From: a virus
Length of the DNA: 64,000 nt
Strand: one strand, 5' to 3'
UHGV virus genome: UHGV-0098755
Shown: piece by piece, positions 1 through 64,000 of the stretch
Layout: the number at the start of each line of letters is the position of its first letter
Numbering within the stretch: the first letter of the stretch is position 1
Made by a program: the position numbers and the translations under genes
Notes under the pieces: model-generated
Told to the model about the DNA's origin: nothing
What the model saw: only the letters and a program-made list of their open reading frames with translations
Databases searched by the model: none

Positions 1-2775
1 GATGGCGCAATGGTATTACGTCGTTCACTTGCTATTGGCACAATTACCGCCGACGAAAATACTAACAACTACGGTTCTCCTACTCCAATGGGAGAAAGAT
101 ATATTGCTTTGGGCGATGCTGCCACTGGTTTAAAATACATTAAGCAGGGTGTTTATGATTTAGTAGGTAATTGGAATTCTGTTGCTTCTATTACTCCTGA
201 CAGTTTCCGTAGTACTCGTAAAGGTATATTTGGTCGTTCCGAGGACCAAGGCGCAACTTGGATAATGCCTGGAACCAACGCCGCGCTTTTATCGGTTCAA
301 ACACAAGCTGATAATAACAATGCTGGAGACGGACAAACCCATATCGGGTACAATTCTGGCGGTAAAATGAACCACTATTTCCGTGGTACAGGTCAGATGA
401 ATATCAATACCCAACAAGGTATGGAAATTAACCCGGGTATTTTGAAATTGGTAACTGGCTCTAATAATGTACAGTTTTATGCTGATGGCACTATTTCTTC
501 TATCCAACCTGTTAAATTAGATAACGAATTATTTTTAAATAATTCTAATAATACCGCAGGCCTTAAATTTGGCGCCCCTAGCAAAGTTGATGGCTCGAGA
601 ACTATCCAGTGGAACGCCGGGACCCGCCCGGGTCAGAACAAAAACTATGTGACCATGAAAGCATGGGGTAACGCATTCGACTCCACTGCCGGTAATCGTG
701 AAACCGTATTTGAATTGTATGACGGCCAGGGCTATCATTTTTGTTCTCAACGTTTAGCACCGACGGGTTCTGAAACTGTTGGTGCTCTTCAATTCAGAAT
801 TTCCGGCGCTTTACGTGTGGGTGGTGGTATTATATCGGCTGGTTCTATTGCTACTGAATCAAGTTTAGTTGCTAATAATGGATTGTCTGTAAACGGACAA
901 GCCAAATTTGGCGGAACAGCAAATGCATTGAGAATTTGGAACGCCGAATATGGCGCTATTTTCCGTCGTTCAGAAACAGCATTGCACATTATTCCTACTC
1001 TTAAAGACCAAGGAGAAAATGGCGAAATAGGTAATCTTCGTCCATTGAGCATCGCACTTCATAACGGTATGGTACAAATGCGCCATTCTGTCACGTTAGG
1101 CGATGATGGCAGAGGTGGCAATATGATTACCGTGGACAATGACAGCAAACTTGTCGTGGTAACTTCTAATGCCAGATTAAGCCCTAATTTCCGCATGCAA
1201 ATAGGTCAGTCATCTTATATTGATGCTGAATGTACTGATGCTGTTCGCCCGGCAGGCGCGGGTTCATTTGCTTCTCAGAATAATGAAAATGTCCGTGCGC
1301 CGTTCTATATGAATATTAATCGCACAGATACAAGTACTTACGTTCCTATTTTAAAACAACGCTATGTTCAAGGAAATAGCTGTTATTCTTTAGGTACTTT
1401 AATAAATGGCGGTAACTTCAGAGTTCATTATCATGAAGGTGGTGATAATGGTTCAACTGGTCCTTTAATTAAAGACTTTGGATGGGAATTTACTCGTTCC
1501 GGTGATTTTATATCTCCTAAGCGTGTTTCTGCTGGTGGTTCAGTTTATTTAGGTACGGATGGTAATATCACTGGCGGTTCATTACCTAACTTTGCTAACC
1601 TGAACACAACTTTAGAACGTAGAGTTAAGGTCGGAACTTGGTCCGGTAGTTCAACTGCAGGATGGTATAAATTTGCTACTGTAACTATGCCACAATCAGT
1701 TTCTACCGTCCAATTTAAGATTATAGGTGGTAATGGATATAATGCCAATTCACCAGAACAGGCTACAATTACTGAAGTAGTTCTTCGTACCAGTAATAAC
1801 AATCCTAAAGGTATTAACGCCACTTTATGGGGGCGCACGGGTAATGGATTTACTAATATAGCAACAATTAATACCTCCGGTGATGATTATGACGTTTATC
1901 TGTATGCTGGGACTTATGCAGACAAACTTATAGTTGAATATGACGCCACAGAAAATACCCGTTATATTTCGGTAATTGGACTTAATGGTGGATATCAAAC
2001 ACCAGTAACAGAATTACCCGCTGGTCATCTGCGCGGTCAAGTGTATATGATGTACTCTGATGCTCAGATACCTTATCCGGTCGGTGCTCCGATTCCGTGG
2101 CCGAGTGATTCAGTTCCTGCTGGATTTGCTTTGATGGAAGGTCAGACCTTTGATAAGTCCGCATATCCAAAGTTAGCTGTTGCATATCCTAGCGGTGTTA
2201 TTCCAGATATGCGCGGGCAAACTATCAAGGGTAAACCAAGTGGTCGTGCTGTTTTGAGCGCTGAGGCAGATGGTGTTAAGGCTCATAGCCATAGTGCATC
2301 GGCTTCAAGTACTGACTTAGGTACTAAAACCACATCAAGTTTCGACTATGGTACTAAGACGACAAGTAGTTTCGACTATGGTACTAAGACCAGTAATAAT
2401 ACTGGTGCTCATACGCATAGTTTGAGCGGTTCCACAAACACCGCCGGTGCGCACAGCCACACAAGCGCTCTTTATGCGGGAAGTAACAACTCTCCTGGTA
2501 CTGGTGCTATAAGAGGATCCGCCGGTTCTGGTAATACGCTTGGAACTTCTTCTTCTGGGGCACATTCGCACTCTATATCTGGTACTGCTGCAAGCGCAGG
2601 CGCTCACGCACATACTGTTGGTATTGGTGCTCATACCCATACAGTTGGTATTGGTGCTCACACCCATTCAGTAGCAATTGGTTCACATGGGCATACAATA
2701 ACTGTAAATAGTACAGGTAATACAGAAAACACGGTTAAAAACATTGCTTTTAACTATATCGTTCGTTTAGCATAA
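1..2775 (+). CDS. 37: Long tail fibre distal subunit gp37, C-terminal ~920 aa; 5' end lies outside window
   Basis: Frame open to window edge; Gly/Ser/Thr/Asn-rich fibre sequence; C-terminal His-x-His repeats (GAHTHT, GAHSHS); followed by gp38 and holin as in T4. Confidence 0.85.
2320..2391 (+). repeat. In-frame 30-bp tandem repeat (about 2.4 copies) encoding [10 protein letters not shown] inside gene 37
   Basis: Copies at 2320-2349 and 2350-2379 plus partial third; copies differ at synonymous sites including TCA vs AGT serine codons. Confidence 0.8.
2611..2691 (+). repeat. In-frame 27-bp tandem repeat x3 encoding H-T-V-G-I-G-A-H-T, His-box repeats of fibre tip
   Basis: catactgttggtattggtgctcatacc / catacagttggtattggtgctcacacc / diverged third copy. 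Confidence 0.8.
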
Positions 2776-2778
2776 GGA

Positions 2779-2797
2779 GAGGGGCTTCGGCCCCTTC
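2779..2797 (+). promoter_or_regulatory. C(UUCG)G tetraloop hairpin between gene 38 Shine-Dalgarno and AUG
   Basis: GGGGC-TTCG-GCCCC at 2781-2794; SD GGAG at 2776-2779; ATG at 2803, i.e. 23 nt spacing unless hairpin loops out. Confidence 0.6.
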
Positions 2798-2802
2798 TAA
2801 AT

Positions 2803-3354
2803 ATGAAAATATATCATTATTATTTTGACACTAAAGAATTTTACAAAGAAGAAAATTACAAACCGGTTAAAGGTCTTGGTCTTCCCGCTCATTCAACAAT
2901 TAAAAAACCTTTAGAACCTAAAGAAGGATACGCAGTTGTATTTGATGAACGTATTCAGGATTGGATTTATGAAGAAGACCATCGCGGTAAACGGGCTTGG
3001 ACTTTTAATAAAGAAGAAATCTTAATAACTGACATAGGAAGCCCGGTTGGTATAACTTTTGATGAACCCGGCGAATTTGATATATGGACTGATGATGGTT
3101 GGAAAGAAGACGAAACATATAAACGCGTTTTAATTCGTAATAGAAAAATTGAAGAATTATATAAAGAATTCCAAGTATTGAATAATATGATCGAAGCTTC
3201 AGTTGCAAATAAAAAGGAAAAATTCTATTATCAAAACCTTAAACGGTTCTTTGCTCTTTTAGAAAAGCATGAGCATCTAGGTGGTGAATTTCCTAAATGG
3301 CCTGAAAAAGAACGGAAGCCTTGGTATAAGCGTTTATTCAGGAATTACGTATAA
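2803..3354 (+). CDS. 38: Tail fibre assembly chaperone gp38 (T4-type, 183 aa)
   Basis: 183-aa ORF directly after gene 37; N-terminus MKIYHYYFDTKEFYKEENYKPVKG as I recall for T4 gp38. Confidence 0.85.
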   Translation: MKIYHYYFDTKEFYKEENYKPVKGLGLPAHSTIKKPLEPKEGYAVVFDERIQDWIYEEDHRGKRAWTFNKEEILITDIGSPVGITFDEPGEFDIWTDDGWKEDETYKRVLIRNRKIEELYKEFQVLNNMIEASVANKKEKFYYQNLKRFFALLEKHEHLGGEFPKWPEKERKPWYKRLFRNYV

Positions 3355-3357
3355 ATA
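3350..3357 (+). promoter_or_regulatory. Late promoter TATAAATA for holin gene
   Basis: Exact TATAAATA 19 nt upstream of ATG with AAGGAGG SD at 3363-3369. Confidence 0.6.
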
Positions 3358-3375
3358 TCCTTAAAAGGAGGGTCT

Positions 3376-4032
3376 ATGGCAGCACCTAGAATATCATTTT
3401 CGCCCTCTGATATTCTGTTTGGTGTTCTAGATCGCTTGTTCAAAGATAACGCTACCGGGAAAGTTCTTGCTTCCCGGGTAGCTGTCGTAATTCTTTTGTT
3501 TATAATGGCGATTGTTTGGTATAGGGGAGATAGTTTCTTTGAGTACTATAAGCAATCAAAGTATGAAACATACAGTGAAATTATTGAAAAGGAAAGAACT
3601 GCACGCTTTGAATCTGTCGCCCTGGAACAACTCCAGATAGTTCATATATCATCTGAGGCAGACTTTAGTGCGGTGTATTCTTTCCGCCCTAAAAACTTAA
3701 ACTATTTTGTTGATATTATAGCATACGAAGGAAGATTACCTTCAACAATAACTGAAAAATCACTTGGAGGATATCCTGTTGATAAAACTATGGATGAATA
3801 TACAGTTCATTTAAATGGACGTCACTATTATTCCAATTCAAAATTTGCTTTTTTACCAACTAAAAAGCCTACTCCCGAAATAAATTACATGTATAGTTGT
3901 CCATATTTCAATTTGGATAATATCTATGCTGGAACGATAACCATGTACTGGTATAGAAATGATCATATAAGTAATGACCGCCTTGAATCAATATGTGCTC
4001 AGGCGGCCAGAATATTAGGAAGGGCTAAATAA
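3376..4032 (+). CDS. t: Holin (218 aa)
   Basis: 218 aa, N-terminal TM segment, large periplasmic domain; length and sequence as T4 holin. Confidence 0.9.
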   Translation: MAAPRISFSPSDILFGVLDRLFKDNATGKVLASRVAVVILLFIMAIVWYRGDSFFEYYKQSKYETYSEIIEKERTARFESVALEQLQIVHISSEADFSAVYSFRPKNLNYFVDIIAYEGRLPSTITEKSLGGYPVDKTMDEYTVHLNGRHYYSNSKFAFLPTKKPTPEINYMYSCPYFNLDNIYAGTITMYWYRNDHISNDRLESICAQAARILGRAK

Positions 4033-4305
4033 TTATTTGTTCGTATACATCTCTAGATATCGATATACACTCTCAAAACCCTCGTTGAATTCGTCGATGA
4101 GGGTTTTCTTATCTTCTTGGGTTAATTCAGAAACAATTTTACGGAATGAATTCTGATTTAACTTTCTACCTTCATGTGTTACTCCAATCTCATTCAGAAA
4201 TGCAATAAAATTAGCACGATTCTCAACAATATCTTCTCTGGAAAATTTAATCAAAATAGATGCAATAGTAATAATTTCACGAACTGTATCAATGTTTTTA
4301 TTCAT
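4033..4305 (-). CDS. asiA: Anti-sigma-70 factor AsiA (90 aa)
   Basis: 90 aa MNKNIDTVREII...; convergent with t, stop codons abut. Confidence 0.9.
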   Translation of the reverse strand: MNKNIDTVREIITIASILIKFSREDIVENRANFIAFLNEIGVTHEGRKLNQNSFRKIVSELTQEDKKTLIDEFNEGFESVYRYLEMYTNK

Positions 4306-4317
4306 TAACTATACCAC

Positions 4318-4470
4318 TCAATTAGTTGACTTTGTTATAATATCATCAGACACTTGATTTGTAAACTGGTCTGTGTTATTTTCTTCAAAAATTTTTTCTA
4401 CGAATTCCTTGAACGATTCACGTTCCTGAGCTACATTATGCTCGATTACCTTTTCAAGATTATGACTCAT
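4318..4470 (-). CDS. Small ORF (50 aa), start overlaps arn stop (ATGA)
   Basis: Hand-translated: MSHNLEKVIEHNVAQERESFKEF...; below ORF-track size cutoff. Confidence 0.4.
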   Translation of the reverse strand: MSHNLEKVIEHNVAQERESFKEFVEKIFEENNTDQFTNQVSDDIITKSTN

Positions 4471-4745
4471 TCGAAATAATCTTCAATTTCGTAATCATGG
4501 ACATAAATCATTATAGTTTTTAATACATCATCAATACTTTTTCCTGGAGCTGGAATTACGTAAAAATATCCCGCCTTTGAGTTATCTTTATAAGTTCCAA
4601 CCAAGAAATCATTATTTTCAAGATGTAGTTCTTCAACTAATTCATCGACAATTGAGTGGTATAAATTTGGTAGAAACTTATATAGCTTTTCTAGAATATC
4701 AATTTTGATTGTATATTGAACCACAGATTGAGAATCAATAATCAT
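4467..4745 (-). CDS. arn: Anti-restriction nuclease Arn (McrBC inhibitor), 92 aa
   Basis: 92 aa acidic protein at T4 arn position next to asiA. Confidence 0.75.
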   Translation of the reverse strand: MIIDSQSVVQYTIKIDILEKLYKFLPNLYHSIVDELVEELHLENNDFLVGTYKDNSKAGYFYVIPAPGKSIDDVLKTIMIYVHDYEIEDYFE

Positions 4746-4828
4746 AGACCTTCCCCTTATGTTTCTGTTTGCGATTAGATTCTTTAAACGCTTTCTTCTT
4801 ATCTTTATGAACAGAAGCTTTATTAAAA

Positions 4829-5047
4829 TTATGTTTTGCGACTAAATTGTTCATAGTGCTGAATCACCTCTCTCAAACATTTGCATGTGAATGAAAACTT
4901 TTTAGCTACACCACATTCAAATATATGTTCTCTTAAATCACGTGTGTCAGTATATCCCATCTCAACAATAAAATGCCGTATTAGATTTTTATCTTTATCA
5001 TTGAGAGAGTTAAAATAATCGGATTTTGAATTAATTTCCCTGGCCAA
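4829..5047 (-). CDS. Hypothetical protein (72 aa), arn.x block
   Basis: ORF in syntenic arn-motA interval. Confidence 0.45.
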   Translation of the reverse strand: MAREINSKSDYFNSLNDKDKNLIRHFIVEMGYTDTRDLREHIFECGVAKKFSFTCKCLREVIQHYEQFSRKT

Positions 5048-5327
5048 ATTGAATCACCTTCAGTTGACGTTTTAGTTCTTTTATCATCTCTTCGTTCATC
5101 GCAATATAAAGATCGCGTAAAGCAGGTTTTAGCATTCCATTTATTGGGGAACTAAATGGACATACATAATCTTTTCCTACGAGCTTTTTAGCGAATTCCA
5201 TATTACAGAACTGAAATGCCGGTTCATTGGCATAAATTCCCCATTTGGTTGACATCATTTTATTGGCATATTCCAATGCTTGAATTTGATTAGTAATTCC
5301 ATCAATTTGAAACTTTTTAATATTCAT
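5031..5327 (-). CDS. Hypothetical protein (98 aa)
   Basis: ORF, overlapping start/stop with neighbours. Confidence 0.5.
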   Translation of the reverse strand: MNIKKFQIDGITNQIQALEYANKMMSTKWGIYANEPAFQFCNMEFAKKLVGKDYVCPFSSPINGMLKPALRDLYIAMNEEMIKELKRQLKVIQFGQGN

Positions 5328-5788
5328 TAGTAAAGGTCCTCAGAGTAAAGTTCTTTTTCACTACCGCCGCGTTCAATACGTACTTGTCCAGCGTAAGTTG
5401 CAATAATCATTGCTTCTTCACGTGTCCAATAATTACTATATTGGTCAATAAACCCTTGGTCATCATCACAAACTTGTTGAGTAACTAATTGGGGTTTAAC
5501 TACATCTAAAACTTCGGCCATATCTTTAGAATAATGACGAGCACCCGGAATAATAAGAGTTCGTCCATCTTTTAATTTAAAACGGTTGGCTGCACAAACA
5601 ATTCGTCGTTGATACTTTTGGTTTTCATCCCAGTATGCAGACTGCCAACAGATTTCAGGAACTTCTTTTAGAATATCTTCTTCTGTGCATTTATAACCAT
5701 GTGCTTTAAATTTTTCAACAAGACTTTCTGGAGTTTCACGAGATAAAGGAACATTCAGCATTTTTAAACGATTAATAAATGGATTCAT
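5327..5788 (-). CDS. Hypothetical protein (153 aa)
   Basis: ORF; stop overlaps next start. Confidence 0.5.
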
Positions 5789-6114
5789 TTAAACCATCCT
5801 TTAATACGCTGCCACAAAGTTTTCTGTTGAGCTTTGTTAACACCAATTGAGCGAATAACTGGTTGAGATTCCTGGAATTCTTTATAATCAGCGAGGTAAA
5901 TTTCGTAAGCTGAATCCGTAAAGGAACTTATCGCTGCCATGAAATTGTTGCGAATACCTACTGGAGCATCTTTACTTTCACGAATAATCATGTATTTACC
6001 GGTCTTAATCTTTACGATAGTTCCAAGATAAGCTCCATGGTACCAGATATCCCACCCCTCTTGAGTGGGTTCTGCACAACGACGAAGTTCATTGATAATT
6101 TCTAACTTGTTCAT
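5785..6114 (-). CDS. Hypothetical protein (109 aa), motA.1 position
   Basis: ORF immediately upstream of motA. Confidence 0.5.
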
Positions 6115-6124
6115 TATTTATTCC

Positions 6125-6760
6125 TCACAGTTCAGATGCTACAGTAATTACAGCTTCAATGTTTTCTGCCGAGCGTTTAATGTCAAGATACACATTACCG
6201 TTTTTAGCGATTTTACATGACATTCCGATATCAGTAAATTTCTGAATATGATGTTCCATCATTTTGTATCCAAAAATTCGCATATTTCCATTGTTGTTAA
6301 TTTCAAAATTACGAATTCCGTGAGTGCGTTTTTCTAAAATAGCGAGATAGTTACTGCGATAAGTTTCAACCTTTTTAAGAACAAATCCATTTTCATCTAA
6401 AAGTTTTAACATGAAGTCTTTATCTTCTTCCATATCAGAAGTAATCTCACGAGCTTTACGAGTTGCTCGTTTTTTCAGCAGTTCTGGAGCATTTTCCTGC
6501 GCGTATAAAGTTGCTGCGTTTGAAATAATATCTTGAGCTTCACCTGTAATGATTAATCCATCACCAGATTTCTCCACCAGGCCTTTTTTAATCAATACCC
6601 CAATATTACTATTAACTACTGCATTACCTAAATCTGGATGCACCTCACGAACTTCTGCGGCTGTAATGAAATCTTTCTTAGCAATAGTAATTAAAATCGC
6701 AGCAGTTTTTTCATTCAGAACATCGTTAGAAGCTTTGATGATGTAAGTTACTTTAGACAT
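6125..6760 (-). CDS. motA: Middle-promoter transcription activator MotA (211 aa)
   Basis: 211 aa; position between arn block and gene 52. Confidence 0.85.
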   Translation of the reverse strand: MSKVTYIIKASNDVLNEKTAAILITIAKKDFITAAEVREVHPDLGNAVVNSNIGVLIKKGLVEKSGDGLIITGEAQDIISNAATLYAQENAPELLKKRATRKAREITSDMEEDKDFMLKLLDENGFVLKKVETYRSNYLAILEKRTHGIRNFEINNNGNMRIFGYKMMEHHIQKFTDIGMSCKIAKNGNVYLDIKRSAENIEAVITVASEL

Positions 6761-6794
6761 TTTCTAATCTCCGTAATTCTGTATCAGTAGTTGA

Positions 6795-6850
6795 TAGTTG
6801 TATAGTACCATAGAATGCTTTGGTTGTAAACCGTTTTGTGAAAAAATTTT
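6795..6850 (-). promoter_or_regulatory. Early promoter (GTTTAC -35, extended -10) for motA
   Basis: - strand reads AAAAATTTTTT..GTTTAC..N17..TGGTACTATACA; member of conserved repeat family. Confidence 0.55.
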
Positions 6851-6854
6851 TGAA

Positions 6855-6882
6855 ATAAAAAAGGGAGAGCCGAGGCTCTCCC
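6855..6882 (-). terminator. Rho-independent terminator (9-bp stem GGGAGAGCC/GGCTCTCCC plus U-tract)
   Basis: Perfect inverted repeat at 6863-6882 followed on - strand by UUUUUUAUUU. Confidence 0.6.
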
Positions 6883-6887
6883 TAAAA

Positions 6888-7037
6888 TTACTGCATGAAT
6901 GTGATAACTATCATGATAACACGTTGAATTCCGAACGCAAGAAGACCTCCTGCTACGGCTGGAACAACGCCTAAACCCGCCAGTAAAATGCTACCAGATA
7001 CTAATGCAGCGCTTGTAATACCTATGAATGGACTCAT
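6888..7037 (-). CDS. Hydrophobic micro-protein (49 aa), start overlaps gene 52 stop
   Basis: Hand-translated MSPFIGITSAALVSGSILLAGLGVVPAVAGGLLAFGIQRVIMIVITFMQ. Confidence 0.45.
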   Translation of the reverse strand: MSPFIGITSAALVSGSILLAGLGVVPAVAGGLLAFGIQRVIMIVITFMQ

Positions 7038-8362
7038 TTGATTTCCTCTAAATCTTTGGTGTATTCAGTAACTACATCAGTAGTTTTCCAATATTCGTTT
7101 TCTTCTTTTTTAGCTTTAGCTTCTTCAGCAAGTTTCTTCGCTTCATCGGAAGTCATATGAAAAATATTCATTCCAACTAGTTTATCAACATAAGAAGAAT
7201 ACATATCGATTTTCGAAAGTTCTTCGGTCAGTTCTTTACGAGTTTTACCTTGTACAACAATTTCACCTGAAATTACTTTCTTAATGAAATGTGCCTTGGC
7301 AAAGGCTAAACGAAATGCTGATTCAGTTTCTTTGATTTTGTTATCAATTCGTTTTTGGACATAAGTTTTACGAACTTCAACAAAGTCTTTAATTAAATCA
7401 ACTACGTTATCGTAAACTTGCAGCTTTCCTTTTTCATTAATGACGGTAATATTCTGGGAACGACGCTCAATCAACCCGAAGTCTTTCATGATTTTTGCAT
7501 GGCGTTCTTCTTCGTTATCGCTCAAAGAGTATTCTTTGCGGAATTTAATTTTAAAGCCAAAACCATGCTCACCACAAGCATCATCCCACGTAATGAAGCC
7601 TTTATCTTCAAGCGGGTCTAAGATTTTACTCACATAAGTTTCACGATCATACTTATACGGAATCTCAGTGATGTGCATTTGAGTTCGTGAAGTAAACTTA
7701 TATGTTCCACGAATTTCATATTGTCCATCAATTTCAACGACTTCACCACGAAATTCTGGGAATTCTACCTTCGGTTTAGTTACTTTCTTTCCTTGAAGAG
7801 CTTGCAGTACAGCTTTCTTAACAGAAGAAACGCTATGAGGAAGAATGTAAGTTGCATAACCAGTTGCAATACCGGAAACGCCATTAAGAAGAACAGTAGG
7901 AATAACAGGCAAATAGAAAGCAGGCGGAATGTGTTCTTTATCTTGATGTACCGGAGCATATTCAGTATCTTTATATACGTTATAGAAATTTTTACTTACA
8001 CGAGCAAAAATATAACGACTTGCTGCTGCTTTTTGAACGGTACGAGAACCAAAGTTTCCTTGACCATCTAATAGAGGAAAGTTATTATTCCAAGTATTAG
8101 CCATCAAAGCACCTGCGTCTTGCGCAGAGTTTTCACCATGATGATATCCAAGGTCCGCTACACCACCTGCAATAGAAGCGAGTTTGTGAAACTTATCTTT
8201 ATTTCCTCGTGCCAAATCAAGAGCTCGAGCAATAACAAATCGTTGAACTGGCTTAAATCCATCAATCATATTTGGAATGGCACGATTTTCAACCGTGTAC
8301 ATAGCATAAGCCAATGCTTCATTATCAATGATACTTTTTAAATCGCGATTATTCAGTTGCAT
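7034..8362 (-). CDS. 52: DNA topoisomerase II medium subunit gp52 (442 aa)
   Basis: 442 aa GyrA-like cleavage subunit; synteny. Confidence 0.9.
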   Translation of the reverse strand: MQLNNRDLKSIIDNEALAYAMYTVENRAIPNMIDGFKPVQRFVIARALDLARGNKDKFHKLASIAGGVADLGYHHGENSAQDAGALMANTWNNNFPLLDGQGNFGSRTVQKAAASRYIFARVSKNFYNVYKDTEYAPVHQDKEHIPPAFYLPVIPTVLLNGVSGIATGYATYILPHSVSSVKKAVLQALQGKKVTKPKVEFPEFRGEVVEIDGQYEIRGTYKFTSRTQMHITEIPYKYDRETYVSKILDPLEDKGFITWDDACGEHGFGFKIKFRKEYSLSDNEEERHAKIMKDFGLIERRSQNITVINEKGKLQVYDNVVDLIKDFVEVRKTYVQKRIDNKIKETESAFRLAFAKAHFIKKVISGEIVVQGKTRKELTEELSKIDMYSSYVDKLVGMNIFHMTSDEAKKLAEEAKAKKEENEYWKTTDVVTEYTKDLEEIK

Positions 8363-8366
8363 AAAT

Positions 8367-8507
8367 TTACCATACTAGTGAATGTAGTGCCATAATAACA
8401 TCAGAAATGAAAAGCACGACTTGAATTAATCCGAACATTACTCCATAATATAGTGCTACCAATAAAGCAGCAAGGGCTACTGAGTAGCCCAAGATTTTCT
8501 TAATCAT
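8367..8507 (-). CDS. Membrane micro-protein (46 aa), 52.1 position
   Basis: Hand-translated MIKKILGYSVALAALLVALYYGVMFGL... Confidence 0.4.
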   Translation of the reverse strand: MIKKILGYSVALAALLVALYYGVMFGLIQVVLFISDVIMALHSLVW

Positions 8508-8655
8508 TAGATAACAACGCAAATGTTAAATATGCACACATACCCTGAGCTAAAGCTTGCGAAAACACGCTGCTGACATCAATACAGATAGTTAAAACAC
8601 ATGCTACTATCCAACAAATAAATGAAATAACTCCTAATAATTTTGCGATATTCAT
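8500..8655 (-). CDS. ac: Ac-like membrane protein (51 aa)
   Basis: 51-codon hydrophobic ORF with GAGG SD, between stp and 52 as in T4. Confidence 0.5.
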   Translation of the reverse strand: MNIAKLLGVISFICWIVACVLTICIDVSSVFSQALAQGMCAYLTFALLSND

Positions 8656-8662
8656 ATTTTCC

Positions 8663-8743
8663 TCACTGGCGTCCGAAGACGCCTTTAGTTTTAAGATTAT
8701 TACGATAGAACTGCATCACGTGTTCGTTATGGAAATTACTCAT
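8663..8743 (-). CDS. stp: Stp peptide (26 aa), activator of the PrrC anticodon nuclease
   Basis: Hand-translated [26 protein letters not shown]; start overlaps ndd stop (UAAUG). Confidence 0.75.
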
Positions 8744-9201
8744 TAATATGCCTGCAAAACAAATTTAAAGTTATCAGCCAACATACGGTTCATTTCTTCA
8801 AGTGTTTGATACTCAGAATGATGATTACGAGTAAACGCCAAAGCTAACTGACCTTTACCAAATCCCGTCGTCAGAGGTTTCATCTTAGAAGCAGGCAGAT
8901 AAAACACTGTGTATGGAACATTGTTATTTGCAATAGTACGCGCAAGTTGAGACCGGCGTTGACGAATATGACTTAAAACCGCACTGAATCCTTGCTTAGA
9001 ACGCTGATTACCTACATAAAATCGCGCAGATACACACGGACTATCAAATGGACGACCATCTAATTTACTTACTAAAAAGTAAAATCCAGGTTTAGATAAA
9101 ATATCTTTATGTGGAACTCCCAAAAACCATTCACCGTTCTTGATTGTACCAATAACGGTAGCGCCTGCATTGTTCAGATCAGTAACAGTCATATATTTCA
9201 T
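8743..9201 (-). CDS. ndd: Nucleoid disruption protein Ndd (about 152 aa from Met17 of the 168-aa ORF)
   Basis: [18 protein letters not shown]...; ORF track extends to 9249. Confidence 0.8.
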
Positions 9202-9261
9202 ATTAATTTCCTCTAAATTATTTTCTACTCCAAGGCCGCATGAATACACACGGCCATTAAA

Positions 9262-9477
9262 TTAATCATCGCAGTCGACGCTTAATTCCCAGAACTCTTC
9301 TACAGTATAAGTTTCAGTATCATTTTCAATACAGAAACGTTCATTACTATTATTTGCTAAAGTAGCATTAACTGTCGGTTTCTCGCTAGTGCTCTTAAGA
9401 GGTGAAATACGAATTAACTGATCACCGTTATCTAAACAAAAAATTTCACCAACTTTTACATCTTTAAAACTTTTCAT
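9262..9477 (-). CDS. Hypothetical protein (71 aa), ndd.x
   Basis: ORF. Confidence 0.5.
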   Translation of the reverse strand: MKSFKDVKVGEIFCLDNGDQLIRISPLKSTSEKPTVNATLANNSNERFCIENDTETYTVEEFWELSVDCDD

Positions 9478-9592
9478 AATTCACCTCAGGGAGTATAAAA
9501 TCCAAATGCAGTTGTTGACCATCCCATCCAATATGGAAAATTTGCGCCAATGTAAAACATAAGAATATAAAACCAAATGTTTAGTAAATTCA

Positions 9593-9811
9593 TCATTTTA
9601 CACCATTCCAAATTGTTTCAACTACGGATTTTAAACCATTTTGATGAATATCAATTCCGACTACTGTCATCAAATAGATTCCAACCACAACTGAACCCAA
9701 GGCAAAAATCAGCATGAAAATGAATAAAGCTGGAAAAATATTATCGAAAAACCATTCCATAAATGTAAAAGCACTGCGTTTACGCTTCATATTTTCCTCA
9801 CATAAATCCAA
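9593..9811 (-). CDS. Small membrane protein (72 aa)
   Basis: Two hydrophobic segments. Confidence 0.45.
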   Translation of the reverse strand: MDLCEENMKRKRSAFTFMEWFFDNIFPALFIFMLIFALGSVVVGIYLMTVVGIDIHQNGLKSVVETIWNGVK

Positions 9812-9911
9812 AGTAAGCGTTTAATACATCAATCATTAAAACGATTGGGAATATACTCAAAACTACTAGTATTATAACTACATTCCATATAGCTTTAACA
9901 ATCTTTTTCAT
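9798..9911 (-). CDS. Membrane micro-protein (37 aa); ORF-track N-terminal extension is translated promoter
   Basis: MKKIVKAIWNVVIILVVLSIFPIVLMIDVLNAYFGFM with SD; promoter element immediately upstream. Confidence 0.4.
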   Translation of the reverse strand: MKKIVKAIWNVVIILVVLSIFPIVLMIDVLNAYFGFM

Positions 9912-10153
9912 TTCTGTTCCTCCGTAGTTGATAGGGTAATAATACCACAGAGGAACAGTCTTGTAAACAACTTTTTTAAAAATATTCGTAATAAATGTGA
10001 ATACCAACTACTACTGCTGAAACTTGTACAACCCACCATGCACAAGCAATAAGTACAGAATTCAAAATTTTCATAATAACCTCATCACAAAAGTAAATGT
10101 TAAACAAATTACTGGAATACTAATTAACCAAACAAAACACCACCATAATGAAC

Positions 10154-10426
10154 TCATAGTTCAATCTCAGCGATTTTCATTTCATTACTATTAATAGCCG
10201 CTTTAAGACTATCTGAAAGAATTACATTCCAGTGGTCATTCATATGACCATTGACTAAGCGTGTAATTTCTTCGGGAGTTGAAAAATAAGGCGTATCAGA
10301 CTCCCAGTGCGATAGTCCCAAGCGAGTATAAATCATACCTTCATCATCGCTAGAATATTCAACTGACACAAACTCATCAGTTATTTTATGTTTAGCGTAA
10401 TAAAATTTAAATTTCATTTTACTCAA
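10154..10426 (-). CDS. Hypothetical protein (90 aa)
   Basis: ORF. Confidence 0.5.
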   Translation of the reverse strand: MSKMKFKFYYAKHKITDEFVSVEYSSDDEGMIYTRLGLSHWESDTPYFSTPEEITRLVNGHMNDHWNVILSDSLKAAINSNEMKIAEIEL

Positions 10427-10629
10427 TAATCCGCTAAAAGATCGACGATTGCATCACGAAGACACTTATTCGCAATACGTTTAAGAGCAATTTCAGTTTC
10501 TGGGGCATTTTGAATAATCATTGAATTCAATTCAGCCTCAGCAAACTGAAGTTCTTTAACTAATTCAGCTTTATATTTTCCTTGTCCTTTCTTAGCTTTT
10601 GCTCGTTTTAGTTCAGCTGTAGTAAACAT
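10423..10629 (-). CDS. Hypothetical protein (68 aa from MFTTAELK)
   Basis: ORF-track 102-aa version reads through the promoter repeat. Confidence 0.5.
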   Translation of the reverse strand: MFTTAELKRAKAKKGQGKYKAELVKELQFAEAELNSMIIQNAPETEIALKRIANKCLRDAIVDLLADY

Positions 10630-10654
10630 TTTATTCTCCAAATCTGTATCAGTT

Positions 10655-10712
10655 GATAGTTGTATAGTACCACAGTCCTTGTGGTATGTAAACCGTTTTG
10701 TGAAAAATTTTT
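10655..10712 (-). promoter_or_regulatory. Early promoter, conserved repeat family
   Basis: GTTTAC at 10688-10693 (RC), spacer palindrome TACCACAGTCCTTGTGGTA. Confidence 0.55.
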
Positions 10713-11270
10713 TTAAATGGAAAGATACCATCCGTTGTAGTTGCTTTTTCTTACAACCTTACGAAGGTCTTCTCTATCACCGATGAACTTCGGAGTGTAC
10801 TGGATGACACCTGGATAAATTTCTTTAGTGTTGAATATAATTATACAGTCAGCGACTTGATGATTCAGAATGGGCCCTAGATTTATTCCAGAACCGTATG
10901 GATACTCTCCGCTGCATCCTGTTGTTACAGAAATCCAACGTGAGTCAGTTTGGTGTGTCTTAACTTCTACACGAAGCCCGCAGTATCTTGGATGCGCCAA
11001 TACATCCCATGCGTATGTATACGGGTCATTAACATCCTCTTGGCCTTTGTTAACATACCCGCTTAGCCAATCTGCTACAAAAAACTCTGCATACACAGCG
11101 ATACGGCATCTTTCGATGACTTCTGCTTTATCCTGATTTGGATTTTGTTTTAAAGAGTATCTTGCTGTATCAGCAATTTTGACCTTCATTTCACTAGTCA
11201 AGTCATTGTTCGACATGGTAAATGCCGGAATCTGAAACAGTCTCTGTAAACCCGGATTCGTTTTCTGCAT
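10713..11270 (-). CDS. denB: Endonuclease IV DenB (185 aa)
   Basis: 185 aa, position upstream of ndd block. Confidence 0.75.
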   Translation of the reverse strand: MQKTNPGLQRLFQIPAFTMSNNDLTSEMKVKIADTARYSLKQNPNQDKAEVIERCRIAVYAEFFVADWLSGYVNKGQEDVNDPYTYAWDVLAHPRYCGLRVEVKTHQTDSRWISVTTGCSGEYPYGSGINLGPILNHQVADCIIIFNTKEIYPGVIQYTPKFIGDREDLRKVVRKSNYNGWYLSI

Positions 11271-11328
11271 TGAACTTTCCTTTTACGTCGGAATCACTGA
11301 TATTCATACAATAAATCATAGTTTCCCT

Positions 11329-11352
11329 TAAAACAAAAGGGCCGAAGCCCTT
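11329..11352 (-). terminator. UUCG-tetraloop hairpin plus U-tract
   Basis: GGGC-TTCG-GCCC on - strand followed by UUUUGUUUU. Confidence 0.5.
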
Positions 11353-11355
11353 ATT

Positions 11356-11550
11356 TTATTTGAATTGCGCAATTCTTTTTTCTAAACAATCTGCGTAAGA
11401 TTTCATTGAGATGAACTGTGAAAGCAGTAATTCTTGTTCAACTTCATTAATCGTTAGAAACTTTGTGCTTTCTAAAAATTTGCTCAGTGCATTAATTTTG
11501 AGCATTAATTGATCGTATTCTTCTTTTACTCGTGCTTGATAACCTAACAT
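11356..11550 (-). CDS. Hypothetical protein (64 aa)
   Basis: ORF with SD. Confidence 0.5.
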   Translation of the reverse strand: MLGYQARVKEEYDQLMLKINALSKFLESTKFLTINEVEQELLLSQFISMKSYADCLEKRIAQFK

Positions 11551-11578
11551 AATTTTCCTTAGTTAAGGGCCGAAGCCC

Positions 11579-12517
11579 TTATTTAAATTGTTCAGTAACG
11601 TCTTCAACTACTTCGTATTGGCAGGTACGCATTTTAGCATCGTTGTAATCAATCGGAATTGATACTACATCACGCGGATGCACTTTAACTTTTACAACTC
11701 GACTGGTTGAACTGCCAAAGTGACGAATATAAGATTTAGAACACACATGCAGACCACGAGAACAAGTTTGTGTATCATCGTCATTCACACGAGTACGTGG
11801 CATTTTAACTACTTTACCCGGACTGTTATCAAAGGTGTTTGAGTGACAGTCAAAGTAGTTGTCACGAACTACTTTCCAAGCATAGAAGTAACCATCTTCG
11901 GTGATTTCAATATCGTTTGCTACCAAGAAATCAAAGAGTCGAGATACCGCTTTTTGGCTTGGGTTTTCCAACAGATTTTCCAAGAACGGAAAATAAAATT
12001 CAAAGTTTTCACCTTTTTCCATCGAATCGAGAATACGATCAACTAAACCAGACCGCAATTCAATATTTTGATAGAACAAGCTTCCACCTTCAATTCGAAC
12101 ATCACCAGAAATATATTTTTCAACAGCGCGACGAACATTAATTTTTTGCGCAGCTTCTTCCAACTTATCTGCTACAAGCAGATTAAGAATTTCCTGGAAG
12201 TTTGAATGAGTATTAGGAGTTGCGTTATAAGTTACACCGTCAACAGTAATTGAAATGAATTTTTTAGATGCATTCCAAATAATATCAGATTTAGCAACTG
12301 GAGCAATAACTGCATCGCTATTAACTTTAACTGTAATATCACCGCTAATAGTAACTTTGGAACGCTCAGCTTCTTCAGCATTTTTCAAAACACGACGGAT
12401 GGTGTCAACCGATACACCTTGCCAATCAGCCAATTCCTGCTGAGTATAATTACCACTTGAATACAGTTTAACAATTTCAGCTTGTTCGTTTTTGGTCAGG
12501 CATTTAATATTGTACAT
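11579..12517 (-). CDS. rIIB: rIIB protein (312 aa)
   Basis: 312 aa, downstream of rIIA. Confidence 0.9.
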   Translation of the reverse strand: MYNIKCLTKNEQAEIVKLYSSGNYTQQELADWQGVSVDTIRRVLKNAEEAERSKVTISGDITVKVNSDAVIAPVAKSDIIWNASKKFISITVDGVTYNATPNTHSNFQEILNLLVADKLEEAAQKINVRRAVEKYISGDVRIEGGSLFYQNIELRSGLVDRILDSMEKGENFEFYFPFLENLLENPSQKAVSRLFDFLVANDIEITEDGYFYAWKVVRDNYFDCHSNTFDNSPGKVVKMPRTRVNDDDTQTCSRGLHVCSKSYIRHFGSSTSRVVKVKVHPRDVVSIPIDYNDAKMRTCQYEVVEDVTEQFK

Positions 12518-12528
12518 AATTTTCCTTA

Positions 12529-14706
12529 TTAGGCCGCAAGGGCCTTCATAGTTTTAGCGATTTGAGAAACTTCATCATCACTTAAAGAGTTGCGATAACC
12601 GATGAAGTCGGAAACAATACGGAATTTCTTGGTAAACTCAGCAACCATTTTATCACTGTTTTTTGAAGCATTACGTGATAATTCATCAAAAAGATTAGTT
12701 ACTGTCCAGATGTCATGACCGATGGTACCTTTTCCACCGTTGAAATATATACCCTGCAATGAACTAACCATATTACCAAGGCGAGTATATTCTTCGGAAA
12801 CTTCATCTACACTGAAGTACTTCATCATAAAATCTAGTTCAGGATACTTAATAATTTTATCAATATATCGTTTAGCTGAACTTGAATAACCTACATACTT
12901 ATCATAATCTACATCATCAAAAGCATCTACATATAAATCACGCAAAGTTTCAAAAATACATTGGCACTGACCAAGTTCTTTTACCTTTTTCTGCAAAAGC
13001 GGACGAATAACATAAAATTCATTAATGCCAATAAGATTAGCCATACGAATCAAAATATTCGTAGATGGATGACAAAGCGATGTAGTGCCATCCATAGAGA
13101 AAATATCAGAACGATGCATGTATGCTACATAACCAGTAATTTCATCTGCTTCTGACGTAAGTGTAAACAGTTCCTCTTTTTCCCAGCGCCCGTCTTTAAT
13201 TTCAAACTTAAACGCAGTAGCAGCTTTAGGACGAGGAGCTTTACTTTTAACTGCCTTCGGAATATAACTTTTAACTAAAGCTTCAATTTCTGACAAATAA
13301 TGAATGTTAACTTCATCACTTTCAAACATTGCCATAATATCAGGGAGTAAATCAATCTGCGATTCTACTTCCGGATTAATAAACAGAAGACGCTCATTAT
13401 GATGAATATTCAAAGTGTTATTAAATTCACTATCATCTAACGCATGTGCTAATCCACGGACAATATTAACACGATTTTTAATATTATCAATAACGATATT
13501 AATTTTTGTTGTATTAATGCCAAACAGACGATAACTTGATGCAATGGCTGAAGTTTCATGGCTTTGCTTAATGCGTTTCAGTCGAGGGTCAAGATTTACT
13601 TCATACACAACCCCTGCATTACATAACTTACTGTCAGGTTCAAACATGCTCTGCATCTTCTTATATGACAGATTTTTAGTCGTGAATTTGACTGAATTGC
13701 TAATCATATAATCTCGAGCAGAATATCCCATCTTCATCAATTCACGGTATGTATGACGAGGAGATGTAGATTCTTTAAATCGTTTTACATCTTCATTAAA
13801 TGCTTTCTCACTGAGCTCTTTAACACGCTCAATAATATTTTTACGAGTACGATCATCTAATGAAAGAGCTTCGCGTGATGGAGCAATATCAAGTGAACCC
13901 ATTGGAAACTTAATGTAATTCACTTCATTGCGGATGCTTAACCAGTTACGATCTCTAATAACACCATCAATAGGATAAACAATGCCGCCATAGATAGCAT
14001 ACAATCCACCGCGATCAGGCCAGTATCTTTCTGGATTTACGCCGTAATAGTCATCAAAATCCGGAAAATAATCAATTTCGCGGTCAAGACCATTAATGAT
14101 AGCCAAATCTTTGAACGGTCGCATGATATAAGAAACTTCATAAGCAAAGTTTCTAAAGTCTTTTTCTTCAACTGGAACTACGATTTCAATACCAGTTTTA
14201 TCATCTGGACCCATTTCTTTTACGAATGTAGGTTTAATCTGCGGACCGTCACCATCCATGTAAGCTACATAACCACGAATTTCGCCTTTATGATATGAAG
14301 TAATACTAAATGTATCAGTATAACTAAACGGAGATTTAGAACCTAAACCAAATCCACCAATGAAATCGTTAGATTCAGCCTTGGATGAACTAAAGTATGA
14401 ATTATACAACCCAGGAGAATTATCATCACCCTGAATATCAAAATCGCTCATACCTGGACCAAAATCACGACAAACAAATCGCGGGTCTAATCGTCCGGGA
14501 ACTTGAATGATAAATTTTTCAGGATTTCCATTGAGAGCATGGGCATCAATCATATTAGTAATCAATTCACGGACTACTGCGCGAATCTTGTTTGTATACA
14601 AATCAGATGATAGAATTTTAAATACTTTAGGAGATGCTGTGATGCTAAATGCTTTTGATTTAGAACCATTACCAAGAATTGTTTCTTTTTCAGTGGTGAT
14701 AATCAT
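12529..14706 (-). CDS. rIIA: rIIA protein (725 aa)
   Basis: 725 aa, GHKL-like ATPase N-terminus. Confidence 0.9.
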
Positions 14707-14716
14707 AATTTCCTCA

Positions 14717-14920
14717 TTAATTCATATTGCGTTTAATAACTTCAGCAACTTCTAGTAGTTCATCTTTAGTTGCAGTGTCGGATTGAATTTTATCTCTAAT
14801 ATCCTTAAAGCGGTTTTTAAACTCTTCGGCTTCTCCCATATCGAAAAAGCGTTGAATGATTCTATATTCTCGATGAACTGCTTTATCAAAAAGTTCTAAA
14901 TTTACTCTATATGATTTCAT
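14717..14920 (-). CDS. Hypothetical protein rIIA.1 (67 aa)
   Basis: ORF between 39 and rIIA. Confidence 0.55.
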
Positions 14921-14939
14921 TTCAATATCCTCATTTGCC

Positions 14940-14980
14940 CAATTAATTATACCACATCCTTGTGGTAAAGTAAACTATTG
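14940..14980 (-). promoter_or_regulatory. Early promoter GTTTAC-N-TGTGGTATAAT with palindromic spacer
   Basis: RC reads GTTTACTTTACCACAAGGATGTGGTATAAT. Confidence 0.6.
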
Positions 14981-16795
14981 GCTCATCCATTCTTTACGAA
15001 GGTCAGCATTATCTCCCATGAGCATTTCAAAAAGTTCTTTCCAATTCTCAGGAAGTTTAACAACATCATATACTGGATTTTGAATCATCTCACGATATTC
15101 AGATTTTTCCAAAGAGCCAAGTCCCTTAATATAACGGATGTTATGTTTAGGTAGAGCATCTTTGGCACTCTCATATTCAGCGACTGTATAAAACCATTCT
15201 TGTTTTTTACCGACCTGAGCGATGATTACAGGAGTTTTGACAAAGCGAATTCTTCCTTGTTCAAACAGTTCTGGCCAATTACTGAAAAATCCGAGCAGAG
15301 AAGGATAAATGCTTCCTAGACCATCGTGGTCAGCGTCAGTCATAATAGCAATATTATGATAATTCAAGTTTTCGGCTTTTTCACCAAGAACTAATCCAGT
15401 GATTGCGCAAATATCAAACAGTTCTTTGTTTTTAAGCATATCAGCATATGACATACCCCAACTGTTGAGAACTTTACCACGTAATGGATAACCACCATGA
15501 AGTTCTTTATCACGAACATCAATAAGATATCCAATAGCAGAATCACCCTCAGTCAAGAAAAGAGTAGTATCAGCATCTTTACCACAAAGATTCGCTTTGA
15601 TATGTTTATGAACCTTAGCTTTAGAAGCCTTTTTAGCTGCTTTAGTTTCTGCTGCTTTTTCTGCCGCCAATTTACGAGCTAATGCTGCTTCAATAATCGG
15701 CATCAAAATCGCTTCATTATTCAAAATAGCACGTGAAATCTTTTTAGCATCAAGTTGAATATGACTACGGATTTCACCAAAAGGAGAAGTAAGTCGTTCT
15801 TTAGTTTGAGAATCAAATCGCATGTTTTTCATATCACGAACAAACATAACGATAGTCAAACATTCTTTAACGCGTGCTTTAGTTACATCAATTTTGAACT
15901 TGCGTTTGATTTGTGGAATAAGGTCTTCACAAATATCATCCATAACACAGTCAATGTGATGGCCACCATTCTTAGTATGAATGTTATTGACGTACGTCAA
16001 CTGACGAAAACCATCCGGTGAACGACCAACCGCAATAGAACAGTTTTCTTGTTCTTGAACGATAGCATGTTCATCATATTGGCGTGCATATTTCTTAAAA
16101 TTACCCTGAACCTTTTTACCATTAAAGGTAAATTGAATATCAGGATAAACTACTGCAAGTGTCTGGAGACGATCCAGTGTAATGTCAAGATAAACTTGGG
16201 ACAACTCATTAGTTTCAAATGACATAAAATCAGGAATGAAAGTAACACGAGTTCCTTTCCATTTTCCAGGAATATCTTCCCATGATTTATTTTCCATGCC
16301 ATTTGAACAACGAACTACAATATTATTTTGACCATCACCAGTTTCACCGACAAACATCACAGAAAAAATGTTTGTCAAACTAGAACCAACACCATTCATA
16401 CCGCCAGTGACGCGTTCTTTATCATCACCGAAGTTACCACCTGCTTTTGGAATAGTCCATGCAGCAACAGGACCAGGAATTTCTTCACCGGTAGGTGTTT
16501 TAACCATAGCCTGTGGAATACCGCGACCGTTATCTTCAACTGTTACTTGATTGTTTTTAATAGTAACATTAATTTTATTTGCGAATTTAAACTTAGTACG
16601 AATACCTTCATCTACTGAGTTATCGATAATTTCATCAATAAGCTTAACAAGACCAGGTACATACTGAACACTTTCCCATTTACCAAACAGAAAGCGCTCA
16701 TGCATTTCATTAGCTGAAGAGCCAATGTACATGCCGCTACGCTTTTTGATATGTTCAATATCGCTCAGAATTTTAATTTCATTCTTAATCATCAC
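14975..16795 (-). CDS. 39: DNA topoisomerase II large (ATPase) subunit, uninterrupted gene 39 (606 aa)
   Basis: GyrB-like GHKL ATPase plus TOPRIM in one ORF; no gene 60 split. Confidence 0.85.
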   Translation of the reverse strand: MMIKNEIKILSDIEHIKKRSGMYIGSSANEMHERFLFGKWESVQYVPGLVKLIDEIIDNSVDEGIRTKFKFANKINVTIKNNQVTVEDNGRGIPQAMVKTPTGEEIPGPVAAWTIPKAGGNFGDDKERVTGGMNGVGSSLTNIFSVMFVGETGDGQNNIVVRCSNGMENKSWEDIPGKWKGTRVTFIPDFMSFETNELSQVYLDITLDRLQTLAVVYPDIQFTFNGKKVQGNFKKYARQYDEHAIVQEQENCSIAVGRSPDGFRQLTYVNNIHTKNGGHHIDCVMDDICEDLIPQIKRKFKIDVTKARVKECLTIVMFVRDMKNMRFDSQTKERLTSPFGEIRSHIQLDAKKISRAILNNEAILMPIIEAALARKLAAEKAAETKAAKKASKAKVHKHIKANLCGKDADTTLFLTEGDSAIGYLIDVRDKELHGGYPLRGKVLNSWGMSYADMLKNKELFDICAITGLVLGEKAENLNYHNIAIMTDADHDGLGSIYPSLLGFFSNWPELFEQGRIRFVKTPVIIAQVGKKQEWFYTVAEYESAKDALPKHNIRYIKGLGSLEKSEYREMIQNPVYDVVKLPENWKELFEMLMGDNADLRKEWMSQ

Positions 16796-16814
16796 TTATC
16801 CTCGTTTGGTTTCG

Positions 16815-16846
16815 GGAATATTATACTCCAATAATCATAAAGCTAA
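16815..16846 (-). promoter_or_regulatory. Middle promoter (MotA box AGCTTTA, 12 bp, TATAAT) for gene 39
   Basis: RC: TTTAGCTTTATGATTATTGGAGTATAAT. Confidence 0.5.
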
Positions 16847-16861
16847 AGGCCCGAAGGCCTT

Positions 16862-17131
16862 TTATTTAAAACGAATAGTCGAATCCTTGAAGAATAGTCC
16901 AGAACATACTGTTCCTTCTACTTTCTGCCCAGTAGGTCCAATAGCACGAAATCCAGTATGCTGGAAATCATTTTCAGAGCAACCGAACCAATTATATCCA
17001 GTGATTTCAATATTAGTAAAACCACTTGAAGACAAAACTTTGGTTGCATTATCAGCATCAGTACATCCTATTAAAGACACTGCTAATACTAATGCTGCAA
17101 TAGAACGATTAATATATTTCATAATTTTCAC
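16862..17131 (-). CDS. Lipoprotein (89 aa), 39.1 position
   Basis: Signal peptide with lipobox LIGC. Confidence 0.6.
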   Translation of the reverse strand: MKIMKYINRSIAALVLAVSLIGCTDADNATKVLSSSGFTNIEITGYNWFGCSENDFQHTGFRAIGPTGQKVEGTVCSGLFFKDSTIRFK

Positions 17132-17499
17132 TTAAATTTAATGGCTTGAAGAAGACTAATAACTCTCAAGCGGCTTCTTTCATCTTTAACTGTAAAGGAA
17201 AGAGGGTCACCAGATTTCATAGTGATAGTGCATTCAAAATCAAAATTTTCGGGAACTTCTTCGAAGAAGTCAAATTCTTCAGCATAAATTAGAACATTAC
17301 TCTGAAAACTGTGAAGAATTTTTCCGTCATTTCCAGATGCTGTACTAATCATCGTAACATTATGACCTTTCATATCTTCAACGATAAATTCGCTTGTAGA
17401 TATTACAGCATTAATAGAACCATTCCTATAAATAGCAGACATTAGATATTTCTTTTCTTCGCCTTCGCGAATACGATATTTCTTACCGATTTTAAACAT
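17128..17499 (-). CDS. Hypothetical protein (about 123 aa from ATG at 17499)
   Basis: ORF; track start at 17505 is GTG. Confidence 0.5.
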   Translation of the reverse strand: MFKIGKKYRIREGEEKKYLMSAIYRNGSINAVISTSEFIVEDMKGHNVTMISTASGNDGKILHSFQSNVLIYAEEFDFFEEVPENFDFECTITMKSGDPLSFTVKDERSRLRVISLLQAIKFK

Positions 17500-17501
17500 A
17501 A

Positions 17502-17678
17502 TCACCCTTTAAGTAAGTCGTAAAATCCACCATTCACATGCTTAGGAGCGGAAACTAACCGAATAGCAATCCGATGACAATCAGGACATACATCAGTATC
17601 CCTTTCAGAAATTTTCTTGATTTTTTCGTATTCTTTTGCGCAGTCTTTGGATTGACATTTATAATCATAAAGAGGCAT
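17502..17678 (-). CDS. FmdB-like zinc-ribbon micro-protein (58 aa)
   Basis: Hand-translated MPLYDYKCQSKDCAKEYEK...CPDCHRIAIRLVSAP; two Cys pairs. Confidence 0.5.
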   Translation of the reverse strand: MPLYDYKCQSKDCAKEYEKIKKISERDTDVCPDCHRIAIRLVSAPKHVNGGFYDLLKG

Positions 17679-17680
17679 AA

Positions 17681-18100
17681 TTATTCCTTAAAGTGAGCTT
17701 TCAACATCTGATACAATGACCATGCCTGTTCATTATTTTCAATAGTAACTTTCATTACCGGGAATTCTGTGAAATCTTCTATTTGTTCTTGCTCTTCCTG
17801 CTCTTGTTCTTCAGCAGCCTGATATGGATTTTCAACTTCATCAAAGAACCCAGCTTCGTTAGTAGAGAGCCAGATAAAGTTTTCGTCAAGGATATCACCG
17901 CCGGCACAACGTTTGAGTACACCTATGGATGTCATAATTTTAGTAGGACGCCCAAGATAATCAGCATCTAAAATTTTAAAAGGCTCCATACCTAAACGTC
18001 GTGCATAGATTCCGTTATCAGTATGGTCTTTAATAAAATTTTCTTGAGCTTGTTTATTTTTAAATTGATACCATTTATTAACTTCAAATTTAATAGCCAT
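17681..18100 (-). CDS. Hypothetical acidic protein (139 aa), goF position
   Basis: ORF with [10 protein letters not shown] stretch. Confidence 0.45.
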
Positions 18101-18315
18101 TAATAAATTTCCTTCCAGTAAGTTGTGCCGTCTTCAGTAATTTCACGAAATACACCGTAAATTGGCTGTTTATCACCGACTTTCTCATACACATAAACCG
18201 AAGTCAAGTGAGTAAACTTGCTAGTGTGTTCCTTTTGAACTACTACCAAATTTGGATCAAATAATACATCTTCAAATTCGTCATTAGTGCAATTCTGAAC
18301 AATTTTACGTTTCAT
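18100..18315 (-). CDS. Hypothetical protein (71 aa), cef position
   Basis: ORF. Confidence 0.45.
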
Positions 18316-18328
18316 TACAATTTCCTCA

Positions 18329-18607
18329 TTAATTGAACAGTGGAGCGATACGTTTCAGAAGAGTAGCAGCACCTTTGGCGAATTTTACATCATGAAAAAC
18401 AGTTTCTTCTGTAACAACTCGAGCTTTAATATTTTCACAATCCCAATTTTTACGAACAATCTTCAAAAGCTGCAGTAAATCTTTACATTCAGCAATATCG
18501 ATAACACATCCACGAGAATCTTCCATTATCGCACGATAACCGTAAGCCATACCATAATCGTTGAAAGATTGCTCGATGATAATTAAGTTTTCCATTTTAT
18601 TCTCCAA
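18329..18607 (-). CDS. Hypothetical protein (92 aa)
   Basis: ORF. Confidence 0.5.
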   Translation of the reverse strand: MENKMENLIIIEQSFNDYGMAYGYRAIMEDSRGCVIDIAECKDLLQLLKIVRKNWDCENIKARVVTEETVFHDVKFAKGAATLLKRIAPLFN

Positions 18608-18692
18608 GTTATTTTCTGTATCAGTAGTTGATATTGATATAGTACCATAATCAACTACTGATGTATATAGTTTTATGAAAAAAATTTAAACT

Positions 18693-19181
18693 TTATGCAT
18701 AGAGAGCATTGCTATAGTGTTTAATCCAACTTTCAGGAATGACTTTGTATGTTCCTAAAAATACCACATTGTACAGCTTAACACCATCTTCTACCCATTG
18801 ATCGGTAATGTATCCACACATAGCACGAGTATAAACAACCCTTCCATCGTCTTTGATAAAGTTAAATTCACAAGGAGCAATGAACTTAATAGCTTGACCG
18901 AGTTTCCACTTAAAGTCTACACCTACATGCGAAGTATCAATCGTTTCAATTCCTTTAGCAGGAACAGCTTTCAAAAACGCAGATTCAAGAAATTTCGCAC
19001 GAACATAGCCAAACTGGGGTTTAGACTTTCCATCTTTAGGAATGATACGCACTTTTACTTCAGAATCTTCATCTTTAACACCGTGTTTAAGCTGAATGCT
19101 TACAATTTCGACCAATTTTCCTGCTGCTTTAGAACGGGATTTATCAGATACACGAGCTAATTCACCAATATTAATAATCAT
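18693..19181 (-). CDS. motB: MotB-like protein (162 aa)
   Basis: 162 aa at T4 motB position. Confidence 0.5.
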   Translation of the reverse strand: MIINIGELARVSDKSRSKAAGKLVEIVSIQLKHGVKDEDSEVKVRIIPKDGKSKPQFGYVRAKFLESAFLKAVPAKGIETIDTSHVGVDFKWKLGQAIKFIAPCEFNFIKDDGRVVYTRAMCGYITDQWVEDGVKLYNVVFLGTYKVIPESWIKHYSNALYA

Positions 19182-19257
19182 AGTTATCTCTCACTTGTTA
19201 AAAAGATTTTATACTTCACGGGACCATTATACTCTGGTCCCAAGAGTTTGTAAACTA

Positions 19258-19800
19258 TTAATTTAAAATAGCTACCACCGCACTACGAGGTACTACACTA
19301 AAATCACCTGCATGAACAACGTTCAGAAGTTCAACACCATCTTCAATCCATTGGTCTGTTACCCAACCACAGACCGAAATAAATGGAGTCTTGATAGCTA
19401 CTGCATGAGTCAAAAGGTCAGTAGGATCGCATTCTTGAAAGAGGATAAGCTCTGCTTCAAAGACTATAGTTTTAATTACTTCATCATTATCTAAGCGATG
19501 TGCTCGAATCACGTAAGCTTTATTCTTATCATACCAGTTACTTTTTGAAAAGCTTTTAACCACAAACTCGCCTTCACCAAAAGCATTAGTCAATGCTTTA
19601 TAACCCAAATTTAGTTCAGTAGTTTTAATTTCAGTTTCAACCAGTTTGTAGGTTTTGCCAATTTCGATGGTCCGAGCAGTCATAAATGTTTCCTTAATTT
19701 CTAATGGTTTAACAAGAGTGCCGTACATGCTTGCTATATCCATATCAAACGGTTTATCTACAGGATTCGGTGTGTATTCAGGATTATAATTAAATTTCAT
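19258..19800 (-). CDS. Paralogue of the adjacent MotB-like protein (180 aa)
   Basis: Shared C-terminal motif CGW(V/I)TDQW(I/V)EDGV.L.NVV. Confidence 0.5.
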   Translation of the reverse strand: MKFNYNPEYTPNPVDKPFDMDIASMYGTLVKPLEIKETFMTARTIEIGKTYKLVETEIKTTELNLGYKALTNAFGEGEFVVKSFSKSNWYDKNKAYVIRAHRLDNDEVIKTIVFEAELILFQECDPTDLLTHAVAIKTPFISVCGWVTDQWIEDGVELLNVVHAGDFSVVPRSAVVAILN

Positions 19801-19802
19801 AA

Positions 19803-20342
19803 TTATCTCATTTCAATAAAATCTACGAGTTCAGCATGCGATTTGCGGAACATTACTTGGTGCCCACCAATGATAACTTCATCTTCAGGAACTTCGTATA
19901 CAGCGAGATAAAATCCTTTAGAAGATAATTCTTCCCGTTCTTCTCGCGTGAACCATCTCATCATATCATATTCGCTAGCGAAAGCAAAATGATAAAGACC
20001 TATAAACCATCCTGGAATATGATATTCTACTCCAACATAATCTTTCTTGAACTTAGTATTAATTACTATATTAGCGTTTTTAACTAATAGTTTATCTTCG
20101 TGTGGTAAAGGAATTCTTTTATTATTATCGCTATGATGCATAAAATTAGGTCTGTCATAACCTACGTGTAATAGCCACTCTTCGCTCCATGAATCTATTA
20201 TACTCCTGTACGGCGTTATTTGAACACAAAGATTTCGACGTATTGTTATAGCATCTTCATAATCAAGAATACTAAACGATGATTCAACACGATAAATTTT
20301 CATTTTATTATCCTCAGTAGCTATGGTGTTATAATACCACAA
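19803..20342 (-). CDS. Hypothetical protein (179 aa)
   Basis: ORF. Confidence 0.5.
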   Translation of the reverse strand: MWYYNTIATEDNKMKIYRVESSFSILDYEDAITIRRNLCVQITPYRSIIDSWSEEWLLHVGYDRPNFMHHSDNNKRIPLPHEDKLLVKNANIVINTKFKKDYVGVEYHIPGWFIGLYHFAFASEYDMMRWFTREEREELSSKGFYLAVYEVPEDEVIIGGHQVMFRKSHAELVDFIEMR

Positions 20343-20366
20343 CTAACCGAGGAAGTAAACAACTTT

Positions 20367-21050
20367 TTATCGTTTTGTTGGAAGAGACAGAGGATCGCAT
20401 TCTTCCTCTGACGGAGCGTCTTCAAGACCCATAGCATATCGCAAAGCATACTTCATCATCAGGATGTCTTTCGCACAGTCATGAATAGAATCATGCGCAA
20501 CGAATCCATCTAAAGTTCCTTTTGGAAGAGGACACGTGGTCATATCACGAACAAGCAGAAGTGCTTCAATTCTGGTACGAATATCACGCTGATTCCAGAA
20601 TTTACATGGTTCTAACTTAAATGTGTCAAGTTCATTCTCGGAAACGCCGTTAAGACGTTGAATATCACGAATGAGATCGACTAAAATTGGAAAATCAAAC
20701 GACATTCCACGGCACCAGCCTTGAGATTTCCAAGGATCGATGTTATGTGCATTGATGTAATCATTAAATTTTGCAATACCATCGATAGTGCTTACATCTT
20801 CATCTGATGGCGCAATATTTTTTCGAGCTTCAGGAGACTGATTTTTCCACCATTCGATAGTGCTTTTAGTAAAAAGACGATGTCCTTTTTGACTTTTTAA
20901 ATCAAATTTGATTTTAATGCCGCGCGAAACTAATTCATCAAATGATTCAACCACTTCTGGGTTAGGGTCAAAGGCAATAACAGCCAAATCAATAACAGCT
21001 GCTTTTTCACCGCTTCCCATTGTTTCAAAATCTATAATAAAATCAAACAT
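20367..21050 (-). CDS. dexA: Exonuclease A DexA (227 aa)
   Basis: 227 aa DEDD-like exonuclease motifs; synteny. Confidence 0.7.
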   Translation of the reverse strand: MFDFIIDFETMGSGEKAAVIDLAVIAFDPNPEVVESFDELVSRGIKIKFDLKSQKGHRLFTKSTIEWWKNQSPEARKNIAPSDEDVSTIDGIAKFNDYINAHNIDPWKSQGWCRGMSFDFPILVDLIRDIQRLNGVSENELDTFKLEPCKFWNQRDIRTRIEALLLVRDMTTCPLPKGTLDGFVAHDSIHDCAKDILMMKYALRYAMGLEDAPSEEECDPLSLPTKR

Positions 21051-21292
21051 TAAATTTTCCTTGCTAAATCGCGAATTTGACCTACAGTATAATCTTGGAT
21101 ATAAACTTTATTAATGGGCTCATCAATAAATTTTGCCATAGATTCAATATCTTTTTGTATCTCTTCAAGACTGTATACTATCTTTGAAGCTTTTTCGCGA
21201 ATAGTAACATTATCAGGTCCTGGATTTTCCTCAATGACAGCTTTAACATTTGTCATAAGAGATTTAAACTGATGTAAACTTAATTCAATCAT
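21050..21292 (-). CDS. Hypothetical protein (80 aa)
   Basis: ORF. Confidence 0.5.
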   Translation of the reverse strand: MIELSLHQFKSLMTNVKAVIEENPGPDNVTIREKASKIVYSLEEIQKDIESMAKFIDEPINKVYIQDYTVGQIRDLARKI

Positions 21293-21545
21293 TAATAACC
21301 GCCTTATAAAGATGGCTAATTTCGCCTAAAATATAATCACTGATTGTAACAGTTTTCACTTCACCACAAAAGAATTCTAACGCAATCAAATCTCGTTCAA
21401 TTTCTTCCAATTGAAGCATTAACTTGCCTGATTCAATTTTTACATTTCTGCGATTTTTACTATAAGCTATTTCATATATTTCGCTCACTTTATCTTGAAG
21501 TAGATAAAACTGGTCTTTAGTTATTTCCACGAATAGCTTCCTCAA
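21285..21545 (-). CDS. Hypothetical protein (86 aa)
   Basis: ORF. Confidence 0.5.
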   Translation of the reverse strand: MRKLFVEITKDQFYLLQDKVSEIYEIAYSKNRRNVKIESGKLMLQLEEIERDLIALEFFCGEVKTVTISDYILGEISHLYKAVIND

Positions 21546-21551
21546 ATTTAA

Positions 21552-22871
21552 TCATACATAAAACACATCATAACGACCGCGTGTTACACCAACATAAAGA
21601 AGCTGTTGAGCCAATTCAGCGTCTGCATAATGAATACAGGGTGTATAGATGAAAGCACGGTCTACAGACATACCCTGTGCTTTATGGAATGTTGACGCAG
21701 GAAGTGCTTTCACTTTACTAAATTGTGATTTAGCATCCCAAAAATCACTCCATGGAGCCTTTCCGCCTTTATTCCAATTTTTGTAAGTTTCTGCCGTTTT
21801 ACCTAAAAATAAGTTAAACTTATACAGCTCTTCATCAGATGAAATTATTTTAATCTTTTCACGATAATATTCATCATCGCCGTAAGTTTCTACTGTTAAA
21901 TCCCAATGACGAATTAGATATTCTCCAGGAACACCACGAGCTTTAACAAATGTTGATGTATACTCTGCTTCTATAATACGAACTAATTGCCCGTTATTAA
22001 AAATAATTTCTGACACAGGCTTTCCATCAATTTTATATGTTTTAATTAATGGTTCCTGCATTACAATAATTTCACCGACAATAAAATCTTTATCAGTTTC
22101 AAAAATCTTTTTACGAATAATGCTATTTAACTTATCAACAGATTTATTCGTAAATGCCATTACACGATTTTCAAACAAATCATCTAGTGATTTGACGATT
22201 GAAAAATAATTTACCATAAAATCGCGTAAAGCGGTATCACCAGTAAATCCACGTACTCCATGCCCGTCAACAATTTTATCATAAATCCACTTACCGTTAC
22301 GAACATCAGTAGCTACATCAATAATAGGAGCATTACTGCGTTTAACTTCAGTGAGTTCACACTGATAAAAGTCTTTGTGTGTAAAGAATGGACTGATATA
22401 AGCAGTGTTTTCTCCTGGGTCAACAGGTCTAATTTGCTTATTATCACCTATTCCAATTATAGTACACCACGATGGAATAGTTGAAAGCAGAATTTTAAAT
22501 AGCTTTCTATCATACATTGACACTTCGTCGCAGATTAATACTCTGCATTTAGCCAAATCTGGTACTTCTTTTTGTTCAAAAAGAACGTTTTCTTCGTATG
22601 TTACTGGGTTAATTTTGAGAATACTGTGAATAGTACTCGCTTCTTTCCCTGATAGTTTTGAAAGAATCTTTTTAGCTGCATGTGTAGGAGCTGCTAAAAT
22701 AATGCCAGTTTCGCCTGTAGATATTAAAGCTTCAATGATGAACTTAGTAAGAGTAGTCTTACCAGTACCGGCAGGTCCATTAATAGTTACATGATGTTTC
22801 TTTTCTTTGATAGCCCTCATAACGATGTTAAAGGCATTTTTCTGGCCTTTTGTCAAATCATCAAATGTCAT
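21552..22871 (-). CDS. dda: Dda SF1B DNA helicase (439 aa)
   Basis: Walker A GPAGTGKT, 439 aa. Confidence 0.9.
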   Translation of the reverse strand: MTFDDLTKGQKNAFNIVMRAIKEKKHHVTINGPAGTGKTTLTKFIIEALISTGETGIILAAPTHAAKKILSKLSGKEASTIHSILKINPVTYEENVLFEQKEVPDLAKCRVLICDEVSMYDRKLFKILLSTIPSWCTIIGIGDNKQIRPVDPGENTAYISPFFTHKDFYQCELTEVKRSNAPIIDVATDVRNGKWIYDKIVDGHGVRGFTGDTALRDFMVNYFSIVKSLDDLFENRVMAFTNKSVDKLNSIIRKKIFETDKDFIVGEIIVMQEPLIKTYKIDGKPVSEIIFNNGQLVRIIEAEYTSTFVKARGVPGEYLIRHWDLTVETYGDDEYYREKIKIISSDEELYKFNLFLGKTAETYKNWNKGGKAPWSDFWDAKSQFSKVKALPASTFHKAQGMSVDRAFIYTPCIHYADAELAQQLLYVGVTRGRYDVFYV

Positions 22872-23179
22872 CGTAAATTCCCTGCAATTGGTATACTAAC
22901 AATACGCCCAGTATCTAAAATTCGCTGATATAATCTTTGTGTGTCTACATCAGGCTTAACATGTTTAACTTCTATTTTATTAAACCAAAACTTGCGTGGA
23001 GTCTCAACTAATCTCGGAATTCCCATACCTAAAGCTAGTTGATACTGCTCTTTAAGAGTAGTAAATACTTTATCAGCAATCTCCCTTTCAAAAAATACAG
23101 CAGGGCGATGTTCATCAAGAGGAACAGGCACCGCAAATCCATCTTTATCTCTATACACTATCGCATATACATAAAACAT
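22868..23179 (-). CDS. Hypothetical protein (103 aa)
   Basis: ORF. Confidence 0.5.
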   Translation of the reverse strand: MFYVYAIVYRDKDGFAVPVPLDEHRPAVFFEREIADKVFTTLKEQYQLALGMGIPRLVETPRKFWFNKIEVKHVKPDVDTQRLYQRILDTGRIVSIPIAGNLR

Positions 23180-23180
23180 A

Positions 23181-23927
23181 TTATCCTCGGATAAGTTTAA
23201 AAATTGAACAATTTAGCGGGTATCCTCTTTTCAGTTTAAGTTTATCAATAAAAGACAAATTTTGATACCGCTCTACACCTTGAATAATTTTATCACACAT
23301 ATCATATTGCATTTCTGCTTCTGACAACTTTTTCACAGTTTTCCAATCCGAGCCTTTAAGAAGAACGTTCAGTTTAACAACTTCAGCGCCTTCTGCTATA
23401 CGAGAACCATCAATACGAGCTTTGAGTGCTATAATCGTTAGCTTAACGTCAGAGGTTTGTTTTGATTTAGAAAGCTGGGAAATGTGCTCAATTCGGTTTT
23501 CGCGTTTTTTCTGTATAGCTTTAATTTGATTATAAGTCTTTTTGATTTTAGCCCATTTCTTTTCATCTAAATTTAGTTTATGAACTTTTTTCGCAGATGA
23601 ACGACCAATTCGCAAAGCAAATAAATCACGCTTTTCAATCAACTCTTCTAAAGTATAATCAGAACGAAACGTATTATACTTTTTCTTTACTGCAATAACA
23701 TTCCCTTTAATGTATCCAACGTTATTATCAAAACGTTCTAATGATAATTTCTCTCCTTCAATACGATTATCAAAAGGTTCTCCCGAGTAAGCACAAACTT
23801 TCTGATCTAAAATGTTCTTAATGTAATTGAAGTCTAAGTTAAAATCTTTAGAACGTCTTTTAGCAGATGCCTGAGTATGCTCTAGACGACGTTTAATTTT
23901 ACGAATTTGATTATTAGTCAGTTTCAT
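23181..23927 (-). CDS. srd: Basic protein (248 aa) at srd position
   Basis: Position between dda and modA; identity by synteny only. Confidence 0.4.
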   Translation of the reverse strand: MKLTNNQIRKIKRRLEHTQASAKRRSKDFNLDFNYIKNILDQKVCAYSGEPFDNRIEGEKLSLERFDNNVGYIKGNVIAVKKKYNTFRSDYTLEELIEKRDLFALRIGRSSAKKVHKLNLDEKKWAKIKKTYNQIKAIQKKRENRIEHISQLSKSKQTSDVKLTIIALKARIDGSRIAEGAEVVKLNVLLKGSDWKTVKKLSEAEMQYDMCDKIIQGVERYQNLSFIDKLKLKRGYPLNCSIFKLIRG

Positions 23928-24043
23928 ATTTTTCTCACGGACGGTTGACTACTTATACTATAACATTTTTACTTCAGGTTGTAAACAACTTTATGTAAAA
24001 ATGCTTTAAAAATTTCATGGTATAATGAATCTAAGTCCTTCCA

Positions 24044-24646
24044 TTATAGATTAAATCCTTCAAAATCAAGAGTATAGATAGTGTATGTTGAATACTTTTT
24101 GTACTCATATCTATCTGCAATTCTAAATACACTTCCAGCTGGTATCATTACTTCTTGTTCATCTGAAACTAATTCCATATTACGATAGCGATGGCTATCC
24201 GGAAACTTAAAACTTGGACTATATTCTTTACAACGTAGAGCTTTTATAGCATACTCCTGGAAATTAAATACCATAGGAGCTTTGAATTCAAAAATAACTT
24301 GTGTATTGTATTCTAATCCAGAAGCAAAATGTAGAGCTATATTTTTATCATATGAAGCTGATACTACTTTATCAAATGTAATAATATCAATTCCTTGATT
24401 TAACACCTGCTTAGTTTCAACTGGAACACCTCTCCAAAGAGGTTTATCGTTTGGAACCAAACGAGATTTGATTATTTCATTTAACCAAGAATGATCGTCT
24501 GGCTTATTAGTAATACAATGAATTAAAAGTTCAATTTCGGATAAATTAAACCCTTCAGAAAGTAATTCTTCACGAATAGAAGCACGCACCGATGCATCCA
24601 TTGATTTTATTTTAAAATCTTTTAGTTGCATTACTGAGTATTTCAT
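24044..24646 (-). CDS. modA: ADP-ribosyltransferase ModA (200 aa)
   Basis: 200 aa; tandem with 207-aa paralogue as in T4. Confidence 0.6.
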   Translation of the reverse strand: MKYSVMQLKDFKIKSMDASVRASIREELLSEGFNLSEIELLIHCITNKPDDHSWLNEIIKSRLVPNDKPLWRGVPVETKQVLNQGIDIITFDKVVSASYDKNIALHFASGLEYNTQVIFEFKAPMVFNFQEYAIKALRCKEYSPSFKFPDSHRYRNMELVSDEQEVMIPAGSVFRIADRYEYKKYSTYTIYTLDFEGFNL

Positions 24647-25266
24647 TCAACTACCTCAATATCATAAACTTTAAATGTTCCAAATGAATCGTGTAATTTT
24701 TCTTTTGAAATAGAAGTTATTCTATACTTTCCAATTGGAATCATCCATTCTTGTTCACGCACAATCATCATTAAGTTATCAGTACGCTCTGAATCTAGCC
24801 CATCAGTATCTTCATACGTGTACTTGAACTCAGTATTAGGAGAAGAAAGTATAATATCGCTGATATGGTCAGAATAATTAAAAGCTTTATCAGTTTTTAA
24901 GCGGAATATTATTTTAGTAAAATATTCAGCATAAGAAAAAGAACATGCTGTGAGTAAACTAGTAGTAAATGAATCTACCCTGTTCGTTGAAAACACTTCT
25001 CCAACTTGTAAATCTTTAATAAGTTCTTTTGTCGATTTTGATATACCACGATATAACTGATAAGGCGATTTAGTTAAATGCTTTTTAATGATTTTATTCA
25101 ACTGCCGATGAAGAGCTTCATTCTTTTTGGCTTCCATACATTGCCAAAGAACAGACTGCTCAAAGTCAGTAAATTTTTCACAGACCTTTTTATACATATC
25201 ATATTGAAAATCAACGCTTTCAGCTTTTATAGATAACTGTTCAACATCTGCAAGATTAATAATCAT
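24643..25266 (-). CDS. modB: ADP-ribosyltransferase ModB (207 aa)
   Basis: 207 aa, overlapping stop/start with modA. Confidence 0.6.
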   Translation of the reverse strand: MIINLADVEQLSIKAESVDFQYDMYKKVCEKFTDFEQSVLWQCMEAKKNEALHRQLNKIIKKHLTKSPYQLYRGISKSTKELIKDLQVGEVFSTNRVDSFTTSLLTACSFSYAEYFTKIIFRLKTDKAFNYSDHISDIILSSPNTEFKYTYEDTDGLDSERTDNLMMIVREQEWMIPIGKYRITSISKEKLHDSFGTFKVYDIEVVE

Positions 25267-25333
25267 GATAGCCTCCGTATACTTCAGAAGCTATCATATC
25301 ATCGTTAGAAAGGAAAGTAAACAACTTTTTGAA

Positions 25334-25516
25334 TTATTTTGCCCAGGGAGCCCAGGGCGGAGGGTCAAGATGGTATGAAGCTAGTTCTTCTAGAAGAGCA
25401 TCTGGGGCTTCAATTCCATAATTCTGTAATACTATACGGTACTCTTTCTTATAATCACTGGAATCATTCTGGATATTCGTAGAATGATTATCTTCTAACA
25501 TCTCAAATAAATCCAT
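25334..25516 (-). CDS. Hypothetical protein (60 aa)
   Basis: ORF. Confidence 0.4.
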   Translation of the reverse strand: MDLFEMLEDNHSTNIQNDSSDYKKEYRIVLQNYGIEAPDALLEELASYHLDPPPWAPWAK

Positions 25517-25524
25517 ATTAATTC

Positions 25525-25995
25525 CTAGCGATAAAAACCAAAATGACGATTAGCTTCAGCAATCTTTCTTTCTTCTTCGGACATTCTCCAGCGTAGTCCA
25601 ACATCAAAATGAGCCCAGACCATCCTAACAAATGCATTTATATCTTTAATATCTTCAATAATGAATGTTTTACTTTTAGAAGGTTGACTCGCTAATTTAA
25701 CTTTATCGTCTTCAAACAGGTCAAAAAGACCATATTCATGAGCTCTTTTATAGCCTTTAATAGTTAAAGCTTCAGAAGAAGAAAACGGTGAATCAGTATT
25801 CTGCAAAATATCTTCAGTATGCTTTATAATTAGAATAACATTTTCTGGATATTTTCTTTCTTTTATATCTTTAATTAAAATATCCGGATTTTCTGCTAAA
25901 GGAATAATTAATGAGCACTCTTTATCAAGTGTATTTACCGATTTACCTTCTTTAGACATAAATTCTATTGAATAATGTTTTGCTACTTCAATCAT
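25525..25995 (-). CDS. Hypothetical protein (156 aa)
   Basis: ORF. Confidence 0.5.
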
Positions 25996-26148
25996 GTGAT
26001 TTCCTCTTGCCTACTAATGGGCCGTCAGGAATTTTGTTTTCCTGGATATATTTCTCATTTTCTTCCATCATTTTACTGCCAATTTTAAGAAGCAAATCCA
26101 TTGCTTCATTTGCTTTAGCCTTGGCCTCTTCTAACGTCATGTTCTTGT

Positions 26149-26352
26149 TCATGATTTATCACCGTAAATATCTCTCATCAATTTAAGCGCTGAGCGTTCT
26201 AATTTCTTTTCTTTCTCGGCACTAATCATTGATTTCATCCATTCTTCTGATTCGTTCTGCATTTCTTTATTTGCCTGTTCAACCCAACCATCATCAATAT
26301 ACATTGAGTTTGGTCTATTGAACCATTCAAGCATCTTCTTCAGAACTTTCAT
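26149..26352 (-). CDS. Hypothetical protein (67 aa)
   Basis: ORF. Confidence 0.45.
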
Positions 26353-26824
26353 TTATTTTACCTAAAACAATAGTAGGAGCATAGTCAAATTTATGAATTT
26401 TTAGCAAATTTGGGTTTAAATTATTCCATAAAGAGGTAATAAAATATGATAACGCATTTTCTTCTGTAATTATAAATTTATTTCCCTTATCTATTTTCCA
26501 GTCATATATTGAATCATATGAATATAATGGCAACGGTTTATTGTTATAATATGCTTCGGCAACATCAATATAGTTAGATTTAGTAAATGCTTGAATTGAC
26601 ATAAATGGAGAATTTCGTACAGTTTCAATAATACCAATCTTTTTAAGTTTTATTTCAACATCTTCTGGAACTGGCATTGAAATAAAATCTTCTACTAGAT
26701 ACATGTTATTATCATATCTTTTATCAATCATTACTGCTACTGTAATTGGAATATCTTTAGCAAACGCCATGCTATCACTGCTAATATACATTTCAAACAA
26801 AATCGCTTCCATAATTTTCCTCAA
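26327..26824 (-). CDS. Hypothetical protein (165 aa)
   Basis: ORF. Confidence 0.5.
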
Positions 26825-27162
26825 TCACAAGATGTAGATGAACAACCAGAATCACAAGAACTTCCACATGAATCGCCCGTCCATACATGAACAGGAACAT
26901 TAGTATCATATAAATCAGAACTAGACTGTGTATTCTGCGTATTAGATGATGTAGTAGGTGTTGACCAGCGCCAAGGATTTTTATAATATTCTTGGGCTTC
27001 TTCATAAGTCATAGTAACTGCTTCTACTGTTCCATCTCCCATATAAACATATTCAACTACAGTTAAAGGAAGGTAGTCATTTGAAATAGGAACTACACCT
27101 TCCCCAGGAACTGTAGAGAAAAAATCCGTAAAGAAACTTTTAAACCAATTAAAGATAAACAT
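26821..27162 (-). CDS. Hypothetical protein (113 aa) with Cys/Ser-rich C-terminus
   Basis: C-terminus [18 protein letters not shown]. Confidence 0.5.
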
Positions 27163-27368
27163 TACAAAAAGCCTCTTTTGAATTCGACTTGCTTTTCACC
27201 ATAATCATATCGAATCTCTGCATTAAATTCGACAGAACCATCTGCGTACATCATAAATGAATGCACAACAACTTCTGTAGACCATGGTTGCAATTCATAT
27301 TTCTTCATTACATGCCGTGAAATGATAATATCTAAATCTTCATTTGGTTTAATCCAGCGATTTAACAT
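27162..27368 (-). CDS. Hypothetical protein (68 aa)
   Basis: ORF preceded by early promoter at about 27380-27425. Confidence 0.5.
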   Translation of the reverse strand: MLNRWIKPNEDLDIIISRHVMKKYELQPWSTEVVVHSFMMYADGSVEFNAEIRYDYGEKQVEFKRGFL

Positions 27369-27467
27369 AGTGCTCTCCTCTATAAGATAATTCTATTATA
27401 CCACACTCATTTTGATATGTAAACTGCAAAAACGAAAAAAGGAACCCCGAAGGATTCCTTAAATTAT

Positions 27468-27725
27468 TTAACCACCAATACCTGGAGTTGGCGTAACAGT
27501 CCAAAGACCTTCATTTGCAGTAATCCAATCAGCACGCTGATTTTCTTCATATACTGTTGAATATGCTGCTTTTTCTGAAGGAAATGTCTGATAATGAGCC
27601 CCAGAAATTTTGTGAACATCAGAATAAAGAGGGAAAGCTACAGAAATTTCTTTACCCTGAATTTTACCACCGTTAACTGCTTGGTCAAATGTTTTAATAT
27701 TAACATAACCGCGAGTACTAGCCAT
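27468..27725 (-). CDS. soc: Small outer capsid protein Soc (85 aa)
   Basis: MASTRGYVNIKTF...EISVAFPLYSDVHKISGAHYQTF; late-promoter driven. Confidence 0.8.
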   Translation of the reverse strand: MASTRGYVNIKTFDQAVNGGKIQGKEISVAFPLYSDVHKISGAHYQTFPSEKAAYSTVYEENQRADWITANEGLWTVTPTPGIGG

Positions 27726-27741
27726 GTAATTCTCCTTTTAT

Positions 27742-27951
27742 TTAAATTACATGACTATTTATAATAAATTCTCGCGGAACGTTAAAATATCCAATTTTAG
27801 TTAATATAACAACATCACCATTAATAATTACCGGAGAATAATCTTCTGGAGCATTAAATTTCCAATGGGCTCTAATATTATATCCATCAGAACCAAATGC
27901 TCGACTAGCCGGTCTCCCGGCTTTTTGCCATGCGTAGAAATCAAATTTCAT
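27742..27951 (-). CDS. Hypothetical protein (69 aa) in the soc-56 interval
   Basis: ORF. Confidence 0.5.
   Translation of the reverse strand: MKFDFYAWQKAGRPASRAFGSDGYNIRAHWKFNAPEDYSPVIINGDVVILTKIGYFNVPREFIINSHVI
27755..27762 (-). promoter_or_regulatory. Late promoter TATAAATA for soc
   Basis: RC TATAAATA about 30 nt upstream of soc ATG, SD AAGGAG. Confidence 0.55.
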
Positions 27952-28142
27952 TTTGAATGCTCTATAATTAATTTTAAAGCTTCTTCACTGACAAAAATTT
28001 CGTCAGGACCTTCTATAACTTCAACCATATGAAGTTGATTAGTTAAGAGCTCACACACGAGCTCTTTGTTATAATCTTTAAATAGCTGGTCAATACGTTT
28101 CTTATGGGCTTTCTTAAGCTGACGTTTATTTAAACGAGCCAT
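27948..28142 (-). CDS. Hypothetical protein (64 aa) in the soc-56 interval
   Basis: ORF. Confidence 0.5.
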   Translation of the reverse strand: MARLNKRQLKKAHKKRIDQLFKDYNKELVCELLTNQLHMVEVIEGPDEIFVSEEALKLIIEHSK

Positions 28143-28660
28143 TAATAGCCTCGGTCTTGACGAGCGAAATTTTCAGCATTTTTCAGATAATAAAGTTTAA
28201 AGATTTCTTCAGCTGACATTCCAAGAGCAATGAATTTATTCATGAAAAAGTGAAATTGGTCAATTAGTTCAAATTTAATTTCAAGTTGATCTTCAGGAGA
28301 TAAATCTTGAATTTTCTTGGATTGCATTTCAGAATAACGTTTCTTCCAAGGTTTCCATACAGCAGAAGCTTCTTTTTCGCCATTGCTCATACCACCAAGA
28401 GAAGTATATAGCTCGCGAGTTTCGTCTGCGATATAATCGTCTTGGTTTCGCAGCCAAGCAAGAACTTCTCCCGCAGTTTCAAGTGAATCGGGATGACGAT
28501 TTGTTTCTGGTTTATCGTTAGCCAAACGAATCTGTAAATGCCGCTGCATGTCAAGCATAACCTGCAATGGGTCAATACTGTGCATAATATACTCAGCATA
28601 TGCACGATTTGCTTTATCAACACCTTCGATCAAATGAGCACATTCATTAAAGTAAGCCAT
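28142..28660 (-). CDS. 56: dCTPase/dUTPase gp56 (about 171 aa from MAYFNE)
   Basis: MazG-like NTP pyrophosphatase sequence; ORF track extends to 28675. Confidence 0.8.
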   Translation of the reverse strand: MAYFNECAHLIEGVDKANRAYAEYIMHSIDPLQVMLDMQRHLQIRLANDKPETNRHPDSLETAGEVLAWLRNQDDYIADETRELYTSLGGMSNGEKEASAVWKPWKKRYSEMQSKKIQDLSPEDQLEIKFELIDQFHFFMNKFIALGMSAEEIFKLYYLKNAENFARQDRGY

Positions 28661-28724
28661 TATTTTTCCTTTCAATTCATCAATAAGTTAAATAATTATA
28701 TCATTTGAATATGTAAGCAATTAA

Positions 28725-29513
<789 letters not shown>

Positions 29514-29570
29514 TCATTTATTGCAGCAAAAACGAATTGTGATAAATATTATTTTTAAGGAGGACAGCGC

Positions 29571-29771
29571 ATGGTACAAAAATTAATGGCACTTGTTAAT
29601 GCCATCAAAGGTAATAAAAAACGTATAGCTTTTACTATTTCTGCTATGATAGGAATTTTACTTTGGAATTTTGTTTTATCGCCAGTTGCTATTGCTCATG
29701 GCGTTAGTATTCCAGTAGTTACTCTTGATACATTCGTAGATTTAGCATTTGCTTTAGTTGGGTTAATTTAA
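29571..29771 (+). CDS. Small membrane protein (66 aa), + strand within a - strand region
   Basis: Strong SD AAGGAGG; hydrophobic; late-promoter-like GATAAATA at 29541-29548. Confidence 0.5.
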   Translation: MVQKLMALVNAIKGNKKRIAFTISAMIGILLWNFVLSPVAIAHGVSIPVVTLDTFVDLAFALVGLI

Positions 29772-30796
29772 ATCTTAGCATATTTAGATAACCGCATTTT
29801 AGCCATTAACCCCTGGGCAATATTATTTTTCATATATTCCATAATTTGTTCAGGGGTTGCACCTTCCTTTCTAATCATATCATTAACATCTTTTGATTTC
29901 CAGGGAGATTTATCCCAAAACATAACCCTTTCTCCTGCATCAACTAATTTAGTCATTCGTTTAATAGTGTCAGGGTGACGAGGTTCATTATCTAAGACCC
30001 ACACTCGTCTATCTTTAAATGGAACAACTTCTAGGTCTAATTGACCACCCGTAATAGCTATACCATTTTCAATAAAAAGTGAATCTATAGGTCCTTCTAG
30101 AACATATACATCACCATCTTTAACCCGTTCGACTCCATAGATTTTTGTTGCCTCAGGATAAGCTTTGATGGTGATATATTTTTGAGGAGCATCTTTCTTT
30201 AATGCACGTCCTTGAAAAGACTCAGCTTTTCCATTAGCATTATAAATTGGAATAACAAGACGAGGCTCAGAAATTTCCTTTTTATATGTTCCCGGTGCTA
30301 TGCTATTAACTAATTTAGGCCATTCGGTTGTAAACCAAAGATATTTCCATTTATCCTTTGGAATACAACGAGCTTTTACATATTTTATAACTGGATGGTC
30401 TTCCACCAGTTTATCTAATCTAACGCATGACGGAAGAGATTTAATTATTTTCTTCTCAGGTTGTTTAGGAAGTTCTTTAGGTTTTTCTACTGGACGACTT
30501 TTACCTTTTTCTTTTCTTATTTCAAAGATATACTCACGATATAAATCAGGTTCAAACTCCTTTAAATATATTCCGATTGGTGCATGATAGTTACAGTTAT
30601 AGCAATGAATATTTCCTTCATTATTATCGCCATAATACCATCCACGGGCTTTATTTTGATCGGTTTTTGAATCTCCACAAACAGGGCATCTAAACCGTAA
30701 TTTAAAAGTTGAACTATTATTTACTTGTGTGAATTTAGGTAAATGAGCTAGCGCACGATATGCAAACTCATTATCAATCCAAGGTATTGATGACAT
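29768..30796 (-). CDS. 61: DNA primase gp61 (342 aa)
   Basis: N-terminal zinc ribbon CPVCGDS...CYNCNYH plus TOPRIM; 342 aa. Confidence 0.9.
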   Translation of the reverse strand: MSSIPWIDNEFAYRALAHLPKFTQVNNSSTFKLRFRCPVCGDSKTDQNKARGWYYGDNNEGNIHCYNCNYHAPIGIYLKEFEPDLYREYIFEIRKEKGKSRPVEKPKELPKQPEKKIIKSLPSCVRLDKLVEDHPVIKYVKARCIPKDKWKYLWFTTEWPKLVNSIAPGTYKKEISEPRLVIPIYNANGKAESFQGRALKKDAPQKYITIKAYPEATKIYGVERVKDGDVYVLEGPIDSLFIENGIAITGGQLDLEVVPFKDRRVWVLDNEPRHPDTIKRMTKLVDAGERVMFWDKSPWKSKDVNDMIRKEGATPEQIMEYMKNNIAQGLMAKMRLSKYAKI

Positions 30797-30799
30797 TTT

Positions 30800-30964
30800 T
30801 TACTCTTCTTTTTCTTTAGATTCCTCTTTTTTCTTTTTAGGAATCTGTTCAGGACCTTTATTTACTACAGCGCCTGACGTTGTTCCAGTAGAGATATTTT
30901 CAGGATTACCACCTGAATCTCCAGCGACCATATCTTCTTTGATAAATTCTTTAAACGTTTTCAT
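30800..30964 (-). CDS. Small hydrophilic protein (54 aa), 61.1 position
   Basis: Hand-translated MKTFKEFIKEDMVAGDSGGNPEN... Confidence 0.45.
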   Translation of the reverse strand: MKTFKEFIKEDMVAGDSGGNPENISTGTTSGAVVNKGPEQIPKKKKEESKEKEE

Positions 30965-30976
30965 ATTAGCCTCTAA

Positions 30977-31270
30977 TTATTCACCTACCACTTCAGCGAT
31001 GATATTTTTATTATTGAAGTTTTTATCACAATACAGAACGTAATTATACTGCATTACACCACCAGACTTAAGCTGTTTTTGTACTTCAGCTTTCATTTCA
31101 GGGTGATCACGCTCAACAATATTCATAATATCTGCTTCAATCTGAGTTTCAACCTCAGTCTGATCTGCAGTCATAGACCATTCGCACAAATCTTTATCAT
31201 AACCTGCCATAGCAGGCTGAGCAGCACAAGAAGCCAAAGCAAAAATTGCAGCAAAAACAAATTTTTTCAT
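30977..31270 (-). CDS. sp: Spackle, periplasmic gp5-lysozyme inhibitor (superinfection exclusion), 97 aa
   Basis: 97 aa with signal peptide MKKFVFAAIFALASCAAQPAMA; T4 61.3 position. Confidence 0.65.
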   Translation of the reverse strand: MKKFVFAAIFALASCAAQPAMAGYDKDLCEWSMTADQTEVETQIEADIMNIVERDHPEMKAEVQKQLKSGGVMQYNYVLYCDKNFNNKNIIAEVVGE

Positions 31271-31330
31271 GATAATCTCCTCAGTAGTTTATGTTTATAT
31301 AGTATCTCAATTTCCAACAAAAGTAAACAG

Positions 31331-31630
31331 TTATTTTAAAACTTCTGCGTAATCACATGTTACAAACTGTTTCTCTAGCTTAACGATCTTACGAAAATAC
31401 CTTTTACACTGACGAATCTGTCGCTTCGTAGGACGTACAGCAAACTTAATAAATTCCACTCGACCAAATGGAGGACTTTCTTCTGCTGGAATATCTAACA
31501 CCAATTCCCACGTATCTGCAATAAGTGCTTTAAATTGTGTATTTTTCCTGACGTTATACGGAGTAGGTTTAAATAAAACAATATGCATATTATCCTCGGC
31601 AATCCACTTCACATACTTTCTTGTCATCAA
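31331..31630 (-). CDS. Basic small protein (85-99 aa), T4 61.4 position; candidate anti-toxin-antitoxin factor
   Basis: ORF adjacent to dmd; probable start at Met15 (about 31588). Confidence 0.5.
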   Translation of the reverse strand: MMTRKYVKWIAEDNMHIVLFKPTPYNVRKNTQFKALIADTWELVLDIPAEESPPFGRVEFIKFAVRPTKRQIRQCKRYFRKIVKLEKQFVTCDYAEVLK

Positions 31631-31772
31631 TGAAAGCTTTAACTAATGCTTTATTAACTTCAGCATACTGAGTAGTAGCCCATTGAACGTCATCTTTCAT
31701 CATTGTGGTTTCTTTAGTAAACATGCTTTCGTTCTTAAACCACCCCATAAAAACTACCTTTACCAATTCCAT
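31590..31772 (-). CDS. dmd: Dmd antitoxin against RnlA/LsoA (60 aa)
   Basis: 60 aa MELVKVVFMGWFKNESMFTKE...; T4 61.5 position. Confidence 0.7.
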   Translation of the reverse strand: MELVKVVFMGWFKNESMFTKETTMMKDDVQWATTQYAEVNKALVKAFIDDKKVCEVDCRG

Positions 31773-31830
31773 AACAATCTCCTCATTTAACCAACAAGAC
31801 TACTATACCATAGTCTCGTCAGCTTGTAAA

Positions 31831-33258
31831 CTAAAATTTTAATTCATTCGCCAAAGCATCTAACTGAGCTCGAGTGGATTCATTTCTTTGATAGCGGTTC
31901 TGTTCAGCCTGAATTTGTTGTGAACCTGCTACTTCACTCACTTCAGTTGGAGTAGAATCTTGTTCAATTTCTACCCATTTCTGATTTCCTTTTTGAACAC
32001 CCATCAAAAACTTATTCCATTTATTCTTATCACCATATCGTGATTTGATTTGCTTAATGAGTTGTTGTTCAGCAGCTGCTAACTCCTCAGTTTCAATGAC
32101 CGCAAGCATAAAATCAGCTGTGGCTGGAAGACCAGCAGATTCTGCAATATCGCTCATGTTAACATCAGAAGAATCCCAAGCTTGCTTACCAACCTGTGCT
32201 GCAGTCCAAAGAACAGTTTCGGTTTCAACAGCCAGAGCACGCAATTCTTCTGCGATGGCTTTAACAGTTGTGTAACTATTTTCTGAGTAAACTCTGATGC
32301 GGCAAGATTTACAAATACCTAGATAGTCGACAATAATGATCGTTGGAACAAAATTCTTCTTGAGCTTCAATTCGTTTAAAAGCGATCGAAATGTATTAGC
32401 GTCTGCTCCACCAGTAGGATATTGCTTAACGATTAAACGACCGAGAGTAGATTTCTCACGCCATTTTTCCATTTTTCCTTTATATTCAGCGTAAGAAATA
32501 TGCCCATCATCAATGTCATCAAGAGAAACATCGAGCATATTAGCGTCAATACGTTTAGCACAGACTTCTTCTGCCATTTCCATTGAAATGTAAAGAACAT
32601 TATGACCGAGCTGTAAATAATCTGCTGCCAATGAACACAATCCTAATGACTTACCAACGTTAACACCAGCCATTAAAACGTTCAGTGTTCCAGTCTCAGC
32701 TCCGCCTTTAGTAATTTTATTTAGAATTTTGAGTTTAAATGGAACCTTACGAGCTTTATTCATATAAGATAGCCAACGTGCTTCATAGTCATCCATCCAA
32801 TCATGACCAACGTAGCTATCAAATGAAATTGATAATGCTTGGCGCATGATGTCAGGAATAGCACCTACATCTGGCATTTTCTTATTTCGTTTTTCCGGAG
32901 GAAGCTCAGCATTAGTTTGAATTTCGATTATTTTAGACGTAGCATTAAACATCGCCCTTTGCTGAACATATTTTTCTGTTTCTTTTACTAACCAGCTGTG
33001 GTCTTCCGGAGAATCAGCCAGTTTTGAAATAAGTGTTTTTACACCAGAATATTCTGTTTCAGTAAATGAACTATTTTCTAATGCAACATTTAACGCATTA
33101 ATAGATGGAACGCTATGATACTCATTGACATGAGATTTAATTAATTTGAATGTATTTTTAGCTGGACCACTTTCAAAATATTCTGAATCCATATATGGCC
33201 AAACTTTTGAAAAATAAGCTTGATCAAATATGAGATGAGAAAGAATAATTTCTACCAC
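31831..33258 (-). CDS. 41: Replicative helicase gp41 (475 aa)
   Basis: DnaB-like, Walker A GVNVGKS. Confidence 0.9.
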   Translation of the reverse strand: MVEIILSHLIFDQAYFSKVWPYMDSEYFESGPAKNTFKLIKSHVNEYHSVPSINALNVALENSSFTETEYSGVKTLISKLADSPEDHSWLVKETEKYVQQRAMFNATSKIIEIQTNAELPPEKRNKKMPDVGAIPDIMRQALSISFDSYVGHDWMDDYEARWLSYMNKARKVPFKLKILNKITKGGAETGTLNVLMAGVNVGKSLGLCSLAADYLQLGHNVLYISMEMAEEVCAKRIDANMLDVSLDDIDDGHISYAEYKGKMEKWREKSTLGRLIVKQYPTGGADANTFRSLLNELKLKKNFVPTIIIVDYLGICKSCRIRVYSENSYTTVKAIAEELRALAVETETVLWTAAQVGKQAWDSSDVNMSDIAESAGLPATADFMLAVIETEELAAAEQQLIKQIKSRYGDKNKWNKFLMGVQKGNQKWVEIEQDSTPTEVSEVAGSQQIQAEQNRYQRNESTRAQLDALANELKF

Positions 33259-33267
33259 ACTTACTCC

Positions 33268-33630
33268 TTAAAAGAATTTAAATTTTTTCTTTGACCTTTT
33301 ATTAAATGCATCTTGTAGTTGCATTGTAATACATTTTTCTACATGAGGAGCTAACTCAGCTTTTCTTTCTTGGTCAAGAACAGCAAAGTCCATTACAACC
33401 TTTCCATCAACCCAATCCAGTTTAGTTACATACACTATATGTGTAGAACCATCTTCTAGTTTAATGACAATCTCCTGGATAACATTTTCCATGGCAGATT
33501 TAATTATCTTAAGAGATTCATTAAAAAGACGTTCTTTTCTTTCTTCTTCCCCCTCCGAAGAGGGGGATTCATCGATAATTTCTAGATCTAAATCTAAATC
33601 ATCTTTACTCATTAAATTCTTCCATATCAC
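33268..33630 (-). CDS. 40: gp40-like protein (120 aa)
   Basis: Position between 41 and uvsX. Confidence 0.5.
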   Translation of the reverse strand: MIWKNLMSKDDLDLDLEIIDESPSSEGEEERKERLFNESLKIIKSAMENVIQEIVIKLEDGSTHIVYVTKLDWVDGKVVMDFAVLDQERKAELAPHVEKCITMQLQDAFNKRSKKKFKFF

Positions 33631-34786
33631 TTAACTGCTCGAGGTCAGTTTCTAAATCAGCTGCTGATTTACTTTTACTTTCTGGAGATTTAAATTTTTC
33701 AACCTTTGAGTTAATCAATTCATCAACTTCAGCTTCAACAATTTCATTACTATCAATAGCACCTAACTGATAAGCACGTTTAATAGCATCTCGGAATGGT
33801 TGATGCTTAAATAAAGGACCCCAGAATGTAGTGCAGTTGGTATCTTTTGCACGCCAAGATTTTTCTTCGCGAATCATCTCGCCGGTTTCTTCATCAAGAA
33901 ATTCACGAGCATACCAGCCATTTTTAGGTTTTACCACGAATCCTAATTCTAGAGCCATATCTAACAATCCAGAATAAGGATCGATACCACCGTCAAATTT
34001 AACATCAATAAAGAATTTACTTTTTTCTTTAACAGTACGAGATTTTTCTACATTTAGAACAAATTGATACCCCTGAAGATCAGAACCATCTTTAATCTGA
34101 CGCTTACCGATAATGAATACAGTATCAGCCGAATACATTACGCCTGTACCACCTGTCATCACGGTTTTACTAAACATTTCAATTGTTTCAATTGTATGGT
34201 TAACCGCAACACATGGAATATTTTTAATGCTAAAGTAAGGAGTAACAATACGGAATAATGACTTCAGTGATTTAGCACGAGTCATATCTGCCACAGATTT
34301 TTCATTCAAGGCATCTTCCGTTTCTTTCTTAGAAGCCATATTACCGATTGAGTCGATGAATACAATAACTTTTTCACCGCGCTCAATAGCTTCAAGCTGA
34401 TTCACCATATCAATTTTCAGCTGTTCAACTGACTGGATTGGCGTATGAATTACTCGTTCCGGGTCAACCCCCATGGATCGCAAATAAGCTGGAGTAATAC
34501 CAAATTCACTATCATAGAATAGACAAACCGCGTCAGGATATTTGTTCAAATATGCCGCAACCATAGTCAAAGACATATTTGATTTAAAGTGTTTAGAAGG
34601 CCCTGCGAAAATAGTTAAACCAGACTGCATACCGCCATCAATCGCACCAGAAATAGCAATATTAAGCATTGGAATTTTTGTACGAATTACATCCTTTTCA
34701 TTAAAGAATTTAGATGTAGTCAGTTCAGCAGTCATTTTAGAAGTGGAAGCTTTAATCAAACGGGATTTTAAATCTGCAATAGACAT
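33605..34786 (-). CDS. uvsX: UvsX recombinase (393 aa)
   Basis: RecA-fold, 393 aa. Confidence 0.9.
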   Translation of the reverse strand: MSIADLKSRLIKASTSKMTAELTTSKFFNEKDVIRTKIPMLNIAISGAIDGGMQSGLTIFAGPSKHFKSNMSLTMVAAYLNKYPDAVCLFYDSEFGITPAYLRSMGVDPERVIHTPIQSVEQLKIDMVNQLEAIERGEKVIVFIDSIGNMASKKETEDALNEKSVADMTRAKSLKSLFRIVTPYFSIKNIPCVAVNHTIETIEMFSKTVMTGGTGVMYSADTVFIIGKRQIKDGSDLQGYQFVLNVEKSRTVKEKSKFFIDVKFDGGIDPYSGLLDMALELGFVVKPKNGWYAREFLDEETGEMIREEKSWRAKDTNCTTFWGPLFKHQPFRDAIKRAYQLGAIDSNEIVEAEVDELINSKVEKFKSPESKSKSAADLETDLEQLSDMEEFNE

Positions 34787-34863
34787 TCATTTTTTCCATA
34801 GGCATCATTATATTTTCCTCACTGGTTAAAGATAGGGTAATTATAACACAATAAATTTAGGCA

Positions 34864-35712
34864 TTAATCAACTGCTATTGGATGAATAGCATTAAACTTA
34901 TGAAATGCTTCTGATTTTTCTTTACGCGAAACACACATGCGAAGAACCTTTAATGGCTCGTCTTCTTCACCCAACGATTTTCGTTTTTCAATATTAGAAG
35001 TTTTCCAACGAGCTTGCTCTGGAAACTCTCTATTGATTTGCTCAAGCGCTCTATTATGTTTAGAATTACTACGAATTGAACTACACCCGCCAGGAGCTTG
35101 TGCTTTTCCAGATACAACCAGATATTTGAACAAGGCCAAATGCGGATAACCTTGATTAATTAAATTGAGAAATGCATACATATCTTCGCATAAATCAATT
35201 TTTCCATACCCAATTTGTTCTGTCGTAAGTTTTCCAAGGTCATACCATGTATTCGTGAATCCATATGAATTTTCACGATAATTACCCCAAGATGAAGTAA
35301 TTTTAAAAATAGGTAGACGAGCATGGCCATGATAATACCCGCAATCCATGGCATCTTCAACGTATTGAATCAATTCATAGAACTGTTCACGAGTTAATTG
35401 ATTAATTTTATCTACGCAGCGACGATCATCTTTCTTTCGCATTGAACTCATACGAATAGTAGTATCATCATCAATCATCCAAATTCGTTGACCTGCATAC
35501 ATATCAGTAATTGCTTTACGAGTACCAGCAATTCCGTTAACATCATCAGGAATAGTTATAATTTTAGCTCTAGACCCATAAGCGTCATAATAAGCTTTTT
35601 CTTCGTGTTCACGTACTACAATATGAGGTTCATAATCAGTCGGAAACATATCAAGGGCAGAAACTGCCCCTACGCGTTGATAGCTTGGAATTACGAATTG
35701 AATCATTTCCAC
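34864..35712 (-). CDS. DXD-motif glycosyltransferase (282 aa) occupying the T4 beta-gt locus; possibly T2/T6-type beta-glucosyl-HMC-alpha-glucosyltransferase
   Basis: Motif QRIWMIDDDTTI; located between uvsX and 42; does not resemble the 351-aa T4 beta-gt as I recall it. Confidence 0.5.
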   Translation of the reverse strand: MEMIQFVIPSYQRVGAVSALDMFPTDYEPHIVVREHEEKAYYDAYGSRAKIITIPDDVNGIAGTRKAITDMYAGQRIWMIDDDTTIRMSSMRKKDDRRCVDKINQLTREQFYELIQYVEDAMDCGYYHGHARLPIFKITSSWGNYRENSYGFTNTWYDLGKLTTEQIGYGKIDLCEDMYAFLNLINQGYPHLALFKYLVVSGKAQAPGGCSSIRSNSKHNRALEQINREFPEQARWKTSNIEKRKSLGEEDEPLKVLRMCVSRKEKSEAFHKFNAIHPIAVD

Positions 35713-36443
35713 TCACCGTTATAATCTTTTTTCGCAATATGAGTTTCGCCAGTTTTCCACCAATGGTCAACCAAATAAAAATGGCGGGAATACACATGAA
35801 GGCTCCCGACATTCCATATAATGGAACCTGCTTTATACTGACGAGTTGAATCACCTGCATTCAAATCAGATACTAATTTATCTAGTACGTATTTTTGCCA
35901 TGCATAATCATTACGGAATCCGAAGACTACGTCATTTGAACGCATGCTTACTACTGCATTGACTTTCTTATCACGAATCAGGTACTGTACTGTATTCGTA
36001 CACATGAAATCTGACATACCATCTTTATTGTAGTCAAACTGCATGGATGGACGAGTATAAATCATGATACCACGCCGAGAATCAGGATTTTGACCAAGTT
36101 CAGCTAAACACATATCATATTGGGCATAGTTATCTTCTGACCAGATGGCCCAACCATAATTCGAGTTAATTTCGCCTTTAGAAGATGCTACCTGCTGCCA
36201 AATCTTTGGTATTTCACCTGGAATATCTTTAACAAACAGACTTTGAGACTTATACCATTCAAGTTCACGTTGAATGTATTCATCATTAAGAGCGCCAAAA
36301 ATAAAAGGTTCATCTGCTACAAATGATGCACCAATAATTTCAATAGTTTTAACACCGGTTTTATCAATTACGAAATCTTTTTCCTTTAATGCAATTCCTA
36401 AATGAAGACGGATTTCTTCAACTGTCATAGAGTCATTAATCAT
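35703..36443 (-). CDS. 42: dCMP hydroxymethylase gp42 (246 aa)
   Basis: Thymidylate-synthase-like, 246 aa. Confidence 0.9.
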   Translation of the reverse strand: MINDSMTVEEIRLHLGIALKEKDFVIDKTGVKTIEIIGASFVADEPFIFGALNDEYIQRELEWYKSQSLFVKDIPGEIPKIWQQVASSKGEINSNYGWAIWSEDNYAQYDMCLAELGQNPDSRRGIMIYTRPSMQFDYNKDGMSDFMCTNTVQYLIRDKKVNAVVSMRSNDVVFGFRNDYAWQKYVLDKLVSDLNAGDSTRQYKAGSIIWNVGSLHVYSRHFYLVDHWWKTGETHIAKKDYNGEWK

Positions 36444-36596
36444 TTAAACCTCAATTGATACATTCATATTTAACTTGTAACAGTAATAAACTCCACCCTA
36501 TAATAAGCGTTGGAATCATACAAGGAACTGCTACGCTATAGTATATACTTATTATAACCATCAAGATTAAAAGCAATGCTGTTATAATTTTGCTTT

Positions 36597-36848
36597 TCAT
36601 TCCTTCTCTCTGATGATAATTACTTGATTTTGCTGTACAGATTTTTTAGTTTCACCTGCAATTGACCAAATAAATGTAATAAACCAACCAATAATTGACC
36701 AGTTAAACAGTAAAGATGTGAAAAAGATTCCTACTGTCGATTTTGACCCACGCATCAAGGCGATGAACCATGGAAGCATGTATATAATAATAGCCAACAC
36801 ACCTGAAACTAAAACCATAAAAATTGAACCTGCTACTAAAGTTTCCAT
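36597..36848 (-). CDS. imm: Superinfection immunity protein Imm (83 aa)
   Basis: 83 aa, two TM segments. Confidence 0.75.
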   Translation of the reverse strand: METLVAGSIFMVLVSGVLAIIIYMLPWFIALMRGSKSTVGIFFTSLLFNWSIIGWFITFIWSIAGETKKSVQQNQVIIIREKE

Positions 36849-36855
36849 GTTTTCC

Positions 36856-37236
36856 TCACTTAGTCAAATTTTTTACACATGAATTATAAGAATTTACTAC
36901 ATACTCCATCGGAGCATTTTTACCAGTACGCCATTGGTAATTATTAGCCCAATTTGCCCAAAGCTCAGCGCAGTAGTTTTCAATTTTTTCTTCGCGTGTA
37001 ATTACATCCGAATTACGATATGCTTGAGCAGATTCATCTGGGCGAATAGCTTCGTCAAAATTCGCCTGCATCTGTTCTACTGTCTGTTTTGGAGCTTCTT
37101 TATAACACTTGACGTTAGGATTATAAAATTTGCTTGAACAGTTTACAATTTTTCCTACATCAGACTGATTTACTACCGGTCCTTGAGCTACACAACCAGT
37201 AAGACCTAATGCAATAACCAAAATAGCGATTTTCAT
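36856..37236 (-). CDS. Lipoprotein (about 126 aa from MKIAILV)
   Basis: Lipobox LTGC; ORF-track N-terminal 37 aa is translated promoter repeat. Confidence 0.5.
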   Translation of the reverse strand: MKIAILVIALGLTGCVAQGPVVNQSDVGKIVNCSSKFYNPNVKCYKEAPKQTVEQMQANFDEAIRPDESAQAYRNSDVITREEKIENYCAELWANWANNYQWRTGKNAPMEYVVNSYNSCVKNLTK

Positions 37237-37250
37237 TTCATTCTCCAAAT

Positions 37251-37320
37251 CCGTATCAGTTGATAGTTGTATAGTACCACAAAGGAACAGGGATGTAAAC
37301 AGTTTTGTGAAAAAAATTTT
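37251..37320 (-). promoter_or_regulatory. Early promoter, conserved repeat family
   Basis: Near-identical to elements at 6781-6850, 10643-10712, 63651-63720. Confidence 0.55.
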
Positions 37321-37382
37321 TAGGGAATCCAAAGGGTCCAGAATCATCTCTTTTTCATAAGTATAGATTTATATTACTTGTA

Positions 37383-37407
37383 TGAAAAAGGGACCTGGAG
37401 GTCCCTA
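37383..37407 (-). terminator. Rho-independent terminator after gene 43
   Basis: GGGACC-UCCA-GGUCCC followed by UUUUU on - strand. Confidence 0.65.
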
Positions 37408-37418
37408 GATTTATTCTA

Positions 37419-40115
37419 TCAGCCAAACAGGAAGTCTAACGAAGCTTTTTCTTCATAGTCCATGCCAGCCGATTCACACATACCCGCAAGCGGTTTAACA
37501 AACGATTTTTGGAACAAAGTTGAGTGGTCAATCCAAGATAGTACATCAGAACGAATTTCTTTTGGAAGTTCTGTACCCGACGGCCAAGCAATGCACTTGT
37601 CACCAAATGGATTTCCTTCACGTAATGGAAGAACCATTACCTTATTTCCATCCAAAATTGGAGCTACACCTAGACCACTAACAGCTCGACGATAAGTTAG
37701 CACCCCACGAATGTGGAACGGGCATTTAAATCCTGGCCAACCTTTATCGTCATATTTCGCTATATCGTTCGCGGTTTTTACTTCAGCAATAACTTTATAG
37801 TCAAGTTGACGATATTCTTTCTCGAAGTTCTTGTAGTATTCTTGGACAGACTCTTCACCTTCCTGAAGAATACGACGAATACTTTCTTCGAGAGCTTCTT
37901 GTACTGCTTTTGGTGTTGAACTCTGCTGAGTTTCCATACCCATGATTTTTAGATGTGGTTCAGCAAATCGCTTATCTTCCATATCATAAACGTTCAGAGC
38001 ATAACGTTTTTTCGCTTTCCAAAATCCACCGACACCCTTTGAACCAAGCGGAGGACAAGAAATAGCTTCACGGTCCATATGCATCAGATGCTCGCGGTTA
38101 TTCATATAATCACATAACTCACGATATGCAACATCAATCATAGGTTCCATCTTTTTCTTACCAAACTGATTCATGAATTCAACTAAATCATTTTGTTCTT
38201 TAAAGCGGTCAAGACCTACTTTTTCAATAACTTTATCTACACAGACATATACCGAATCAGTATCACCTGCTGCGATGAAATCTTCACCACCAGTTCCACA
38301 TACTTTATTCAGGTATTCATTAATTTTACGAGCAATCCACTGAATACCGACTTGACCAAAAATTGTGATAGCAGTAGCATTTCGCAAATCATAGTAACGG
38401 AAATGAATATTACCAAGAGCACCATAAAGACTGTTGATAAGAATTTTACGGTTTAGCTGATTTGTGTTAGCAAGTGTAGCTGCTTTTTCACATTCTTCAA
38501 TCAGACTATTGAGAACGGATTCGGTGTAATTCGATAGTTCATTTAAGAAATCATCACTGAACTTAACATATCGTTCAACTTCTGGTTTAGTTGAGCAAGA
38601 CCCTGCACCTTTCATAATAATCTTTTTAATAGCTTCGGCATTCATTTCTTCAGCGAACATTTTCTTTTTCCAATCTTTACGTTGGAAAAATACTTTAGCG
38701 ATTTCCTTTGGAATGATACCTTCTTGATGCTTATCATACATCCATCCATTCGGAGAACAAGAATATTCATCACTCGGTTTAGGAGCTGTTCCTGCAATAT
38801 ATTCATGAATTGGATGAACTTTAAACTGCCCACGAATAGTCTCAGGACTAATGTTAACCTGACGAATAATGCTAGGATACAGAGACGTCAAGTCAAAACT
38901 CATAATATATCGACGAGCAATTGGTTTAGGTTCAAACACAAATGCACCCGGAAAACTCTGTTTAACGTGCGAACCTTGTTGAGGAATAACCTTATGTTCA
39001 CCTTTCAATGAGTTAAAAATAATAGCATCCCAAGTTTTAATAGGACTCATTACACCGGAAAAAGGCATTTTAGCATAATAAGACATACTTAAAACTAGAT
39101 CGATAAACCCGCGAATTTTATCAATTGCTTGAACTGATTCTACGTCAATGATGTTATAACTAATGTATCGTTGATGATTAGTTTCACGAAGTTTATTAAT
39201 AGGACCGTCGTATGGTAATTTACCTTTTTTGGTTTCATGTTGAGCAACTGATTCCAAAGAGAATGACGGCAAATTAGTAAATGCGAATTTCTTATACAAA
39301 TCTAAATAATCAAGAATAGATACGCCATCAATAGAATAAATTTCTTTGCTACCGTACACATTTTGAATTAGTTTAGATTTTACTCGACCGATTGGAGAGA
39401 AGCGTTTCATACTACGTTCACCGAGAACCATTTTAACGCGATTCATGATATACGGAACGTCAAATCCCTCAATATTCCAACCAGTAAAAATAGCAGGTCG
39501 TTTCTGTTCCCAGAGATTGATATATTCCATGAGCATATCACGCTCATTATCGAATGGCATATAAATTACTCGGTCAAGAATTTCTTGAGGAACTTCATCA
39601 CCACCTTCACAGTCAAGCTTAGCAGCTAACTTTGCATCCCATTTTGATACTGAACCATACATTGAATTCAAAAGGTCGAAAACATAAAAACGATCGTCAA
39701 TTGAATCGTAATGAGTGATAGCATCAATTTCATATTCTGCTTTCATTGGGTCAGGAAATTTATCACCAGTAACCTCAATGTCACAGTTAGCTACACGAAC
39801 AAATTTTCGGTCATAAACAATTTCTGAACCGTATGTATCACTGATATAAGCGAGTTTAAAATCGTTCATACCGAGAGCTTCGAGACCGATGTCTTCCATT
39901 CGTTTCATCCAATCTCGAGCATCTTTCATTGATGGAAATTTTTGAGGAGCACAGTTTTTACCATAGATGTCTTTGTATTTTGACTCTTCCTTACAATGCC
40001 TAAACATAGTCGGAAGATATTCTACTTCACGAGTACGTTCCTTTCCGTTTTCATCAATATAACGTTCAACAATGTTATTTCCGACTGTTTCAATAGAGAT
40101 ATAAAATTCTTTCAT
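37419..40115 (-). CDS. 43: DNA polymerase gp43 (898 aa)
   Basis: Family B polymerase, exo motif FDIE, pol motif DTDS; 898 aa. Confidence 0.95.
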   Translation of the reverse strand: MKEFYISIETVGNNIVERYIDENGKERTREVEYLPTMFRHCKEESKYKDIYGKNCAPQKFPSMKDARDWMKRMEDIGLEALGMNDFKLAYISDTYGSEIVYDRKFVRVANCDIEVTGDKFPDPMKAEYEIDAITHYDSIDDRFYVFDLLNSMYGSVSKWDAKLAAKLDCEGGDEVPQEILDRVIYMPFDNERDMLMEYINLWEQKRPAIFTGWNIEGFDVPYIMNRVKMVLGERSMKRFSPIGRVKSKLIQNVYGSKEIYSIDGVSILDYLDLYKKFAFTNLPSFSLESVAQHETKKGKLPYDGPINKLRETNHQRYISYNIIDVESVQAIDKIRGFIDLVLSMSYYAKMPFSGVMSPIKTWDAIIFNSLKGEHKVIPQQGSHVKQSFPGAFVFEPKPIARRYIMSFDLTSLYPSIIRQVNISPETIRGQFKVHPIHEYIAGTAPKPSDEYSCSPNGWMYDKHQEGIIPKEIAKVFFQRKDWKKKMFAEEMNAEAIKKIIMKGAGSCSTKPEVERYVKFSDDFLNELSNYTESVLNSLIEECEKAATLANTNQLNRKILINSLYGALGNIHFRYYDLRNATAITIFGQVGIQWIARKINEYLNKVCGTGGEDFIAAGDTDSVYVCVDKVIEKVGLDRFKEQNDLVEFMNQFGKKKMEPMIDVAYRELCDYMNNREHLMHMDREAISCPPLGSKGVGGFWKAKKRYALNVYDMEDKRFAEPHLKIMGMETQQSSTPKAVQEALEESIRRILQEGEESVQEYYKNFEKEYRQLDYKVIAEVKTANDIAKYDDKGWPGFKCPFHIRGVLTYRRAVSGLGVAPILDGNKVMVLPLREGNPFGDKCIAWPSGTELPKEIRSDVLSWIDHSTLFQKSFVKPLAGMCESAGMDYEEKASLDFLFG

Positions 40116-40133
40116 AGATATTCCTTAGTTTAT

Positions 40134-40151
40134 AGCCCGAGTTATTAGGCT
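40134..40151 (-). promoter_or_regulatory. Gene 43 translational operator hairpin (loop AAUAACUC)
   Basis: - strand RNA AGCCU-AAUAACUC-GGGCU just 5' of SD AAGGAA. Confidence 0.6.
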
Positions 40152-40193
40152 CTTGATATATTATACTCCAAATAAGGGGCCGAAGCCCCTTGC

Positions 40194-40562
40194 TTAATTA
40201 CCAATCGTATATTTAGGAACGAGTTTCCATTCATGTTTTTGTTTAAAAGAAATAACTCGGAAGTTATTAGTTAAATCTTTCATAAAAGTTCTTTGACCGG
40301 GAGCGATTTCGATCAGTCCCCAATCTTCTAACAACCACGCAATCGAATCACGACGAACTTCATCTTCTTCTGTCATTTCAACCTGACGGCCATCCATACG
40401 AAGCATTTCTTTAAAATGAACGATATAGTATAGCCCTTTTTTCTGGAGAATGTGGCAGGATTGATACAGAACTTTATCTTTATTATTAGCAATTCCCATA
40501 CGAGTCAAAGTTTCTTTAACTTTCAGAAAATCTTCAGGTTTTTTAAGAGTAATTTCAATCAT
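40194..40562 (-). CDS. regA: Translational repressor RegA (122 aa)
   Basis: 122 aa, end of the 45-44-62 operon. Confidence 0.85.
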   Translation of the reverse strand: MIEITLKKPEDFLKVKETLTRMGIANNKDKVLYQSCHILQKKGLYYIVHFKEMLRMDGRQVEMTEEDEVRRDSIAWLLEDWGLIEIAPGQRTFMKDLTNNFRVISFKQKHEWKLVPKYTIGN

Positions 40563-40563
40563 T

Positions 40564-41127
40564 TTACCATTCCAATGCTAGTTTTTTGAGTTGTTTCTGT
40601 TCTTTTACATTCTTAGTCACTTCTTTCAAAAAATCATCCGTGACTAAACCTTTTAGTTCTTTTAATACTAAAGGAAGTTTTCCATTTTTAGTAAGAATTG
40701 ATTTATAGTTAATTGCATCATTTGTATTAACTTGATACCGCTTAGCAAGTAACTTAATAATCAATACTTCGGTAGAATCTTCAACCAGTTTTGCCCATTT
40801 ACCATATCTTTTACCCCGAGGAACAGCAGCCATCAGATAATTAAAATGGGCTTCATCGCTTAAACCCGATCCAATTAAATTCATAGCATATACAGCTGGC
40901 ATGCACTCCGGAAATTGCGATAATGCATTCTCAACCATGTATTTTGAATAATCTTTTTGAGCAATAGAGCATTTAGTTTTATTATTAATAGCTCCAATTA
41001 TTTCAAAAAACTCATTTTCAGCTTTTTCTTTAAAAGAATCAGCAGCAGATTGGACAGCTGTCCAATCTTTTGAATACCAAGCAACTTGATGCTCGTTTAA
41101 TTGAATATCATCTTCAAATAAGCTCAT
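40564..41127 (-). CDS. 62: Clamp loader small subunit gp62 (about 187 aa from MSLFEDD)
   Basis: Synteny and length. Confidence 0.8.
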
Positions 41128-41128
41128 A

Positions 41129-42088
41129 TCACTTCCACTGCATTTCACATGCCAATTGAATGAAAAGATATGCTAAATGTAATTCAGTATTAGCCGCAAT
41201 TCCATGGTACTGGTTATTTTCACCAACAATTTCATACATACGAATAATACTTTGCGGAGTTACGCGTGTATAGATTTCTTCAGCAAGTTTACCAACGAAC
41301 CACGAATAATCAGCCGCATATTTTGGTGCTAAAGCTCTGAGTTGTTTAACATCTTTATTTTTGAGAGACTCAAGAACATCATCAATAGCACCACGATCGT
41401 TAGTAACCAGTGATAAAATACCAGCATCCAAAACACCTTTAGATGAATAACTATCGAGCTCGCCAATAGTTTTACGAAAATCAGGAAAATTCTTTTTAAC
41501 CAAAGCTGCTACAACTTTCATATCAGCTATAGCAATTCCTTCACGCTTGCAGATTTCAGTCAATCGACGAATCATCTGCTTCATCATTTCAATTTTATCT
41601 TCATCGGTTGGTTGACCGAATGTAATAACTCGGCAGCGTGACTGAAGCGGTTTAATAATACCATCAATATTGTTAGCAGTAATAATAATACTACAGTTTG
41701 AACTATAAGCTTCCATAAAGGAACGAAGATGTCGCTGAGACTCTGCTAGCCCTGAGCGGTCAAATTCATCAATAACAATTACTTTTTGACGACCATCAAA
41801 TGAAGCTGCACTAGCAAAATTAGTCAAAGGACCACGAACGAAATCAATTTTACAATCTGACCCATTCACAAACATCATATCAGCATTTACATCATGACAC
41901 AATGCTTTTGCTACGGTTGTTTTACCTGTTCCTGGAGAAGGAGAATGAAGAATAATATGTGGAATCTTACCTTTACTTGTAATAGATTTAAAGGTTTCTT
42001 TATCAAAGGCGGGAAGAATACATTCATCGATAGTAGATGGACGATATTTCTGTTCAAGAATGTGTTCTTTTTCATTTACAGTAATCAT
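41129..42088 (-). CDS. 44: Clamp loader ATPase gp44 (about 319 aa)
   Basis: AAA+ Walker A GTGKTT. Confidence 0.85.
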
Positions 42089-42139
42089 AATTTCCTCATT
42101 CAAGTTTTAGTGTAAATTATAAAGGGCCGAAGCCCTCTA

Positions 42140-42826
42140 TTAAAAATCGTGGGTAGAATCAGCTTCAAGAGCTACTACATAATTCGCGTGTTCACCTTCA
42201 AATTTAGCAGCACCTTGTTTACCTTTTGCCCAGAGCAGAAGTTTATAATTTCCTGGTTGCATTTTCATATTTGCCATATTGATAATGAAATTAAATGTAT
42301 TTTCACCATCATAATCACCAAGAGTCAAAGAATATTTAACACGGGTTAAAGCAGAATCTTCTACTTTATTAAAACCGTTAATTACGATTTTACCTTCTTT
42401 TACTGTGATAGCAATTGTATCAATCTGCAGACCGCGAGATACACGCAACAGTTGTTGAAGGTCTTCAGCTTTAATTTCAGTAACAACAGATGCTACCGGG
42501 AATGGAATTGGTTTATTAGGAGCAACGACTGTACTCGGATCAGCTGCCGGCCAAAAAATTGTTGAACGGGCATCAGCAATTTTAATATTACCATCTTCTG
42601 ACTGGGAAATTTCTGCATCATCATTAACTAGAGACAGAATACCGAGAAAACCGTTCAAATCGTAAATCGCTACATCAAAATCAATAGTGTCAGAAATATT
42701 TGCTTCCGCATAAGTTGTACCATTAACCGCGCGAGTCATAATAAATTGACCGGATTTAAGCATAATACCGGAGTTAATAGTAGCGAAATTTTTAAGCAGA
42801 GCAGTAGTATCTTTAGACAGTTTCAT
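42140..42826 (-). CDS. 45: Sliding clamp gp45 (228 aa)
   Basis: 228 aa; synteny. Confidence 0.9.
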   Translation of the reverse strand: MKLSKDTTALLKNFATINSGIMLKSGQFIMTRAVNGTTYAEANISDTIDFDVAIYDLNGFLGILSLVNDDAEISQSEDGNIKIADARSTIFWPAADPSTVVAPNKPIPFPVASVVTEIKAEDLQQLLRVSRGLQIDTIAITVKEGKIVINGFNKVEDSALTRVKYSLTLGDYDGENTFNFIINMANMKMQPGNYKLLLWAKGKQGAAKFEGEHANYVVALEADSTHDF

Positions 42827-42856
42827 GTAATTTCCTTCAATTCAAATGAGATTTAA

Positions 42857-42880
42857 TTTTATAACTAATTTAATAAAGCA
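42857..42880 (-). promoter_or_regulatory. Middle promoter (MotA box TTGCTTTA) for gene 45
   Basis: RC: AATTGCTTTATTAAATTAGTTATAAA. Confidence 0.45.
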
Positions 42881-42881
42881 A

Positions 42882-43271
42882 TTAACGATTAAAATCAGCA
42901 GCAATTGTTTCAGCAACAATTTGAGCAGCAATAATTAGACGTTCATCTGCATTACCGCAATAATCATCTTCAAGGCGTTCACCACATGAAGTCATAATAA
43001 ATTTAGCACCAGCATTTAGAGATTCTGTCGTATGTTTGCGCATTAGTTCAATCCATTTATCACTTACTTCACGATCGATGGCTTCATAATATGCATGACG
43101 AGCAGGTGCAGATTTAATTTTGTTCTGAATAACTTCCATTGCGTTATCAGAAAGAGACAAAACCCATGCTCGACGAATTTTATTTTGGTTTTGTGGATTT
43201 GATTCAGAACGCACGTATTTTGGCTGAATATCTTTTACATCAACAGTATAATTCACAGTAATTTTAGTCAT
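42882..43271 (-). CDS. rpbA: RNA polymerase binding protein RpbA (129 aa)
   Basis: 129 aa between 45 and 46. Confidence 0.6.
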
Positions 43272-43280
43272 AATACACCT

Positions 43281-43469
43281 TTAGTCATAATAATCAGTAA
43301 CAGTCCAAGCTTCATTTCTATTGGACATTATTTTCGTATATTCTGATTTAAATGCATTCTTAAGCATAGATTCAGTAACTATATGCTCTTCATTAGAAAA
43401 ATTATTTCTCAGAATATATCGTTTTATTTCAGGAATAGTTAATAGATGCTGTCCAGTTGAATATTCCAT
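43281..43469 (-). CDS. Hypothetical protein (62 aa)
   Basis: ORF. Confidence 0.5.
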   Translation of the reverse strand: MEYSTGQHLLTIPEIKRYILRNNFSNEEHIVTESMLKNAFKSEYTKIMSNRNEAWTVTDYYD

Positions 43470-43486
43470 GTTTTTCCTCCATAGAG

Positions 43487-43510
43487 ATTATACTCTAATA
43501 AATTAAAGCA
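43487..43510 (-). promoter_or_regulatory. Middle promoter (MotA box TTATGCTTTA, 11 bp, TATAAT)
   Basis: RC: TATGCTTTAATTTATTAGAGTATAAT. Confidence 0.55.
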
Positions 43511-43524
43511 TAATCTCTTATAAA

Positions 43525-45207
43525 TTAAACCATTACAGTAAATCGACCAACTTTCTTCATTTGAAGATGCTGACCATATTCTTGCGGGTCATGGTCTTTA
43601 TGCGAAATTATAAAAACATTAGTGTTTTTCATTGAATTTATAATATTAGCTACACCTTTAATACCTTCGGCATCAAATGACCCATCAAACACTTCATCGA
43701 GTATTAATGTACTAATACTAACACCAGATACAATAGAAGCAATATCACGCCAAGTAAATAAAAGAGCAATATCGATTCGTGCTTTTTCACCTTCACTAAA
43801 TGAAGCATAACTAAAATCTTCACGACCACGGGATTTAATTGTCTCATTAAATTCTTCATCTAATGTAAACACATAATCCGCTTCCATTATTTTAAGATAA
43901 TGGTTAATCTGCTTATTAAATAATGGAATGTACTTTTTAATAATAGCACCTTTAATACCAGAATCTTTGAGCATATCAGTCAAAATTCCTCGGTGGTATT
44001 TTTCCATTACTAAATTAGTTTTTGTCTTAACAATTTTATCAAGTTCTTCTTGAAGCAGTGCTATTTCATCAGCATGGTCAATAAACTCAGATGATGCTTT
44101 TTCTATAGCCGCTTTAACTTTTTTAGCTTTATCTACTGCTGCGATCAGAGATTGCTTTTTATTGCGAATATCATTTGCCAACGACTGCTGAGTTTTAATA
44201 TTATCTCGGTATTCATCAACAAGAACTTTTAAATTATCACGATGTGTTGAAAGCTGTTCAAACGAATGCGTACATTCAGAAACTTTATCTTTAATTTTAG
44301 AAACAACTTTATCACCGGAACTCAATTGTGACAAACAGGTTGGACATAATCCGCCTTCGTGATACATATTAATGACTTTATTATACGAGTCAATTTTTGA
44401 TTTAATTAAAAATGCTTCTTGACCGATTTTATTAAACGCATCAGTTGGGTCTTCGTCTAAAACAATATTAACTAATCTTTCATTAGCTTCTTCTATTTCC
44501 GATTTTAGCGTTCTAGCTTCTTTTGCCAAATCATCATACATATTTTGTAGACGAGTAAGGTTGTCACCCGTTAATTTTTTCTGGCGTTCAACGTTATCAT
44601 TATATATTTTAATTTGCTGGATAATACTATCTTTTTTAACATCAAGCACTTGGTTTTGTGAATTTAATTCACGTATTAGTGCTTTATTAAGCTTATCCAT
44701 TTCAGCTAATGTTCCTACCTCAAGCAGGTCTTCCACAAGCTTTCTTCGCGCAGGGGTCGACAAACCCATGAAAGGGGTATACCCTGCTGTACCAAGGACA
44801 ACAATCTGCTTGAAACTGGCATATGACATTCCGATAAGCTGTTCAAATTCTGCTTGGAAATCTTTACTGCTGGCAGATTCATTAAGACGTGTACCGTTAA
44901 CGGTGATTTCGAAAACGTTTGGTTTTTGTCCTCTTTTGATATAGTACTTTTTCTCATCATATTCCATCCACAGTTCAACTAAAAGTTCTTTCTTATTTGT
45001 GCTGTTTATTAATTGACCTTTCTTTACATCACGAAATGGCTTGCCAAAAAGCCCAAATGTGATGGCTTCTAACATAGTAGACTTACCACCGCCATTTCGT
45101 CCAGTAATAAGAGTTTTTTGAACCTTATCTAGTTGAATGTCAATAGGATTTCCACCTACTGACATTATATTTTGATACCTAACTCGGTTTAGTTTAAAAT
45201 TCTTCAC
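43525..45207 (-). CDS. 46: Recombination nuclease subunit gp46 (Rad50/SbcC-like, 560 aa)
   Basis: Walker A GRNGGGKST, coiled coil, 560 aa. Confidence 0.9.
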   Translation of the reverse strand: MKNFKLNRVRYQNIMSVGGNPIDIQLDKVQKTLITGRNGGGKSTMLEAITFGLFGKPFRDVKKGQLINSTNKKELLVELWMEYDEKKYYIKRGQKPNVFEITVNGTRLNESASSKDFQAEFEQLIGMSYASFKQIVVLGTAGYTPFMGLSTPARRKLVEDLLEVGTLAEMDKLNKALIRELNSQNQVLDVKKDSIIQQIKIYNDNVERQKKLTGDNLTRLQNMYDDLAKEARTLKSEIEEANERLVNIVLDEDPTDAFNKIGQEAFLIKSKIDSYNKVINMYHEGGLCPTCLSQLSSGDKVVSKIKDKVSECTHSFEQLSTHRDNLKVLVDEYRDNIKTQQSLANDIRNKKQSLIAAVDKAKKVKAAIEKASSEFIDHADEIALLQEELDKIVKTKTNLVMEKYHRGILTDMLKDSGIKGAIIKKYIPLFNKQINHYLKIMEADYVFTLDEEFNETIKSRGREDFSYASFSEGEKARIDIALLFTWRDIASIVSGVSISTLILDEVFDGSFDAEGIKGVANIINSMKNTNVFIISHKDHDPQEYGQHLQMKKVGRFTVMV

Positions 45208-45467
45208 AAAAGATTCCTTTTAATGTATCTTTTAGACCATTCTATCATATCATCATAATCTAAAAAGTATTCATCAAATTCAGCCATGCAAACAACACCT
45301 TGCGCTGCTTTTGATGTGATATAAATTATTCCAACATATCTAGAATCTTCTTCGGTGTAATCAATATTTGCTATGAATTCATCATTAATGTCAAATGTCG
45401 AAAACTTCACAGTATGCATCCTTAATACAAGATACAGCCATATCTTGTAATGATTTAGGTGTGTCAT
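45204..45467 (-). CDS. Hypothetical protein (46.1/46.2 block)
   Basis: ORF; overlaps neighbour. Confidence 0.45.
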   Translation of the reverse strand: MTHLNHYKIWLYLVLRMHTVKFSTFDINDEFIANIDYTEEDSRYVGIIYITSKAAQGVVCMAEFDEYFLDYDDMIEWSKRYIKRNLL

Positions 45468-45654
45468 TATCTAAAATGTTGAAGTTAAAAGATACAGCCC
45501 AGTCAGTGCAGACCGTAACCTTTTTAATACAATTATCTTCAACTTCTAGGGGTTCAAACCAATATTCAATAATTTCTTTATGCCCAATATCATCTTTTAC
45601 TTCGCATTCAAAATGCTGACACATCATAACATTTTTAAATTCATCAAAAGTCAT
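45391..45654 (-). CDS. Hypothetical protein (87 aa)
   Basis: ORF. Confidence 0.45.
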   Translation of the reverse strand: MTFDEFKNVMMCQHFECEVKDDIGHKEIIEYWFEPLEVEDNCIKKVTVCTDWAVSFNFNILDNDTPKSLQDMAVSCIKDAYCEVFDI

Positions 45655-46670
45655 TGTGTTGCCTCTACATATAACTGATTTGCATATTGAATAAGTGCTT
45701 CACGGTCAGAATCAGTGATGTCTGGAATTGCATTAATGTATTCTTCCATCAATGTCTGAAGAGATTGAACTTCAACTTCTTCACTATCATCTGACTCGAC
45801 AGAGTTATCAATCTTTGACACAACTCGTAATGAATGCACAACTTTTTCTAGTTCAGATTCGAACTTCGTTAGATTTTTGTCTACCTCAGTTACTATAACA
45901 CGCACTGATAGATTTGTAAAATCTTTATAGTCAATTTTTCCTTTAAATGGATACTGAATTCGACGATGCCAGGTAGTGTTGTTTGGAATAAATTCCATTC
46001 GTTCTGTTTCTGTATCAAACATCCAGAACCCACGAGGGTCATTCTCGTCACCCGCAGTTAGTGTCCATGGTGTCCCAATATATCTGACGTTAGCAGCCTC
46101 AGAGATAGTATGGAAGTGACCAGACCACACTTCTTTATAAGTCTTAAGGAAATCAGGTTCAAGACCGTGAGATTTCATTCCTTTATAAAAATAAAATCCA
46201 TTCAGTTCCCAGTGACCAACACAAAAAGAAGCAGATGAAGTTTTGATGTGTTCAAGAATTTCACCAGTATTTTCTTCGCACATCCAAGGAATTAAATCAA
46301 TCAAACATCCGTCAAAATCTACTGTAGTAGGCTTATCATATACTTTAACATTAGGGTATTTAGCCAAAAGCTCAGTAGAAGCATTTGGAGTTAAAGTATT
46401 TTTAAAGTGCATATCATGGTTTCCTACAACAGTATGTAGGGTAATACCAGCATCATCAAGCATTTGAACTATTTCACGGGCAAACTCCATAGTTTTATGC
46501 GTGATTGCTTTTCGCACATCAAAAATATCACCGTATTGAATCCATGTAGTAATTCCGTTTTTCTTAGAATATTCTATCGCTTGCTTAATTCCATCCAGCT
46601 GAATAGATTGAACCCACTCATCATCAGCTTTAACGCCTAAATGCCAATCACCTAAATTTAAAATTTTCAT
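45651..46670 (-). CDS. 47: Recombination nuclease subunit gp47 (Mre11/SbcD-like, 339 aa)
   Basis: Calcineurin-like phosphoesterase motifs DWHLG, GNHD. Confidence 0.9.
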   Translation of the reverse strand: MKILNLGDWHLGVKADDEWVQSIQLDGIKQAIEYSKKNGITTWIQYGDIFDVRKAITHKTMEFAREIVQMLDDAGITLHTVVGNHDMHFKNTLTPNASTELLAKYPNVKVYDKPTTVDFDGCLIDLIPWMCEENTGEILEHIKTSSASFCVGHWELNGFYFYKGMKSHGLEPDFLKTYKEVWSGHFHTISEAANVRYIGTPWTLTAGDENDPRGFWMFDTETERMEFIPNNTTWHRRIQYPFKGKIDYKDFTNLSVRVIVTEVDKNLTKFESELEKVVHSLRVVSKIDNSVESDDSEEVEVQSLQTLMEEYINAIPDITDSDREALIQYANQLYVEATQ

Positions 46671-46846
46671 ATATCAAGAACCGTCATTGAAATGCAAAAT
46701 AAAATTATTGAAATAAATCCATCTGGAGTACTAAAGAACCCAATCCAACACGCTCTGGTGAATAGATAAAATGCAAGAAAAAGTATCACATATCCAAGAA
46801 ATATCATTATATCAAACTCCGTATAAAGCTAAAGGGCCGAAGCCCT

Positions 46847-48049
46847 TTATTTTGTAATAATGTCAAACTGCTCTTTAAAGCAGAAGCTTGAATCTTGGTG
46901 CTGATACAAAAATTCATAAGCTTTTTCACGTTCACGGTCATAAAGAGCTCGGTCAGATGACAGTTCTTTAATACGTTCAAATGTTGATTCCATGTCATTT
47001 TCATCAAACCAAACGATACCGCTATCGTGTGAAATTAATGGAGTATTATCAACACGGAATTTTAAATTTTCGCCAGTAGATTTCCAAAATACTGGAATTG
47101 TTCCACATGCACCAAGCTCGAGATGAGTGTATTCTAAAGAACGCTGTAGATATTTTTTATCTAATTTACTCAGCTGATAACCAAATCCGGATTTACTCAT
47201 GCGTTCAAGCATTTCGCTATTTACATAACGGTCAAGAATTTGCGTTGGCAAATTAGGAGCAATTTTAATTTGGTCTACTTGATGAAGACGATAATACTCG
47301 TATGGAATTCCTTTTTCTTTAATAGGAATGAACGCTGGAGAACGTTCCAGACCTTCCATAATAGTACTTAGTCCTGCAGGTTTAAGATGTTTTTCATGAA
47401 AATCAAACATCTGATAAAAGCCTTTCCATGTAGTAGTACGACCAATCCAACGGTTGATATTCATGTTAATTTCAGAAACATCTTTCCAGTAGGTTGATCG
47501 AACCTTCGCAATATCCATAGGAGGCTGAAAGTTATATACGGTCGGTGCTTCTTCAATATCATCAAACAAAGAAACAGTTTCCGGATACCATTCTTTCATT
47601 AAAACTTTATTAAAATCACCATTATCAGAATGGCTAAAAATAACATCAGCTCGACGAACAGTTTCTTCTAATCCCAAATTTCGACGCAAAGAAAGAGAAG
47701 AATGGTCATGCTGATAAACTACAACACGAACCGAAGGTTTAATGTTATCAATAATTTTTTTATAGTTATTAATCGTGTCTTCTTCAACTGAAGTAGCAGG
47801 AACTGAATTGATAACTAGAATATCACAATCATTTACCAGCTTAAGTGTTTTATCGTATTCTTTTGCCAATAAAACTGGAATTGAAAATGACTTATAATCA
47901 TGCGCACAATTACGAGTAAATGATTTATCTTTAGCATAAACCAAAGTTACTTCATGACCATTTTTAATAAACCAATCACGCTGCTCAAGAGAAAATTTAG
48001 TTACACCGCAACCTTCAAGACCTCGAGCCATAAAAATACATACTTTCAT
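46847..48049 (-). CDS. a-gt: Alpha-glucosyltransferase (400 aa)
   Basis: 400 aa at T4 a-gt position. Confidence 0.75.
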   Translation of the reverse strand: MKVCIFMARGLEGCGVTKFSLEQRDWFIKNGHEVTLVYAKDKSFTRNCAHDYKSFSIPVLLAKEYDKTLKLVNDCDILVINSVPATSVEEDTINNYKKIIDNIKPSVRVVVYQHDHSSLSLRRNLGLEETVRRADVIFSHSDNGDFNKVLMKEWYPETVSLFDDIEEAPTVYNFQPPMDIAKVRSTYWKDVSEINMNINRWIGRTTTWKGFYQMFDFHEKHLKPAGLSTIMEGLERSPAFIPIKEKGIPYEYYRLHQVDQIKIAPNLPTQILDRYVNSEMLERMSKSGFGYQLSKLDKKYLQRSLEYTHLELGACGTIPVFWKSTGENLKFRVDNTPLISHDSGIVWFDENDMESTFERIKELSSDRALYDREREKAYEFLYQHQDSSFCFKEQFDIITK

Positions 48050-48292
48050 TTAATGTCCTCATTGTTTTGGTTTATTTTACCAAAAATTTATAAAGCAATA
48101 TAGGAGCCGAGGCTCCTATCCACATAATACACCATACAGAGGCTCATTAGAGCTTCTAAATTTTATGCGCTTATATGTTATAGTTCCTTCTGCTTTAGCT
48201 TTATCATGAGACTCTTTAAAGCGTCTCATCATTTCTACTTTAGAGGAACGAATTTTATTATAATCTATTTCAGAAGTCTGGGTGTTCATCTT

Positions 48293-48499
48293 TCACAGTT
48301 GCCACCATTTTTTGACTTGATAAGAATCAACCCACACTTTCATATTAGGGTCTGCTCTTACAATAGGAGGATTAACTTCTTTAATTGAACTATCATGGTA
48401 TTCTTTTTCAGAAATTTTCACACAAAGATGACCATTCAAAGATTCAGTAAATCCTGCATTAATTTTAAGACGCTTGAATTTTACGTGTGTAAGCATCAA
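48293..48499 (-). CDS. Hypothetical protein (68 aa)
   Basis: ORF. Confidence 0.45.
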   Translation of the reverse strand: MMLTHVKFKRLKINAGFTESLNGHLCVKISEKEYHDSSIKEVNPPIVRADPNMKVWVDSYQVKKWWQL

Positions 48500-48782
48500 T
48501 CATATCCTCAATCTGTGATCTAGTAGTCTTCCAAAGAATACTAATGAGTTCATCATTATATGGCTGTTTTAGAATATCCCGACTTTTCTTGATAGCATAT
48601 TCGTATTGAGCAAAATTATTGTTTTCAGCTGCAATCTGAGCGTGTTTATAAAGACGGTTCAGTTCGCGTTTGTTTTTAGACAATAACTTATTTGCTTTTC
48701 TTTCTGCTTCAAGACGGTTCTTTTCTTCAATAGAAGAAATAAGCTTTTCCACTTCATCATTAATTTCGGGTTTATCAGTCAT
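48465..48782 (-). CDS. Hypothetical protein (105 aa)
   Basis: ORF. Confidence 0.5.
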   Translation of the reverse strand: MTDKPEINDEVEKLISSIEEKNRLEAERKANKLLSKNKRELNRLYKHAQIAAENNNFAQYEYAIKKSRDILKQPYNDELISILWKTTRSQIEDMIDAYTRKIQAS

Positions 48783-48783
48783 A

Positions 48784-49002
48784 TTATTTCTCTAATATAA
48801 AATAAAAATCATCATCTGTTAAATGATACCGATAGTTTAATTCTACACCATTAGATTTAAAAGCGGTATCATACGGATTTTCTGGATCAATATCAATGTC
48901 AAGAGCTAAAACTTCCCTGAGATACATTTTAAGTAAATAGGGAATAGCTTCAACTTCAGGTATTTCTTCCAAGAATCCGGAGAGGTTAATCGTTAGCCTC
49001 AT
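48784..49002 (-). CDS. Hypothetical protein (72 aa)
   Basis: ORF. Confidence 0.5.
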
Positions 49003-49543
49003 ATAAAAAATCCAAACTAGGAGAATCGTCTACAACACTTTTCTTTTCAGCCCCCGGTGTTCTATAGGTTGATTCTTCGTAATGCGTCATTTTATCGTAG
49101 ATGTCTTGAATAAAAGTTTCATCTACTAACGCAACCATATCGTCGTCACGACTGTCATAGACATTGTGAACGAAGTAACTATATTTCTTTGCAACTTCCT
49201 TACGTTCTTTTTTAATACGTTGGACGAATGCATTAAAACAAGCTTGAGTTATATATGCATGTGGGTTTTTATATTTCGTTTCATCAAAATTATGAAGCCC
49301 CTTAATAGAAGCTTCTATACCATCTGCAATCATTTCTTGTTTCCAAGACTGGGTGTATCCTGAAAAGTTGAAACGTTTAGATAAGCCTTCTGCAATAAGC
49401 ATAATGGCTAATCCGATAGTATCATTCTGACGAACTACTTTATTTGGGTCTTTATTATTTGCTAATTCTGTTTTCCAATCAATAATAGCTTGTAAAAGCT
49501 CTTTATTGTTTACGTAATTATATTTAGGCTTAGTTTCTGACAT
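48986..49543 (-). CDS. 55: Late-transcription sigma factor gp55 (185 aa from MSETKPKY)
   Basis: 185 aa. Confidence 0.85.
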
Positions 49544-49625
49544 TTTCACCTCTTAGCTCAATTCATAGATCTATTATATCATAATATTTGAAGATCTATC
49601 TTAAAGCATAGAGGATGAATCAATT

Positions 49626-49841
49626 TTACGTATTCATTAAGTTAGCCGCTTCGAGAGCTGCATCTAGTGAATCAAATTGATCGACATATTCAATTAATTC
49701 GCCATAATTAGCATATAACCACCATTGGCTAAATTCATACTCAAGGATGAATCCATTTCCTTCAATTTGAGTTAAACCATTGCCGTTTGTATTTACTTCA
49801 TATCCGGCAAGACGCAAATCGTTAATAAGAGCTTCGTTCAT
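49626..49841 (-). CDS. Hypothetical protein (71 aa)
   Basis: ORF. Confidence 0.5.
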   Translation of the reverse strand: MNEALINDLRLAGYEVNTNGNGLTQIEGNGFILEYEFSQWWLYANYGELIEYVDQFDSLDAALEAANLMNT

Positions 49842-49843
49842 AA

Positions 49844-50170
49844 TTATACCTTAGTAATTTTCAGGTCTGCAAATTTTTTCTTGCGTTGATTTTTCATGCG
49901 ACGAATAGTTTTATCGGAAATTTCATGTTTTTGATAAGCTTTAGATTCTACGCCAAAAGCTTTAACATCAAATTCTGACAAGATATATTGAACTAACAAT
50001 TCACGGACAGTATTGCGTCCAATCTTCTGATCATTCTGTTTCATCGTCTGATGAAGCTCTTTTTCCCATTTATCCAAAATTTGAGGAGTTACAATATCGC
50101 CTTTTTCTAGCAGAGAAACTACTTTATCATATGCGTAAGAATTGATGGCGTTTTTAATTTGAATAGTCAT
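49844..50170 (-). CDS. Hypothetical protein (108 aa)
   Basis: ORF. Confidence 0.5.
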   Translation of the reverse strand: MTIQIKNAINSYAYDKVVSLLEKGDIVTPQILDKWEKELHQTMKQNDQKIGRNTVRELLVQYILSEFDVKAFGVESKAYQKHEISDKTIRRMKNQRKKKFADLKITKV

Positions 50171-50222
50171 ACATTATCCTCAATTACGTTAAAATTTTAT
50201 TATCCAAAAAGGGCCGAAGCCC

Positions 50223-50423
50223 TTAGCTAAACTGTTTGGCACCCTTCCAGCCTTCGTACATCATTGCGGCTGATATTAATATTGCTCCTGAGCAACTCGA
50301 ATATTTGTGATTCCAAAACCAGTTTAGAAAAACTTCATCATCAATACCTTGGGCTATCATATTTTCAAAGAACTGACGACGAGATTCGGCAATTCGTTGT
50401 GATAATTTAGATTCAGGATTCAT
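50223..50423 (-). CDS. Hypothetical protein (66 aa)
   Basis: ORF. Confidence 0.5.
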   Translation of the reverse strand: MNPESKLSQRIAESRRQFFENMIAQGIDDEVFLNWFWNHKYSSCSGAILISAAMMYEGWKGAKQFS

Positions 50424-50639
50424 TTAAATTTTCCAGTTACCGTTTTCATCAATAAATTTAATCCAGTCATTTACTGACCACTTAGTTGTATCACCTTTTG
50501 GAGTAACATTTAAAGTGTATAATCCTTGTTTAAAAAGCATACGTTTGATATTCATATTTTCCTCAGCTGTAACGATAGCACTCGTTTGATTTACGTTTAG
50601 CAACTCGTTGAGAAGTATTATAATCAAAATCATCATCAA
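50424..50639 (-). CDS. Hypothetical protein (71 aa)
   Basis: ORF. Confidence 0.4.
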   Translation of the reverse strand: MMMILIIILLNELLNVNQTSAIVTAEENMNIKRMLFKQGLYTLNVTPKGDTTKWSVNDWIKFIDENGNWKI

Positions 50640-50895
50640 TGTAAACTGATTTTTTCAACTTTCTTACTTCACTACGTAATTGACGATTTAGCTCATCTTT
50701 AACTTCTGAATCAATGCCTTTCATTCTACGCCATTTATCTGAGCGAAAAATGTTTTCAACCATATCTTTATGACTTACCCCATCAGGAGCTTTACGCTTT
50801 CCGAAATAGTCATAATCACGCACTTTTAAGTCTTTACGACGATACGTTTTACCCATGGAGTTTAATTTCCTTAGCAATTGAACTAAATGCAGCAC
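50563..50895 (-). CDS. Hypothetical basic protein (110 aa)
   Basis: ORF; overlaps neighbour by 77 nt so start uncertain. Confidence 0.4.
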   Translation of the reverse strand: MLHLVQLLRKLNSMGKTYRRKDLKVRDYDYFGKRKAPDGVSHKDMVENIFRSDKWRRMKGIDSEVKDELNRQLRSEVRKLKKSVYIDDDFDYNTSQRVAKRKSNECYRYS

Positions 50896-51031
50896 GATCG
50901 CAAATCATGCGTTTATGTAACTTGAGTATAATATAGCAAACTTCAAAACTATTTACATGAGTAACACGAACAGCATTACCATTCACGAGATAATACTGTC
51001 CCTTTTTAATTTCTTTATCAACCACAACCAT
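50849..51031 (-). CDS. Hypothetical protein (60 aa)
   Basis: ORF. Confidence 0.4.
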   Translation of the reverse strand: MVVVDKEIKKGQYYLVNGNAVRVTHVNSFEVCYIILKLHKRMICDRAAFSSIAKEIKLHG

Positions 51032-51189
51032 ATCAATTCCTCAAAGGTAATTCATATGTTAATAATACCACAGTTTGAACTTGTTGTAAACAACTTTGTG
51101 AAAATTATTTTAGGGAATGATAAGAAAGGAACGATAGCTTAGAATGGTAATATACAGAATGTGAGAAAGAAAGGCCCAGAGGGCCCGTC

Positions 51190-51498
51190 TTAATCTTCTA
51201 TGATATCTCTATCATATCCAAGTGAAATGAGAGTTTCTTTGAAGTGTTTAATGTTCTTTTGTCTAGAATCATTAATGAAAATGACTGGATAACGAATGTT
51301 AAGAGATGTGAATCCAGCGCGTTTAGCAAGAGATACAATCAGTGGACGATCATACTCAATCTTACCATTATTTGTAAGAACTTTATAGAAAGTAAAAGGA
51401 GCATTGAGCTCCTTTAGAAGTTTTGTAACTGATTGACATCCAGGACAACGACCTACTTCATCTGGAATTCCATAGACTTCAATCTTATTTTGTTTCAC
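51190..51498 (-). CDS. nrdH: Glutaredoxin-like NrdH (102 aa)
   Basis: CPGC redox motif. Confidence 0.7.
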   Translation of the reverse strand: MKQNKIEVYGIPDEVGRCPGCQSVTKLLKELNAPFTFYKVLTNNGKIEYDRPLIVSLAKRAGFTSLNIRYPVIFINDSRQKNIKHFKETLISLGYDRDIIED

Positions 51499-51500
51499 AA

Positions 51501-51713
51501 CTATTCCTTACTAAGAGCAGCATTCAGCTTGTTAGTAATTTTATCCAGACGCTCACTGAACTCACTGGAAGATAAGCCTTTTTCTGGAGAAATTAAACTA
51601 ATCACGAAAAATATAGCAATAAAAGGAATAAGGAAAATAGCTCCAACTGCCATAAACAGAAAGAATGTTACAGTTGTAAGAAAATCAGCTAAACCTTTAC
51701 GAAATTTATACAT
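51501..51713 (-). CDS. Small membrane protein (70 aa)
   Basis: Two hydrophobic segments. Confidence 0.5.
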   Translation of the reverse strand: MYKFRKGLADFLTTVTFFLFMAVGAIFLIPFIAIFFVISLISPEKGLSSSEFSERLDKITNKLNAALSKE

Positions 51714-51828
51714 ATTTTACCCTTAATTGATTAACCAAGCATTGATAAGCACTAAACTATATTGGGAATAAAATTCTGGACCAAAATGAAAAATCATATC
51801 ATTTATAGTATCCATAATGTAATTCAAT

Positions 51829-52299
51829 TTAATCATGTTTCCACACCCCATCGGTATTTGACCAAAGCCGCTGATTATCTGATCCTCGCCACAGCTTTTT
51901 GGTCGGAAGATTTTTCTCATACTTCCCATCAATAATAACATCAACATATTTAAGCATTTCTAGTTGTTTAATATCTTCAAACTTGTATCCTGTCCACAAC
52001 CAAATGCTTTTATTCGGATAAAGATTTTTTACCGTTTGAACAATGCAATGAACAACATCTCGGTTATCAGGATAAAGAGGGTCTCCTCCAGTTATAGTTA
52101 ATCCTTCTATATAATCATTATTCAAACATTCAATTAATTGTTCTAGTGTTTCACCAGTGAATGGAATACCATTTCTAGCATTCCATGTTGATTTATTATA
52201 ACACCCTTCGCATTTATGCAAACAACCTGTAACGAAAAGAACAACCCTGCAACCAGGGCCATTCACAAAATCGCAAGGATAAAATCTATCATAATTCAT
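51829..52299 (-). CDS. nrdG: Anaerobic ribonucleotide reductase activase NrdG (156 aa)
   Basis: Radical-SAM CLHKCEGC. Confidence 0.85.
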   Translation of the reverse strand: MNYDRFYPCDFVNGPGCRVVLFVTGCLHKCEGCYNKSTWNARNGIPFTGETLEQLIECLNNDYIEGLTITGGDPLYPDNRDVVHCIVQTVKNLYPNKSIWLWTGYKFEDIKQLEMLKYVDVIIDGKYEKNLPTKKLWRGSDNQRLWSNTDGVWKHD

Positions 52300-54113
52300 T
52301 GGTGTTTAACCCTATGCATGATTTCTTTATTTTTACCGAGATTAAATCCGCGTTCGTTCGGGTTTCCAAGATATCCGCATGTTCTTCTTATTGTGTTCAT
52401 CTTTTTAGGATCAGTTTCTCCACAAATAGAACAAACAAATCCGTTTTCAGTAGGAGTCATTTCATGGGTACTTCCGCATGTAAAACATTTATCTACTGGC
52501 ATATTAACACCAAAATAATCTAAATGTTGTGCAGCATAATCCCATACAGCCTCAAGACCTTTTAGGTTATTTTTCATATCAGGAAGTTCAACATAAGAAA
52601 TGTGACCACCTGTCGCAATGAAATGATATGGGGCTTCTCGAGAAATCTTTTCAAACGGAGTGATATTTTCTTCTACTGAAACGTGGAAACTATTAGTGTA
52701 CCATCCTTTATCAGTAACATCCTTTACACTTCCATATTTCTCGGTATCAAGTTTACAGAAGCGATAGCACAGGTTTTCAGCAGGAGTAGAATACAAGCTA
52801 AAAGCAAAACCGGTTCTTTCAGTCCACTGCTTAAGATGTGCATTCATTTTAGTTAAAATTTCCTGTCCAATATCACGACCGACAAGAATATTCAATTCGT
52901 GAATACCGATGTATCCTAGGGACACTGAACTTCTACCGTTTTTAAATAACTCAATTATGTCGTCATCAGGTTTAAGACGAACCCCGAATGCACCTTCTTG
53001 GTAAAGAATAGGAGCAACAGTCGCTTTAACTCCTTTTAAGGAACTAATTCTACACATCAATGCTTCAAAACATAAATCCATTCGTTCATTGAACAATTCG
53101 ATAAATTTCTGTTCATTGAATTGTGTTCCAATATAAGAATCTAACGCGATGCGAGGAAGATTCAATGTTACAACGCCAAGATTATTACGTCCATCAAGAA
53201 TTTCATTACCAGTGGAATCTTTCCATACGCCCAAGAAACTACGACAACCCATTGGAGAAACAGGAATAGATGAACCTGTGATAGCTTTATTATTCTTAAC
53301 TGAAATAATATCAGGATACATTCTTTTACTTGCACACTCTAGGGCAAGTTGCTTAATATCATAGTTCGGATCGTCTTTATAAAGATTAACACCTTCTTCA
53401 ACGAACATAACAAGCTTAGGGAAAATAGGAGTTATCCCGTCACGACCGAGACCTTTAATGCGATTTTTCAGAATTGCTTTCTGAATCATTCGTTCAGTCC
53501 AGTCAGTTCCCGTACCAAATGTAATTGTTACAAAAGGCGTTTGTCCGTTTGAACTAAAGAGAGTATTTACTTCATATTCGTAAGCTTGGAATGCATCGTA
53601 TACGTCTTTTTCTGTTTTAGATTGGGCATAATTCAATGCATCTGCGATTTGCCATTTTTCTGCATCCTCAATATGTTTTGCATAGGTGCGTTTAACATAA
53701 GGAGAAAGTACTTTATCTACATTCGCAAAAGTCGTTCCGCCATATTGATGGGAAGCAACCTGTGCAGTAATTTGTGCCATAATTGCAGTAGCAACACCGA
53801 TTGATTTAGGAGTTTCAATCTGCGCATTACCGAGCTTAAATCCGTTCTCAAGCATTCCTTTTAAATCTACTAAACAGCAATTAGTAAATGGAAGAGCAGG
53901 GGAATAATCAATATCATGGAAATGAATAATTCCGCTTTCATGCGCTTTCATAATAAAAGACGGGACCATATTTTTGGCAATGTGTTTAGACACAATACCA
54001 GCCATAAGGTCCCGTTGAGTTGGAAAAACACGAGAATCTTTATTAGCATTCTCGTTTAAAAGGTCTTTATTAGTTTTATGAATCAATCCTTCAATTTCTT
54101 TTTCAATTGTCAT
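52296..54113 (-). CDS. nrdD: Anaerobic ribonucleotide reductase NrdD (605 aa), uninterrupted
   Basis: Glycyl-radical motif RRTCGYLG near C-terminus; single ORF. Confidence 0.9.
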   Translation of the reverse strand: MTIEKEIEGLIHKTNKDLLNENANKDSRVFPTQRDLMAGIVSKHIAKNMVPSFIMKAHESGIIHFHDIDYSPALPFTNCCLVDLKGMLENGFKLGNAQIETPKSIGVATAIMAQITAQVASHQYGGTTFANVDKVLSPYVKRTYAKHIEDAEKWQIADALNYAQSKTEKDVYDAFQAYEYEVNTLFSSNGQTPFVTITFGTGTDWTERMIQKAILKNRIKGLGRDGITPIFPKLVMFVEEGVNLYKDDPNYDIKQLALECASKRMYPDIISVKNNKAITGSSIPVSPMGCRSFLGVWKDSTGNEILDGRNNLGVVTLNLPRIALDSYIGTQFNEQKFIELFNERMDLCFEALMCRISSLKGVKATVAPILYQEGAFGVRLKPDDDIIELFKNGRSSVSLGYIGIHELNILVGRDIGQEILTKMNAHLKQWTERTGFAFSLYSTPAENLCYRFCKLDTEKYGSVKDVTDKGWYTNSFHVSVEENITPFEKISREAPYHFIATGGHISYVELPDMKNNLKGLEAVWDYAAQHLDYFGVNMPVDKCFTCGSTHEMTPTENGFVCSICGETDPKKMNTIRRTCGYLGNPNERGFNLGKNKEIMHRVKHQ

Positions 54114-54583
54114 TTTAAACTCTTTCTAAGCTGCTTCTTGAATGAAGCTATTAATTGTGTTTTGGTGTCAGATTCATTATATTCAAATCCTCTTTGAAGC
54201 ATCTCAGCCATCATTTCCTCTTTTCCTAAACGAGAAAATTCCTTTGATTTATCTCCAACGAAGTTAGGGTGAATATTATTTTGGGTGTAATCGGATTTTA
54301 AATAAGTAAGTAAATTTTCTAACCATTCAAGATAATCAACACCTTGTCCCTTTAAGCCAGAACGATTAAATTTATGCTTCATTTGACCTTCTGCGGCATT
54401 GCAGAGATTACAAAGCAATCCACGTACCTTTCCTGCTTTTGGTCCATTTAATTCATGGTCATGGTCGAGGTGATTAGCTTGAACATCAGGATTTAGTTCT
54501 CGTTGGCAAATTAAGCATTTACCGTTTTGTGCATCATAAAATTTCTGTTTTTCTTCTTTATATAATTTGCCAGTCAATAACAT
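54110..54583 (-). CDS. 49: Endonuclease VII gp49 (157 aa)
   Basis: Zn-binding Cys cluster and HLDHDH motif. Confidence 0.85.
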   Translation of the reverse strand: MLLTGKLYKEEKQKFYDAQNGKCLICQRELNPDVQANHLDHDHELNGPKAGKVRGLLCNLCNAAEGQMKHKFNRSGLKGQGVDYLEWLENLLTYLKSDYTQNNIHPNFVGDKSKEFSRLGKEEMMAEMLQRGFEYNESDTKTQLIASFKKQLRKSLK

Positions 54584-54625
54584 AATAAAACCCTTACCTT
54601 AAATAGATAAGGGTATTTATTATTT

Positions 54626-55129
54626 TCAAGTATTGTAAAACATTTGATTCAATCGCTTATATTGCCGAATCTTTTGGTCAGAAAAAGAAATTTGGGTTTC
54701 AAGCCATTCAATATATTCTGCCGCAGCTTGCATCAGGTTACCTTCATAGCCATCGTTATTTTCTTGTGCAGCTAATTTAGCTAATGCGTATGAAATACGT
54801 TCACCTTGAAAATCGGCTTTAGGTATTTGAACATCTTGACTAGTTCTCTCTACAACTTCTTCAATTTCGCCATTTTCAACGGATTCAGTATTCCATAAGC
54901 ACCAATACGTAATTGGCTTATCGTAGATGTTAATAATCTTTCCATCAGAAAGTTCAATTTCAATAATTCCAGTATCAGGTTCTATATCATCTTCGCATTC
55001 TTTTGCAAGTTCACGAACTTTAAAGACAGTACCTGCACTAAGTTCCGGCCAGTAATTACATAGCCCTCTATCAGCACGATTAATTCTAAACCACTTATCT
55101 ACTGTAATCATGTCCCATCTCCATATCAA
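54626..55129 (-). CDS. Hypothetical protein (167 aa), pin position
   Basis: ORF; synteny only. Confidence 0.4.
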   Translation of the reverse strand: MIWRWDMITVDKWFRINRADRGLCNYWPELSAGTVFKVRELAKECEDDIEPDTGIIEIELSDGKIINIYDKPITYWCLWNTESVENGEIEEVVERTSQDVQIPKADFQGERISYALAKLAAQENNDGYEGNLMQAAAEYIEWLETQISFSDQKIRQYKRLNQMFYNT

Positions 55130-55234
55130 TTAAGTCATTTATCGTTGGTTCATTATATACTGTTTCTTCATCAGTGTAAACCGGTTCTTCCGGCTCTGGC
55201 TCTACAGTTTCCCATCTAGCCGCCCACCAAGGTT

Positions 55235-55555
55235 TTATAGCGTAATCCATTCTCGTACTGTCTGAGTTACTACACGTTCTCGAAGCTCAACCAGTTCAAC
55301 AGTAGGAACTGCATAATACCAGTCAGAATGGTAAGAACCTGAGCGAGATTCATTTACGGAAACATATACGTAGTGTTTTGGGCTAAAGTAAATTACTCGA
55401 CGATATTGGCATTTGCCTTGTTGAGTCCATTCTTCGGATTCAATCTGAATAAGATAGTCGGAAAAATCGAAATCATAGTTTTCCGAAAATGCATCATGGT
55501 CTTCGATGATTTCGCTCAGAACTGCATCAACATCTAATTTATTTTCAATAGTCAT
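55235..55555 (-). CDS. Hypothetical protein (106 aa)
   Basis: ORF. Confidence 0.5.
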   Translation of the reverse strand: MTIENKLDVDAVLSEIIEDHDAFSENYDFDFSDYLIQIESEEWTQQGKCQYRRVIYFSPKHYVYVSVNESRSGSYHSDWYYAVPTVELVELRERVVTQTVREWITL

Positions 55556-55566
55556 TTTTTCACCAA

Positions 55567-55776
55567 TTAATTTCGCAATTTATTAAGTTCTTCATAATCA
55601 ATCCAGGATTCTAATCCTGATGGCAAATCAGATTCAATTTCACAAAGAAGCTCTTCAATTTTCTGAAGACGATCTAATTCTTCAGCTGGAATAGTAACCA
55701 TTGACGGAGTTCTTGATACACTAATATCGTAAATCATATTTACCCCAGTTTGACCATACAATCGCCATATTTCCAT
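55567..55776 (-). CDS. Hypothetical protein (69 aa)
   Basis: ORF. Confidence 0.5.
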   Translation of the reverse strand: MEIWRLYGQTGVNMIYDISVSRTPSMVTIPAEELDRLQKIEELLCEIESDLPSGLESWIDYEELNKLRN

Positions 55777-55955
55777 TTAGAAATAGACTTTTCGCCGTTA
55801 GAATAATAAACTTCGAGTTTAGCGCGGCCATTTTTAATTTGAATAACCTTGGCTGTCATCAAAGTTCCATACCCATAGTAAACTGCAACTTCATCACCTA
55901 CATATACCGCGCTTCCGCGGTAATCATGGATATAATCAGTTCCTTCTAGCATCAT
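55740..55955 (-). CDS. Hypothetical protein (71 aa)
   Basis: ORF. Confidence 0.5.
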   Translation of the reverse strand: MMLEGTDYIHDYRGSAVYVGDEVAVYYGYGTLMTAKVIQIKNGRAKLEVYYSNGEKSISKWKYGDCMVKLG

Positions 55956-56215
55956 TTAAAGTATTCCCGCAATTGGTCAAATCCACCAATATGACTTCCA
56001 TCAGGAGCAAATACCTGAGGCATTGTCAAGCCGATTTGAGTATCACGACCTAGTTTAGTCAGAAGCTCAGCAATTTTCTCATCATCAAAAACACCTTTTT
56101 CCGGCATAATGTTGATAAATTCAAACGGCTGTTTCTTCACGGTCAAAAGACGTTTTGCATTATCGCAATACACACATTTGTGGATGTTGCTATCATAACC
56201 ATATACTTTAAACAT
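55952..56215 (-). CDS. nrdC: Thioredoxin/glutaredoxin NrdC (87 aa)
   Basis: CVYC redox motif. Confidence 0.8.
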   Translation of the reverse strand: MFKVYGYDSNIHKCVYCDNAKRLLTVKKQPFEFINIMPEKGVFDDEKIAELLTKLGRDTQIGLTMPQVFAPDGSHIGGFDQLREYFK

Positions 56216-56216
56216 A

Positions 56217-56474
56217 TTATTCCTTAATTCCTAGTACTTGTTTAAAAGTCTCGTCGTAATCAAGACTTTGGCCCGTTTGTTCTTTATGTTTGTATATAAT
56301 ATCACTTACTTCTGATAGCATATTTTTATATGAACGAGTTAAAGCAGATTTAAGCACGCTGTATCTATCAGGAAATTTACCATGTTCATTATAATACGCT
56401 ATTGCTAATTCACGGACTGCCTTTTCAGCAGTCTCCATATATTCTTTACGCTTGGTCATTTTCTTCTCGGTCAA
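56217..56474 (-). CDS. Hypothetical protein (85 aa), nrdC.1
   Basis: ORF. Confidence 0.5.
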
Positions 56475-56760
56475 ATCGGTGTTTACAATGGCGACATTTA
56501 TAACGAAGATTACTAGTCTGCCAATGAACTAATTGTACCTGTTCAGTACCGCATTCAGGACAATTAGGAACGTTTTTAGAAGCCCTTTCGCGACGTTTAA
56601 CCATGACCATTACAGAATCCCAATTAACAGGAGGGCTATAATCATCACAACCATGAATCTTTCCACGCATTTCCAAATCGTCTTCTTCACCGGCCATAAT
56701 AATTTTAATTAAACTGGAATTACTTGAAGCTGCAATGTCTTCTAATAGACGCTTTTTCAT
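56446..56760 (-). CDS. Zinc-ribbon protein (104 aa), nrdC.2
   Basis: CPECGTE...CRHCKH. Confidence 0.5.
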
Positions 56761-57686
56761 TTCAATACCTCAATAGCATTACGTAAACCATTTGCTTTTG
56801 CATTAAGAGCTTTTAACAATTTGGTGTGTTCTGCAATTTGGGCTTCAACTTCAATCAAACGGGCATTGAGATATTCACGTTCTTCACTCAGATTATCAAC
56901 CTTTTCTGCTTTAGGTTCTTTTACAACTTGCTTATATGTATTAGGGTTCTTCAGTTTAATTAGAATGCGTGAACTGTACAGCATTGAACCATTATCTTCG
57001 GTTTCGTCATACATTTCCACTACGTCCATCATCTCCACCATCGTGCAGAGTTTATAAGACAACGAACGAATAATTTTGTTGTGCTTATTAATTTCTCTAG
57101 CTGTCATGGTGCCGAGATTACGTGAGTAATAATAAGGAACCTGGATATTAATTAATACTGATGAACCACCTGGCTTGTGTGTTACTTCATCAGCAATAAC
57201 CCAATCCTTAACATGAACTGTATTTGTACGGTCATCGCCCGCGGTAAATAGTTTACGAGCATGCTTAAAAAGCATATTCACTTGGTCATTGAATTGACAA
57301 GCGAATTTATCAGCAAATTTAGTTTCGGGAATGGTAGATAACCAATCAGCCAAATGGGTCTTTTTAACATCGTTAACAATAGTAAATTCAACCAAATCGG
57401 TTATAGATGTCTCAGATTTAATGAAGCTCGGCTTCATAAAGTTTTTAATGTTATCACTAGCTACAGTAGAAGATAACAGACGAGAACGTTTAAACCATTC
57501 AAGCAAATTACCTAACGAATGAGAATAAGCGTTTTGAGTATCTTTACAGATATGATTTTCCTGGCCAACATATTGAAGGAAATCACGAAGAATATTATTG
57601 ATTACTGCCCTGTGTCCTATCTGATAATTACGATGTTTAGTAATAAGACTGTCAAAATAATCAATATAATGTTTACGAGTTTTCAT
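56757..57686 (-). CDS. Paralogue-family protein with C-terminal coiled coil (309 aa), nrdC.3
   Basis: N-terminus MKTRKHYIDYFDSLI; heptad-like C-terminus. Confidence 0.55.
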   Translation of the reverse strand: MKTRKHYIDYFDSLITKHRNYQIGHRAVINNILRDFLQYVGQENHICKDTQNAYSHSLGNLLEWFKRSRLLSSTVASDNIKNFMKPSFIKSETSITDLVEFTIVNDVKKTHLADWLSTIPETKFADKFACQFNDQVNMLFKHARKLFTAGDDRTNTVHVKDWVIADEVTHKPGGSSVLINIQVPYYYSRNLGTMTAREINKHNKIIRSLSYKLCTMVEMMDVVEMYDETEDNGSMLYSSRILIKLKNPNTYKQVVKEPKAEKVDNLSEEREYLNARLIEVEAQIAEHTKLLKALNAKANGLRNAIEVLK

Positions 57687-57738
57687 GTTCTTCTCACTTT
57701 GTTAATGATTTATACTCCGAGCCATCCTTGGCTTTAAA

Positions 57739-58740
57739 TTACTTAATTAACTGTAAAGCTTGTTCCAGACGATCAAGACGATTAACGGATTCTTCCCAAA
57801 TCTTTTTAGCCTGCTCATATTCTTTCTGCGCTTTATTAGAAATTTCTAGAACTTCTTTATAAGCTTTTTCTAGTGCAATAACTTCTGGACGAATTTCTAC
57901 CGGTTCAGGTGAATCATCAAGATTATCCATTAGTTCCTCAAGGGTAGTTTCTTCTTTAGGAGTATTCACAACTTCATCACATTTTTGTTGGTAAATTTCT
58001 TTATCAGTCGGTGAGTACGCGCACTTTACTTCACGAAGGCTAATTACGAGTTTATATCCTTCCCAACCGCATATATTCTTAAAAGGATATGTATGAATAT
58101 TTTCTACTGTTTCCATACAAAGTAATGCGGTCTCTAATTGACGAGTTATAGTACTAGCAATTGAGAAAAATTTATTAATATTCTTTTGGTTAGTTTCTGG
58201 TGTAAAAAATCCATAATTCACAAAAATAGATACTTTATTTTTATCAAGTTCATATTCTTTTATGATAATCATATCAGAAGCCAAAGGATGAATTTGACGA
58301 TAATCGCCATAACATAATTTAGAAGCTGATTTTAGAATCTGTCCTTTGAAAAGTCTGAAATTACTAATCCAACGACGAGTAAAAATATTCTCAGGGTCTT
58401 CTTTATTATTAAGATGATAAGAATTAACATCACCAAACCAATTATATCCTACTACATCTTTGGTTCGTTTAATTTCTTTCCCAAAATTACCAAGAATATC
58501 CCGATTAACCAAATATGAAAGAAGACGAGACTCTTTAAAGGTTTTCTTGATAAGATCTTTATCTACACGGCTAGAAATTTTACGAATTTCATGAATAAAT
58601 TTAGTAGAAGAAACAATACTTGCATCAACACTATTGAGCCATTGATTGATAATAGAAAGAACGATATTTTGACCAAACATCGGTATAGCTTTATCATCAA
58701 TAACGCTATTGAATGATTTGATATATTCGTTACGAGTCAT
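57739..58740 (-). CDS. Paralogue-family protein with C-terminal coiled coil (about 333 aa from MTRNEY), nrdC.4
   Basis: SD GAGGAG before Met11; ORF track starts at 58770 inside the promoter -10. Confidence 0.55.
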   Translation of the reverse strand: MTRNEYIKSFNSVIDDKAIPMFGQNIVLSIINQWLNSVDASIVSSTKFIHEIRKISSRVDKDLIKKTFKESRLLSYLVNRDILGNFGKEIKRTKDVVGYNWFGDVNSYHLNNKEDPENIFTRRWISNFRLFKGQILKSASKLCYGDYRQIHPLASDMIIIKEYELDKNKVSIFVNYGFFTPETNQKNINKFFSIASTITRQLETALLCMETVENIHTYPFKNICGWEGYKLVISLREVKCAYSPTDKEIYQQKCDEVVNTPKEETTLEELMDNLDDSPEPVEIRPEVIALEKAYKEVLEISNKAQKEYEQAKKIWEESVNRLDRLEQALQLIK

Positions 58741-58797
58741 ATTAATCTCCTCAGTAGAAAGTAAGAACATTATACCACATCCTTGTGACGAAGTAAA

Positions 58798-59823
58798 CTA
58801 GTTTAGTGCATTTAGTGCATTGTTCAGTTTAGAACGCTGCTTTGTCAGATTTTGAACCCTTGACTGAGCTTGTTCTAACACCTTTTCAGCTTCTAGCACT
58901 TCATTGGTCGCTTTAACGAGTTCATCATCTACTGCCTTAAGAGACTTCTCAATCGCGTCAGCGTGCCATTTTTCAACAGGTTTAAGACTCGGATTTTCAA
59001 TAGGAAGAAAATTCACTTTATTGAATTTCCATGCATCCTTATTACCTGAACTATACATCCAAAATTTAGGATCGTTTGATAAGTAATTGGATAAATTTAA
59101 ATTTAAGTTATCTTGTACTTCTTGCTTTTTCTCTTGTGTAACTTCGTCCTTTCTCAAAAAATCATATTTAAATGAAACGATCATATCAAGTTCATATGTT
59201 GTCGTATCTAACTTAAATCGTTCAAAACGAGGTAAAATCTTAGATTGAACAGCAGAAACAACATCCATATACTTAAATGCTTCTGTCAACTGTGATTTAA
59301 GGCATTCACAAATTGAAAGAGAATTTTTAGTATTAGGCTTAAAGCTAATTCGTGCAGTTCTATTATTTTCTTTTAATGGTCTTACTTCCATTTGAAGAGT
59401 ATAACCATCAAATTTCAGATTCTTTAAGTTAATATCAGAACCTTTTAATCGACTAGCAGTAGACAAAATTTGTTTTAATTGTCTACGGAACAGAGCAATA
59501 AATCTCCATTCAAGACGATAATGATTTGGATTAAAAAATCCTGTTGATAAATCGACCTTACTTTGACCAACGCCTTGAACAAATAGAGGATTTTTATAAT
59601 CAACAGTTTTACAGAAATCGGTGAGCTGCTCACGAGCAGTCATTTGAGTAATATACCCCGCTTTACTAAAATGACGTAACCATTCACTGCTATTCATATA
59701 CTTAAAGTGAATATCACGATTAACTTTATCAGGGTCTAAATTATTTTGGCACAAAAATGTCATAACATCACGAGTATAACTGGCATTACGAACCATATCT
59801 TCAATTTGAGAACGAGTTTTCAT
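58798..59823 (-). CDS. Paralogue-family protein with C-terminal coiled coil (341 aa), nrdC.5
   Basis: N-terminus MKTRSQIEDMV. Confidence 0.55.
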   Translation of the reverse strand: MKTRSQIEDMVRNASYTRDVMTFLCQNNLDPDKVNRDIHFKYMNSSEWLRHFSKAGYITQMTAREQLTDFCKTVDYKNPLFVQGVGQSKVDLSTGFFNPNHYRLEWRFIALFRRQLKQILSTASRLKGSDINLKNLKFDGYTLQMEVRPLKENNRTARISFKPNTKNSLSICECLKSQLTEAFKYMDVVSAVQSKILPRFERFKLDTTTYELDMIVSFKYDFLRKDEVTQEKKQEVQDNLNLNLSNYLSNDPKFWMYSSGNKDAWKFNKVNFLPIENPSLKPVEKWHADAIEKSLKAVDDELVKATNEVLEAEKVLEQAQSRVQNLTKQRSKLNNALNALN

Positions 59824-59831
59824 GGTGTTCC

Positions 59832-60743
59832 TTAAGATTTAAGTAAATCAACAATTTTAATTAATTTTTCACGCTCAGATTTAGCTTTACTACTCAATCC
59901 AGATAGTCTGAAAATTTCATCGTCATATTGTTGAATAGAAATATTCAGCTCTTCAATTTGCTTATTAAAATAATCAATTTGTTCAGAATGTTTTTCGTTA
60001 CTACGAACTGGTGCAGGTTTTGTAGGCAATTTAGTTGAACTGGATTCATCCGGGCGATAAATTAAAATACAACTTGAACCAATCGGACATTTAGCACCAG
60101 ACACATATTCTAATGTTCCAGCTTCTTTTAAAATTTCAAAAGCTAAACAGAGATGATGCCCCATATTAACATAATCTGTAGAGTGAGCTCTGACGTAATA
60201 ATCATCTCCACGAGTGCTAAATTTAAAGCATTTAAGGTCTTCTGTATTATTAGTTTTAAAAATCATTTGTTTATCTAGACCTTTAGCCAATCGAGCGCCT
60301 AATGCTAATAATCGTCGTTGATTTTCCCACAAATCTGCGATCATTTGGTCAAATGATAATTTCGGCATTAGTCGACCATAAAGGTCATATCCTTTATTAT
60401 AATTACGAAGGATTTCACTCGCGTTAATACGAGACAATGCTCCAATTTTATTAAGGGCTTTCATAATGCGATTAGATAAACCCATTCCAGACCCGTTTGT
60501 TCGCTGTAAATGTTTTTCTAATCCAAATCCAATATCAACTTTAAATTTATCTAAAATTTCAGCATGAACATCTCTGTCAATAACATTCAAATCCAAAGTT
60601 GGGTTAAATCTATGAAAAAATTTATCTGGCTCTCCACGACGAAGTACAGTCCATTCATTCATCATTTTTTTATTAACTAAAGATTTAATTACTGCATTGA
60701 CATTATTAATTACTACTGACATATTTTCCTCACTCAATTTCAA
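59832..60743 (-). CDS. Protein with C-terminal coiled coil (303 aa), nrdC.6
   Basis: ORF; coiled-coil tail. Confidence 0.5.
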   Translation of the reverse strand: MKLSEENMSVVINNVNAVIKSLVNKKMMNEWTVLRRGEPDKFFHRFNPTLDLNVIDRDVHAEILDKFKVDIGFGLEKHLQRTNGSGMGLSNRIMKALNKIGALSRINASEILRNYNKGYDLYGRLMPKLSFDQMIADLWENQRRLLALGARLAKGLDKQMIFKTNNTEDLKCFKFSTRGDDYYVRAHSTDYVNMGHHLCLAFEILKEAGTLEYVSGAKCPIGSSCILIYRPDESSSTKLPTKPAPVRSNEKHSEQIDYFNKQIEELNISIQQYDDEIFRLSGLSSKAKSEREKLIKIVDLLKS

Positions 60744-61137
60744 TTTTACTAAATATACAGAATAAAATGGAACAGACTATATAAGCACCACACACAGATT
60801 GAACTAATACCATTCCAAAGAACCAAACAATATTATCAAACAATGTCTGTTTTACGTCGAAAGGACGTAAACTTACAGTAATATTATCACCTTTTTCTAT
60901 TGAAGAATACATCTCTGGTGAAATATATTCGCTAAATCTATAACCGTCTTTGAGTTCATATACAGCAATAAACGATAAACTAGACCCCTTTCCTTGAGTT
61001 CCTGTAAGGGTATTAACTACAGTAACATCATAATCTTTATAATGCATATAATCATTAATAGCATAATAACCATATGCAATTACTATACATAAACAACATA
61101 TCAATAAATTCAATCTTTTAATTATCAACTGTTTCAT
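60730..61137 (-). CDS. Membrane protein (135 aa), nrdC.7
   Basis: N- and C-terminal hydrophobic segments. Confidence 0.5.
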   Translation of the reverse strand: MKQLIIKRLNLLICCLCIVIAYGYYAINDYMHYKDYDVTVVNTLTGTQGKGSSLSFIAVYELKDGYRFSEYISPEMYSSIEKGDNITVSLRPFDVKQTLFDNIVWFFGMVLVQSVCGAYIVCSILFCIFSKIEIE

Positions 61138-61192
61138 AATAATCTCAATTAAAAGGGCTTAGAACCATTATACCATCCTTGGTATAAAGCGG

Positions 61193-61720
61193 TTATGCGA
61201 GTACCGTCTTTAACCGTTCTTCAAACTTCCGAAGAGTATTTTGGCGTTCAGCTCTTTGCTTTTTGTAAGTTTCAATACGCTCTGAAATGAGAGTGTATCG
61301 TTCATTTACTGATTCTTTCATAAAATCAGGAATTTCACGAGAAGCTTTAATCTCGTCAAATTTATCAATAACAGCTTGCTCTTCAGCAATTAAGTTATCA
61401 TACATCAAAATATCTTTCTTGATGAACTCAATATCTTCTTGAGTTACACGAGATAATTTAGATGCTTTATCCTTTTTGTACTGTTCGTTAGTATCACGAG
61501 ACCAGTGTAATGTACGATTTTTATTCGTATTCTTGTAAATTTCTACAATACCAATCTCATCAATAATAACGATCCAATTCCAGCGGGATTTGTAAATTTG
61601 TCCTCCATCAACAGTGATTTCACCTCCGATTGAGATGTCGTTAAAGAACTTGCTTTGTGCTTCAGATTTAAATTTACCATCGTTGTAATTTACCAAGTTG
61701 AAAATATCTTTAGCGTTCAT
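61193..61720 (-). CDS. Hypothetical protein (175 aa), nrdC.8
   Basis: ORF preceded by promoter repeat at 61731-61790. Confidence 0.5.
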   Translation of the reverse strand: MNAKDIFNLVNYNDGKFKSEAQSKFFNDISIGGEITVDGGQIYKSRWNWIVIIDEIGIVEIYKNTNKNRTLHWSRDTNEQYKKDKASKLSRVTQEDIEFIKKDILMYDNLIAEEQAVIDKFDEIKASREIPDFMKESVNERYTLISERIETYKKQRAERQNTLRKFEERLKTVLA

Positions 61721-61780
61721 TTTCTGTTCCTCCGTAGTTGATAGTTGTATAGTACCACAGAGGAACAGTCTTGTAAACCA

Positions 61781-62095
61781 CTAAAAGAAACTTCTTTCAC
61801 AATTTTTTCCACTGAACCAAGCGCTCACTGCTTTCTTAGTCTCAGGAGCAGTGTTATCCATAAACCATTCAAAGGCAGCCTTTTTATGATTCTGGAGGGC
61901 TTCTCGGGCTTTAATCTGCTCACGGTCTATTAACACTAACATATGAGCCTTTCTTGTCACCATGGGCTTCTTATGATTTTTTGAATACTCCCAGTCATTT
62001 GTCCATCGCATTGTCGTTGCGAATTGAAATACAGCTTCTTTAATCTTAGTTTCGTAAATTTCACGAGCCTTTGAGTATAACATCACTACCTCCAT
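61781..62095 (-). CDS. Hypothetical protein (104 aa), nrdC.9
   Basis: ORF. Confidence 0.5.
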   Translation of the reverse strand: MEVVMLYSKAREIYETKIKEAVFQFATTMRWTNDWEYSKNHKKPMVTRKAHMLVLIDREQIKAREALQNHKKAAFEWFMDNTAPETKKAVSAWFSGKNCERSFF

Positions 62096-62184
62096 TTACC
62101 AGTTTAATTCTAATCATCTTTTTGATGGCAGTCCATATAATCTATTTCTGAACTGCCTTTTTGTCATAGAAGTCCTCTTATGAA

Positions 62185-63165
62185 TTATTTTAGAAGAGTA
62201 ACCTCAGCAATTTCTTCCCAACCATTTTTGTCGGTCATAATAAAGTCAGCAAGATAAAGAGCAGTACGCAGTGAAACATTGCGTAAACGATTAACATTAA
62301 CTTTCATCCATGATAATGCTTTATAAGTTTCTTCATCAGAAAGACCGCGCTTTTGCATCATGTCAGTTGAAAGAATAACATCTTCAACCCTGACCATAAT
62401 TTCTTCATTAGTGTGAACACCCAAATCTAAATAAACCGAGCGGGACACTAATGCTTGTAAGTGTGGAGCAAGTTTAGTACCACGGTCTAATTCGCGGTCA
62501 ATGTCAACGTTTGTGATAAAAACAATCGTTCCTTTAAATTCAAACTCACGGTCAATGCCTTTTTCTTCTAAGTAAGAAGATGCAGTGCTCCAGCAGACTT
62601 TACGGGTCTCTCCAGTGTCCAGAGCAGCTTTTAGAAGATTAAGAATGTCCATATCAGAGAAAACATCCACATCATCAATCAAAAGGACAGAATTCTCTTC
62701 ACGATTATTCCAAAGCTGTTCATAAAGACCAATACCAGAGATTTTACCATTAATGCTTTTATATTCAATGTATCCATTATCATTTGCTTTATTTAAAGCT
62801 TTATCTAAAGAATACGTTTTACCAATACCTGCTGCGCCAGAGATAATTAATGAACGAATATTTCCATTAATAATACCATTCGTCATCATTCCCATAACAT
62901 TAAATCTTTTATTAATGCGGGTTTTCATATCTTCATACGATTCTTTAACTTCTTCAACTTTTACACCATCATATGAAATATCTGATTTGTAAACCCAAAC
63001 ACCGCGACGTTTACCGTCAATTTCAACAAAAACTTTACCATCTCCTTGTGCATCTACCGGAGCATTATCTGGGAACCATTCGCCTAAGAGCTCAAAAGTT
63101 CCAGAGATTTCTTTACCGAAGTAGATACCCTTATTGATAGTTACAGTTTTCATTTTATTCTCCAA
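62185..63165 (-). CDS. P-loop NTPase (326 aa), nrdC.10
   Basis: Walker A GAAGIGKT, Walker B LLIDDVD. Confidence 0.6.
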   Translation of the reverse strand: MENKMKTVTINKGIYFGKEISGTFELLGEWFPDNAPVDAQGDGKVFVEIDGKRRGVWVYKSDISYDGVKVEEVKESYEDMKTRINKRFNVMGMMTNGIINGNIRSLIISGAAGIGKTYSLDKALNKANDNGYIEYKSINGKISGIGLYEQLWNNREENSVLLIDDVDVFSDMDILNLLKAALDTGETRKVCWSTASSYLEEKGIDREFEFKGTIVFITNVDIDRELDRGTKLAPHLQALVSRSVYLDLGVHTNEEIMVRVEDVILSTDMMQKRGLSDEETYKALSWMKVNVNRLRNVSLRTALYLADFIMTDKNGWEEIAEVTLLK

Positions 63166-63222
63166 TTTTACATTTGTTTTGATAGGGTAATAGTATCACA
63201 CTACTACCCTGCTGTAAACAAT

Positions 63223-63486
63223 TTATTTTAATGTTTGCCAAATTTTTACTGCTTCGCGACGAGATACTTCTACGGCGCCAAGTTCTATAGCTTTTTGGCG
63301 TCGCCGAGCGTGTAAGTCATAATGTTTAATGCGTTTATCTTGAAACCAAGAACGTTTCATTCCTATTGCTTCTGCCATTTCGTGAAGCTCTTCAATATCT
63401 CCATCAGTGAACATATGACAATTTTTAGTTGGATGACCGCGAAGTTTCCATCCATGATTCATTAAAACATCTACGTAAACTGTCAT
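63223..63486 (-). CDS. Hypothetical basic protein (87 aa), nrdC.11
   Basis: ORF. Confidence 0.5.
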   Translation of the reverse strand: MTVYVDVLMNHGWKLRGHPTKNCHMFTDGDIEELHEMAEAIGMKRSWFQDKRIKHYDLHARRRQKAIELGAVEVSRREAVKIWQTLK

Positions 63487-63650
63487 TGATTCTTCTCCAA
63501 ATAAGTTTCGATAATTTTCTGGGCGAGATAAACCGCGTTATCTTCAGTTGCGTCTTCTAAGAAACTTTCAAAACACTCTGAAATTTCTTCTGTATCAATC
63601 AACTTTTTTACTTCAATTGGTGTAATTTTCATTTTGTTTTCCGTTTAAGT

Positions 63651-63720
63651 GTTTGTTTTGATAGTTGTATAGTACCATAAAGCTTTATGCTTGTAAACCA
63701 CTTTGTGAAAAATTTTTGAA
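63651..63720 (-). promoter_or_regulatory. Early promoter with 14-bp palindrome CATAAAGCTTTATG in spacer
   Basis: Conserved repeat family; GTTTAC (RC) at 63692-63697. Confidence 0.5.
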
Positions 63721-63721
63721 A

Positions 63722-63750
63722 TAAAAAAGGGGACCTCTAGGGCCCCTTTG
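63722..63750 (-). terminator. Rho-independent terminator (GGGGACC/GGGCCCC stem, U-tract)
   Basis: Hairpin at 63729-63746 with T/A runs on both sides; may act bidirectionally. Confidence 0.55.
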
Positions 63751-63757
63751 TGTTGAT

Positions 63758-63994
63758 TTATTCCATTTCTACTATATGCATGTTCTTTTTGCTATCAAAA
63801 TATATGTTTTTAACTATTAACTCAGAATTAATTGGCAGTAAAAACTCTCTTTCATAATCTACCATACAAAGATTATCATAAAGCTTGTTAAGCTTATCAT
63901 CGTCAGTTTGGCCAGATTCTTCAATTGCGATTAAATTTTCTAAAATGTCAATCATAGCAGTCGAATAGTCGAAAACGTTTGCATTTTTTAACAC
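63758..63994 (-). CDS. Hypothetical acidic protein (78 aa)
   Basis: ORF near window end. Confidence 0.45.
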   Translation of the reverse strand: MLKNANVFDYSTAMIDILENLIAIEESGQTDDDKLNKLYDNLCMVDYEREFLLPINSELIVKNIYFDSKKNMHIVEME

Positions 63995-64000
63995 TACTAA

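Follow-up and report, generated by a model that had tools for sequence, protein, structure and literature searches.

The UUCG hairpins of the window

The window, a stretch of 64,000 nucleotides from the virus genome UHGV-0098755, belongs to a T4-like phage (Tequatrovirus) with approximately 96-97% identity to T2, pSs-1 and T4 relatives. It contains 11 strong C(UUCG)G hairpins and two more with a CUCG loop, and this set of 13 is listed in Table 1 together with two hairpins that carry other loops; stp and ac are named from the T4 annotation.

Table 1. Positions, sequences and settings of the hairpins in the window
Positions	Strand	Hairpin	Followed by	Setting	U-tract or appearance
2779..2796	+	GAGGGGC[UUCG]GCCCCUU		between gene 37 stop (2773-2775) and gene 38 AUG (2803)	no U-tract
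6862..6883	-	AGGGAGAGC[CUCG]GCUCUCCCU	UUUUUAUUU	after motA.1	terminator-like
8668..8683	-	GGCGUC[UUCG]GACGCC		last codons of 26-aa stp (..G-V-F-G-R-Q-stop)	no U-tract
11337..11352	-	AAGGGC[UUCG]GCCCUU	UUGUUUUA	after denB.1, before denB	terminator-like on both strands
11564..11581	-	UAAGGGC[UUCG]GCCCUUA		rIIB stop UAA forms first three stem bases	no sense-strand U-tract
16845..16862	-	AAAGGCC[UUCG]GGCCUUU		at stop of 39.1 homologue, upstream of gene 39	
27439..27460	-	AAGGAAUCC[UUCG]GGGUUCCUU	UUUUCGUUUUU	after soc	terminator-like
33548..33567	-	UCCCCCUC[UUCG]GAGGGGGA		inside gene 40 5' part, 40 nt after uvsX stop	no U-tract
37389..37406	-	AGGGACC[UCCA]GGUCCCU	UUUUCAUA	after gene 43	ordinary terminator-like, not UUCG
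40174..40191	-	AAGGGGC[UUCG]GCCCCUU		starts 5 nt after first base of regA stop	no U-tract
42119..42140	-	AUAGAGGGC[UUCG]GCCCUUUAU		overlaps gene 45 stop	no U-tract
46830..46849	-	UAAAGGGC[UUCG]GCCCUUUA		a-gt stop UAA inside stem	
48100..48119	-	AUAGGAGC[CUCG]GCUCCUAU		at stop of a-gt.2 homologue	U-tract marginal
50209..50224	-	AAGGGC[UUCG]GCCCUU	UUUGGAUAAUAAAA	overlaps stop of 55.3 homologue, upstream of 55.2	
63730..63746	-	GGGGCC[CUAGA]GGUCCC	CUUUUUUAUUU	early promoter cassette	terminator-like, not UUCG

The original prediction of recurrent hairpins at gene 3' ends was confirmed. The 12-mer GGGCCGAAGCCC occurs on the + strand at 11339, 11567, 40177, 42124, 46834 and 50211 and once in the opposite orientation (2782-2793), seven copies in all against 0.00 expected from shuffles. 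The copy predicted at 42114-42125 had slipped by 10 nt from its true location (42124-42135), and the supposed 12-mer at 16847-16860 is a GGCC-stem variant. The GU-wobble variant at 27441-27459 is real, with one G.U pair, and the strong copies at 2779, 8668 and 33548 had been missed; the prediction did not capture the gene 38 structure, the copy in the last stp codons or that inside gene 40. Four hairpins had been set apart as non-UUCG, and those at 37389 and 63730 do look like ordinary U-tract terminators, but the CUCG loops at 6862 and 48100 are one base off UUCG. The claim that most copies are no more than 20 nt from a stop codon proved correct: in 9/13 hairpins, the stop codon begins at most 10 nt upstream of the stem or inside it.

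The hairpins are strand-specific and concentrated between genes. The sense RNA carries UUCG, not CGAA, in 11/11 strong copies (p = 5e-4), including the lone + strand copy at 2779, which lies within the + strand tail-fibre operon. On the transcribed strand, intergenic sequence (4,746 nt) contains 10 copies of CUUCGG and coding sequence (59,254 nt) contains eight (approximately 16-fold intergenic enrichment; Fisher p = 1e-7), and UUCG caps 10/27 stable intergenic hairpins versus 1/59 stable coding hairpins (p = 2e-5). Predicted folds agree with the drawn hairpins in all 13 cases; minimum free energies range from -10.7 to -18.9 kcal/mol and z-scores from -1.9 to -5.0 (6862, -18.9 kcal/mol, z -5.0; 33548, -16.7 kcal/mol; 42119, z -4.9).

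Conservation in T4 and its relatives

Every UUCG and CUCG hairpin of the window is matched by one at the orthologous place in T4. The hairpins at 8668, 16845 and 46830 are identical in T4, as is the sequence downstream of the 50209 hairpin; the T4 stems found at genes 37/38, 45/44 and 55.3 are shorter or contain G.U, and the copy at the rIIB stop, whose 5' arm is 1 nt shorter, was recovered by alignment alone because T4 is without one stem base there. At the end of soc, T4 has AAGGACUCC[UUCG]GGAGUCCUU, from which the window differs by one pair with both bases replaced and one that is now G.U, and the T4 orthologue of the 48100 hairpin has a UUCG loop in place of CUCG. The whole T4 genome contains 34 UUCG hairpins with stems of at least 5 bp, compared with 9.5 in shuffles. 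CUUCGG hairpins in T4 mRNA were first described by Tuerk et al. 1988, as cited in PMC8948821, and (X)2-8CUUCGG(Y)2-8 hairpins are described as especially abundant in T4 intergenic regions (PMC4371310; PMC8948821 citing Tuerk 1988), where stem-loops 'often' have a UUCG tetraloop (PMC1702504). The elements of the window are therefore almost certainly the T4-type C(UUCG)G-tetraloop mRNA hairpins known since 1988.

Structure, rather than sequence, is retained at these sites. At the end of the regA unit, a hairpin is kept in 41/41 T4-like loci with 18 distinct stems, its loop is UNCG in 37/41, and 39/41 are without a U-tract (criterion: 5 T among the 8 sense-strand nt after the stem). When 12 distinct versions were aligned on their loops, 7/8 pairs showed changes in both partners, and 94% of cells were paired, versus 26-64% after sliding the partners; this alignment was centred on detected hairpins and so favours pairing, a bias of which the 41/41 presence and the following uvsX test are free. 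Of 40 non-redundant uvsX loci, 95% have a hairpin with a free energy of -10 kcal/mol or lower in the 90 nt that follow the stop, as against 1% of control windows taken inside the gene. In 22 loci, regA is followed by an inserted small ORF immediately upstream of the hairpin, which tracks the new stop (approximately 3-7 nt behind it in most) and precedes a GGAGTATAAT box in most. The gene 45/44 junction likewise retains a hairpin across relatives with 54-100% gp45 identity and differing stems; by inspection, none of the strong ones is followed by a U-tract, and some directly abut the Shine-Dalgarno sequence (SD). Across the regA unit, 45/44 and uvsX, almost none of the orthologous hairpins has a U-tract.

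These data bear on whether the GGGC...GCCC repeats have a function in DNA: they might be sites of recombination or shuffling in the manner of PeSL/PmSL-type cassettes, or they might have spread as a small mobile element. The 63730 hairpin lies exactly at a homology breakpoint with T4, which has AGGGAGCC[UUCG]GGCUCCCU at the orthologous place, a near-identical downstream promoter and an unrelated upstream gene; the extra ORFs next to the regA-end hairpin, and the loop at the T4 equivalent of 6862 (CGAG, the reverse complement of CUCG), could be read in the same way. However, loop orientation would not matter to a DNA signal, and the loop is UUCG in the sense RNA of all 11 strong copies; at the regA end and 45/44, the structure survives a full change of the stem sequence while the loops stay within thermostable classes (UNCG, GNRA); and copy-to-copy comparison found no homology among UUCG copies outside the hairpin itself. 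We consider such an origin quite improbable, and any DNA effect may be a secondary consequence, not the reason for the hairpins. GGGC/GCCC inverted repeats have been linked to deletions in T4, and thus a DNA-level role could coexist with the RNA role.

Predicted termination and read-through

The building block, which very probably acts in the RNA, is a G+C-rich stem of 6-9 bp under an exceptionally stable UUCG loop, and it lies where a cistron ends. With such a loop, folding should follow directly upon transcription. In a first class, a U-tract directly after the stem gives the look of a Rho-independent terminator, usually with an early promoter next. The same criterion assigned a U-tract to only two UUCG copies (27439 and 11337), to the CUCG-loop copy at 6862 and, marginally, to that at 48100. 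Together with the non-UUCG hairpins at 37389 and 63730, these resemble intrinsic terminators, and for this subset the earlier reading of U-tract copies as terminators is supported. Early-type promoters lie between the 6862 hairpin and motA (GTTTAC..N17..TACTAT) and downstream of the 27439 hairpin (TTTACA-17-TATAAT), and TGCTTTA..TAAAAT, with the look of a middle promoter, lies between the 48100 hairpin and a-gt.

Every copy might instead be a weak or factor-assisted terminator or attenuator that partitions early transcription and has no function beyond halting or pausing RNA polymerase. The copies lie at gene ends, often right before a promoter, and partial U-richness (4/8 T) follows those at 40174, 42119, 46830, 16845 and 50209; moreover, PeSL stem-loops of RB49/phi1 terminated in a reporter assay (PMC2839356). 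Against this, 9/11 UUCG copies fail the U-tract criterion on the sense strand, as do nearly all regA-end orthologues, and the strong 45/44 hairpins are without a U-tract by inspection. In T4, genes 45-44-62-regA and uvsX-40-41 depend on read-through for their expression from upstream promoters, and efficient termination in stp, gene 40 or the gene 38 leader would kill downstream essential genes. We therefore regard termination by all copies as improbable. Still less probable, to the point of being very hard to sustain, is the idea that copies with an upstream A-tract and no downstream U-tract terminate antisense (+ strand) transcription: a consensus scan flags 8668, 11564, 11337, 46830 and 37389 on the + strand, but the antisense loop would be CGAA, which is not specially stable, the A-rich 5' flank derives largely from UAA stops and the AT-rich genome, and the regA-end and 45/44 orthologues are without a consistent upstream A-tract.

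Proposed boundary structures and the gene 38 leader

The second class, as judged from the flanking sequence, comprises the copies at 40174, 16845, 46830, 50209, 42119, 11564, 8668 and 33548, through which RNA polymerase presumably reads. Here the hairpin would mark the end of the upstream message ahead of a promoter, a RegB-type GGAG/U site or a ribosome-binding site. The original prediction had such copies followed by an SD and overlooked that several hairpins precede a promoter and not merely an SD: with the MotA box consensus taken from PMC2988021, a MotA box and -10 element lie downstream of 16845 (aGCTTTA-N12-TATAAT, directly after the stem and with the look of a middle promoter), 46830 (GCTTTA-N12-TATAAT, then GGAG as the SD of 47.1) and 48100, and a -10 element alone (40160-40165) lies downstream of 40174 (AUUUGGAG-UAUAAU, then the gene 43 leader). 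GGAG/U within 20 nt downstream is borderline enriched (4/10 copies versus a background of 0.15, p = 0.05), and the 40174 and 16845 copies are followed by GGAG; GGAG is in any case a common SD.

After a downstream cut by RegB or RNase E, a hairpin of this class could block 3'-to-5' exonucleases and shield the upstream cistron. In T4, RegB is reported to cut the GGAU of orf 55.2 efficiently and the GGAG of 47.1 moderately (PMC1702504), and in the window these motifs lie 4 nt and 10 nt, respectively, 3' of the stems. RegB cuts let the 3' exonucleases RNase II and RNase R enter the message, and gp43 synthesis is stimulated by RegB processing (PMC3014915). These two sites and this entry route, together with the conservation of U-tract-less hairpins at orthologous sites, make a barrier role, as suggested in the original prediction, plausible, and we put its chances at about even. 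The hairpin could also act as an insulator that prevents upstream sequence from base-pairing with the adjoining translation-initiation or operator region.

The non-terminating copies could even be mainly translational, serving to insulate ribosome-binding sites or operators, set SD-AUG geometry or uncouple ribosomes, with 3'-end protection not their main job. The stop codon lies within or touches the stem in six copies, so that a terminating ribosome must melt it. The next AUG follows the stem by 7-31 nt at 2779, 8668, 11564, 46830 and 42119: the UGA stop of stp shares bases with the SD of ac (GAGGAAAAUAUG), the SD/AUG region of denB.1 begins 14 nt after the 11564 stem, and the gene 44 AUG lies 31 nt after the 42119 stem. 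Known translational operators also lie downstream, namely the gp43 operator hairpin (40134-40152) in the gene 43 leader beyond the 40174 copy and the RegA-controlled gene 44 site beyond the 42119 copy, and no hairpin occurs where the regA stop and the start of the inserted ORF overlap. On the other hand, the copies at 40174, 16845 and 48100, each followed by a promoter that lies 50-60 nt before the next AUG, are not near a ribosome-binding site, the gene 40 copy lies approximately 45-65 nt inside the reading frame, and translational and 3'-protection roles are compatible, not exclusive. A mainly translational function for this class thus appears rather unlikely.

For one copy, a translational role is documented. 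The SD of gene 38 (AAGGAG) lies immediately 5' of the 2779 stem, and folding out the 18-nt hairpin reduces the SD-to-AUG spacing from 23 nt to 5 nt, matching the published T4 structure, which shortens it from 22 to 5 nt and, as a 'split Shine-Dalgarno', brings SD and AUG together and enhances translation (PMC3014915). In the window, this copy would likewise act as a translation enhancer, forming a third class.

The sequence, fold, strand specificity, position, T4 orthology and covarying conservation of the hairpins were observed directly here; the literature supplies their discovery, the function at gene 38 and the RegB cuts in the GGAU of orf 55.2 and the GGAG of orf 47.1. The original prediction of RNA-level elements at gene 3' ends with a terminator subset is upheld, and its interpretation is partly supported; it did not recognize a textbook T4 feature (Tuerk et al. 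1988). Together, a few copies look like terminators and most look like conserved non-terminating boundary structures, and it is very likely that the known T4 UUCG hairpins act in RNA as one building block with several uses, a real, RNA-level phenomenon that is not new to T4 biology.

Tetraloop hairpins in the window and their T4 counterparts

The 64-kb window has a G+C content of ~35%, with genes mostly on the minus strand; its rIIA-39-rIIB-denB and 43-regA-62-44-45-46-47-a-gt-55 regions match Tequatrovirus at ~96-97% identity, and it is collinear with T4 (NC_000866) from gene 37 via rIIB and rIIA to the nrdC region. The 12-mer GGGCCGAAGCCC occurs seven times, against 0.00 expected, which bears out the original prediction that such a motif recurs; one position in that prediction (42114) contained a 10-nt slip, and another (16847-16860) is actually a GGCC-stem variant. 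Scanning both strands for UUCG loops with complementary flanks, we obtained 11 strong C(UUCG)G hairpins with stems of 6-9 bp (see the table; copies are named by start coordinate), including three (2779, 8668 and 33548) missing from the earlier list, and two hairpins listed there as non-UUCG (6862 and 48100) in fact have CUCG loops. Energy minimisation reproduces the drawn structure for all 13, at -10.7 to -18.9 kcal/mol (z-scores -1.9 to -5.0). The genes upstream of copies are rIIB, a-gt, a-gt.2, 45, 39.1, 55.3, regA, 37, denB.1, motA.1 and soc, and in nine of the 13 cases the stop codon begins at most 10 nt before the stem or inside it, in agreement with the predicted location near stop codons. 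Rfam gave no match at the gathering score across the whole window.

On a greedy gene map (114 genes, 92.6% coding), CUUCGG on the transcribed strand is found 10 times in 4.7 kb of intergenic DNA versus eight times in 59 kb of coding DNA (16-fold, p = 1e-7). When every sense-strand hairpin of -7 kcal/mol or better served as the comparison set, a UUCG loop was present in 10 of 27 intergenic hairpins (with CUCG in two more) versus one of 59 coding hairpins (p = 2e-5). Chance or base composition as the cause of the hairpins is thus excluded by shuffles together with these enrichment tests. The mRNA sense reads UUCG, not CGAA, in all 11 strong copies (p = 5e-4), and in the lone plus-strand copy (2779, in the tail-fibre operon) loop orientation flips along with transcription; because a DNA signal is indifferent to loop orientation, this bias argues against a pure DNA-level signal. 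Alignment of the copies with 30-nt flanks confined their likeness to the hairpin and its A-rich/U-rich edges; therefore, the copies are not parts of a longer mobile cassette, and for the UUCG copies an origin from a mobile element or duplicated cassette is ruled out by the absence of flank homology in this alignment.

Each UUCG or CUCG copy aligns with a T4 hairpin at the same gene junction. The T4 genome contains 34 UUCG hairpins (stem of at least 5 bp) versus 9.5 in shuffles, and ~23 of them are strong C(UUCG)G hairpins spread over early and late regions. A few stems differ from the T4 reference by single bases, 48100 has CUCG where T4 has UUCG, and in the soc terminator (27439) one stem pair has changed compensatorily on both sides and another has become G.U. 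The T4 sequence (NC_000866; loci L001 and L002) is without one stem G or C at the counterparts of 2779-2796, 11564-11581, 42119-42140 and 50209-50224, so that these T4 versions are imperfect; the discrepancy may reflect either true bulges or old sequencing errors caused by gel compression at such highly stable structures. At 6862-6883 the loop is CUCG here and CGAG in T4; the two are exact reverse complements, and the perfect inverted repeat around them is otherwise the same, which looks like a 'flip' of the loop through a small inversion. The large topoisomerase subunit is a single ORF (14975-16795, minus strand, 606 aa); therefore, this phage, with genes 39 and 60 fused, lacks the T4-type 39/60 split along with the mobA/60.1 insertion, and it has no gene 60 translational-bypass hairpin, which in T4 (2834-2857) is of the UUCG type.

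Hairpins and related features of the window
Feature	Position	Strand	U-tract	Sequence context
C(UUCG)G	50209-50224	-	absent	then UUUGGAUAAUAAAA
C(UUCG)G	46830-46849	-	absent	directly then (T/A)GCTTTA, ~12 nt spacer, TATAAT or TAAAAT
C(UUCG)G	42119-42140	-	absent	then SD and AUG of next cistron
C(UUCG)G	40174-40191	-	absent	then AUUUGGAG-UAUAAU, then gene 43 leader with gp43 operator hairpin
C(UUCG)G	33548	-	absent	~45-65 nt inside gene 40, 40 nt beyond uvsX stop
C(UUCG)G	27439	-	present	after soc; T4 early-type promoter 3'
C(UUCG)G	16845	-	absent	as 46830
C(UUCG)G	11564-11581	-	absent	then SD and AUG of next cistron
C(UUCG)G	11337-11352	-	present	after denB.1
C(UUCG)G	8668-8683	-	absent	within final codons of 26-aa stp gene; then SD and AUG of next cistron
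C(UUCG)G	2779-2796	+	absent	between gene 38 SD and AUG
CUCG loop	48100		marginal	as 46830
CUCG loop	6862-6883		present	after motA.1; T4 early-type promoter 3'
Non-UUCG loop	37389-37406		present	after gene 43
Non-UUCG loop	63730		present	T4 early-type promoter 3'
12-mer GGGCCGAAGCCC, 6 copies	11339, 11567, 40177, 42124, 46834, 50211	+		
12-mer GGGCCGAAGCCC, 1 copy	2782	opposite		
Second intergenic hairpin class	19219-19242	-		
Second intergenic hairpin class	20318-20345	-		
Second intergenic hairpin class	25264-25298	-		
Second intergenic hairpin class	31789-31824	-		
Second intergenic hairpin class	43483-43518	-		
gp43 translational operator hairpin	40134-40152	-		GAGCC-UAAUAACU-CGGGCU, downstream of regA-end hairpin and -10 box

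U-tracts, promoters and neighbouring genes

With a U-tract taken as at least five U in 8 nt, starting 0-2 nt past the stem, terminator-like copies on the sense strand are 27439, 11337, 6862 and, marginally, 48100, and the tract is absent from the other nine UUCG copies; an independent terminator-consensus scan agreed with these assignments. Together with 37389 and 63730, the three clear cases resemble Rho-independent terminators in their G+C-rich hairpin, direct U-run and location past stop codons. The set as a whole has the stable G+C-rich hairpin of such terminators but not the U-tract, which is missing from 9/11 UUCG copies and almost never found in their orthologues at the end of regA and at the gene 45/44 junction. 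The literature yielded no usable T4 Term-seq or long-read 3'-end maps. Five hairpins (8668-8683, 11337-11352, 11564-11581, 37389-37406 and 46830-46849) also fit the terminator consensus on the antisense (plus) strand because their 5' flanks are A-rich; an effect on antisense transcription is conceivable, should such transcription occur.

The early-type promoters in the table have the form TTTACA-17-TATAAT or TACTAT, and the elements following 16845, 46830 and 48100 look like MotA-dependent middle promoters by comparison with the published consensus (PMC2988021). No adjacent promoter was detected by consensus at 2779, 8668, 11564, 33548 or 42119. We also considered whether the hairpin DNA at 40174, GGGGCTTCGG, is itself the MotA box (TGCTTYA-like) of gene 43. 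Its GCTTC core lies 2 bp too far from the -10 box (spacer of ~15 versus the consensus 13; PMC2988021) and is not kept in orthologues with GACTTCG, GCCTACGG or GCCGAAAGG, and the idea was rejected as a general explanation.

Stem-loop plus promoter cassettes of the early (PeSL) and Mot-box (PmSL) types are known in T4-like phages, as are GGGC/GCCC repeats at T4 deletion end-points (PMC2839356, PMC4122927), and the PeSL papers contain no discussion of the UUCG loop. By consensus, 6862, 27439 and 63730 have a candidate PeSL arrangement (stem-loop, AT-rich stretch, TTTACW-N17-TAYWAT; Arbiol et al. 2010; Comeau et al. 2014), and 16845, 46830 and 48100 have a candidate PmSL arrangement of stem-loop, TGCTT Mot box and -10. 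PeSLs are, however, defined as repeated cassettes of conserved sequence in hyperplastic regions, whereas in the window extended similarity is limited to 6862 and 63730, which have one downstream cassette in common; 42119, 11564, 8668, 33548 and 2779 depart further from the type in having no adjacent promoter. A repeated conserved cassette with indel boundaries was not found, apart from one breakpoint case: between 63640-63830 and T4 55330-55520, the U-tract, AT-rich stretch and early promoter downstream are nearly identical, the upstream gene is unrelated to that of T4, and the UUCG hairpin of T4 corresponds to a different stem with a pentaloop. The 63730 hairpin therefore marks a point where homology breaks off, in line with the PeSL shuffling model.

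One copy has a documented role of another kind. In T4 gene 38, structure reduces the SD-AUG distance from 22 nt to 5 nt, and destabilising mutations lower initiation (Uzan & Miller 2010, PMC3014915). The hairpin 2779-2796 is this gene 38 structure itself, shortening the spacing from 23 nt to 5 nt, and is the only member here of the split Shine-Dalgarno type known from T4 genes 38 and 25 (PMC3014915); in the other copies the hairpin comes first and the next gene's SD follows it.

A second intergenic hairpin class was also observed, with stems of 8-16 bp and a -10-like box (TATAA or GTATA) in or beside the loop; in at least one such case (25264-25298) the 3' arm contains the next gene's SD and AUG (GGAGG..AUG). 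This class resembles a T4 arrangement in which read-through RNA hides the ribosome-binding site and RNA started inside the hairpin leaves it free.

Retention of hairpins at gene boundaries of T4-like phages

From IMG/VR we collected 80 loci encoding RegA relatives, of which 41 are T4-like (RegA 60-99% identical). A stable hairpin ends the regA transcription unit in 41/41 of these, with a GGAGTATAAT-like box a short way downstream in most cases, and no U-tract follows in 39/41. The loops comprise 33 UUCG, three UACG, one UCCG, two GAAA, one UUAC and one octaloop, on 18 distinct stems. In a loop-centred alignment of 12 distinct versions, seven of eight stem pairs have changed on both sides and 94% of cells are paired, versus 26-64% with partners slid and 71% in shuffles; the covariation count leans towards pairing because the sequences were centred on the hairpin, a lean of which the presence in 41/41 loci is free. 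In 22 loci an ORF of 38-79 codons, absent from the window phage and T4, has been inserted behind regA so that stop and start overlap, and the hairpin lies, in most of them, ~3-7 nt past the stop of the inserted ORF; thus, its position goes with the 3' end of the whole unit, or with the promoter, and not with regA itself. Post-regA ORFs (L007, L011, L013, L015, L017, L020-L022, L024, L025, L029-L033, L037 and L041-L047) are of several unrelated kinds, with starts overlapping the regA stop (e.g. TAATATG, TAATG).

Two features beside the regA-end hairpin were also recorded. The gp43 operator of relatives (L008-L040) varies in its stem (e.g. AGAC..GUCU, GGAC..GUCC) and keeps a loop motif of the form AAUNACUCG. 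The -10 box is usually preceded by GGAG (GGAGTATAAT; 40160-40169 and 16821-16830 in the window, and L007-L047), and in read-through RNA GGAGUAUAAUA is similar to the RegB/S1 consensus of the literature, GGAGAAUAAAA. A single stretch of DNA may thus be both a promoter -10 region and an RNA cleavage site.

The same pattern holds at the gene 45/44 junction across 54-100% gp45 identity, where the stems include GAGGGC, AAUGGGGU[UACG], UGGGCC, UAGGGAC[UUUG], AGGGAC and UGAGGCC; by inspection, none of the strong hairpins is followed by a U-tract, and some abut the gene 44 SD. In 95% of 40 non-redundant loci, the 90 nt past the uvsX stop contain a hairpin at least as stable as -10 kcal/mol, versus 1% of 315 equal-sized windows inside uvsX (Mann-Whitney p = 1e-23). 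Most of these hairpins lie inside the gene 40 reading frame, yet their stems are unrelated (CCCCCUC, UCUCCCUC, GGAAUCCUC, AAGCUCCCCUU, ACUGGCUGGG and others). Essentially every T4-like phage thus keeps hairpins lacking U-tracts at the regA/43, 45/44 and uvsX/40 boundaries, although the stem sequences change.

Possible roles and relation to known hairpins

One building block, a short G+C stem with a thermostable tetraloop at the 3' edge of a cistron, appears to serve several purposes. Where a U-tract follows, it would be an intrinsic terminator, usually combined with an early promoter, as the sequence suggests for 27439, 11337, 6862 and marginally 48100; at gene 38 (2779) it has the different, documented role of a translation enhancer. 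Copies without a U-tract would not terminate efficiently, and genes 43, 44, 40/41, ac, denB.1 and 47.1 would depend at least partly on read-through. At these copies the RNA would be cut just downstream, by RegB (the T4 endonuclease) at GGAG/U or by RNase E in the AU-rich leader, after which the hairpin would halt 3'-to-5' exonucleases and so preserve the upstream cistron, while also keeping the adjoining initiation or operator region structurally independent.

RegB cuts the GGAU of orf 55.2 efficiently and the GGAG of orf 47.1 moderately (PMC1702504), and in the window, as in T4, these sequences start 4 nt past the 50209 stem and 10 nt past the 46830 stem, respectively. RegB cuts are described as entry points for RNase II and RNase R, and RegB processing as stimulating gp43 synthesis (PMC3014915). 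GGAG/U follows 4/10 copies against a background of 0.15 (p = 0.05), an enrichment that is suggestive only; candidate RegB sites of this kind are the GGAG found 5 nt past the 40174 hairpin and that 16 nt past the 16845 hairpin. From their position, their conservation without U-tracts and the two published RegB sites, a 3' boundary function appears the most likely role of these copies, at roughly even confidence. A purely translational or insulating role seems rather unlikely to us, and weak termination improbable.

On a tentative and somewhat doubtful reading, these copies might form half of a three-in-one boundary module kept across T4-like phages: tetraloop hairpin, RegB-type GGAG/U a few nucleotides further on, and a -10 of the next gene that overlaps this site (GGAG-TATAAT). 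Read-through early RNA would then be cut right past the hairpin; the upstream message would be capped and resistant to exonucleases, its 3' overhang measuring ~5-6 nt at 40174 and 50209, and the same DNA would launch the downstream middle transcript. An overhang of this length is too short for RNase R. The conserved and covarying hairpin in the gene 40 frame past uvsX would be the same device under coding constraint. Non-terminating cistron-end hairpins that guard 3' ends against 3'-to-5' exonucleases are represented by the REP/BIME palindromes of enterobacteria and the 3' inverted repeats of chloroplast mRNAs, which would work alike if the barrier model is right. REPs are imperfect palindromes of ~35 nt that share a family consensus and have protein partners; there is no sequence kinship with the T4 hairpins, which are 16-22 nt long, differ in stem from copy to copy and have the tetraloop as their defining feature.

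The window hairpins are the CUUCGG hairpins of bacteriophage T4 mRNA, reportedly described by Tuerk et al. in 1988 (PNAS 85:1364), and thus a correct rediscovery of something already known. In 11 copies the loop is closed by C-G and flanked by the two to eight or more complementary bases of the T4 type; they are highly stable short inverted repeats, mRNA-sense, mainly intercistronic, in a phage of the same group and at positions orthologous to T4's own hairpins, and nothing essential differs. The T4 hairpins and their extraordinary stability are reported in PMC4371310 and PMC8948821, the latter stating, with reference to Tuerk et al. 1988, that they stop reverse transcriptase, and T4 intergenic stem-loops such as terminators are said to contain 'often' a UUCG tetraloop (Durand et al. 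2006, PMC1702504). The UUCG tetraloop, now standard in RNA structural biology and engineering, owes its definition to the CUUCGG observation. The finding in the window opens no new question, and the comparative results leave the known classification unchanged. Our comparative data do sharpen a decades-old question, that of the role of most such hairpins in the phage, through the retention of U-tract-less hairpins at boundaries, the tracking of the 3' end upon ORF insertion and the keeping of one hairpin inside coding sequence.

Follow-up and report, generated by a model that had tools for sequence, protein, structure and literature searches.

The early promoter upstream of rIIA.1 in a T4-like phage raises the question of why a perfect inverted repeat should lie inside a promoter, with one arm overlapping its -10 element. 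We analysed this site within a window of 64,000 nucleotides (virus genome UHGV-0098755), which derives from a Tequatrovirus with about 96-97% identity to many coliphage records. All early genes and promoters in the window are on the minus strand, and around rIIA/gene 39 a window position corresponds approximately to the T4 coordinate plus 12,528. The rIIA.1 early promoter (14946-14975, minus strand) is composed of GTTTAC at 14970-14975, an 18-nt spacer and TGTGG-TATAAT with the -10 hexamer at 14946-14951, and its T4 counterpart at 2458 is identical. The repeat TACCACA-N4-TGTGGTA reported here in a preliminary description was recovered as a perfect 7 bp dyad at 14950-14967, which in minus-strand RNA reads UACCACA-AGGA-UGUGGUA (5’ arm 14961-14967, N4 loop 14957-14960, 3’ arm 14950-14956; axis at about -19.5). 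Its 3’ arm overlaps the TG-extended -10, and the RNA hairpin has a minimum free energy (MFE) of -8.2 kcal/mol, with a z score of -2.26 against dinucleotide shuffles. The TAG stop codon of the upstream topoisomerase gene 39 (14975-14977, minus strand; unsplit, 606 aa) extends over the first base of the -35 hexamer, and the promoter therefore occupies the 54-nt gap to rIIA.1. The Shine-Dalgarno GAGGA and the ATG (14920) of rIIA.1 lie outside the hairpin, GAGGA about 20 nt beyond it. At this locus the topoisomerase large subunit is a single 606-aa ORF (14975-16795, minus strand), and T4’s gene 60/39 split, mobA and the gene 60 translational bypass are absent.

To define how the focal repeat is distributed, whole phage genomes were used for comparison, as an IMG/VR search with the rIIA.1 protein yielded only 5 near-identical loci; a search with a degenerate promoter pattern returned mostly unrelated matches and one real instance. 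Across about 500 Tequatrovirus records the sequence GTTTACtttACCACAAGGATGTGGTAtaAT hardly varies, and phages of Klebsiella, Erwinia and Enterobacter also contain the 18-bp dyad with its loop. Accompanied by its leader (AAATGAGGATATTGAAATG), GTTTACtttACCACAAGGATGTGGTAtaAT is found in other genera at other gene junctions: before cef in a Jiaodavirus, after the helicase stop in a Winklervirus (9 pairs) and after the DNA polymerase stop in a Karamvirus (loop CGGA). All eight instances of TACCACA-AGGA-TGTGGTA, from four genera, are located 0-19 nt past a stop codon. The cassette common to the four genera (window 14921-14975) also spans the leader and Shine-Dalgarno sequence (AAATGAGGATATTGAAATGAAA), and the genes downstream of it are unrelated (rIIA.1, spackle and a hypothetical gene).

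Two further copies within the window had been proposed. The one at 10668-10686, which had been placed 1 nt away, proved correct: it is nested in the early promoter 10664-10693 (minus strand; -10 TACTAT), 19 nt past the stop of a denB-like gene, and forms the 7 bp hairpin UACCACA-AGGAC-UGUGGUA (MFE -8.1, z -1.97). In its T4 copy at 167086 the innermost pair is lost, to A.C, leaving a 6 bp stem with a 7-nt loop. At the early promoter 58769-58798 (minus strand) the site is present as well, in degenerate form: its 5’ arm has decayed from TACCACA to CGTCACA (CGUCACA in RNA), and over 58773-58789 only CACA/TGTG forms Watson-Crick pairs, the remainder being U.G/G.U (MFE -5.9, z -0.95). The T4 copy of this site at 50973 carries the arm UGCCACA and retains 7 pairs, including one G.U. 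The arm variants at T4 50973 (A:U to G.U) and window 58798 (C:G to U.G) turn Watson-Crick into wobble pairs. Resemblances to a CRP site, a DnaA box and a lambda operator half-site failed on arm orientation or spacing.

To assess whether such dyads exceed chance, early promoters were called with a weight matrix blind to the spacer and start region, which gave 22 in the window, 37 in T4, 21 in RB69 (Mosigvirus) and 21 in a Klebsiella Jiaodavirus. Column-permuted promoter alignments served as controls, and dinucleotide shuffles were used for single sites. The comparison suggested in the preliminary description, dyad enrichment between -35 and -10, gave a divided answer. Perfect repeats of at least 7 bp in the spacer plus -10 occurred in 3/22 window promoters versus 0.13 expected from column permutation, two of the three being paralogues, but the folding energy of this region in T4 was not significant (P 0.44-0.75) and in the axis scan the position -19.5 was not enriched (2 promoters versus 0.68 expected). 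The spacer-only dyads reduce to two paralogous families, ACCACAAGGA(C)TGTGGT with three T4 copies and CATAAAGCTTTATG with two, and as a class they are hardly above chance.

Extension of the analysed region to -33..+9 revealed a marked excess of folding in all four promoter sets. The mean MFE was -6.65 in T4 (permuted -3.92 +/- 0.33), -5.75 in the window (-3.93 +/- 0.41), -8.18 in RB69 (-3.94 +/- 0.43) and -9.23 in Jiaodavirus (-4.90 +/- 0.45), an excess of 9-10 SD in the latter two, and 14 of the 37 T4 promoters reached -7 kcal/mol or below compared to 3.6 expected. A scan for symmetric runs of at least 7 peaked at an axis of -11.5, with 7 promoters in T4 versus 1.35 expected and 7 in RB69 versus 1.06. 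The mode of the helix axis is -11.5 in three genera, which places the -10 hexamer in the loop: in the typical element the spacer is paired with -7..+7 and TGnTATA is left unpaired. In T4 early promoters long stems are found at two places only, -60..-80 and -8.5..-19.5, and about half of the early promoters of T4-type phages, in three genera, carry a hairpin nested in this way. No such enrichment was detected among 56 experimentally mapped T4 middle promoters taken from a published table (PMC2988021), whose mean was -3.87 versus -3.57 and of which not one reached -10. The dyads had been assigned to early and middle promoters alike; this holds for the early class and not for the middle one. An orientation-free TCCT/AGGA spacer element near -21 was also considered, and positional counts gave no clear support for it. 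In three T4 early promoters a symmetric run of at least 7 is centred near +22.5 (0.15 expected), around the ribosome-binding site of the next gene.

The preliminary description had listed six inverted repeats. All of them exist, with coordinates off by up to 6 nt and with differing geometries. Beyond the three copies of the focal family, GGGACCA-N8-TGGTCCC had been placed in a spacer at 19214-19235. It is located at 19220-19241, and its arms flank the -10 instead. There it forms the core (GGGACCA, 19235-19241 on the plus strand; TGGTCCC, 19220-19226 on the plus strand) of a minus-strand hairpin at 19213-19247 with MFE -15.5 and z -3.67, nested in the early promoter 19226-19255, the homologue of T4 P-motB; the 8-nt loop contains TATAA and the axis is at -11.5. 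The repeat reported at 61169 is a real 8-bp hairpin at 61168-61187 (minus strand), UUAUACCA-AGGA-UGGUAUAA in RNA and TTATACCA-N4-TGGTATAA on DNA (z -1.74), and it directly follows a stop codon as at the other sites. Its promoter is of the middle type, with a MotA-box-like CGCTTTA, N12 and TATAAT (61167-61172), and is a homologue of T4 PnrdC.7. As middle promoters are not enriched as a class, this dyad was rejected as a class feature and is considered within chance. The 14-bp palindrome CATAAAGCTTTATG is perfect and lies at 63676-63689, 2 nt from the position first given, in the spacer of the early promoter 63669-63698. It is AU-rich, forms no stable hairpin (z -0.81), contains a HindIII site and has two identical copies in T4 (55384, 146875). 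Promoters carrying it already have a GC-rich terminator hairpin of their own upstream, and nested hairpins offer no explanation for this palindrome.

The strongest dyads of the window (31789-31824, 18624-18658, 63184-63210 and 20316-20348, all on the minus strand) had not been listed before. The first of these is the strongest nested hairpin of the window, with 15 pairs, the loop GGUAUA, MFE -17.9 and z -5.41. It sits inside the early promoter 31802-31831 (P-dmd), a promoter that begins at the stop codon of the gene 41 helicase homologue, and differs from T4 20612 at two positions, both of which convert a Watson-Crick pair into G.U. The hairpin at 18624-18658 (MFE -12.4, z -3.74) is nested in the early promoter 18639-18668, 24 nt past the upstream stop, and that at 20316-20348 (MFE -11.6, z -2.56) in the early promoter 20331-20360, the T4 P-motB.2 homologue, 6 nt past the upstream stop. 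The hairpin at 63184-63210, AGGGUAGUAGUG-UGA-UACUAUUACCCU, belongs to the early promoter 63190-63219 (MFE -15.2, z -3.35). This promoter with its nested hairpin (63184-63219, AGGGTAGTAGTGTGATACTATTACCCT) is present in T4 at another locus, 146107-146143, consistent with promoter cassettes moving as units. A mini-hairpin with an AGGA loop, AGCCA-AGGA-UGGCU, occurs at 57720-57733 (minus strand) immediately past a stop codon (57739), where the sequence resembles a degenerate promoter, and its RB69 homologues read AACCA-AGGA-UGGUU, an A:U to G:C compensatory change. The surrounding 57720-57760 (minus strand), ATTTAA..GCCAAGGATGGC..TATAAA, resembles three RB69 promoters (GTTTACaaCCAAGGATGGttggagTATAAT) and may be a decayed promoter that has retained its hairpin.

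Which property of the dyads is conserved was addressed by comparing the arms. Only the TACCACA-AGGA-TGTGGTA family shares arms among dyad-bearing promoters; elsewhere they are unrelated (GGGACC, GACAAGACTAT, AGGGTAG, GGTAGAG, GGCCATGA). Since the promoters are paralogous cassettes, counts overstate independence, and T4, RB69 and Jiaodavirus together provide at least 15 independent arm sequences rather than 36. When 79 promoters were aligned without gaps in the -11.5 register, 48.7% of the cells were paired compared to 45.6 +/- 1.0 after shuffling, and the covariation score was 0.222 versus 0.185 +/- 0.011, values reached in none of 500 shuffles in either case; the score was computed on paralogues without a phylogeny model. 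All slid registers gave lower pairing (29-43%). Individual pairs of promoters illustrate the same pattern. Flanks and loop are the same in T4 7215 (GGGACC/GGTCCC) and RB69 72055 (GAGAGC/GCTCTC), whose arms are set apart by two compensatory pairs; a compensatory change from C:G to T:A separates T4 20612 from 57990, and two compensatory pairs distinguish the T4 GACAAGACTAT family from the RB69 GATAGGACTAT family. The stems of the AGGA-loop hairpins (CCA, CACCA, AGCCA, ACCACA, UAUACCA) likewise covary, at offsets from -19.5 to -23.5. Compensatory changes in a fixed register thus exceed both the shuffled and the slid controls, as expected of a conserved RNA structure, and the property conserved in these comparisons is pairing and not sequence.

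The consensus itself is partly self-complementary about -11.5, as seen from the pairing that remains after shuffling (45.6%) compared with the 29-43% of the slid registers, and this could point to a promoter-linked role. T4, RB69 and the Jiaodavirus all conserve the start region at -3..+8, (C/A)C-T-A-TCAAC (e.g. window 10652-10663). The spacer contains a weak consensus complementary to it, ATAGG at -24..-20, which renders the promoter consensus partly palindromic about this axis. Compared with the antisense strand, sense hairpins look more stable and richer in G.U, with 28 G.U versus 10 A.C overall. This excess is mainly due to consensus-fixed G:T pairs (-16:-7, -14:-9); outside the conserved -17..-6 block the counts are 8 G.U versus 5 A.C (p=0.58). 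An Rfam search at the gathering threshold gave no match anywhere in the window. The T4 record NC_000866 states in a note at 133300..133313 that this sequence is the inverted complement of the one reported earlier, correcting the early promoter Pe133295. The 14 nt in question are exactly those enclosed by the 7-bp arms (GGTAGAG/CTCTACC) of a nested palindrome (133293-133320), so that the earlier report reflects either a sequencing error or an inversion between the arms.

The presence of a nested hairpin depends on the distance to the upstream stop codon. With a threshold at or below -7, and considering the 70 intergenic promoters of T4, RB69 and Jiaodavirus, a nested hairpin was found in 31/49 promoters with the upstream stop no more than 25 nt from the -35, versus 5/21 otherwise (Fisher p=0.004). 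In the window alone the corresponding values are 7/12 and 0/8. The relation is not strict: no hairpin is present at about one in three tight junctions, and T4 promoters 7215 and 57990 carry nested hairpins despite 59-76 nt of upstream room. We also determined the strongest hairpin between the upstream stop and +9 at each junction. Where at least 38 nt are available, it begins 1-10 nt past the stop, is centred at -60..-82 and is GC-rich, with CUUCGG loops and a T run; these upstream hairpins average 55% GC and 4.5 T in the 8-nt tail. Where the room does not exceed 24 nt, the strongest hairpin lies within the promoter, centred between -7 and -24.5 and at -11.5 in 17 of 36 cases, and has 40% GC and 1.6 T in the 8-nt tail, i.e. 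no U tract. The two kinds are of similar stability (-12.2 for nested versus -13.5 kcal/mol for upstream hairpins). A terminator consensus scan did not call the nested hairpins as terminators; given this and the lacking U tract, they are not functionally the same as the upstream hairpins that they appear to replace. In RB69, the longer gaps that follow genes 39 and 41 contain a CUUCGG terminator hairpin, with a separate promoter in addition after gene 41, whereas in T4 and the window, where the gap is 54-58 nt, the hairpin lies within the promoter.

To account for the repeats, their enrichment, the covariation of their arms and their dependence on stop-codon distance, we infer that the dyads act in RNA. 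We consider it somewhat probable that they are the arms of intercistronic hairpins of the upstream message, similar to those of promoter early stem-loop (PeSL) elements, nested in the promoter and folded in read-through RNA. According to this explanation, T4-type phages would tend to separate the stop of one gene from the next ribosome-binding site by one stable stem-loop. In 40-80 nt of non-coding DNA, this stem-loop would be the GC-rich, CUUCGG-loop terminator located between the stop and the early promoter. If the preceding gene ends at the -35 or within about 25 nt of it, the promoter fills the gap and the hairpin would use the positions which the promoter leaves free. Its 5’ arm would then lie in the -35/-10 spacer and its 3’ arm in the extended -10 (TGTGGTA at the focal site) or, more often, in -7..+7, with the -10 hexamer in the loop and the axis at -11.5. 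With the -35 hexamer and TGnTAnnnT fixed, only pairing of the spacer with the stretch past the -10 can give a long stem, which accounts for the mode at -11.5; a short stem could take TGTGGTA itself as 3’ arm, as in the focal case. A range of centres from -7 to -24.5 is what pairing as the sole requirement would predict. Sense RNA that originates from upstream promoters and reads through the nested one would form the hairpin, while RNA initiated at the nested promoter would lack the 5’ arm and thus could not form it. Its role would be that of a 3’-proximal structure of the upstream cistron, acting as a barrier to 3’ exonucleases or as a processing boundary and possibly hindering Rho loading. 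As the nested hairpins have no U tract, the role proposed here is not termination, which their sequence makes unlikely. Single-strand hairpin formation, one of the possibilities raised in the preliminary description, agrees with the conserved pairing and with the way in which the presence of the hairpins tracks the proximity of the upstream stop codon.

The other possibility raised there, an operator for a dimeric DNA-binding regulator, was not borne out. At most it could apply to the TACCACA-N4/5-TGTGGTA family, where the near-invariance of the 18-bp dyad in Tequatrovirus records, its recurrence in phages of Klebsiella, Erwinia and Enterobacter and its overlap with the extended -10, a position from which a repressor would exclude RNA polymerase, are all features that an operator would have. 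Even for this family we regard it as highly improbable. The variants at T4 50973 and window 58798, which in RNA exchange Watson-Crick for G.U pairs, would be half-site mutations in DNA; the related AGGA-loop hairpins have different, covarying stems at shifting offsets; all instances of the family lie just past stop codons; and reviews of T4 transcription describe no repressor of early promoters. For the dyad-bearing promoters in general, at least 15 unrelated arm sequences that differ between promoters and covary imply that there is no common operator half-site. The same covariation bears on a second explanation, that the pairing has no selected function and is a by-product of cassette duplication and shuffling (PeSL-type recombination) or of templated (quasi-palindrome) mutation, or that the repeats are recombination sites only. 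Such recombination is documented (PMC2839356), identical cassettes are found at more than one locus and in more than one genus (window 63219 and T4 146143; the focal family in four genera), and the 14 nt formerly reported as inverted between the arms of a T4 nested palindrome would fit. Duplication does not create complementarity, however, and the arms covary by compensatory double changes while flanks and loop stay unchanged. The enrichment is moreover repeated in three genera with unrelated arms, and presence of the hairpin tracks stop-codon distance, so that we regard this explanation as unlikely.

Similarly doubtful is a DNA-level element, in which the -10-centred palindrome would extrude as a cruciform or fold in single-stranded DNA and thereby alter early-promoter activity, e.g. 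in shut-off. Several observations are in line with it: the axis mode is exactly -11.5 in three genera and the consensus is self-complementary about the same axis, the enrichment is confined to early promoters and absent from middle ones, and the 8 G.U versus 5 A.C outside the conserved block are compatible with an element that is symmetric in double-stranded DNA. According to reviews, the mechanism of early-promoter shut-off is not understood (PMC3014915). Nevertheless, such an element predicts neither the dependence on stop distance nor the complementary distribution with upstream terminator hairpins. The axes spread from -7 to -24.5, half of the early promoters, including those with the strongest consensus, have no dyad, and extrusion would destroy the -35/-10 geometry. 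In its most specific form, -10-centred palindromes would be a DNA-level switch in about half of T-even-type early promoters: superhelicity or strand exposure would shift a few minutes after infection with the phage topoisomerase and the onset of replication, the arms would extrude or fold, and the -35/-10 geometry would be broken. If true, this would bear on the abrupt, still unexplained shut-off of early transcription, to which we think it very improbable that such a switch contributes.

Among described systems, PeSLs are the closest to the nested hairpins. [quoted passage not shown] The focal site has the sigma-70-like PeSL promoter with its A/T-rich upstream region, GTTTAC-N18-TAnnnT with TGn in an intergenic position before a small gene, and its cassette and leader are shared across genera. 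In the PeSL papers (PMC2839356, Arbiol et al. 2010; PMC4122927, Comeau et al. 2014), which analysed only larger intergenic spaces, the stem-loop immediately precedes the promoter. The focal site and its relatives have the stem-loop within the promoter, and the published layout is limited to promoters that have 38 nt or more of upstream room. In contrast to the PeSL stem-loop, which is G/C-rich and a terminator (PMC2839356; PMC4122927), the nested hairpins have 40% GC and no U tract, and their arms are inside the promoter (spacer and extended -10, or spacer and -7..+7). Known cases of a promoter within a hairpin in T4 concern late genes and sequester the ribosome-binding site; hairpins at e, soc, 49, I-TevI and segB enclose a late or middle promoter and do so in read-through RNA (PMC2988022). 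They share with the nested hairpins that long transcripts fold and transcripts from the inner promoter lack the 5’ arm. Theirs pair with the Shine-Dalgarno of the late gene, whereas the nested hairpins belong to early promoters and stop at about +3..+7, upstream of the Shine-Dalgarno, in 5’ UTRs of about 20-25 nt.

More distant parallels share single features. Like intrinsic (Rho-independent) terminators, the nested hairpins are stable stem-loops a few nucleotides past a stop codon, but they have neither a G+C-rich stem nor the U tract. With lambda-type operators overlapping the -10 they have in common a 7+7 bp dyad symmetry over the -10 region; the nested arms differ from such operators in that they are not conserved between promoters and keep pairing, not sequence. 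In phage N4, a small DNA hairpin is the promoter recognition element for the phage-encoded virion RNA polymerase. This resembles the present case in that a small DNA hairpin is found at a phage early promoter, whereas T4 early promoters are read by the host sigma-70 holoenzyme through the -35, TGn and -10. Dyads or hairpins in early promoters are not described in the T4 transcription and post-transcription reviews, the five-genome comparison and the PeSL papers; older work (Liebig and Rueger 1989; Miller et al. 2003) was outside this scope. Cassettes of promoter and stem-loop are already known, the nested arrangement is a variant of them, and a prior description in the older T4 literature is possible.

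If the dyads are intercistronic hairpins nested in promoters, there are consequences for annotation, since such hairpins are invisible to terminator finders, and for the engineering of T4-like phages and promoter parts, where a changed spacer may make the upstream message more or less stable. For models of early mRNA decay they would provide a defined and mutable element. Nested pairing would explain why the spacers of early promoters, hypervariable among paralogues, are almost unchanged among orthologues, why the promoter consensus is partly self-complementary about -11.5 and why the cassettes move as units. The same 35-40 bp would then encode both a strong sigma-70 promoter and a structured RNA boundary for the preceding gene.

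Follow-up and report, generated by a model that had tools for sequence, protein, structure and literature searches.

An unsplit gene 39 for the topoisomerase II large subunit in a T-even phage genome

The gene 39 locus of the virus genome UHGV-0098755 raises the question of whether the large subunit of a phage type IIA DNA topoisomerase is encoded here in one piece, or in two as in phage T4, and whether an unsplit gene is the original state or a restored one. Topoisomerase II has two subunits in T2 and T6 and three in T4 (PMC11461880), and the unsplit form has been termed the 'parental' or 'ancestral' Topo2L (bioRxiv 10.1101/2022.08.31.505936; PMC11461880). The sequence analysed, referred to here as the window, is a 64,000 nt stretch of the genome. 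An earlier note, made from the sequence alone, had described positions 14975-16795 as a single continuous 606-aa ORF. The observation that gene 39 is unsplit in the window is confirmed. The feature is very probably gene 39 of a Tequatrovirus (T-even) phage in its intact and uninvaded form, a conventionally translated, empty (parental) allele for a 605-aa GyrB/ParE-like topoisomerase large subunit.

The minus-strand frame is open throughout from a GTG at 16795 to 14975, stop included, and is given as 606 aa in the mechanical ORF list. Its single stop codon is at the end of the frame (14975-14977). The window is ~36% GC, at which ~7% of random codons are stops, and by this arithmetic the chance of 606 open codons is ~1e-19. 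The interval 14975-16795 is free of frameshifts, bypass elements and mob ORFs. The second codon of the mechanical ORF is an ATG (16792-16790). A Shine-Dalgarno sequence, GAGGA (16803-16799), is 6 nt from this ATG and only 3 nt from the GTG, and the CDSs of T2, T6 and RB32, 1818 nt each, are all annotated from the equivalent ATG. Because the ATG is 6 nt from the GAGGA and matches the annotated start of the relatives, gene 39 is placed at 14975-16792 on the minus strand, with 605 aa and a TAG stop. The true start is almost certainly this ATG, giving 605 aa rather than 606. The in-frame GTG one codon 5' of it (16793-16795, minus strand), which is the source of the 606-aa count, is probably not a start codon. 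The continuity described in the earlier note therefore stands, while its length is one residue too long.

The gene was compared with its split counterpart in T4 (NC_000866). When aligned to gp39 plus gp60, as had been proposed, residues 1-473 are 98.5% identical to residues 1-473 of T4 gp39, and the C-terminal part is 95% identical to T4 gp60 in a 134-residue local alignment, with residues ~477-605 corresponding to gp60 ~32-160. Two parts of the T4 proteins have no counterpart in the window: the last 43 residues of gp39, which are a C-terminal extension, and the first ~30 residues of gp60, which are an N-terminal extension. At the DNA level, blastn aligns window 17124-15375 with T4 5661-3911 at 95.8% identity and window 15310-14707 with T4 2793-2190 at 97.4% identity. 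Between these flanks T4 has a 1117-bp mobile block (2794-3910), where the window has only 64 bp. The T4 block contains the 43-aa gp39 C-terminal extension, mobA (HNH), the ~30-aa gp60 N-terminal extension, a diverged homology region and the 50-nt bypass gap. This agrees with the earlier description of the T4 large subunit as split into genes 39 and 60 by a cassette carrying mobA and the 50-nt bypass. Outside the cassette, T4 and the window have the same protein and the same neighbouring genes.

The 64 bp in the window (15311-15374, minus strand), identified from the blastn breakpoints and the alignment as the empty site of the MobA cassette, are ordinary coding sequence for codons ~474-494. 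A 46 bp stretch between the flanks (15366-15321) aligns with T4 2899-2854, the cassette-borne homology region, at only 80% DNA identity, compared to 96-97% for the flanks. The Gly491 codon (15320-15322, minus strand) sits where T4 has its GGA take-off codon, but is GGT, and the next codon is CTA (Leu492). The window reads ...GAC GCT GAC CAC GAT GGT CTA GGA AGC..., which is D-A-D-H-D-G-L-G-S in frame, whereas T4 reads ...GAT CAC GAT GGA, then TAG, then the 50-nt gap ending in GGA, and then TTA GGT TCT.

The MobA element has been described as ~1.1 kb in length, inserting at Topo2L residues 466-473 (Manning & Atkins, bioRxiv 10.1101/2022.08.31.505936). It adds a ~44-aa C-terminal extension to ORF1, the N-terminal extension of ORF2 includes 'HomR', which is 67-81% identical to the parental sequence that it replaces, and the element extends to the landing codon following D490/G491 or a little beyond it (bioRxiv 10.1101/2022.08.31.505936). 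The values found here fit the published element: the breakpoint falls after codon 473, the homology region is 80% identical, and the position of the gap follows G491. These breakpoints and identities therefore indicate that the window carries the parental allele. A cassette was defined by an HNH MobA of 269-279 aa, by the extensions of a split gene, and by a ~50-nt gap after Gly491 with matched GGA take-off and landing codons and a stop or 'hungry' codon. None of MobA, the extensions with a split gene, or the coding gap is found in the window.

Searches for remnants of the cassette covered the whole of the window. The T4 take-off-to-landing bypass sequence has no match on either strand of the 64 kb when up to 3 mismatches are allowed. 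For MobA, tblastn with the intact T4T protein against the whole window gives a best E value of 3.1, and tblastn with the T4 gp39 C-terminal and gp60 N-terminal extensions against all 64 kb gives only noise (E >= 0.25). The DNA of the entire T4T cassette, searched against the window by blastn at a word size of 7, has one real match, which is the 46-bp homology stretch at 80% identity. There is no extra DNA at the MobA insertion site of the window gene 39. The check that had been suggested, for absence of the bypass codons and of mobA, thus comes out as expected, with GGT in place of the GGA take-off codon, CTA in place of TAG after it, and no MobA match.

The relatives with an unsplit gene are almost the same as the window at this locus. 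The T2 gene is identical at 1755 of 1818 nucleotides and 603 of 605 residues, the T6 gene at 1754 of 1818 and 602 of 605, and the RB32 gene, annotated as "60plus39", at 1761 of 1818 and 604 of 605, all without indels. The comparison to T2 that the earlier note had called for is therefore an end-to-end, gap-free alignment, as is that to T6 gp39. The gp39 of T2, T6 and RB32 share the 605-aa length and the catalytic residues with the window protein, and their genes likewise lie between 39.1 and rIIA.1, with a spacer of 54 bp on the downstream side. Their ~3-3.5% nucleotide divergence from the window is nearly all synonymous. Since 57 to 64 nucleotide differences result in just 1 to 3 amino-acid changes (57 to 1 for RB32), the substitution pattern indicates that gene 39 is under strong purifying selection. 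Residue 551 is N in the window and S in T2, T6, RB32 and T4. The large subunit of Escherichia phage vB_EcoM_SYGD1 (MW883059.1) has 100% amino-acid identity over all 605 residues, and the DNA of the surrounding 2.6 kb in that phage is 97.2% identical to the window, which therefore comes from a different phage. The label of a T2/T6-like state is apt, as T2 and T6 have the same 1818-nt unsplit CDS in the same map position.

Domain content is that of a complete large subunit. Pfam matches are to HATPase_c at residues 48-150 (E = 2e-9, above cut-off), to the transducer domain DNA_gyraseB (PF00204) at 251-385 (E = 1.4e-13), to Toprim at 411-493, where the match is weak at 17.5 bits against a cut-off of 23.1, and to TOPRIM_C at 520-605, which passes its cut-off. 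The GHKL (Bergerat) ATPase motifs are intact, with the N-box EIIDN at 54, G1 DNGRG at 87 and G2 GMNGVG at 131, and the QTK loop is present at residue 329. The TOPRIM motifs are uninterrupted, with EGDSA at 415 and DADHDG at 486. By motif position, the acidic motif D486-A-D488-H (15326-15337, minus strand) makes up, with the catalytic Glu of TOPRIM, E415 (codon 15548-15550, minus strand), the metal-binding E...DxD centre, and the D490 codon (15323-15325, minus strand) follows directly. E415, D486, D488 and D490 are named as the TOPRIM metal-binding residues of T6 Topo II (PMC11461880). That GHKL ATPase and TOPRIM regions are together in one ORF, as the earlier note stated, is evident from both the domains and the motifs. 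Residues 1-605 align to 1-605 of the T6 gp39 cryo-EM chain 8YLU_C at 1384 bits, and T6 structures are available as PDB 8YLU, 8YO1, 8YO5, 8YO7, 8YOD and 8YON. The gene 39 product also matches human TOP2A/TOP2B, yeast Top2, ParE and GyrB in a single stretch.

The partner subunit is present in the window as gene 52 (7034-8362, minus strand), which encodes a GyrA/ParC-like protein of 442 aa (Pfam DNA_topoisoIV PF00521, E = 7e-77) with the catalytic Arg-Tyr at residues 116-117. Relaxation activity has been measured for T6 gp39 (PMC11461880). Because the protein is near-identical to the solved and assayed T6 enzyme, gp39 and gp52 would be expected to form a two-subunit A2B2 ATP-dependent relaxing topoisomerase, as in T2 and T6. 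Both the assembly with gp52 and the ATP-dependent relaxation are predicted from the 602/605 identity to T6 gp39. In such an enzyme, the GHKL domain would bind and hydrolyse ATP, hydrolysis would be coupled to TOPRIM through the transducer domain and its QTK loop, and the TOPRIM metal site of E415/D486/D488 would, with the gp52 tyrosine, cut and reseal the DNA. Translation of gene 39 would be conventional, with no ribosomal bypass.

A difference from T4 that is separate from the cassette is found just before the QTK loop. Codons 326-328 (15809-15817) are F-D-S (TTT GAT TCT) in the window, T2, T6 and RB32, and are L-I-R (TTG ATT CGT) in the T4 reference, which amounts to a -1/+1 compensating frameshift pair over three codons. 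The L-I-R of T4 is either a real peculiarity of that phage or an old sequencing error.

Downstream, the neighbour of gene 39 is rIIA.1 (14717-14920, minus strand), encoding 67 aa (Pfam T4_RIIA1, E = 2.2e-33). The spacer between the gene 39 stop at 14975-14977 and the rIIA.1 ATG at 14920 is 54 bp (14921-14974, minus strand), close to the ~55 bp estimated previously. The interval between T4 gene 60 and rIIA.1 is also 54 bp (2404-2457). A promoter-like site (TTTACT, 17 nt, TG-TATAAT, 14974-14946) and the rIIA.1 ribosome-binding site take up this spacer, so that there is no room for another gene. Upstream of gene 39, at 16820-16860 on the minus strand, a GGCC-TTCG-GGCC hairpin comes right after the 39.1 stop and is followed by AGCTTTA, 13 nt and TATAAT. 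This arrangement resembles a T4 terminator with a MotA-type middle promoter after it, and was not flagged by the consensus promoter scan. The scan for promoters and terminators found 9 sites, with 10.2 expected from shuffled sequence. As there is no excess over shuffled sequence, the spacer promoter-like site and the upstream hairpin with its TATAAT are leads only.

Several genes further upstream differ from T4. Gene 39.1 (16862-17122, minus strand) is intact and encodes 86 aa; its product has an N-terminus resembling a signal peptide, together with a lipobox-like L-I-G-C (MKYINRSIAALVLAVSLIGC...). In T4 39.1 (5398-5661) the N-terminal part is put out of frame by a 1-nt insertion, GATTAATG compared to GATAATG, and the Cys is lost as well (LINS), which accounts for the annotation of the T4 gene as an ORF truncated to 65 aa. 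The T4 form of 39.1 may result from decay of a lipoprotein gene or from a sequencing error. Between 39.1 and 39.2 the window has a 125-aa ORF (17128-17505, minus strand) with no T4 counterpart, at a 372-bp gap in the alignment. It is present in RB32 and T6, the RB32 copy being annotated as 'similar to RB69ORF005c', and it belongs to PHROG 622 (unknown function) and is weakly similar to a goF-labelled family (E = 3e-7). The place of T4 motB is occupied by a 162-aa ORF (18693-19181, minus strand), with an adjacent 180-aa ORF (19258-19800, minus strand), and the interval in this region is 444 bp in the window versus 341 bp in T4. The two ORFs share a similar C-terminal segment (…TDQW[VI]EDGV.L.NVV…). 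The 180-aa ORF is in PHROG 2333 and its C-terminus matches a MotB-like transcriptional regulator family (E = 1.5e-16).

mobA is not the only homing-endonuclease gene of T4 that the window lacks. Aligned to T4 1-50,000 by blastn, the window is syntenic from rIIA onward, and every T4 homing-endonuclease gene of that interval is absent: mobA, segF, segA, mobB, mobC and I-TevII. In addition to the 1117 bp at mobA, for which the window has 64 bp, the T4 spans that are absent are 659 bp at segF, where the window has 378 bp with two small ORFs (27764-28141); 1941 bp at segA and β-gt, where it has 946 bp (34775-35720); 861 bp at mobB, where it has 24 bp (48041-48064); 601 bp at mobC, where it has nothing (~52279-52299); and 1035 bp for the nrdD group I intron with I-TevII, where it has 2 bp (53576-53577). 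Gene 61.2 of T4 is also absent from the window. The two ORFs in place of segF (69 and 64 aa) belong to PHROG families labelled head protein and virion structural protein. In place of T4 segA and β-gt, between uvsX and gene 42, there is a 282-aa ORF (34864-35712, minus strand) that matches PHROG 842, beta-glucosyl-HMC-alpha-glucosyltransferase (E = 2e-89). This is the T2/T6-type enzyme, and DNA modification in the phage probably follows the T2/T6 pattern and not that of T4. The 'T2/T6-like' label therefore fits the wider region as well, since a glucosyltransferase of T2/T6 type replaces segA and β-gt.

The unsplit gene is common. Proteins at least 99% identical to that of the window are encoded in 443 phage records, and 501 records match the gene 39 locus at >=90% DNA identity, while the T4-type cassette was found by megablast in 43 phage records. 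When 40 records were sampled evenly down 1951 tblastn hits, from 100% to ~30% identity, 38 of them matched in one piece. The other two are Salmonella phage Manna and Proteus phage PM2, the latter being annotated with endonucleases under the gene 39 match. A continuous gene is the rule across this T4-like phage family and beyond, and this supports 'ancestral' as a description of the architecture. For the architecture of the gene, the earlier suggestion of an ancestral state is thus well supported, both by this distribution and by the term used in the literature.

The same architecture would be seen if an ancestor of the phage had carried the mobA/bypass cassette and lost it precisely, through recombination with a cassette-free relative, making the unsplit state a derived one here. 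In favour of this, Tequatroviruses are highly mosaic, and the best 24-kb match of the window to any record is ~95-96% identical and in 3-7 pieces, so that none of the records in the phage collection is the same phage. Aeromonas phages provide documented cases of 'hit and run' loss of MobA (bioRxiv 10.1101/2022.08.31.505936); unlike those cases, however, the window has no scar in the form of remnants of the C- and N-terminal extensions. The codons GAC486 and CAC489, which are GAT and CAT in T2, T6 and RB32 and are the sole differences from those phages in the DADHDG-coding stretch, do match the homology region carried by the T4 cassette, but these are two synonymous transitions and could easily be due to chance. 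The 46-bp target stretch as a whole is of the parental type: its sequence is close to identical in T2, T6 and RB32, and only 80% identical to the T4 homology region. That segF, segA, mobB, mobC and I-TevII are missing too is explained more simply by a lineage poor in homing endonucleases. Restoration is for these reasons considered unlikely. A clean replacement of the cassette would leave no trace, and sequence alone cannot separate a gene that was never invaded from one that was restored; restoration, if true, would change nothing about the identity or role of gene 39. An interruption of another kind, by an intein, a group I intron or another homing endonuclease, or decay to a pseudogene, has next to no probability. 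Inteins or other endonucleases do occur in this gene in other phages (bioRxiv 10.1101/2022.08.31.505936; Proteus phage PM2), but here the product is exactly 605 aa, there are no indels against T2, T6, RB32 or the solved T6 protein, all catalytic motifs are intact, and the ratio of 57 nucleotide changes to 1 amino-acid change against RB32 reflects purifying selection. An intein, intron or pseudogene inside gene 39 was rejected on these gap-free alignments. The preferred reading is therefore that of an intact parental allele.

As a parental allele, the site in the window would be a potential MobA homing target when a cassette-bearing phage infects the same cell. Intact MobA is reported to nick T2 gene 39 in this region and to transfer the cassette in mixed infections, and the bypass insert to shield the invaded genome (bioRxiv 10.1101/2022.08.31.505936, citing earlier work). 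The window differs from T2 by four synonymous differences within 105 nt in and around the MobA target region, and because of these its sensitivity to MobA is not certain. The synonymous differences near the nick region (GCC473, GAC486 and CAC489), two of which match the T4 homology region, could be a remnant of past co-conversion or a change that reduces MobA recognition, although either is very improbable. Reduced recognition would make the site immune to MobA even though it has no bypass.

The unsplit gene 39 is an ordinary, already well-described allele. It should be annotated as one gene for a topoisomerase II large subunit of 605 aa, for which no recoding event is needed. It adds one more to the hundreds of 'parental' alleles that are the reference state for studies of the T4 mobA/bypass cassette. 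Homing endonucleases are scarce in this region of the phage genome, and in homing or marker-exclusion crosses with T4 the phage would be expected to act as the recipient rather than the donor.

What the first reader, a model, noticed from the sequence alone, without database searches (positions are those of the whole stretch)
18693..19800. Adjacent paralogous genes at the motB locus
The 162-aa and 180-aa products of neighbouring genes share a C-terminal block (...CGYITDQWVEDGVKLYNVVFLG... versus ...CGWVTDQWIEDGVELLNVVHAG...) while their N-terminal halves diverge. Each has its own early promoter. This is a local duplication followed by diversification in a region of host-takeover genes.
Basis: seen in the sequence. 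Interest (0 to 1): 0.4.

Follow-up and report, generated by a model that had tools for sequence, protein, structure and literature searches.

The report
motB and motB.1 share a C-terminal domain
Two neighbouring early genes of a T4-like phage (motB and a motB.1-type gene) really do end in the same small beta-barrel domain, but this was published in 2021 and the gene pair is an ordinary, widespread feature of T-even phages.

Summary
The window is a T4-like (Tequatrovirus) early region. ORF 18693-19181(-) is MotB, 161/162 identical to T4 MotB. ORF 19258-19800(-) is a 180-aa MotB.1-class protein.

Their direct similarity covers only 32-37 residues (BLASTP E 2e-12; hhalign E 7.6e-14). PHROG profiles, intermediate sequences and AlphaFold2 strand patterns show that the whole C-terminal domain is homologous: MotB ~88-156 matches 180-aa ~125-178. 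The two differ by a ~16-20-residue hairpin indel.

The N-terminal domains are unrelated in sequence. MotB's is basic and KOW-like. The 180-aa protein has a conserved disordered peptide followed by a GoF/MotB.1-type barrel, and it is acidic overall (pI 4.9, against 9.2 for MotB).

Kanagawavirus and Marfavirus phages carry a single KOW+CTD gene at the same locus. This supports a local duplication followed by replacement of the N-terminal domain, not gradual divergence.

"Each has its own early promoter" holds for motB only. The 180-aa gene starts 2 nt after motB.2 and probably shares its promoter.

The shared CTD and the duplication idea were published by Son et al. 2021.

By-product: the 119-aa T4 reference MotB.1 results from one extra G that is absent in other T4 genomes, where the protein is 143 aa.

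The parts
18693..19181 (-). motB, 162 aa (modifier of transcription; a DNA-binding protein that remodels H-NS-DNA complexes in T4)
   Evidence: Pfam PF17613 matches the full length, E 1.3e-113. It is 161/162 identical to T4 MotB, differing only by I26V. It matches phrog_1671.
18975..19181 (-). MotB N-terminal KOW/SH3-like barrel (residues 1-69), basic (+4.6)
18714..18920 (-). MotB C-terminal domain (residues ~88-156), a five-stranded barrel with a long first hairpin
   Evidence: AF2 predicts strands 97-109, 115-131, 134-141, 144-149 and 153-156. MotB residues 79-152 hit the MotB.1-family profile phrog_2333, E 4.7e-12. The alignment with intermediate sequences is A6.
18717..18827 (-). Core shared block in MotB (residues 119-155, RAMCGYITDQWVEDGVKLYNVVFLGTYKVIPESWIKH)
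19258..19800 (-). 180-aa MotB.1-class gene, in the motB.1 position between motB.2 and motB
   Evidence: phrog_2333 matches the full length, E 4e-76; T4 MotB.1 belongs to the same family. There are 232 close homologues, and GenBank annotates them as 'motB-like protein' or 'transcriptional regulator'.
19261..19428 (-). C-terminal domain of the 180-aa protein (residues 125-180, DPTDLL...AILN), acidic (-5.1), short-hairpin form
   Evidence: AF2 predicts strands 133-137, 142-153, 156-163, 166-171 and 175-179. The last four coincide with MotB strands at an offset of +22. Residues 119-178 hit the MotB profile phrog_1671, E 1.5e-16. The domain is 79% identical to the CTD of 143-aa T4 MotB.1.
19270..19380 (-). 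Core shared block in the 180-aa protein (residues 141-177)
19429..19674 (-). N-terminal barrel of the 180-aa protein (residues ~43-124), MotB.1/GoF class
   Evidence: AF2 pLDDT is 75-82, with strands 50-53, 78-86, 95-102 and 108-114 and helix 61-74. This segment alone hits phrog_2333 positions 40-127, E 1e-22. Foldseek matches T4 MotB.1 (P39415) at E 1.3e-5 over 120 columns. There is no similarity to the MotB NTD.
19675..19800 (-). Conserved N-terminal peptide, predicted disordered (residues 1-42), containing the motif DMDIASMYGTLVKPLEI (residues 19-35, 19696-19746)
   Evidence: pLDDT is below 50, yet most columns are invariant in family alignment A3. The motif recurs at other positions in relatives.
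19226..19254 (-). Early-type promoter of motB (TTTACA-17-TATAAT, 11/12). Its -10 hexamer lies in the loop of a GGGACCA/UGGUCCC hairpin (19220-19241).
   Evidence: The sequence is identical in T4. A promoter is annotated at this spot in phage wV7.
20331..20359 (-). Probable early promoter of the motB.2/180-aa gene pair (GTTTACT-17-TATTAT with an upstream TG)
   Evidence: It lies in the 63-nt dexA-motB.2 gap. The assignment is by consensus only and has not been tested.
19803..20303 (-). motB.2 (166 aa from the ATG at 20303). Its stop codon lies 2 nt before the start of the 180-aa gene.
   Evidence: phrog_1106.

Best explanation
This is the motB/motB.1 gene pair of a T-even phage. Both proteins end in the MotB C-terminal domain (CTD), a five-stranded SH3/Tudor/KOW-like barrel of ~55-70 residues. 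Its invariant core is TDxWxE-G--L-NVV.

Origin. The pair most likely arose from a single ancestral KOW+CTD gene that sat between motB.2 and cef, and that gene duplicated locally.
- One copy, motB, kept the basic KOW barrel. Its CTD carries a long, partly basic hairpin, and the gene has its own strong early promoter.
- The other copy, motB.1 (here the 180-aa form), kept the tight junction to motB.2 and a CTD close to the single-copy form. Its KOW barrel was replaced by a GoF-class barrel. In this phage a conserved peptide motif sits at the N-terminus.

Function.
- Shown for T4 MotB, which is 161/162 identical: it binds dsDNA tightly and without sequence specificity, alters H-NS-DNA complexes, is toxic when expressed alone, and doubles burst size.
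- Inferred for the 180-aa protein: it is acidic (net -8) and so probably does not coat DNA. The shared CTD core is most likely a protein-contact or scaffold module, used for self- or hetero-association or for binding a common partner. It would give two different N-terminal effector barrels access to the same target.
For: Identity of the genes.

Homology over the whole CTD:
- The two proteins hit each other's PHROG family profiles over 60-74 residues.
- AF2 strands coincide at an offset of +22, and both models have the SH3-type short helix between strands 4 and 5.
- Intermediates P0232, P0238, P0239 and P0245 combine DPTDLL, the long hairpin and VELLN.

Duplication:
- The two genes are adjacent and in the same orientation.
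- PEi20, CIP9 and AmPh_EK29 have one CTD gene at the syntenic locus.
- The PEi20 protein aligns over its full length with the MotB family (E 1.1e-15). Its CTD is 70% identical to the 180-aa CTD and 49% identical to MotB over 35 aa.
- Distant members P0244 and P0256 pass the Pfam KOW gathering score.

NTD replacement:
- NTD against NTD gives E 0.5.
- MotB.1-class NTDs weakly cross-hit the GoF family phrog_622, and goF plus a second phrog_622 gene lie 1-2 kb downstream.
- Kim et al. 2025 group the MotB.1, GoF and Frd.2 NTDs.

Charge: MotB pI 9.23 (+5.8), the 180-aa protein pI 4.91 (-8.2), its CTD -5.1.

MotB biochemistry: PMC6070864 and PMC7827196.
Against: - No experiment addresses the 180-aa form.
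- T4 delta-motB.1 has no burst or latent-period phenotype.
- The domain of MotB that binds DNA is unknown, so the CTD could itself contribute to DNA binding.
- The order of events is unresolved. The outgroup-like members P0244 and P0256 have MotB-like long-hairpin CTDs. The Kanagawavirus single gene could therefore be a motB.1 orthologue that kept KOW after an older duplication and loss of motB.
- The AF2 model of the 180-aa protein is only moderate (mean pLDDT 68.8, 17 shallow sequences).
Confidence: 0.7

Rival explanations
1. Whole-gene tandem duplication followed by rapid divergence only. The N-terminal domains of MotB and the 180-aa protein would be the same ancestral SH3-like barrel, diverged beyond sequence recognition.
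For: Both proteins are predicted to be tandem small-barrel proteins, and both models hit the same Tudor/KOW/EF-P/IF5A set. Foldseek aligns the 180-aa model with a 163-aa MotB-type protein over 174 columns (E 3e-5, 18% identity).
Against: There is no NTD-NTD sequence signal even profile to profile (E 0.5), while the CTDs of the same genes keep 49-56% identity. The KOW NTD with its SRSKxAG signature is preserved almost unchanged in proteins carrying the MotB.1-type CTD (PEi20, P0231, P0236). MotB.1-class NTDs group instead with GoF-family barrels and occur in several arrangements with the peptide motif. That pattern is typical of module exchange.
Confidence: 0.15
2. There was no local duplication. 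The CTD is a mobile module that was fused independently, by recombination between phages, to a KOW gene and to a GoF-like gene that happen to be neighbours.
For: The family is mosaic. The same CTD occurs with at least three NTD types, with the peptide motif in three different positions, with doubled NTDs (P0235) and with extra N-terminal domains (P0240). RB69 has a different gene order and three CTD genes. The window itself is a mosaic, at most 95.5% identical to any record over the whole 2.1-kb query.
Against: The CTD genes are always clustered in the same dexA-cef interval. Only 34 clusters at 50% identity exist among 1.84 billion representatives. Among the complete phage records examined, all CTD genes lie in that dexA-cef interval. 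Single-copy genomes exist at the same site.
Confidence: 0.1
3. The 180-aa protein is a second non-specific DNA-binding 'transcriptional regulator' that acts like MotB, as many GenBank records annotate it.
For: It gets a Pfam motB hit above the gathering score. GenBank annotates it as 'transcriptional regulator' or 'MotB-like'.
Against: The Pfam hit covers only 34 of 162 profile positions. The protein has pI 4.9 and net charge -8, and its CTD has 2 basic against 7 acidic residues. The basic KOW NTD of MotB is absent.
Confidence: 0.1

Closest known systems
T4 MotB (Pfam PF17613, phrog_1671)
   Same: The 162-aa ORF is this protein, 161/162 identical. The 180-aa ORF shares its C-terminal barrel.
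   Different: The 180-aa protein lacks the basic KOW-like NTD and the long hairpin of the MotB CTD, and it is acidic.
T4 MotB.1 and its relatives (phrog_2333; Categories 2 and 4 of Son et al. 2021)
   Same: It occupies the same position, immediately after motB.2 and before motB. It belongs to the same PHROG over its full length. Its CTD is 79% identical to the 143-aa T4 form. The NTD is structurally similar (Foldseek E 1.3e-5).
   Different: The NTD is very divergent in sequence: BLASTP and hhalign similarity to T4 MotB.1 begins only at about residue 106. It has an extra 42-residue N-terminal peptide with the DxDxA(S/C)MY motif, which T4 MotB.1 lacks. The same 180-aa form is present in T6 (90.6% identity) and RB14 (88.7%).
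GoF / Frd.2 / MotB.1 'LSm-like fold' family (Kim et al. 2025, PMC12152347)
   Same: The NTD of MotB.1-class proteins is placed in this family. goF and a second phrog_622 gene lie 1-2 kb downstream in the window.
   Different: The window's 180-aa NTD shows no direct significant hit to GoF (hhalign E 0.28). The link is indirect: phrog_2333 and phrog_622 cross-hit at E 0.003-0.02.
Single-copy 'MotB' of Kanagawavirus and Marfavirus phages (PEi20, CIP9, AmPh_EK29)
   Same: It sits at the same locus. It combines the MotB-type KOW NTD, the peptide motif and a MotB.1-type CTD. It therefore unites in one gene the features that are split between the two window genes.
   Different: It is one gene, not two, and has no GoF-class barrel.
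Tandem SH3-like barrel proteins (Spt5 KOW6-KOW7, 53BP1 tandem Tudor, EF-P/IF5A domains)
   Different: Sequence identity is 5-23%. This is fold resemblance only and there is no evidence of shared function.

Membership tests
MotB (Pfam PF17613) | Full-length match to the family model above the gathering score | tested here: met
   For the 162-aa ORF: 376.6 bits against a cutoff of 25, residues 1-162 on profile 1-162.
MotB (Pfam PF17613) | The same full-length match, applied to the 180-aa ORF | tested here: not met
   The score is 34.1 bits, above the cutoff, but only residues 142-175 match profile positions 120-153. hhalign aligns only 37 columns. It shares a domain with MotB and is not a MotB orthologue.
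MotB.1 family (phrog_2333) | Full-length profile match, plus a position between motB.2 and motB | tested here: met
   E 4e-76 over residues 1-180 on profile 1-210. T4 MotB.1 hits the same PHROG at E 1.7e-46. Gene order is shown.
GoF-like / LSm-like barrel (phrog_622; Kim et al. 2025) | [quoted passage not shown] | tested here: inconclusive
   Foldseek matches T4 MotB.1 at E 1.3e-5. The AF2 NTD has 4-5 strands plus one helix at pLDDT 75-82. hhalign against GoF gives E 0.28. Only indirect PHROG cross-hits exist.
KOW domain (Pfam PF00467) | Sequence match to the KOW motif in the MotB NTD | tested here: inconclusive
OB-fold, cold-shock type (assigned to the MotB CTD by HHpred in Son et al. 2021) | Five-stranded OB barrel with OB topology | tested here: inconclusive
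Tandem gene duplicates | Adjacent, same strand, homologous, with a single-copy state at the syntenic site in relatives | tested here: met
   Homology covers the CTD only, not the full length.

The most novel reading that the evidence does not exclude
MotB-CTD proteins are a small modular adaptor family. In this reading, a conserved barrel (the CTD) and a portable disordered peptide motif (DxD-hydrophobic-A-S/C/H-M-Y...P-L) dock onto a common host or phage partner, possibly H-NS/StpA or RNA polymerase, as bacterial Tudor-like domains of CarD, Mfd and PcrA do. Interchangeable N-terminal barrels then deliver DNA-binding activity (KOW, MotB) or RNA-related activity (GoF-class, MotB.1) to that partner. 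The acidic 180-aa protein would then modulate or antagonise MotB through CTD-mediated hetero-association. A corollary: published negative results for T4 MotB.1 were obtained with a 119-aa construct that lacks most of the CTD and may not reflect the natural protein.
Probability: 0.15. Interest if true: 0.5.

Novelty: already known. Interest (0 to 1): 0.2.

Why it matters
MotB is one of the few T4 host-takeover proteins linked to H-NS and nucleoid remodelling, and its mechanism and active domain are still unknown.

Three results here narrow where to look.
- The conserved core shared with MotB.1 is neutral to acidic.
- The basic charge of MotB sits in the KOW barrel and in the MotB-specific hairpin.
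- Single-gene relatives combine both sets of features.

The practical by-product may matter more. The reference T4 record truncates MotB.1 to 119 aa through one extra G. Recent functional work synthesised that truncated form. Conclusions about MotB.1 may therefore need re-testing with the 143-aa protein.

Tried and rejected
- Direct extension of the alignment. BLASTP and hhalign of the two families stop at 32-37 residues. Extension was obtained only through PHROG profiles and intermediate sequences.
- NTD-NTD homology. A permissive local hhalign gave E 0.5, so this was rejected.
- 180-aa family against GoF. hhalign gave E 0.28, so there is no direct link.
- Solved structures. phmmer of MotB against PDB sequences found nothing below E 0.6.
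- A third CTD copy, or further copies of the peptide motif, in the 64-kb window. None were found.
- Recent gene conversion between the two CTDs. Rejected: 54% nucleotide identity, longest identical run 12 nt.
- Intrinsic terminators between the genes. None were found by the scan; only hairpins without T-runs are present.
- A promoter of its own for the 180-aa gene. The only candidate, ATGAGA-17-TATAAT at 19811..19783, has its -10 hexamer downstream of the start codon, so it was rejected.
- Close relatives of the distant KOW+CTD proteins (P0244). None exist in the GenBank phage collection; the best match is 35% identical, so their genomic context could not be examined.
- Limits of the tools.

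Full report
**What is there**

The window is a T4-like (Tequatrovirus) genome segment. On the minus strand the order is dexA (20367-21050), motB.2 (19803-20303 from its ATG), a 180-aa ORF (19258-19800), a 162-aa ORF (18693-19181), an 88/92-aa ORF absent from T4 (18329-18607), cef (18100-18315) and goF (17681-18100).

The 162-aa ORF is MotB. Pfam PF17613 matches it end to end (E 1.3e-113), and it differs from T4 MotB only by I26V.

The 180-aa ORF sits where T4 has motB.1. It belongs to the same PHROG as T4 MotB.1: phrog_2333, E 4e-76 for the window protein and 1.7e-46 for T4. It has 232 detectable relatives. Full-length relatives include T6 (90.6%) and RB14 (88.7%). GenBank records annotate it variously as 'motB-like protein', 'transcriptional regulator' or 'hypothetical protein'.

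**Checking the observation**

The quoted strings are present.
- BLASTP aligns MotB 120-151 with 180-aa 142-173: 56% identity, 81% positives, E 2e-12, and nothing else.
- hhalign of a 44-sequence MotB alignment against a 17-sequence alignment of the 180-aa family aligns 37 columns (MotB 119-155 = 180-aa 141-177), E 7.6e-14.

The block is therefore real, but by direct comparison it is short.

Three lines of evidence show that the whole C-terminal domain (CTD) is homologous.
- PHROG profiles reach further. MotB 79-152 hits the MotB.1-family profile (E 4.7e-12), and 180-aa 119-178 hits the MotB profile (E 1.5e-16).
- The AlphaFold2 models give five strands in each CTD. In MotB they are 97-109, 115-131, 134-141, 144-149 and 153-156. 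In the 180-aa protein they are 133-137, 142-153, 156-163, 166-171 and 175-179. The last four coincide exactly at an offset of +22. Both models have a short helix between strands 4 and 5.
- A CTD profile search of 1.84 billion representative proteins found only 34 clusters. Among them are intermediates (P0232, P0238, P0239, P0245) that combine the DPTDLL start and VELLN core of the MotB.1 type with the long first hairpin of the MotB type.

MotB ~88-156 thus corresponds to 180-aa ~125-178, with a ~16-20-residue hairpin indel.

The block is old. Nucleotide identity is 54%, third-position identity is 38%, and the longest identical run is 12 nt. No third copy exists in the window.

**The N-terminal parts are different modules**

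- In the 180-aa protein, residues 1-42 are predicted disordered yet nearly invariant in the family.
- Residues ~43-124 of the 180-aa protein form a barrel of the MotB.1 class. This segment alone hits phrog_2333 at E 1e-22. Foldseek matches T4 MotB.1 at E 1.3e-5.
- A profile comparison of the two NTDs gives E 0.5.
- Kim et al. 2025 place the T4 MotB.1 NTD with GoF and Frd.2 in an 'LSm-like' barrel family.
- In the window, goF and the 125-aa ORF at 17128-17505 both belong to phrog_622. There are weak cross-hits between phrog_622 and phrog_2333 (E 0.003-0.02). The 180-aa family shows no direct hit to GoF (E 0.28).

**Origin**

In Kanagawavirus phages PEi20 and CIP9 the syntenic interval reads dda-dexA-motB.2-[one gene]-cef-goF. 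In the Marfavirus phage AmPh_EK29 it reads dexA-(homing endonuclease)-[one gene]-cef. tblastn finds a single CTD place in the Kanagawavirus-type records and in AmPh_EK29.

The PEi20 protein (151 aa) has these features:
- It aligns with the MotB family over its whole length (E 1.1e-15), including the KOW signature.
- Its CTD is 70% identical over 56 residues to the 180-aa CTD (E 2e-28).
- Its CTD is 49% identical over 35 residues to MotB.

More distant members (P0244, P0256) pass the Pfam KOW gathering score and carry the CTD. The KOW+CTD architecture is therefore ancestral, and the KOW barrel occurs with both CTD types.

The simplest history is a local duplication of a KOW+CTD gene followed by replacement of the KOW barrel by a GoF-class barrel in the motB.1 copy.

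The timing is unresolved. The distant members have MotB-like long hairpins. The short-hairpin single-copy gene of Kanagawavirus could therefore be a motB.1 orthologue left after loss of motB.

RB69 shows further turnover, with the order dexA-motB.1-(29-aa ORF)-motB-MotB-like-motB.2-cef.

**The promoter claim**

A near-consensus early-type promoter, TTTACA-17-TATAAT, lies in the 76-nt gap before motB (19254..19226). It is identical in T4, and a promoter is annotated at this spot in phage wV7.

The 180-aa gene starts 2 nt after the motB.2 stop. The only promoter-like match nearby has its -10 hexamer inside the gene. The best upstream candidate is GTTTACT-17-TATTAT with TG, in the dexA-motB.2 gap (20359..20331). 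The 180-aa gene is thus most likely co-transcribed with motB.2. These are consensus matches, not mapped starts.

**Function**

For T4 MotB the following are published:
- tight, non-specific dsDNA binding
- co-purification with H-NS and StpA
- altered H-NS footprints
- de-repression of host genes on over-expression
- toxicity when expressed alone
- a two-fold burst-size benefit

These come from PMC6070864 and PMC7827196.

My calculations give the following charges.

| Protein or region | pI | Net charge |
|---|---|---|
| MotB | 9.23 | +5.8 |
| MotB NTD | | +4.6 |
| MotB CTD | | about neutral |
| 180-aa protein | 4.91 | -8.2 |
| 180-aa CTD | | -5.1 |

About half of the basic residues of the MotB CTD lie in the MotB-specific part, residues 88-118.

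I therefore infer two things. The shared core is a scaffold or protein-contact module, not the DNA-binding surface. The 180-aa protein does not coat DNA like MotB. Neither inference has been tested.

T4 delta-motB.1 has no burst phenotype.

**Fold**

**Novelty**

Son et al. 2021 already described the shared CTD, the different NTDs (their Categories 1, 2 and 4) and a possible duplication. Kim et al. 2025 described the MotB.1 NTD fold. Only these two papers in the library mention motB.1. The finding is therefore already known.

What this analysis adds:
- whole-CTD homology through intermediates
- the single-copy KOW+CTD state at the syntenic locus
- the contrast in charge
- the portable peptide motif
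- the promoter correction
- the T4 reference frameshift, described next

**By-product: the T4 reference frameshift**

In NC_000866.4/AF158101.6, motB.1 is 119 aa because of one extra G (CAATGGATTgGAAGATGG). T4 MT984581.1 and T4T HM137666.1 lack that G and encode a 143-aa protein with a complete CTD.

Eleven further T4, RB55 and RB59 records match the 509-nt reference stretch over 508 nt. That fits the same one-base difference, but I did not align them individually.

Kim et al. synthesised motB.1 from NC_000866.4, so they studied the truncated form.

In the RB69 reference record, the 132-aa motB.1 and the 29-aa 'Category 3' peptide are likewise one CTD broken by indels.

Noticed in passing
L001 (T4 NC_000866.4) 2292-2651, equivalent to window 19258-19430: The T4 reference record annotates motB.1 as 119 aa (UniProt P39415, 13.8 kDa). 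This is due to a single extra G in CAATGGATTgGAAGATGG. T4 MT984581.1 and T4T HM137666.1 lack that G and encode 143 aa with the full conserved CTD. Eleven more T4, RB55 and RB59 records show the same 1-nt length difference. Kim et al. 2025 synthesised the gene from NC_000866.4, so they studied the truncated form.
   Followed up: yes
L009 (RB69 NC_004928.1) 3377-3873: RB69 motB.1 (132 aa) and the 29-aa ORF RB69p012 ('Category 3' of Son et al. 2021) are one MotB.1 CTD interrupted by indels. The intact equivalent is P0241. Both clone-era reference genomes thus carry frameshifts in this CTD. This could reflect sequencing errors or selection against a toxic insert during cloning; neither was tested.
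   Followed up: partly
window 19696-19746 (-), residues 19-35 of the 180-aa protein: The peptide DMDIASMYGTLVKPLEI lies in a region that is predicted disordered but nearly invariant. It recurs at different positions in relatives. It sits between the KOW NTD and the CTD in PEi20, P0236, P0238, P0239, P0243, P0245 and P0246. It sits between the GoF-class barrel and the CTD in P0241 and RB69. It is N-terminal in the window protein, P0242 and P0235. It looks like a portable short linear motif; its partner is unknown.
   Followed up: partly
window 19220-19241 (-) and about 18625-18665 (-): Stable RNA hairpins occupy both intergenic gaps. GGGACCA/UGGUCCC encloses the -10 hexamer of the motB promoter (z -3.9). 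A 13-bp stem follows motB (z -4.6). Neither has a T-run. They may be processing or stability elements, or may attenuate read-through from the motB.2 promoter.
   Followed up: partly
window 18329-18607 (-): An 88/92-aa ORF (phrog_3720, unknown function) lies between motB and cef. It is absent from T4 and present in CM8, wV7 and others.
   Followed up: no
window 17128-17505 (-) and 17681-18100 (-): goF and the 125-aa ORF two genes downstream are paralogues: both match phrog_622 over their full length (E 2e-39 and 7e-30). This is a second local family of small-barrel proteins in the same early region, and it is weakly linked to the MotB.1 NTD.
   Followed up: partly
P0235 (251 aa), P0240/P0115 (246-250 aa), from metagenomes: Some MotB.1-class proteins have a doubled GoF-class barrel or an extra ~80-residue N-terminal domain. 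This shows continuing module shuffling in the family.
   Followed up: no
window 19803-20342 (-): The mechanical ORF call for motB.2 starts at a TTG (179 aa). The real start is almost certainly the ATG at 20303 (166 aa, as in T4). A GAGGA Shine-Dalgarno sequence and the promoter-like site lie upstream of that ATG, inside the extended ORF.
   Followed up: yes
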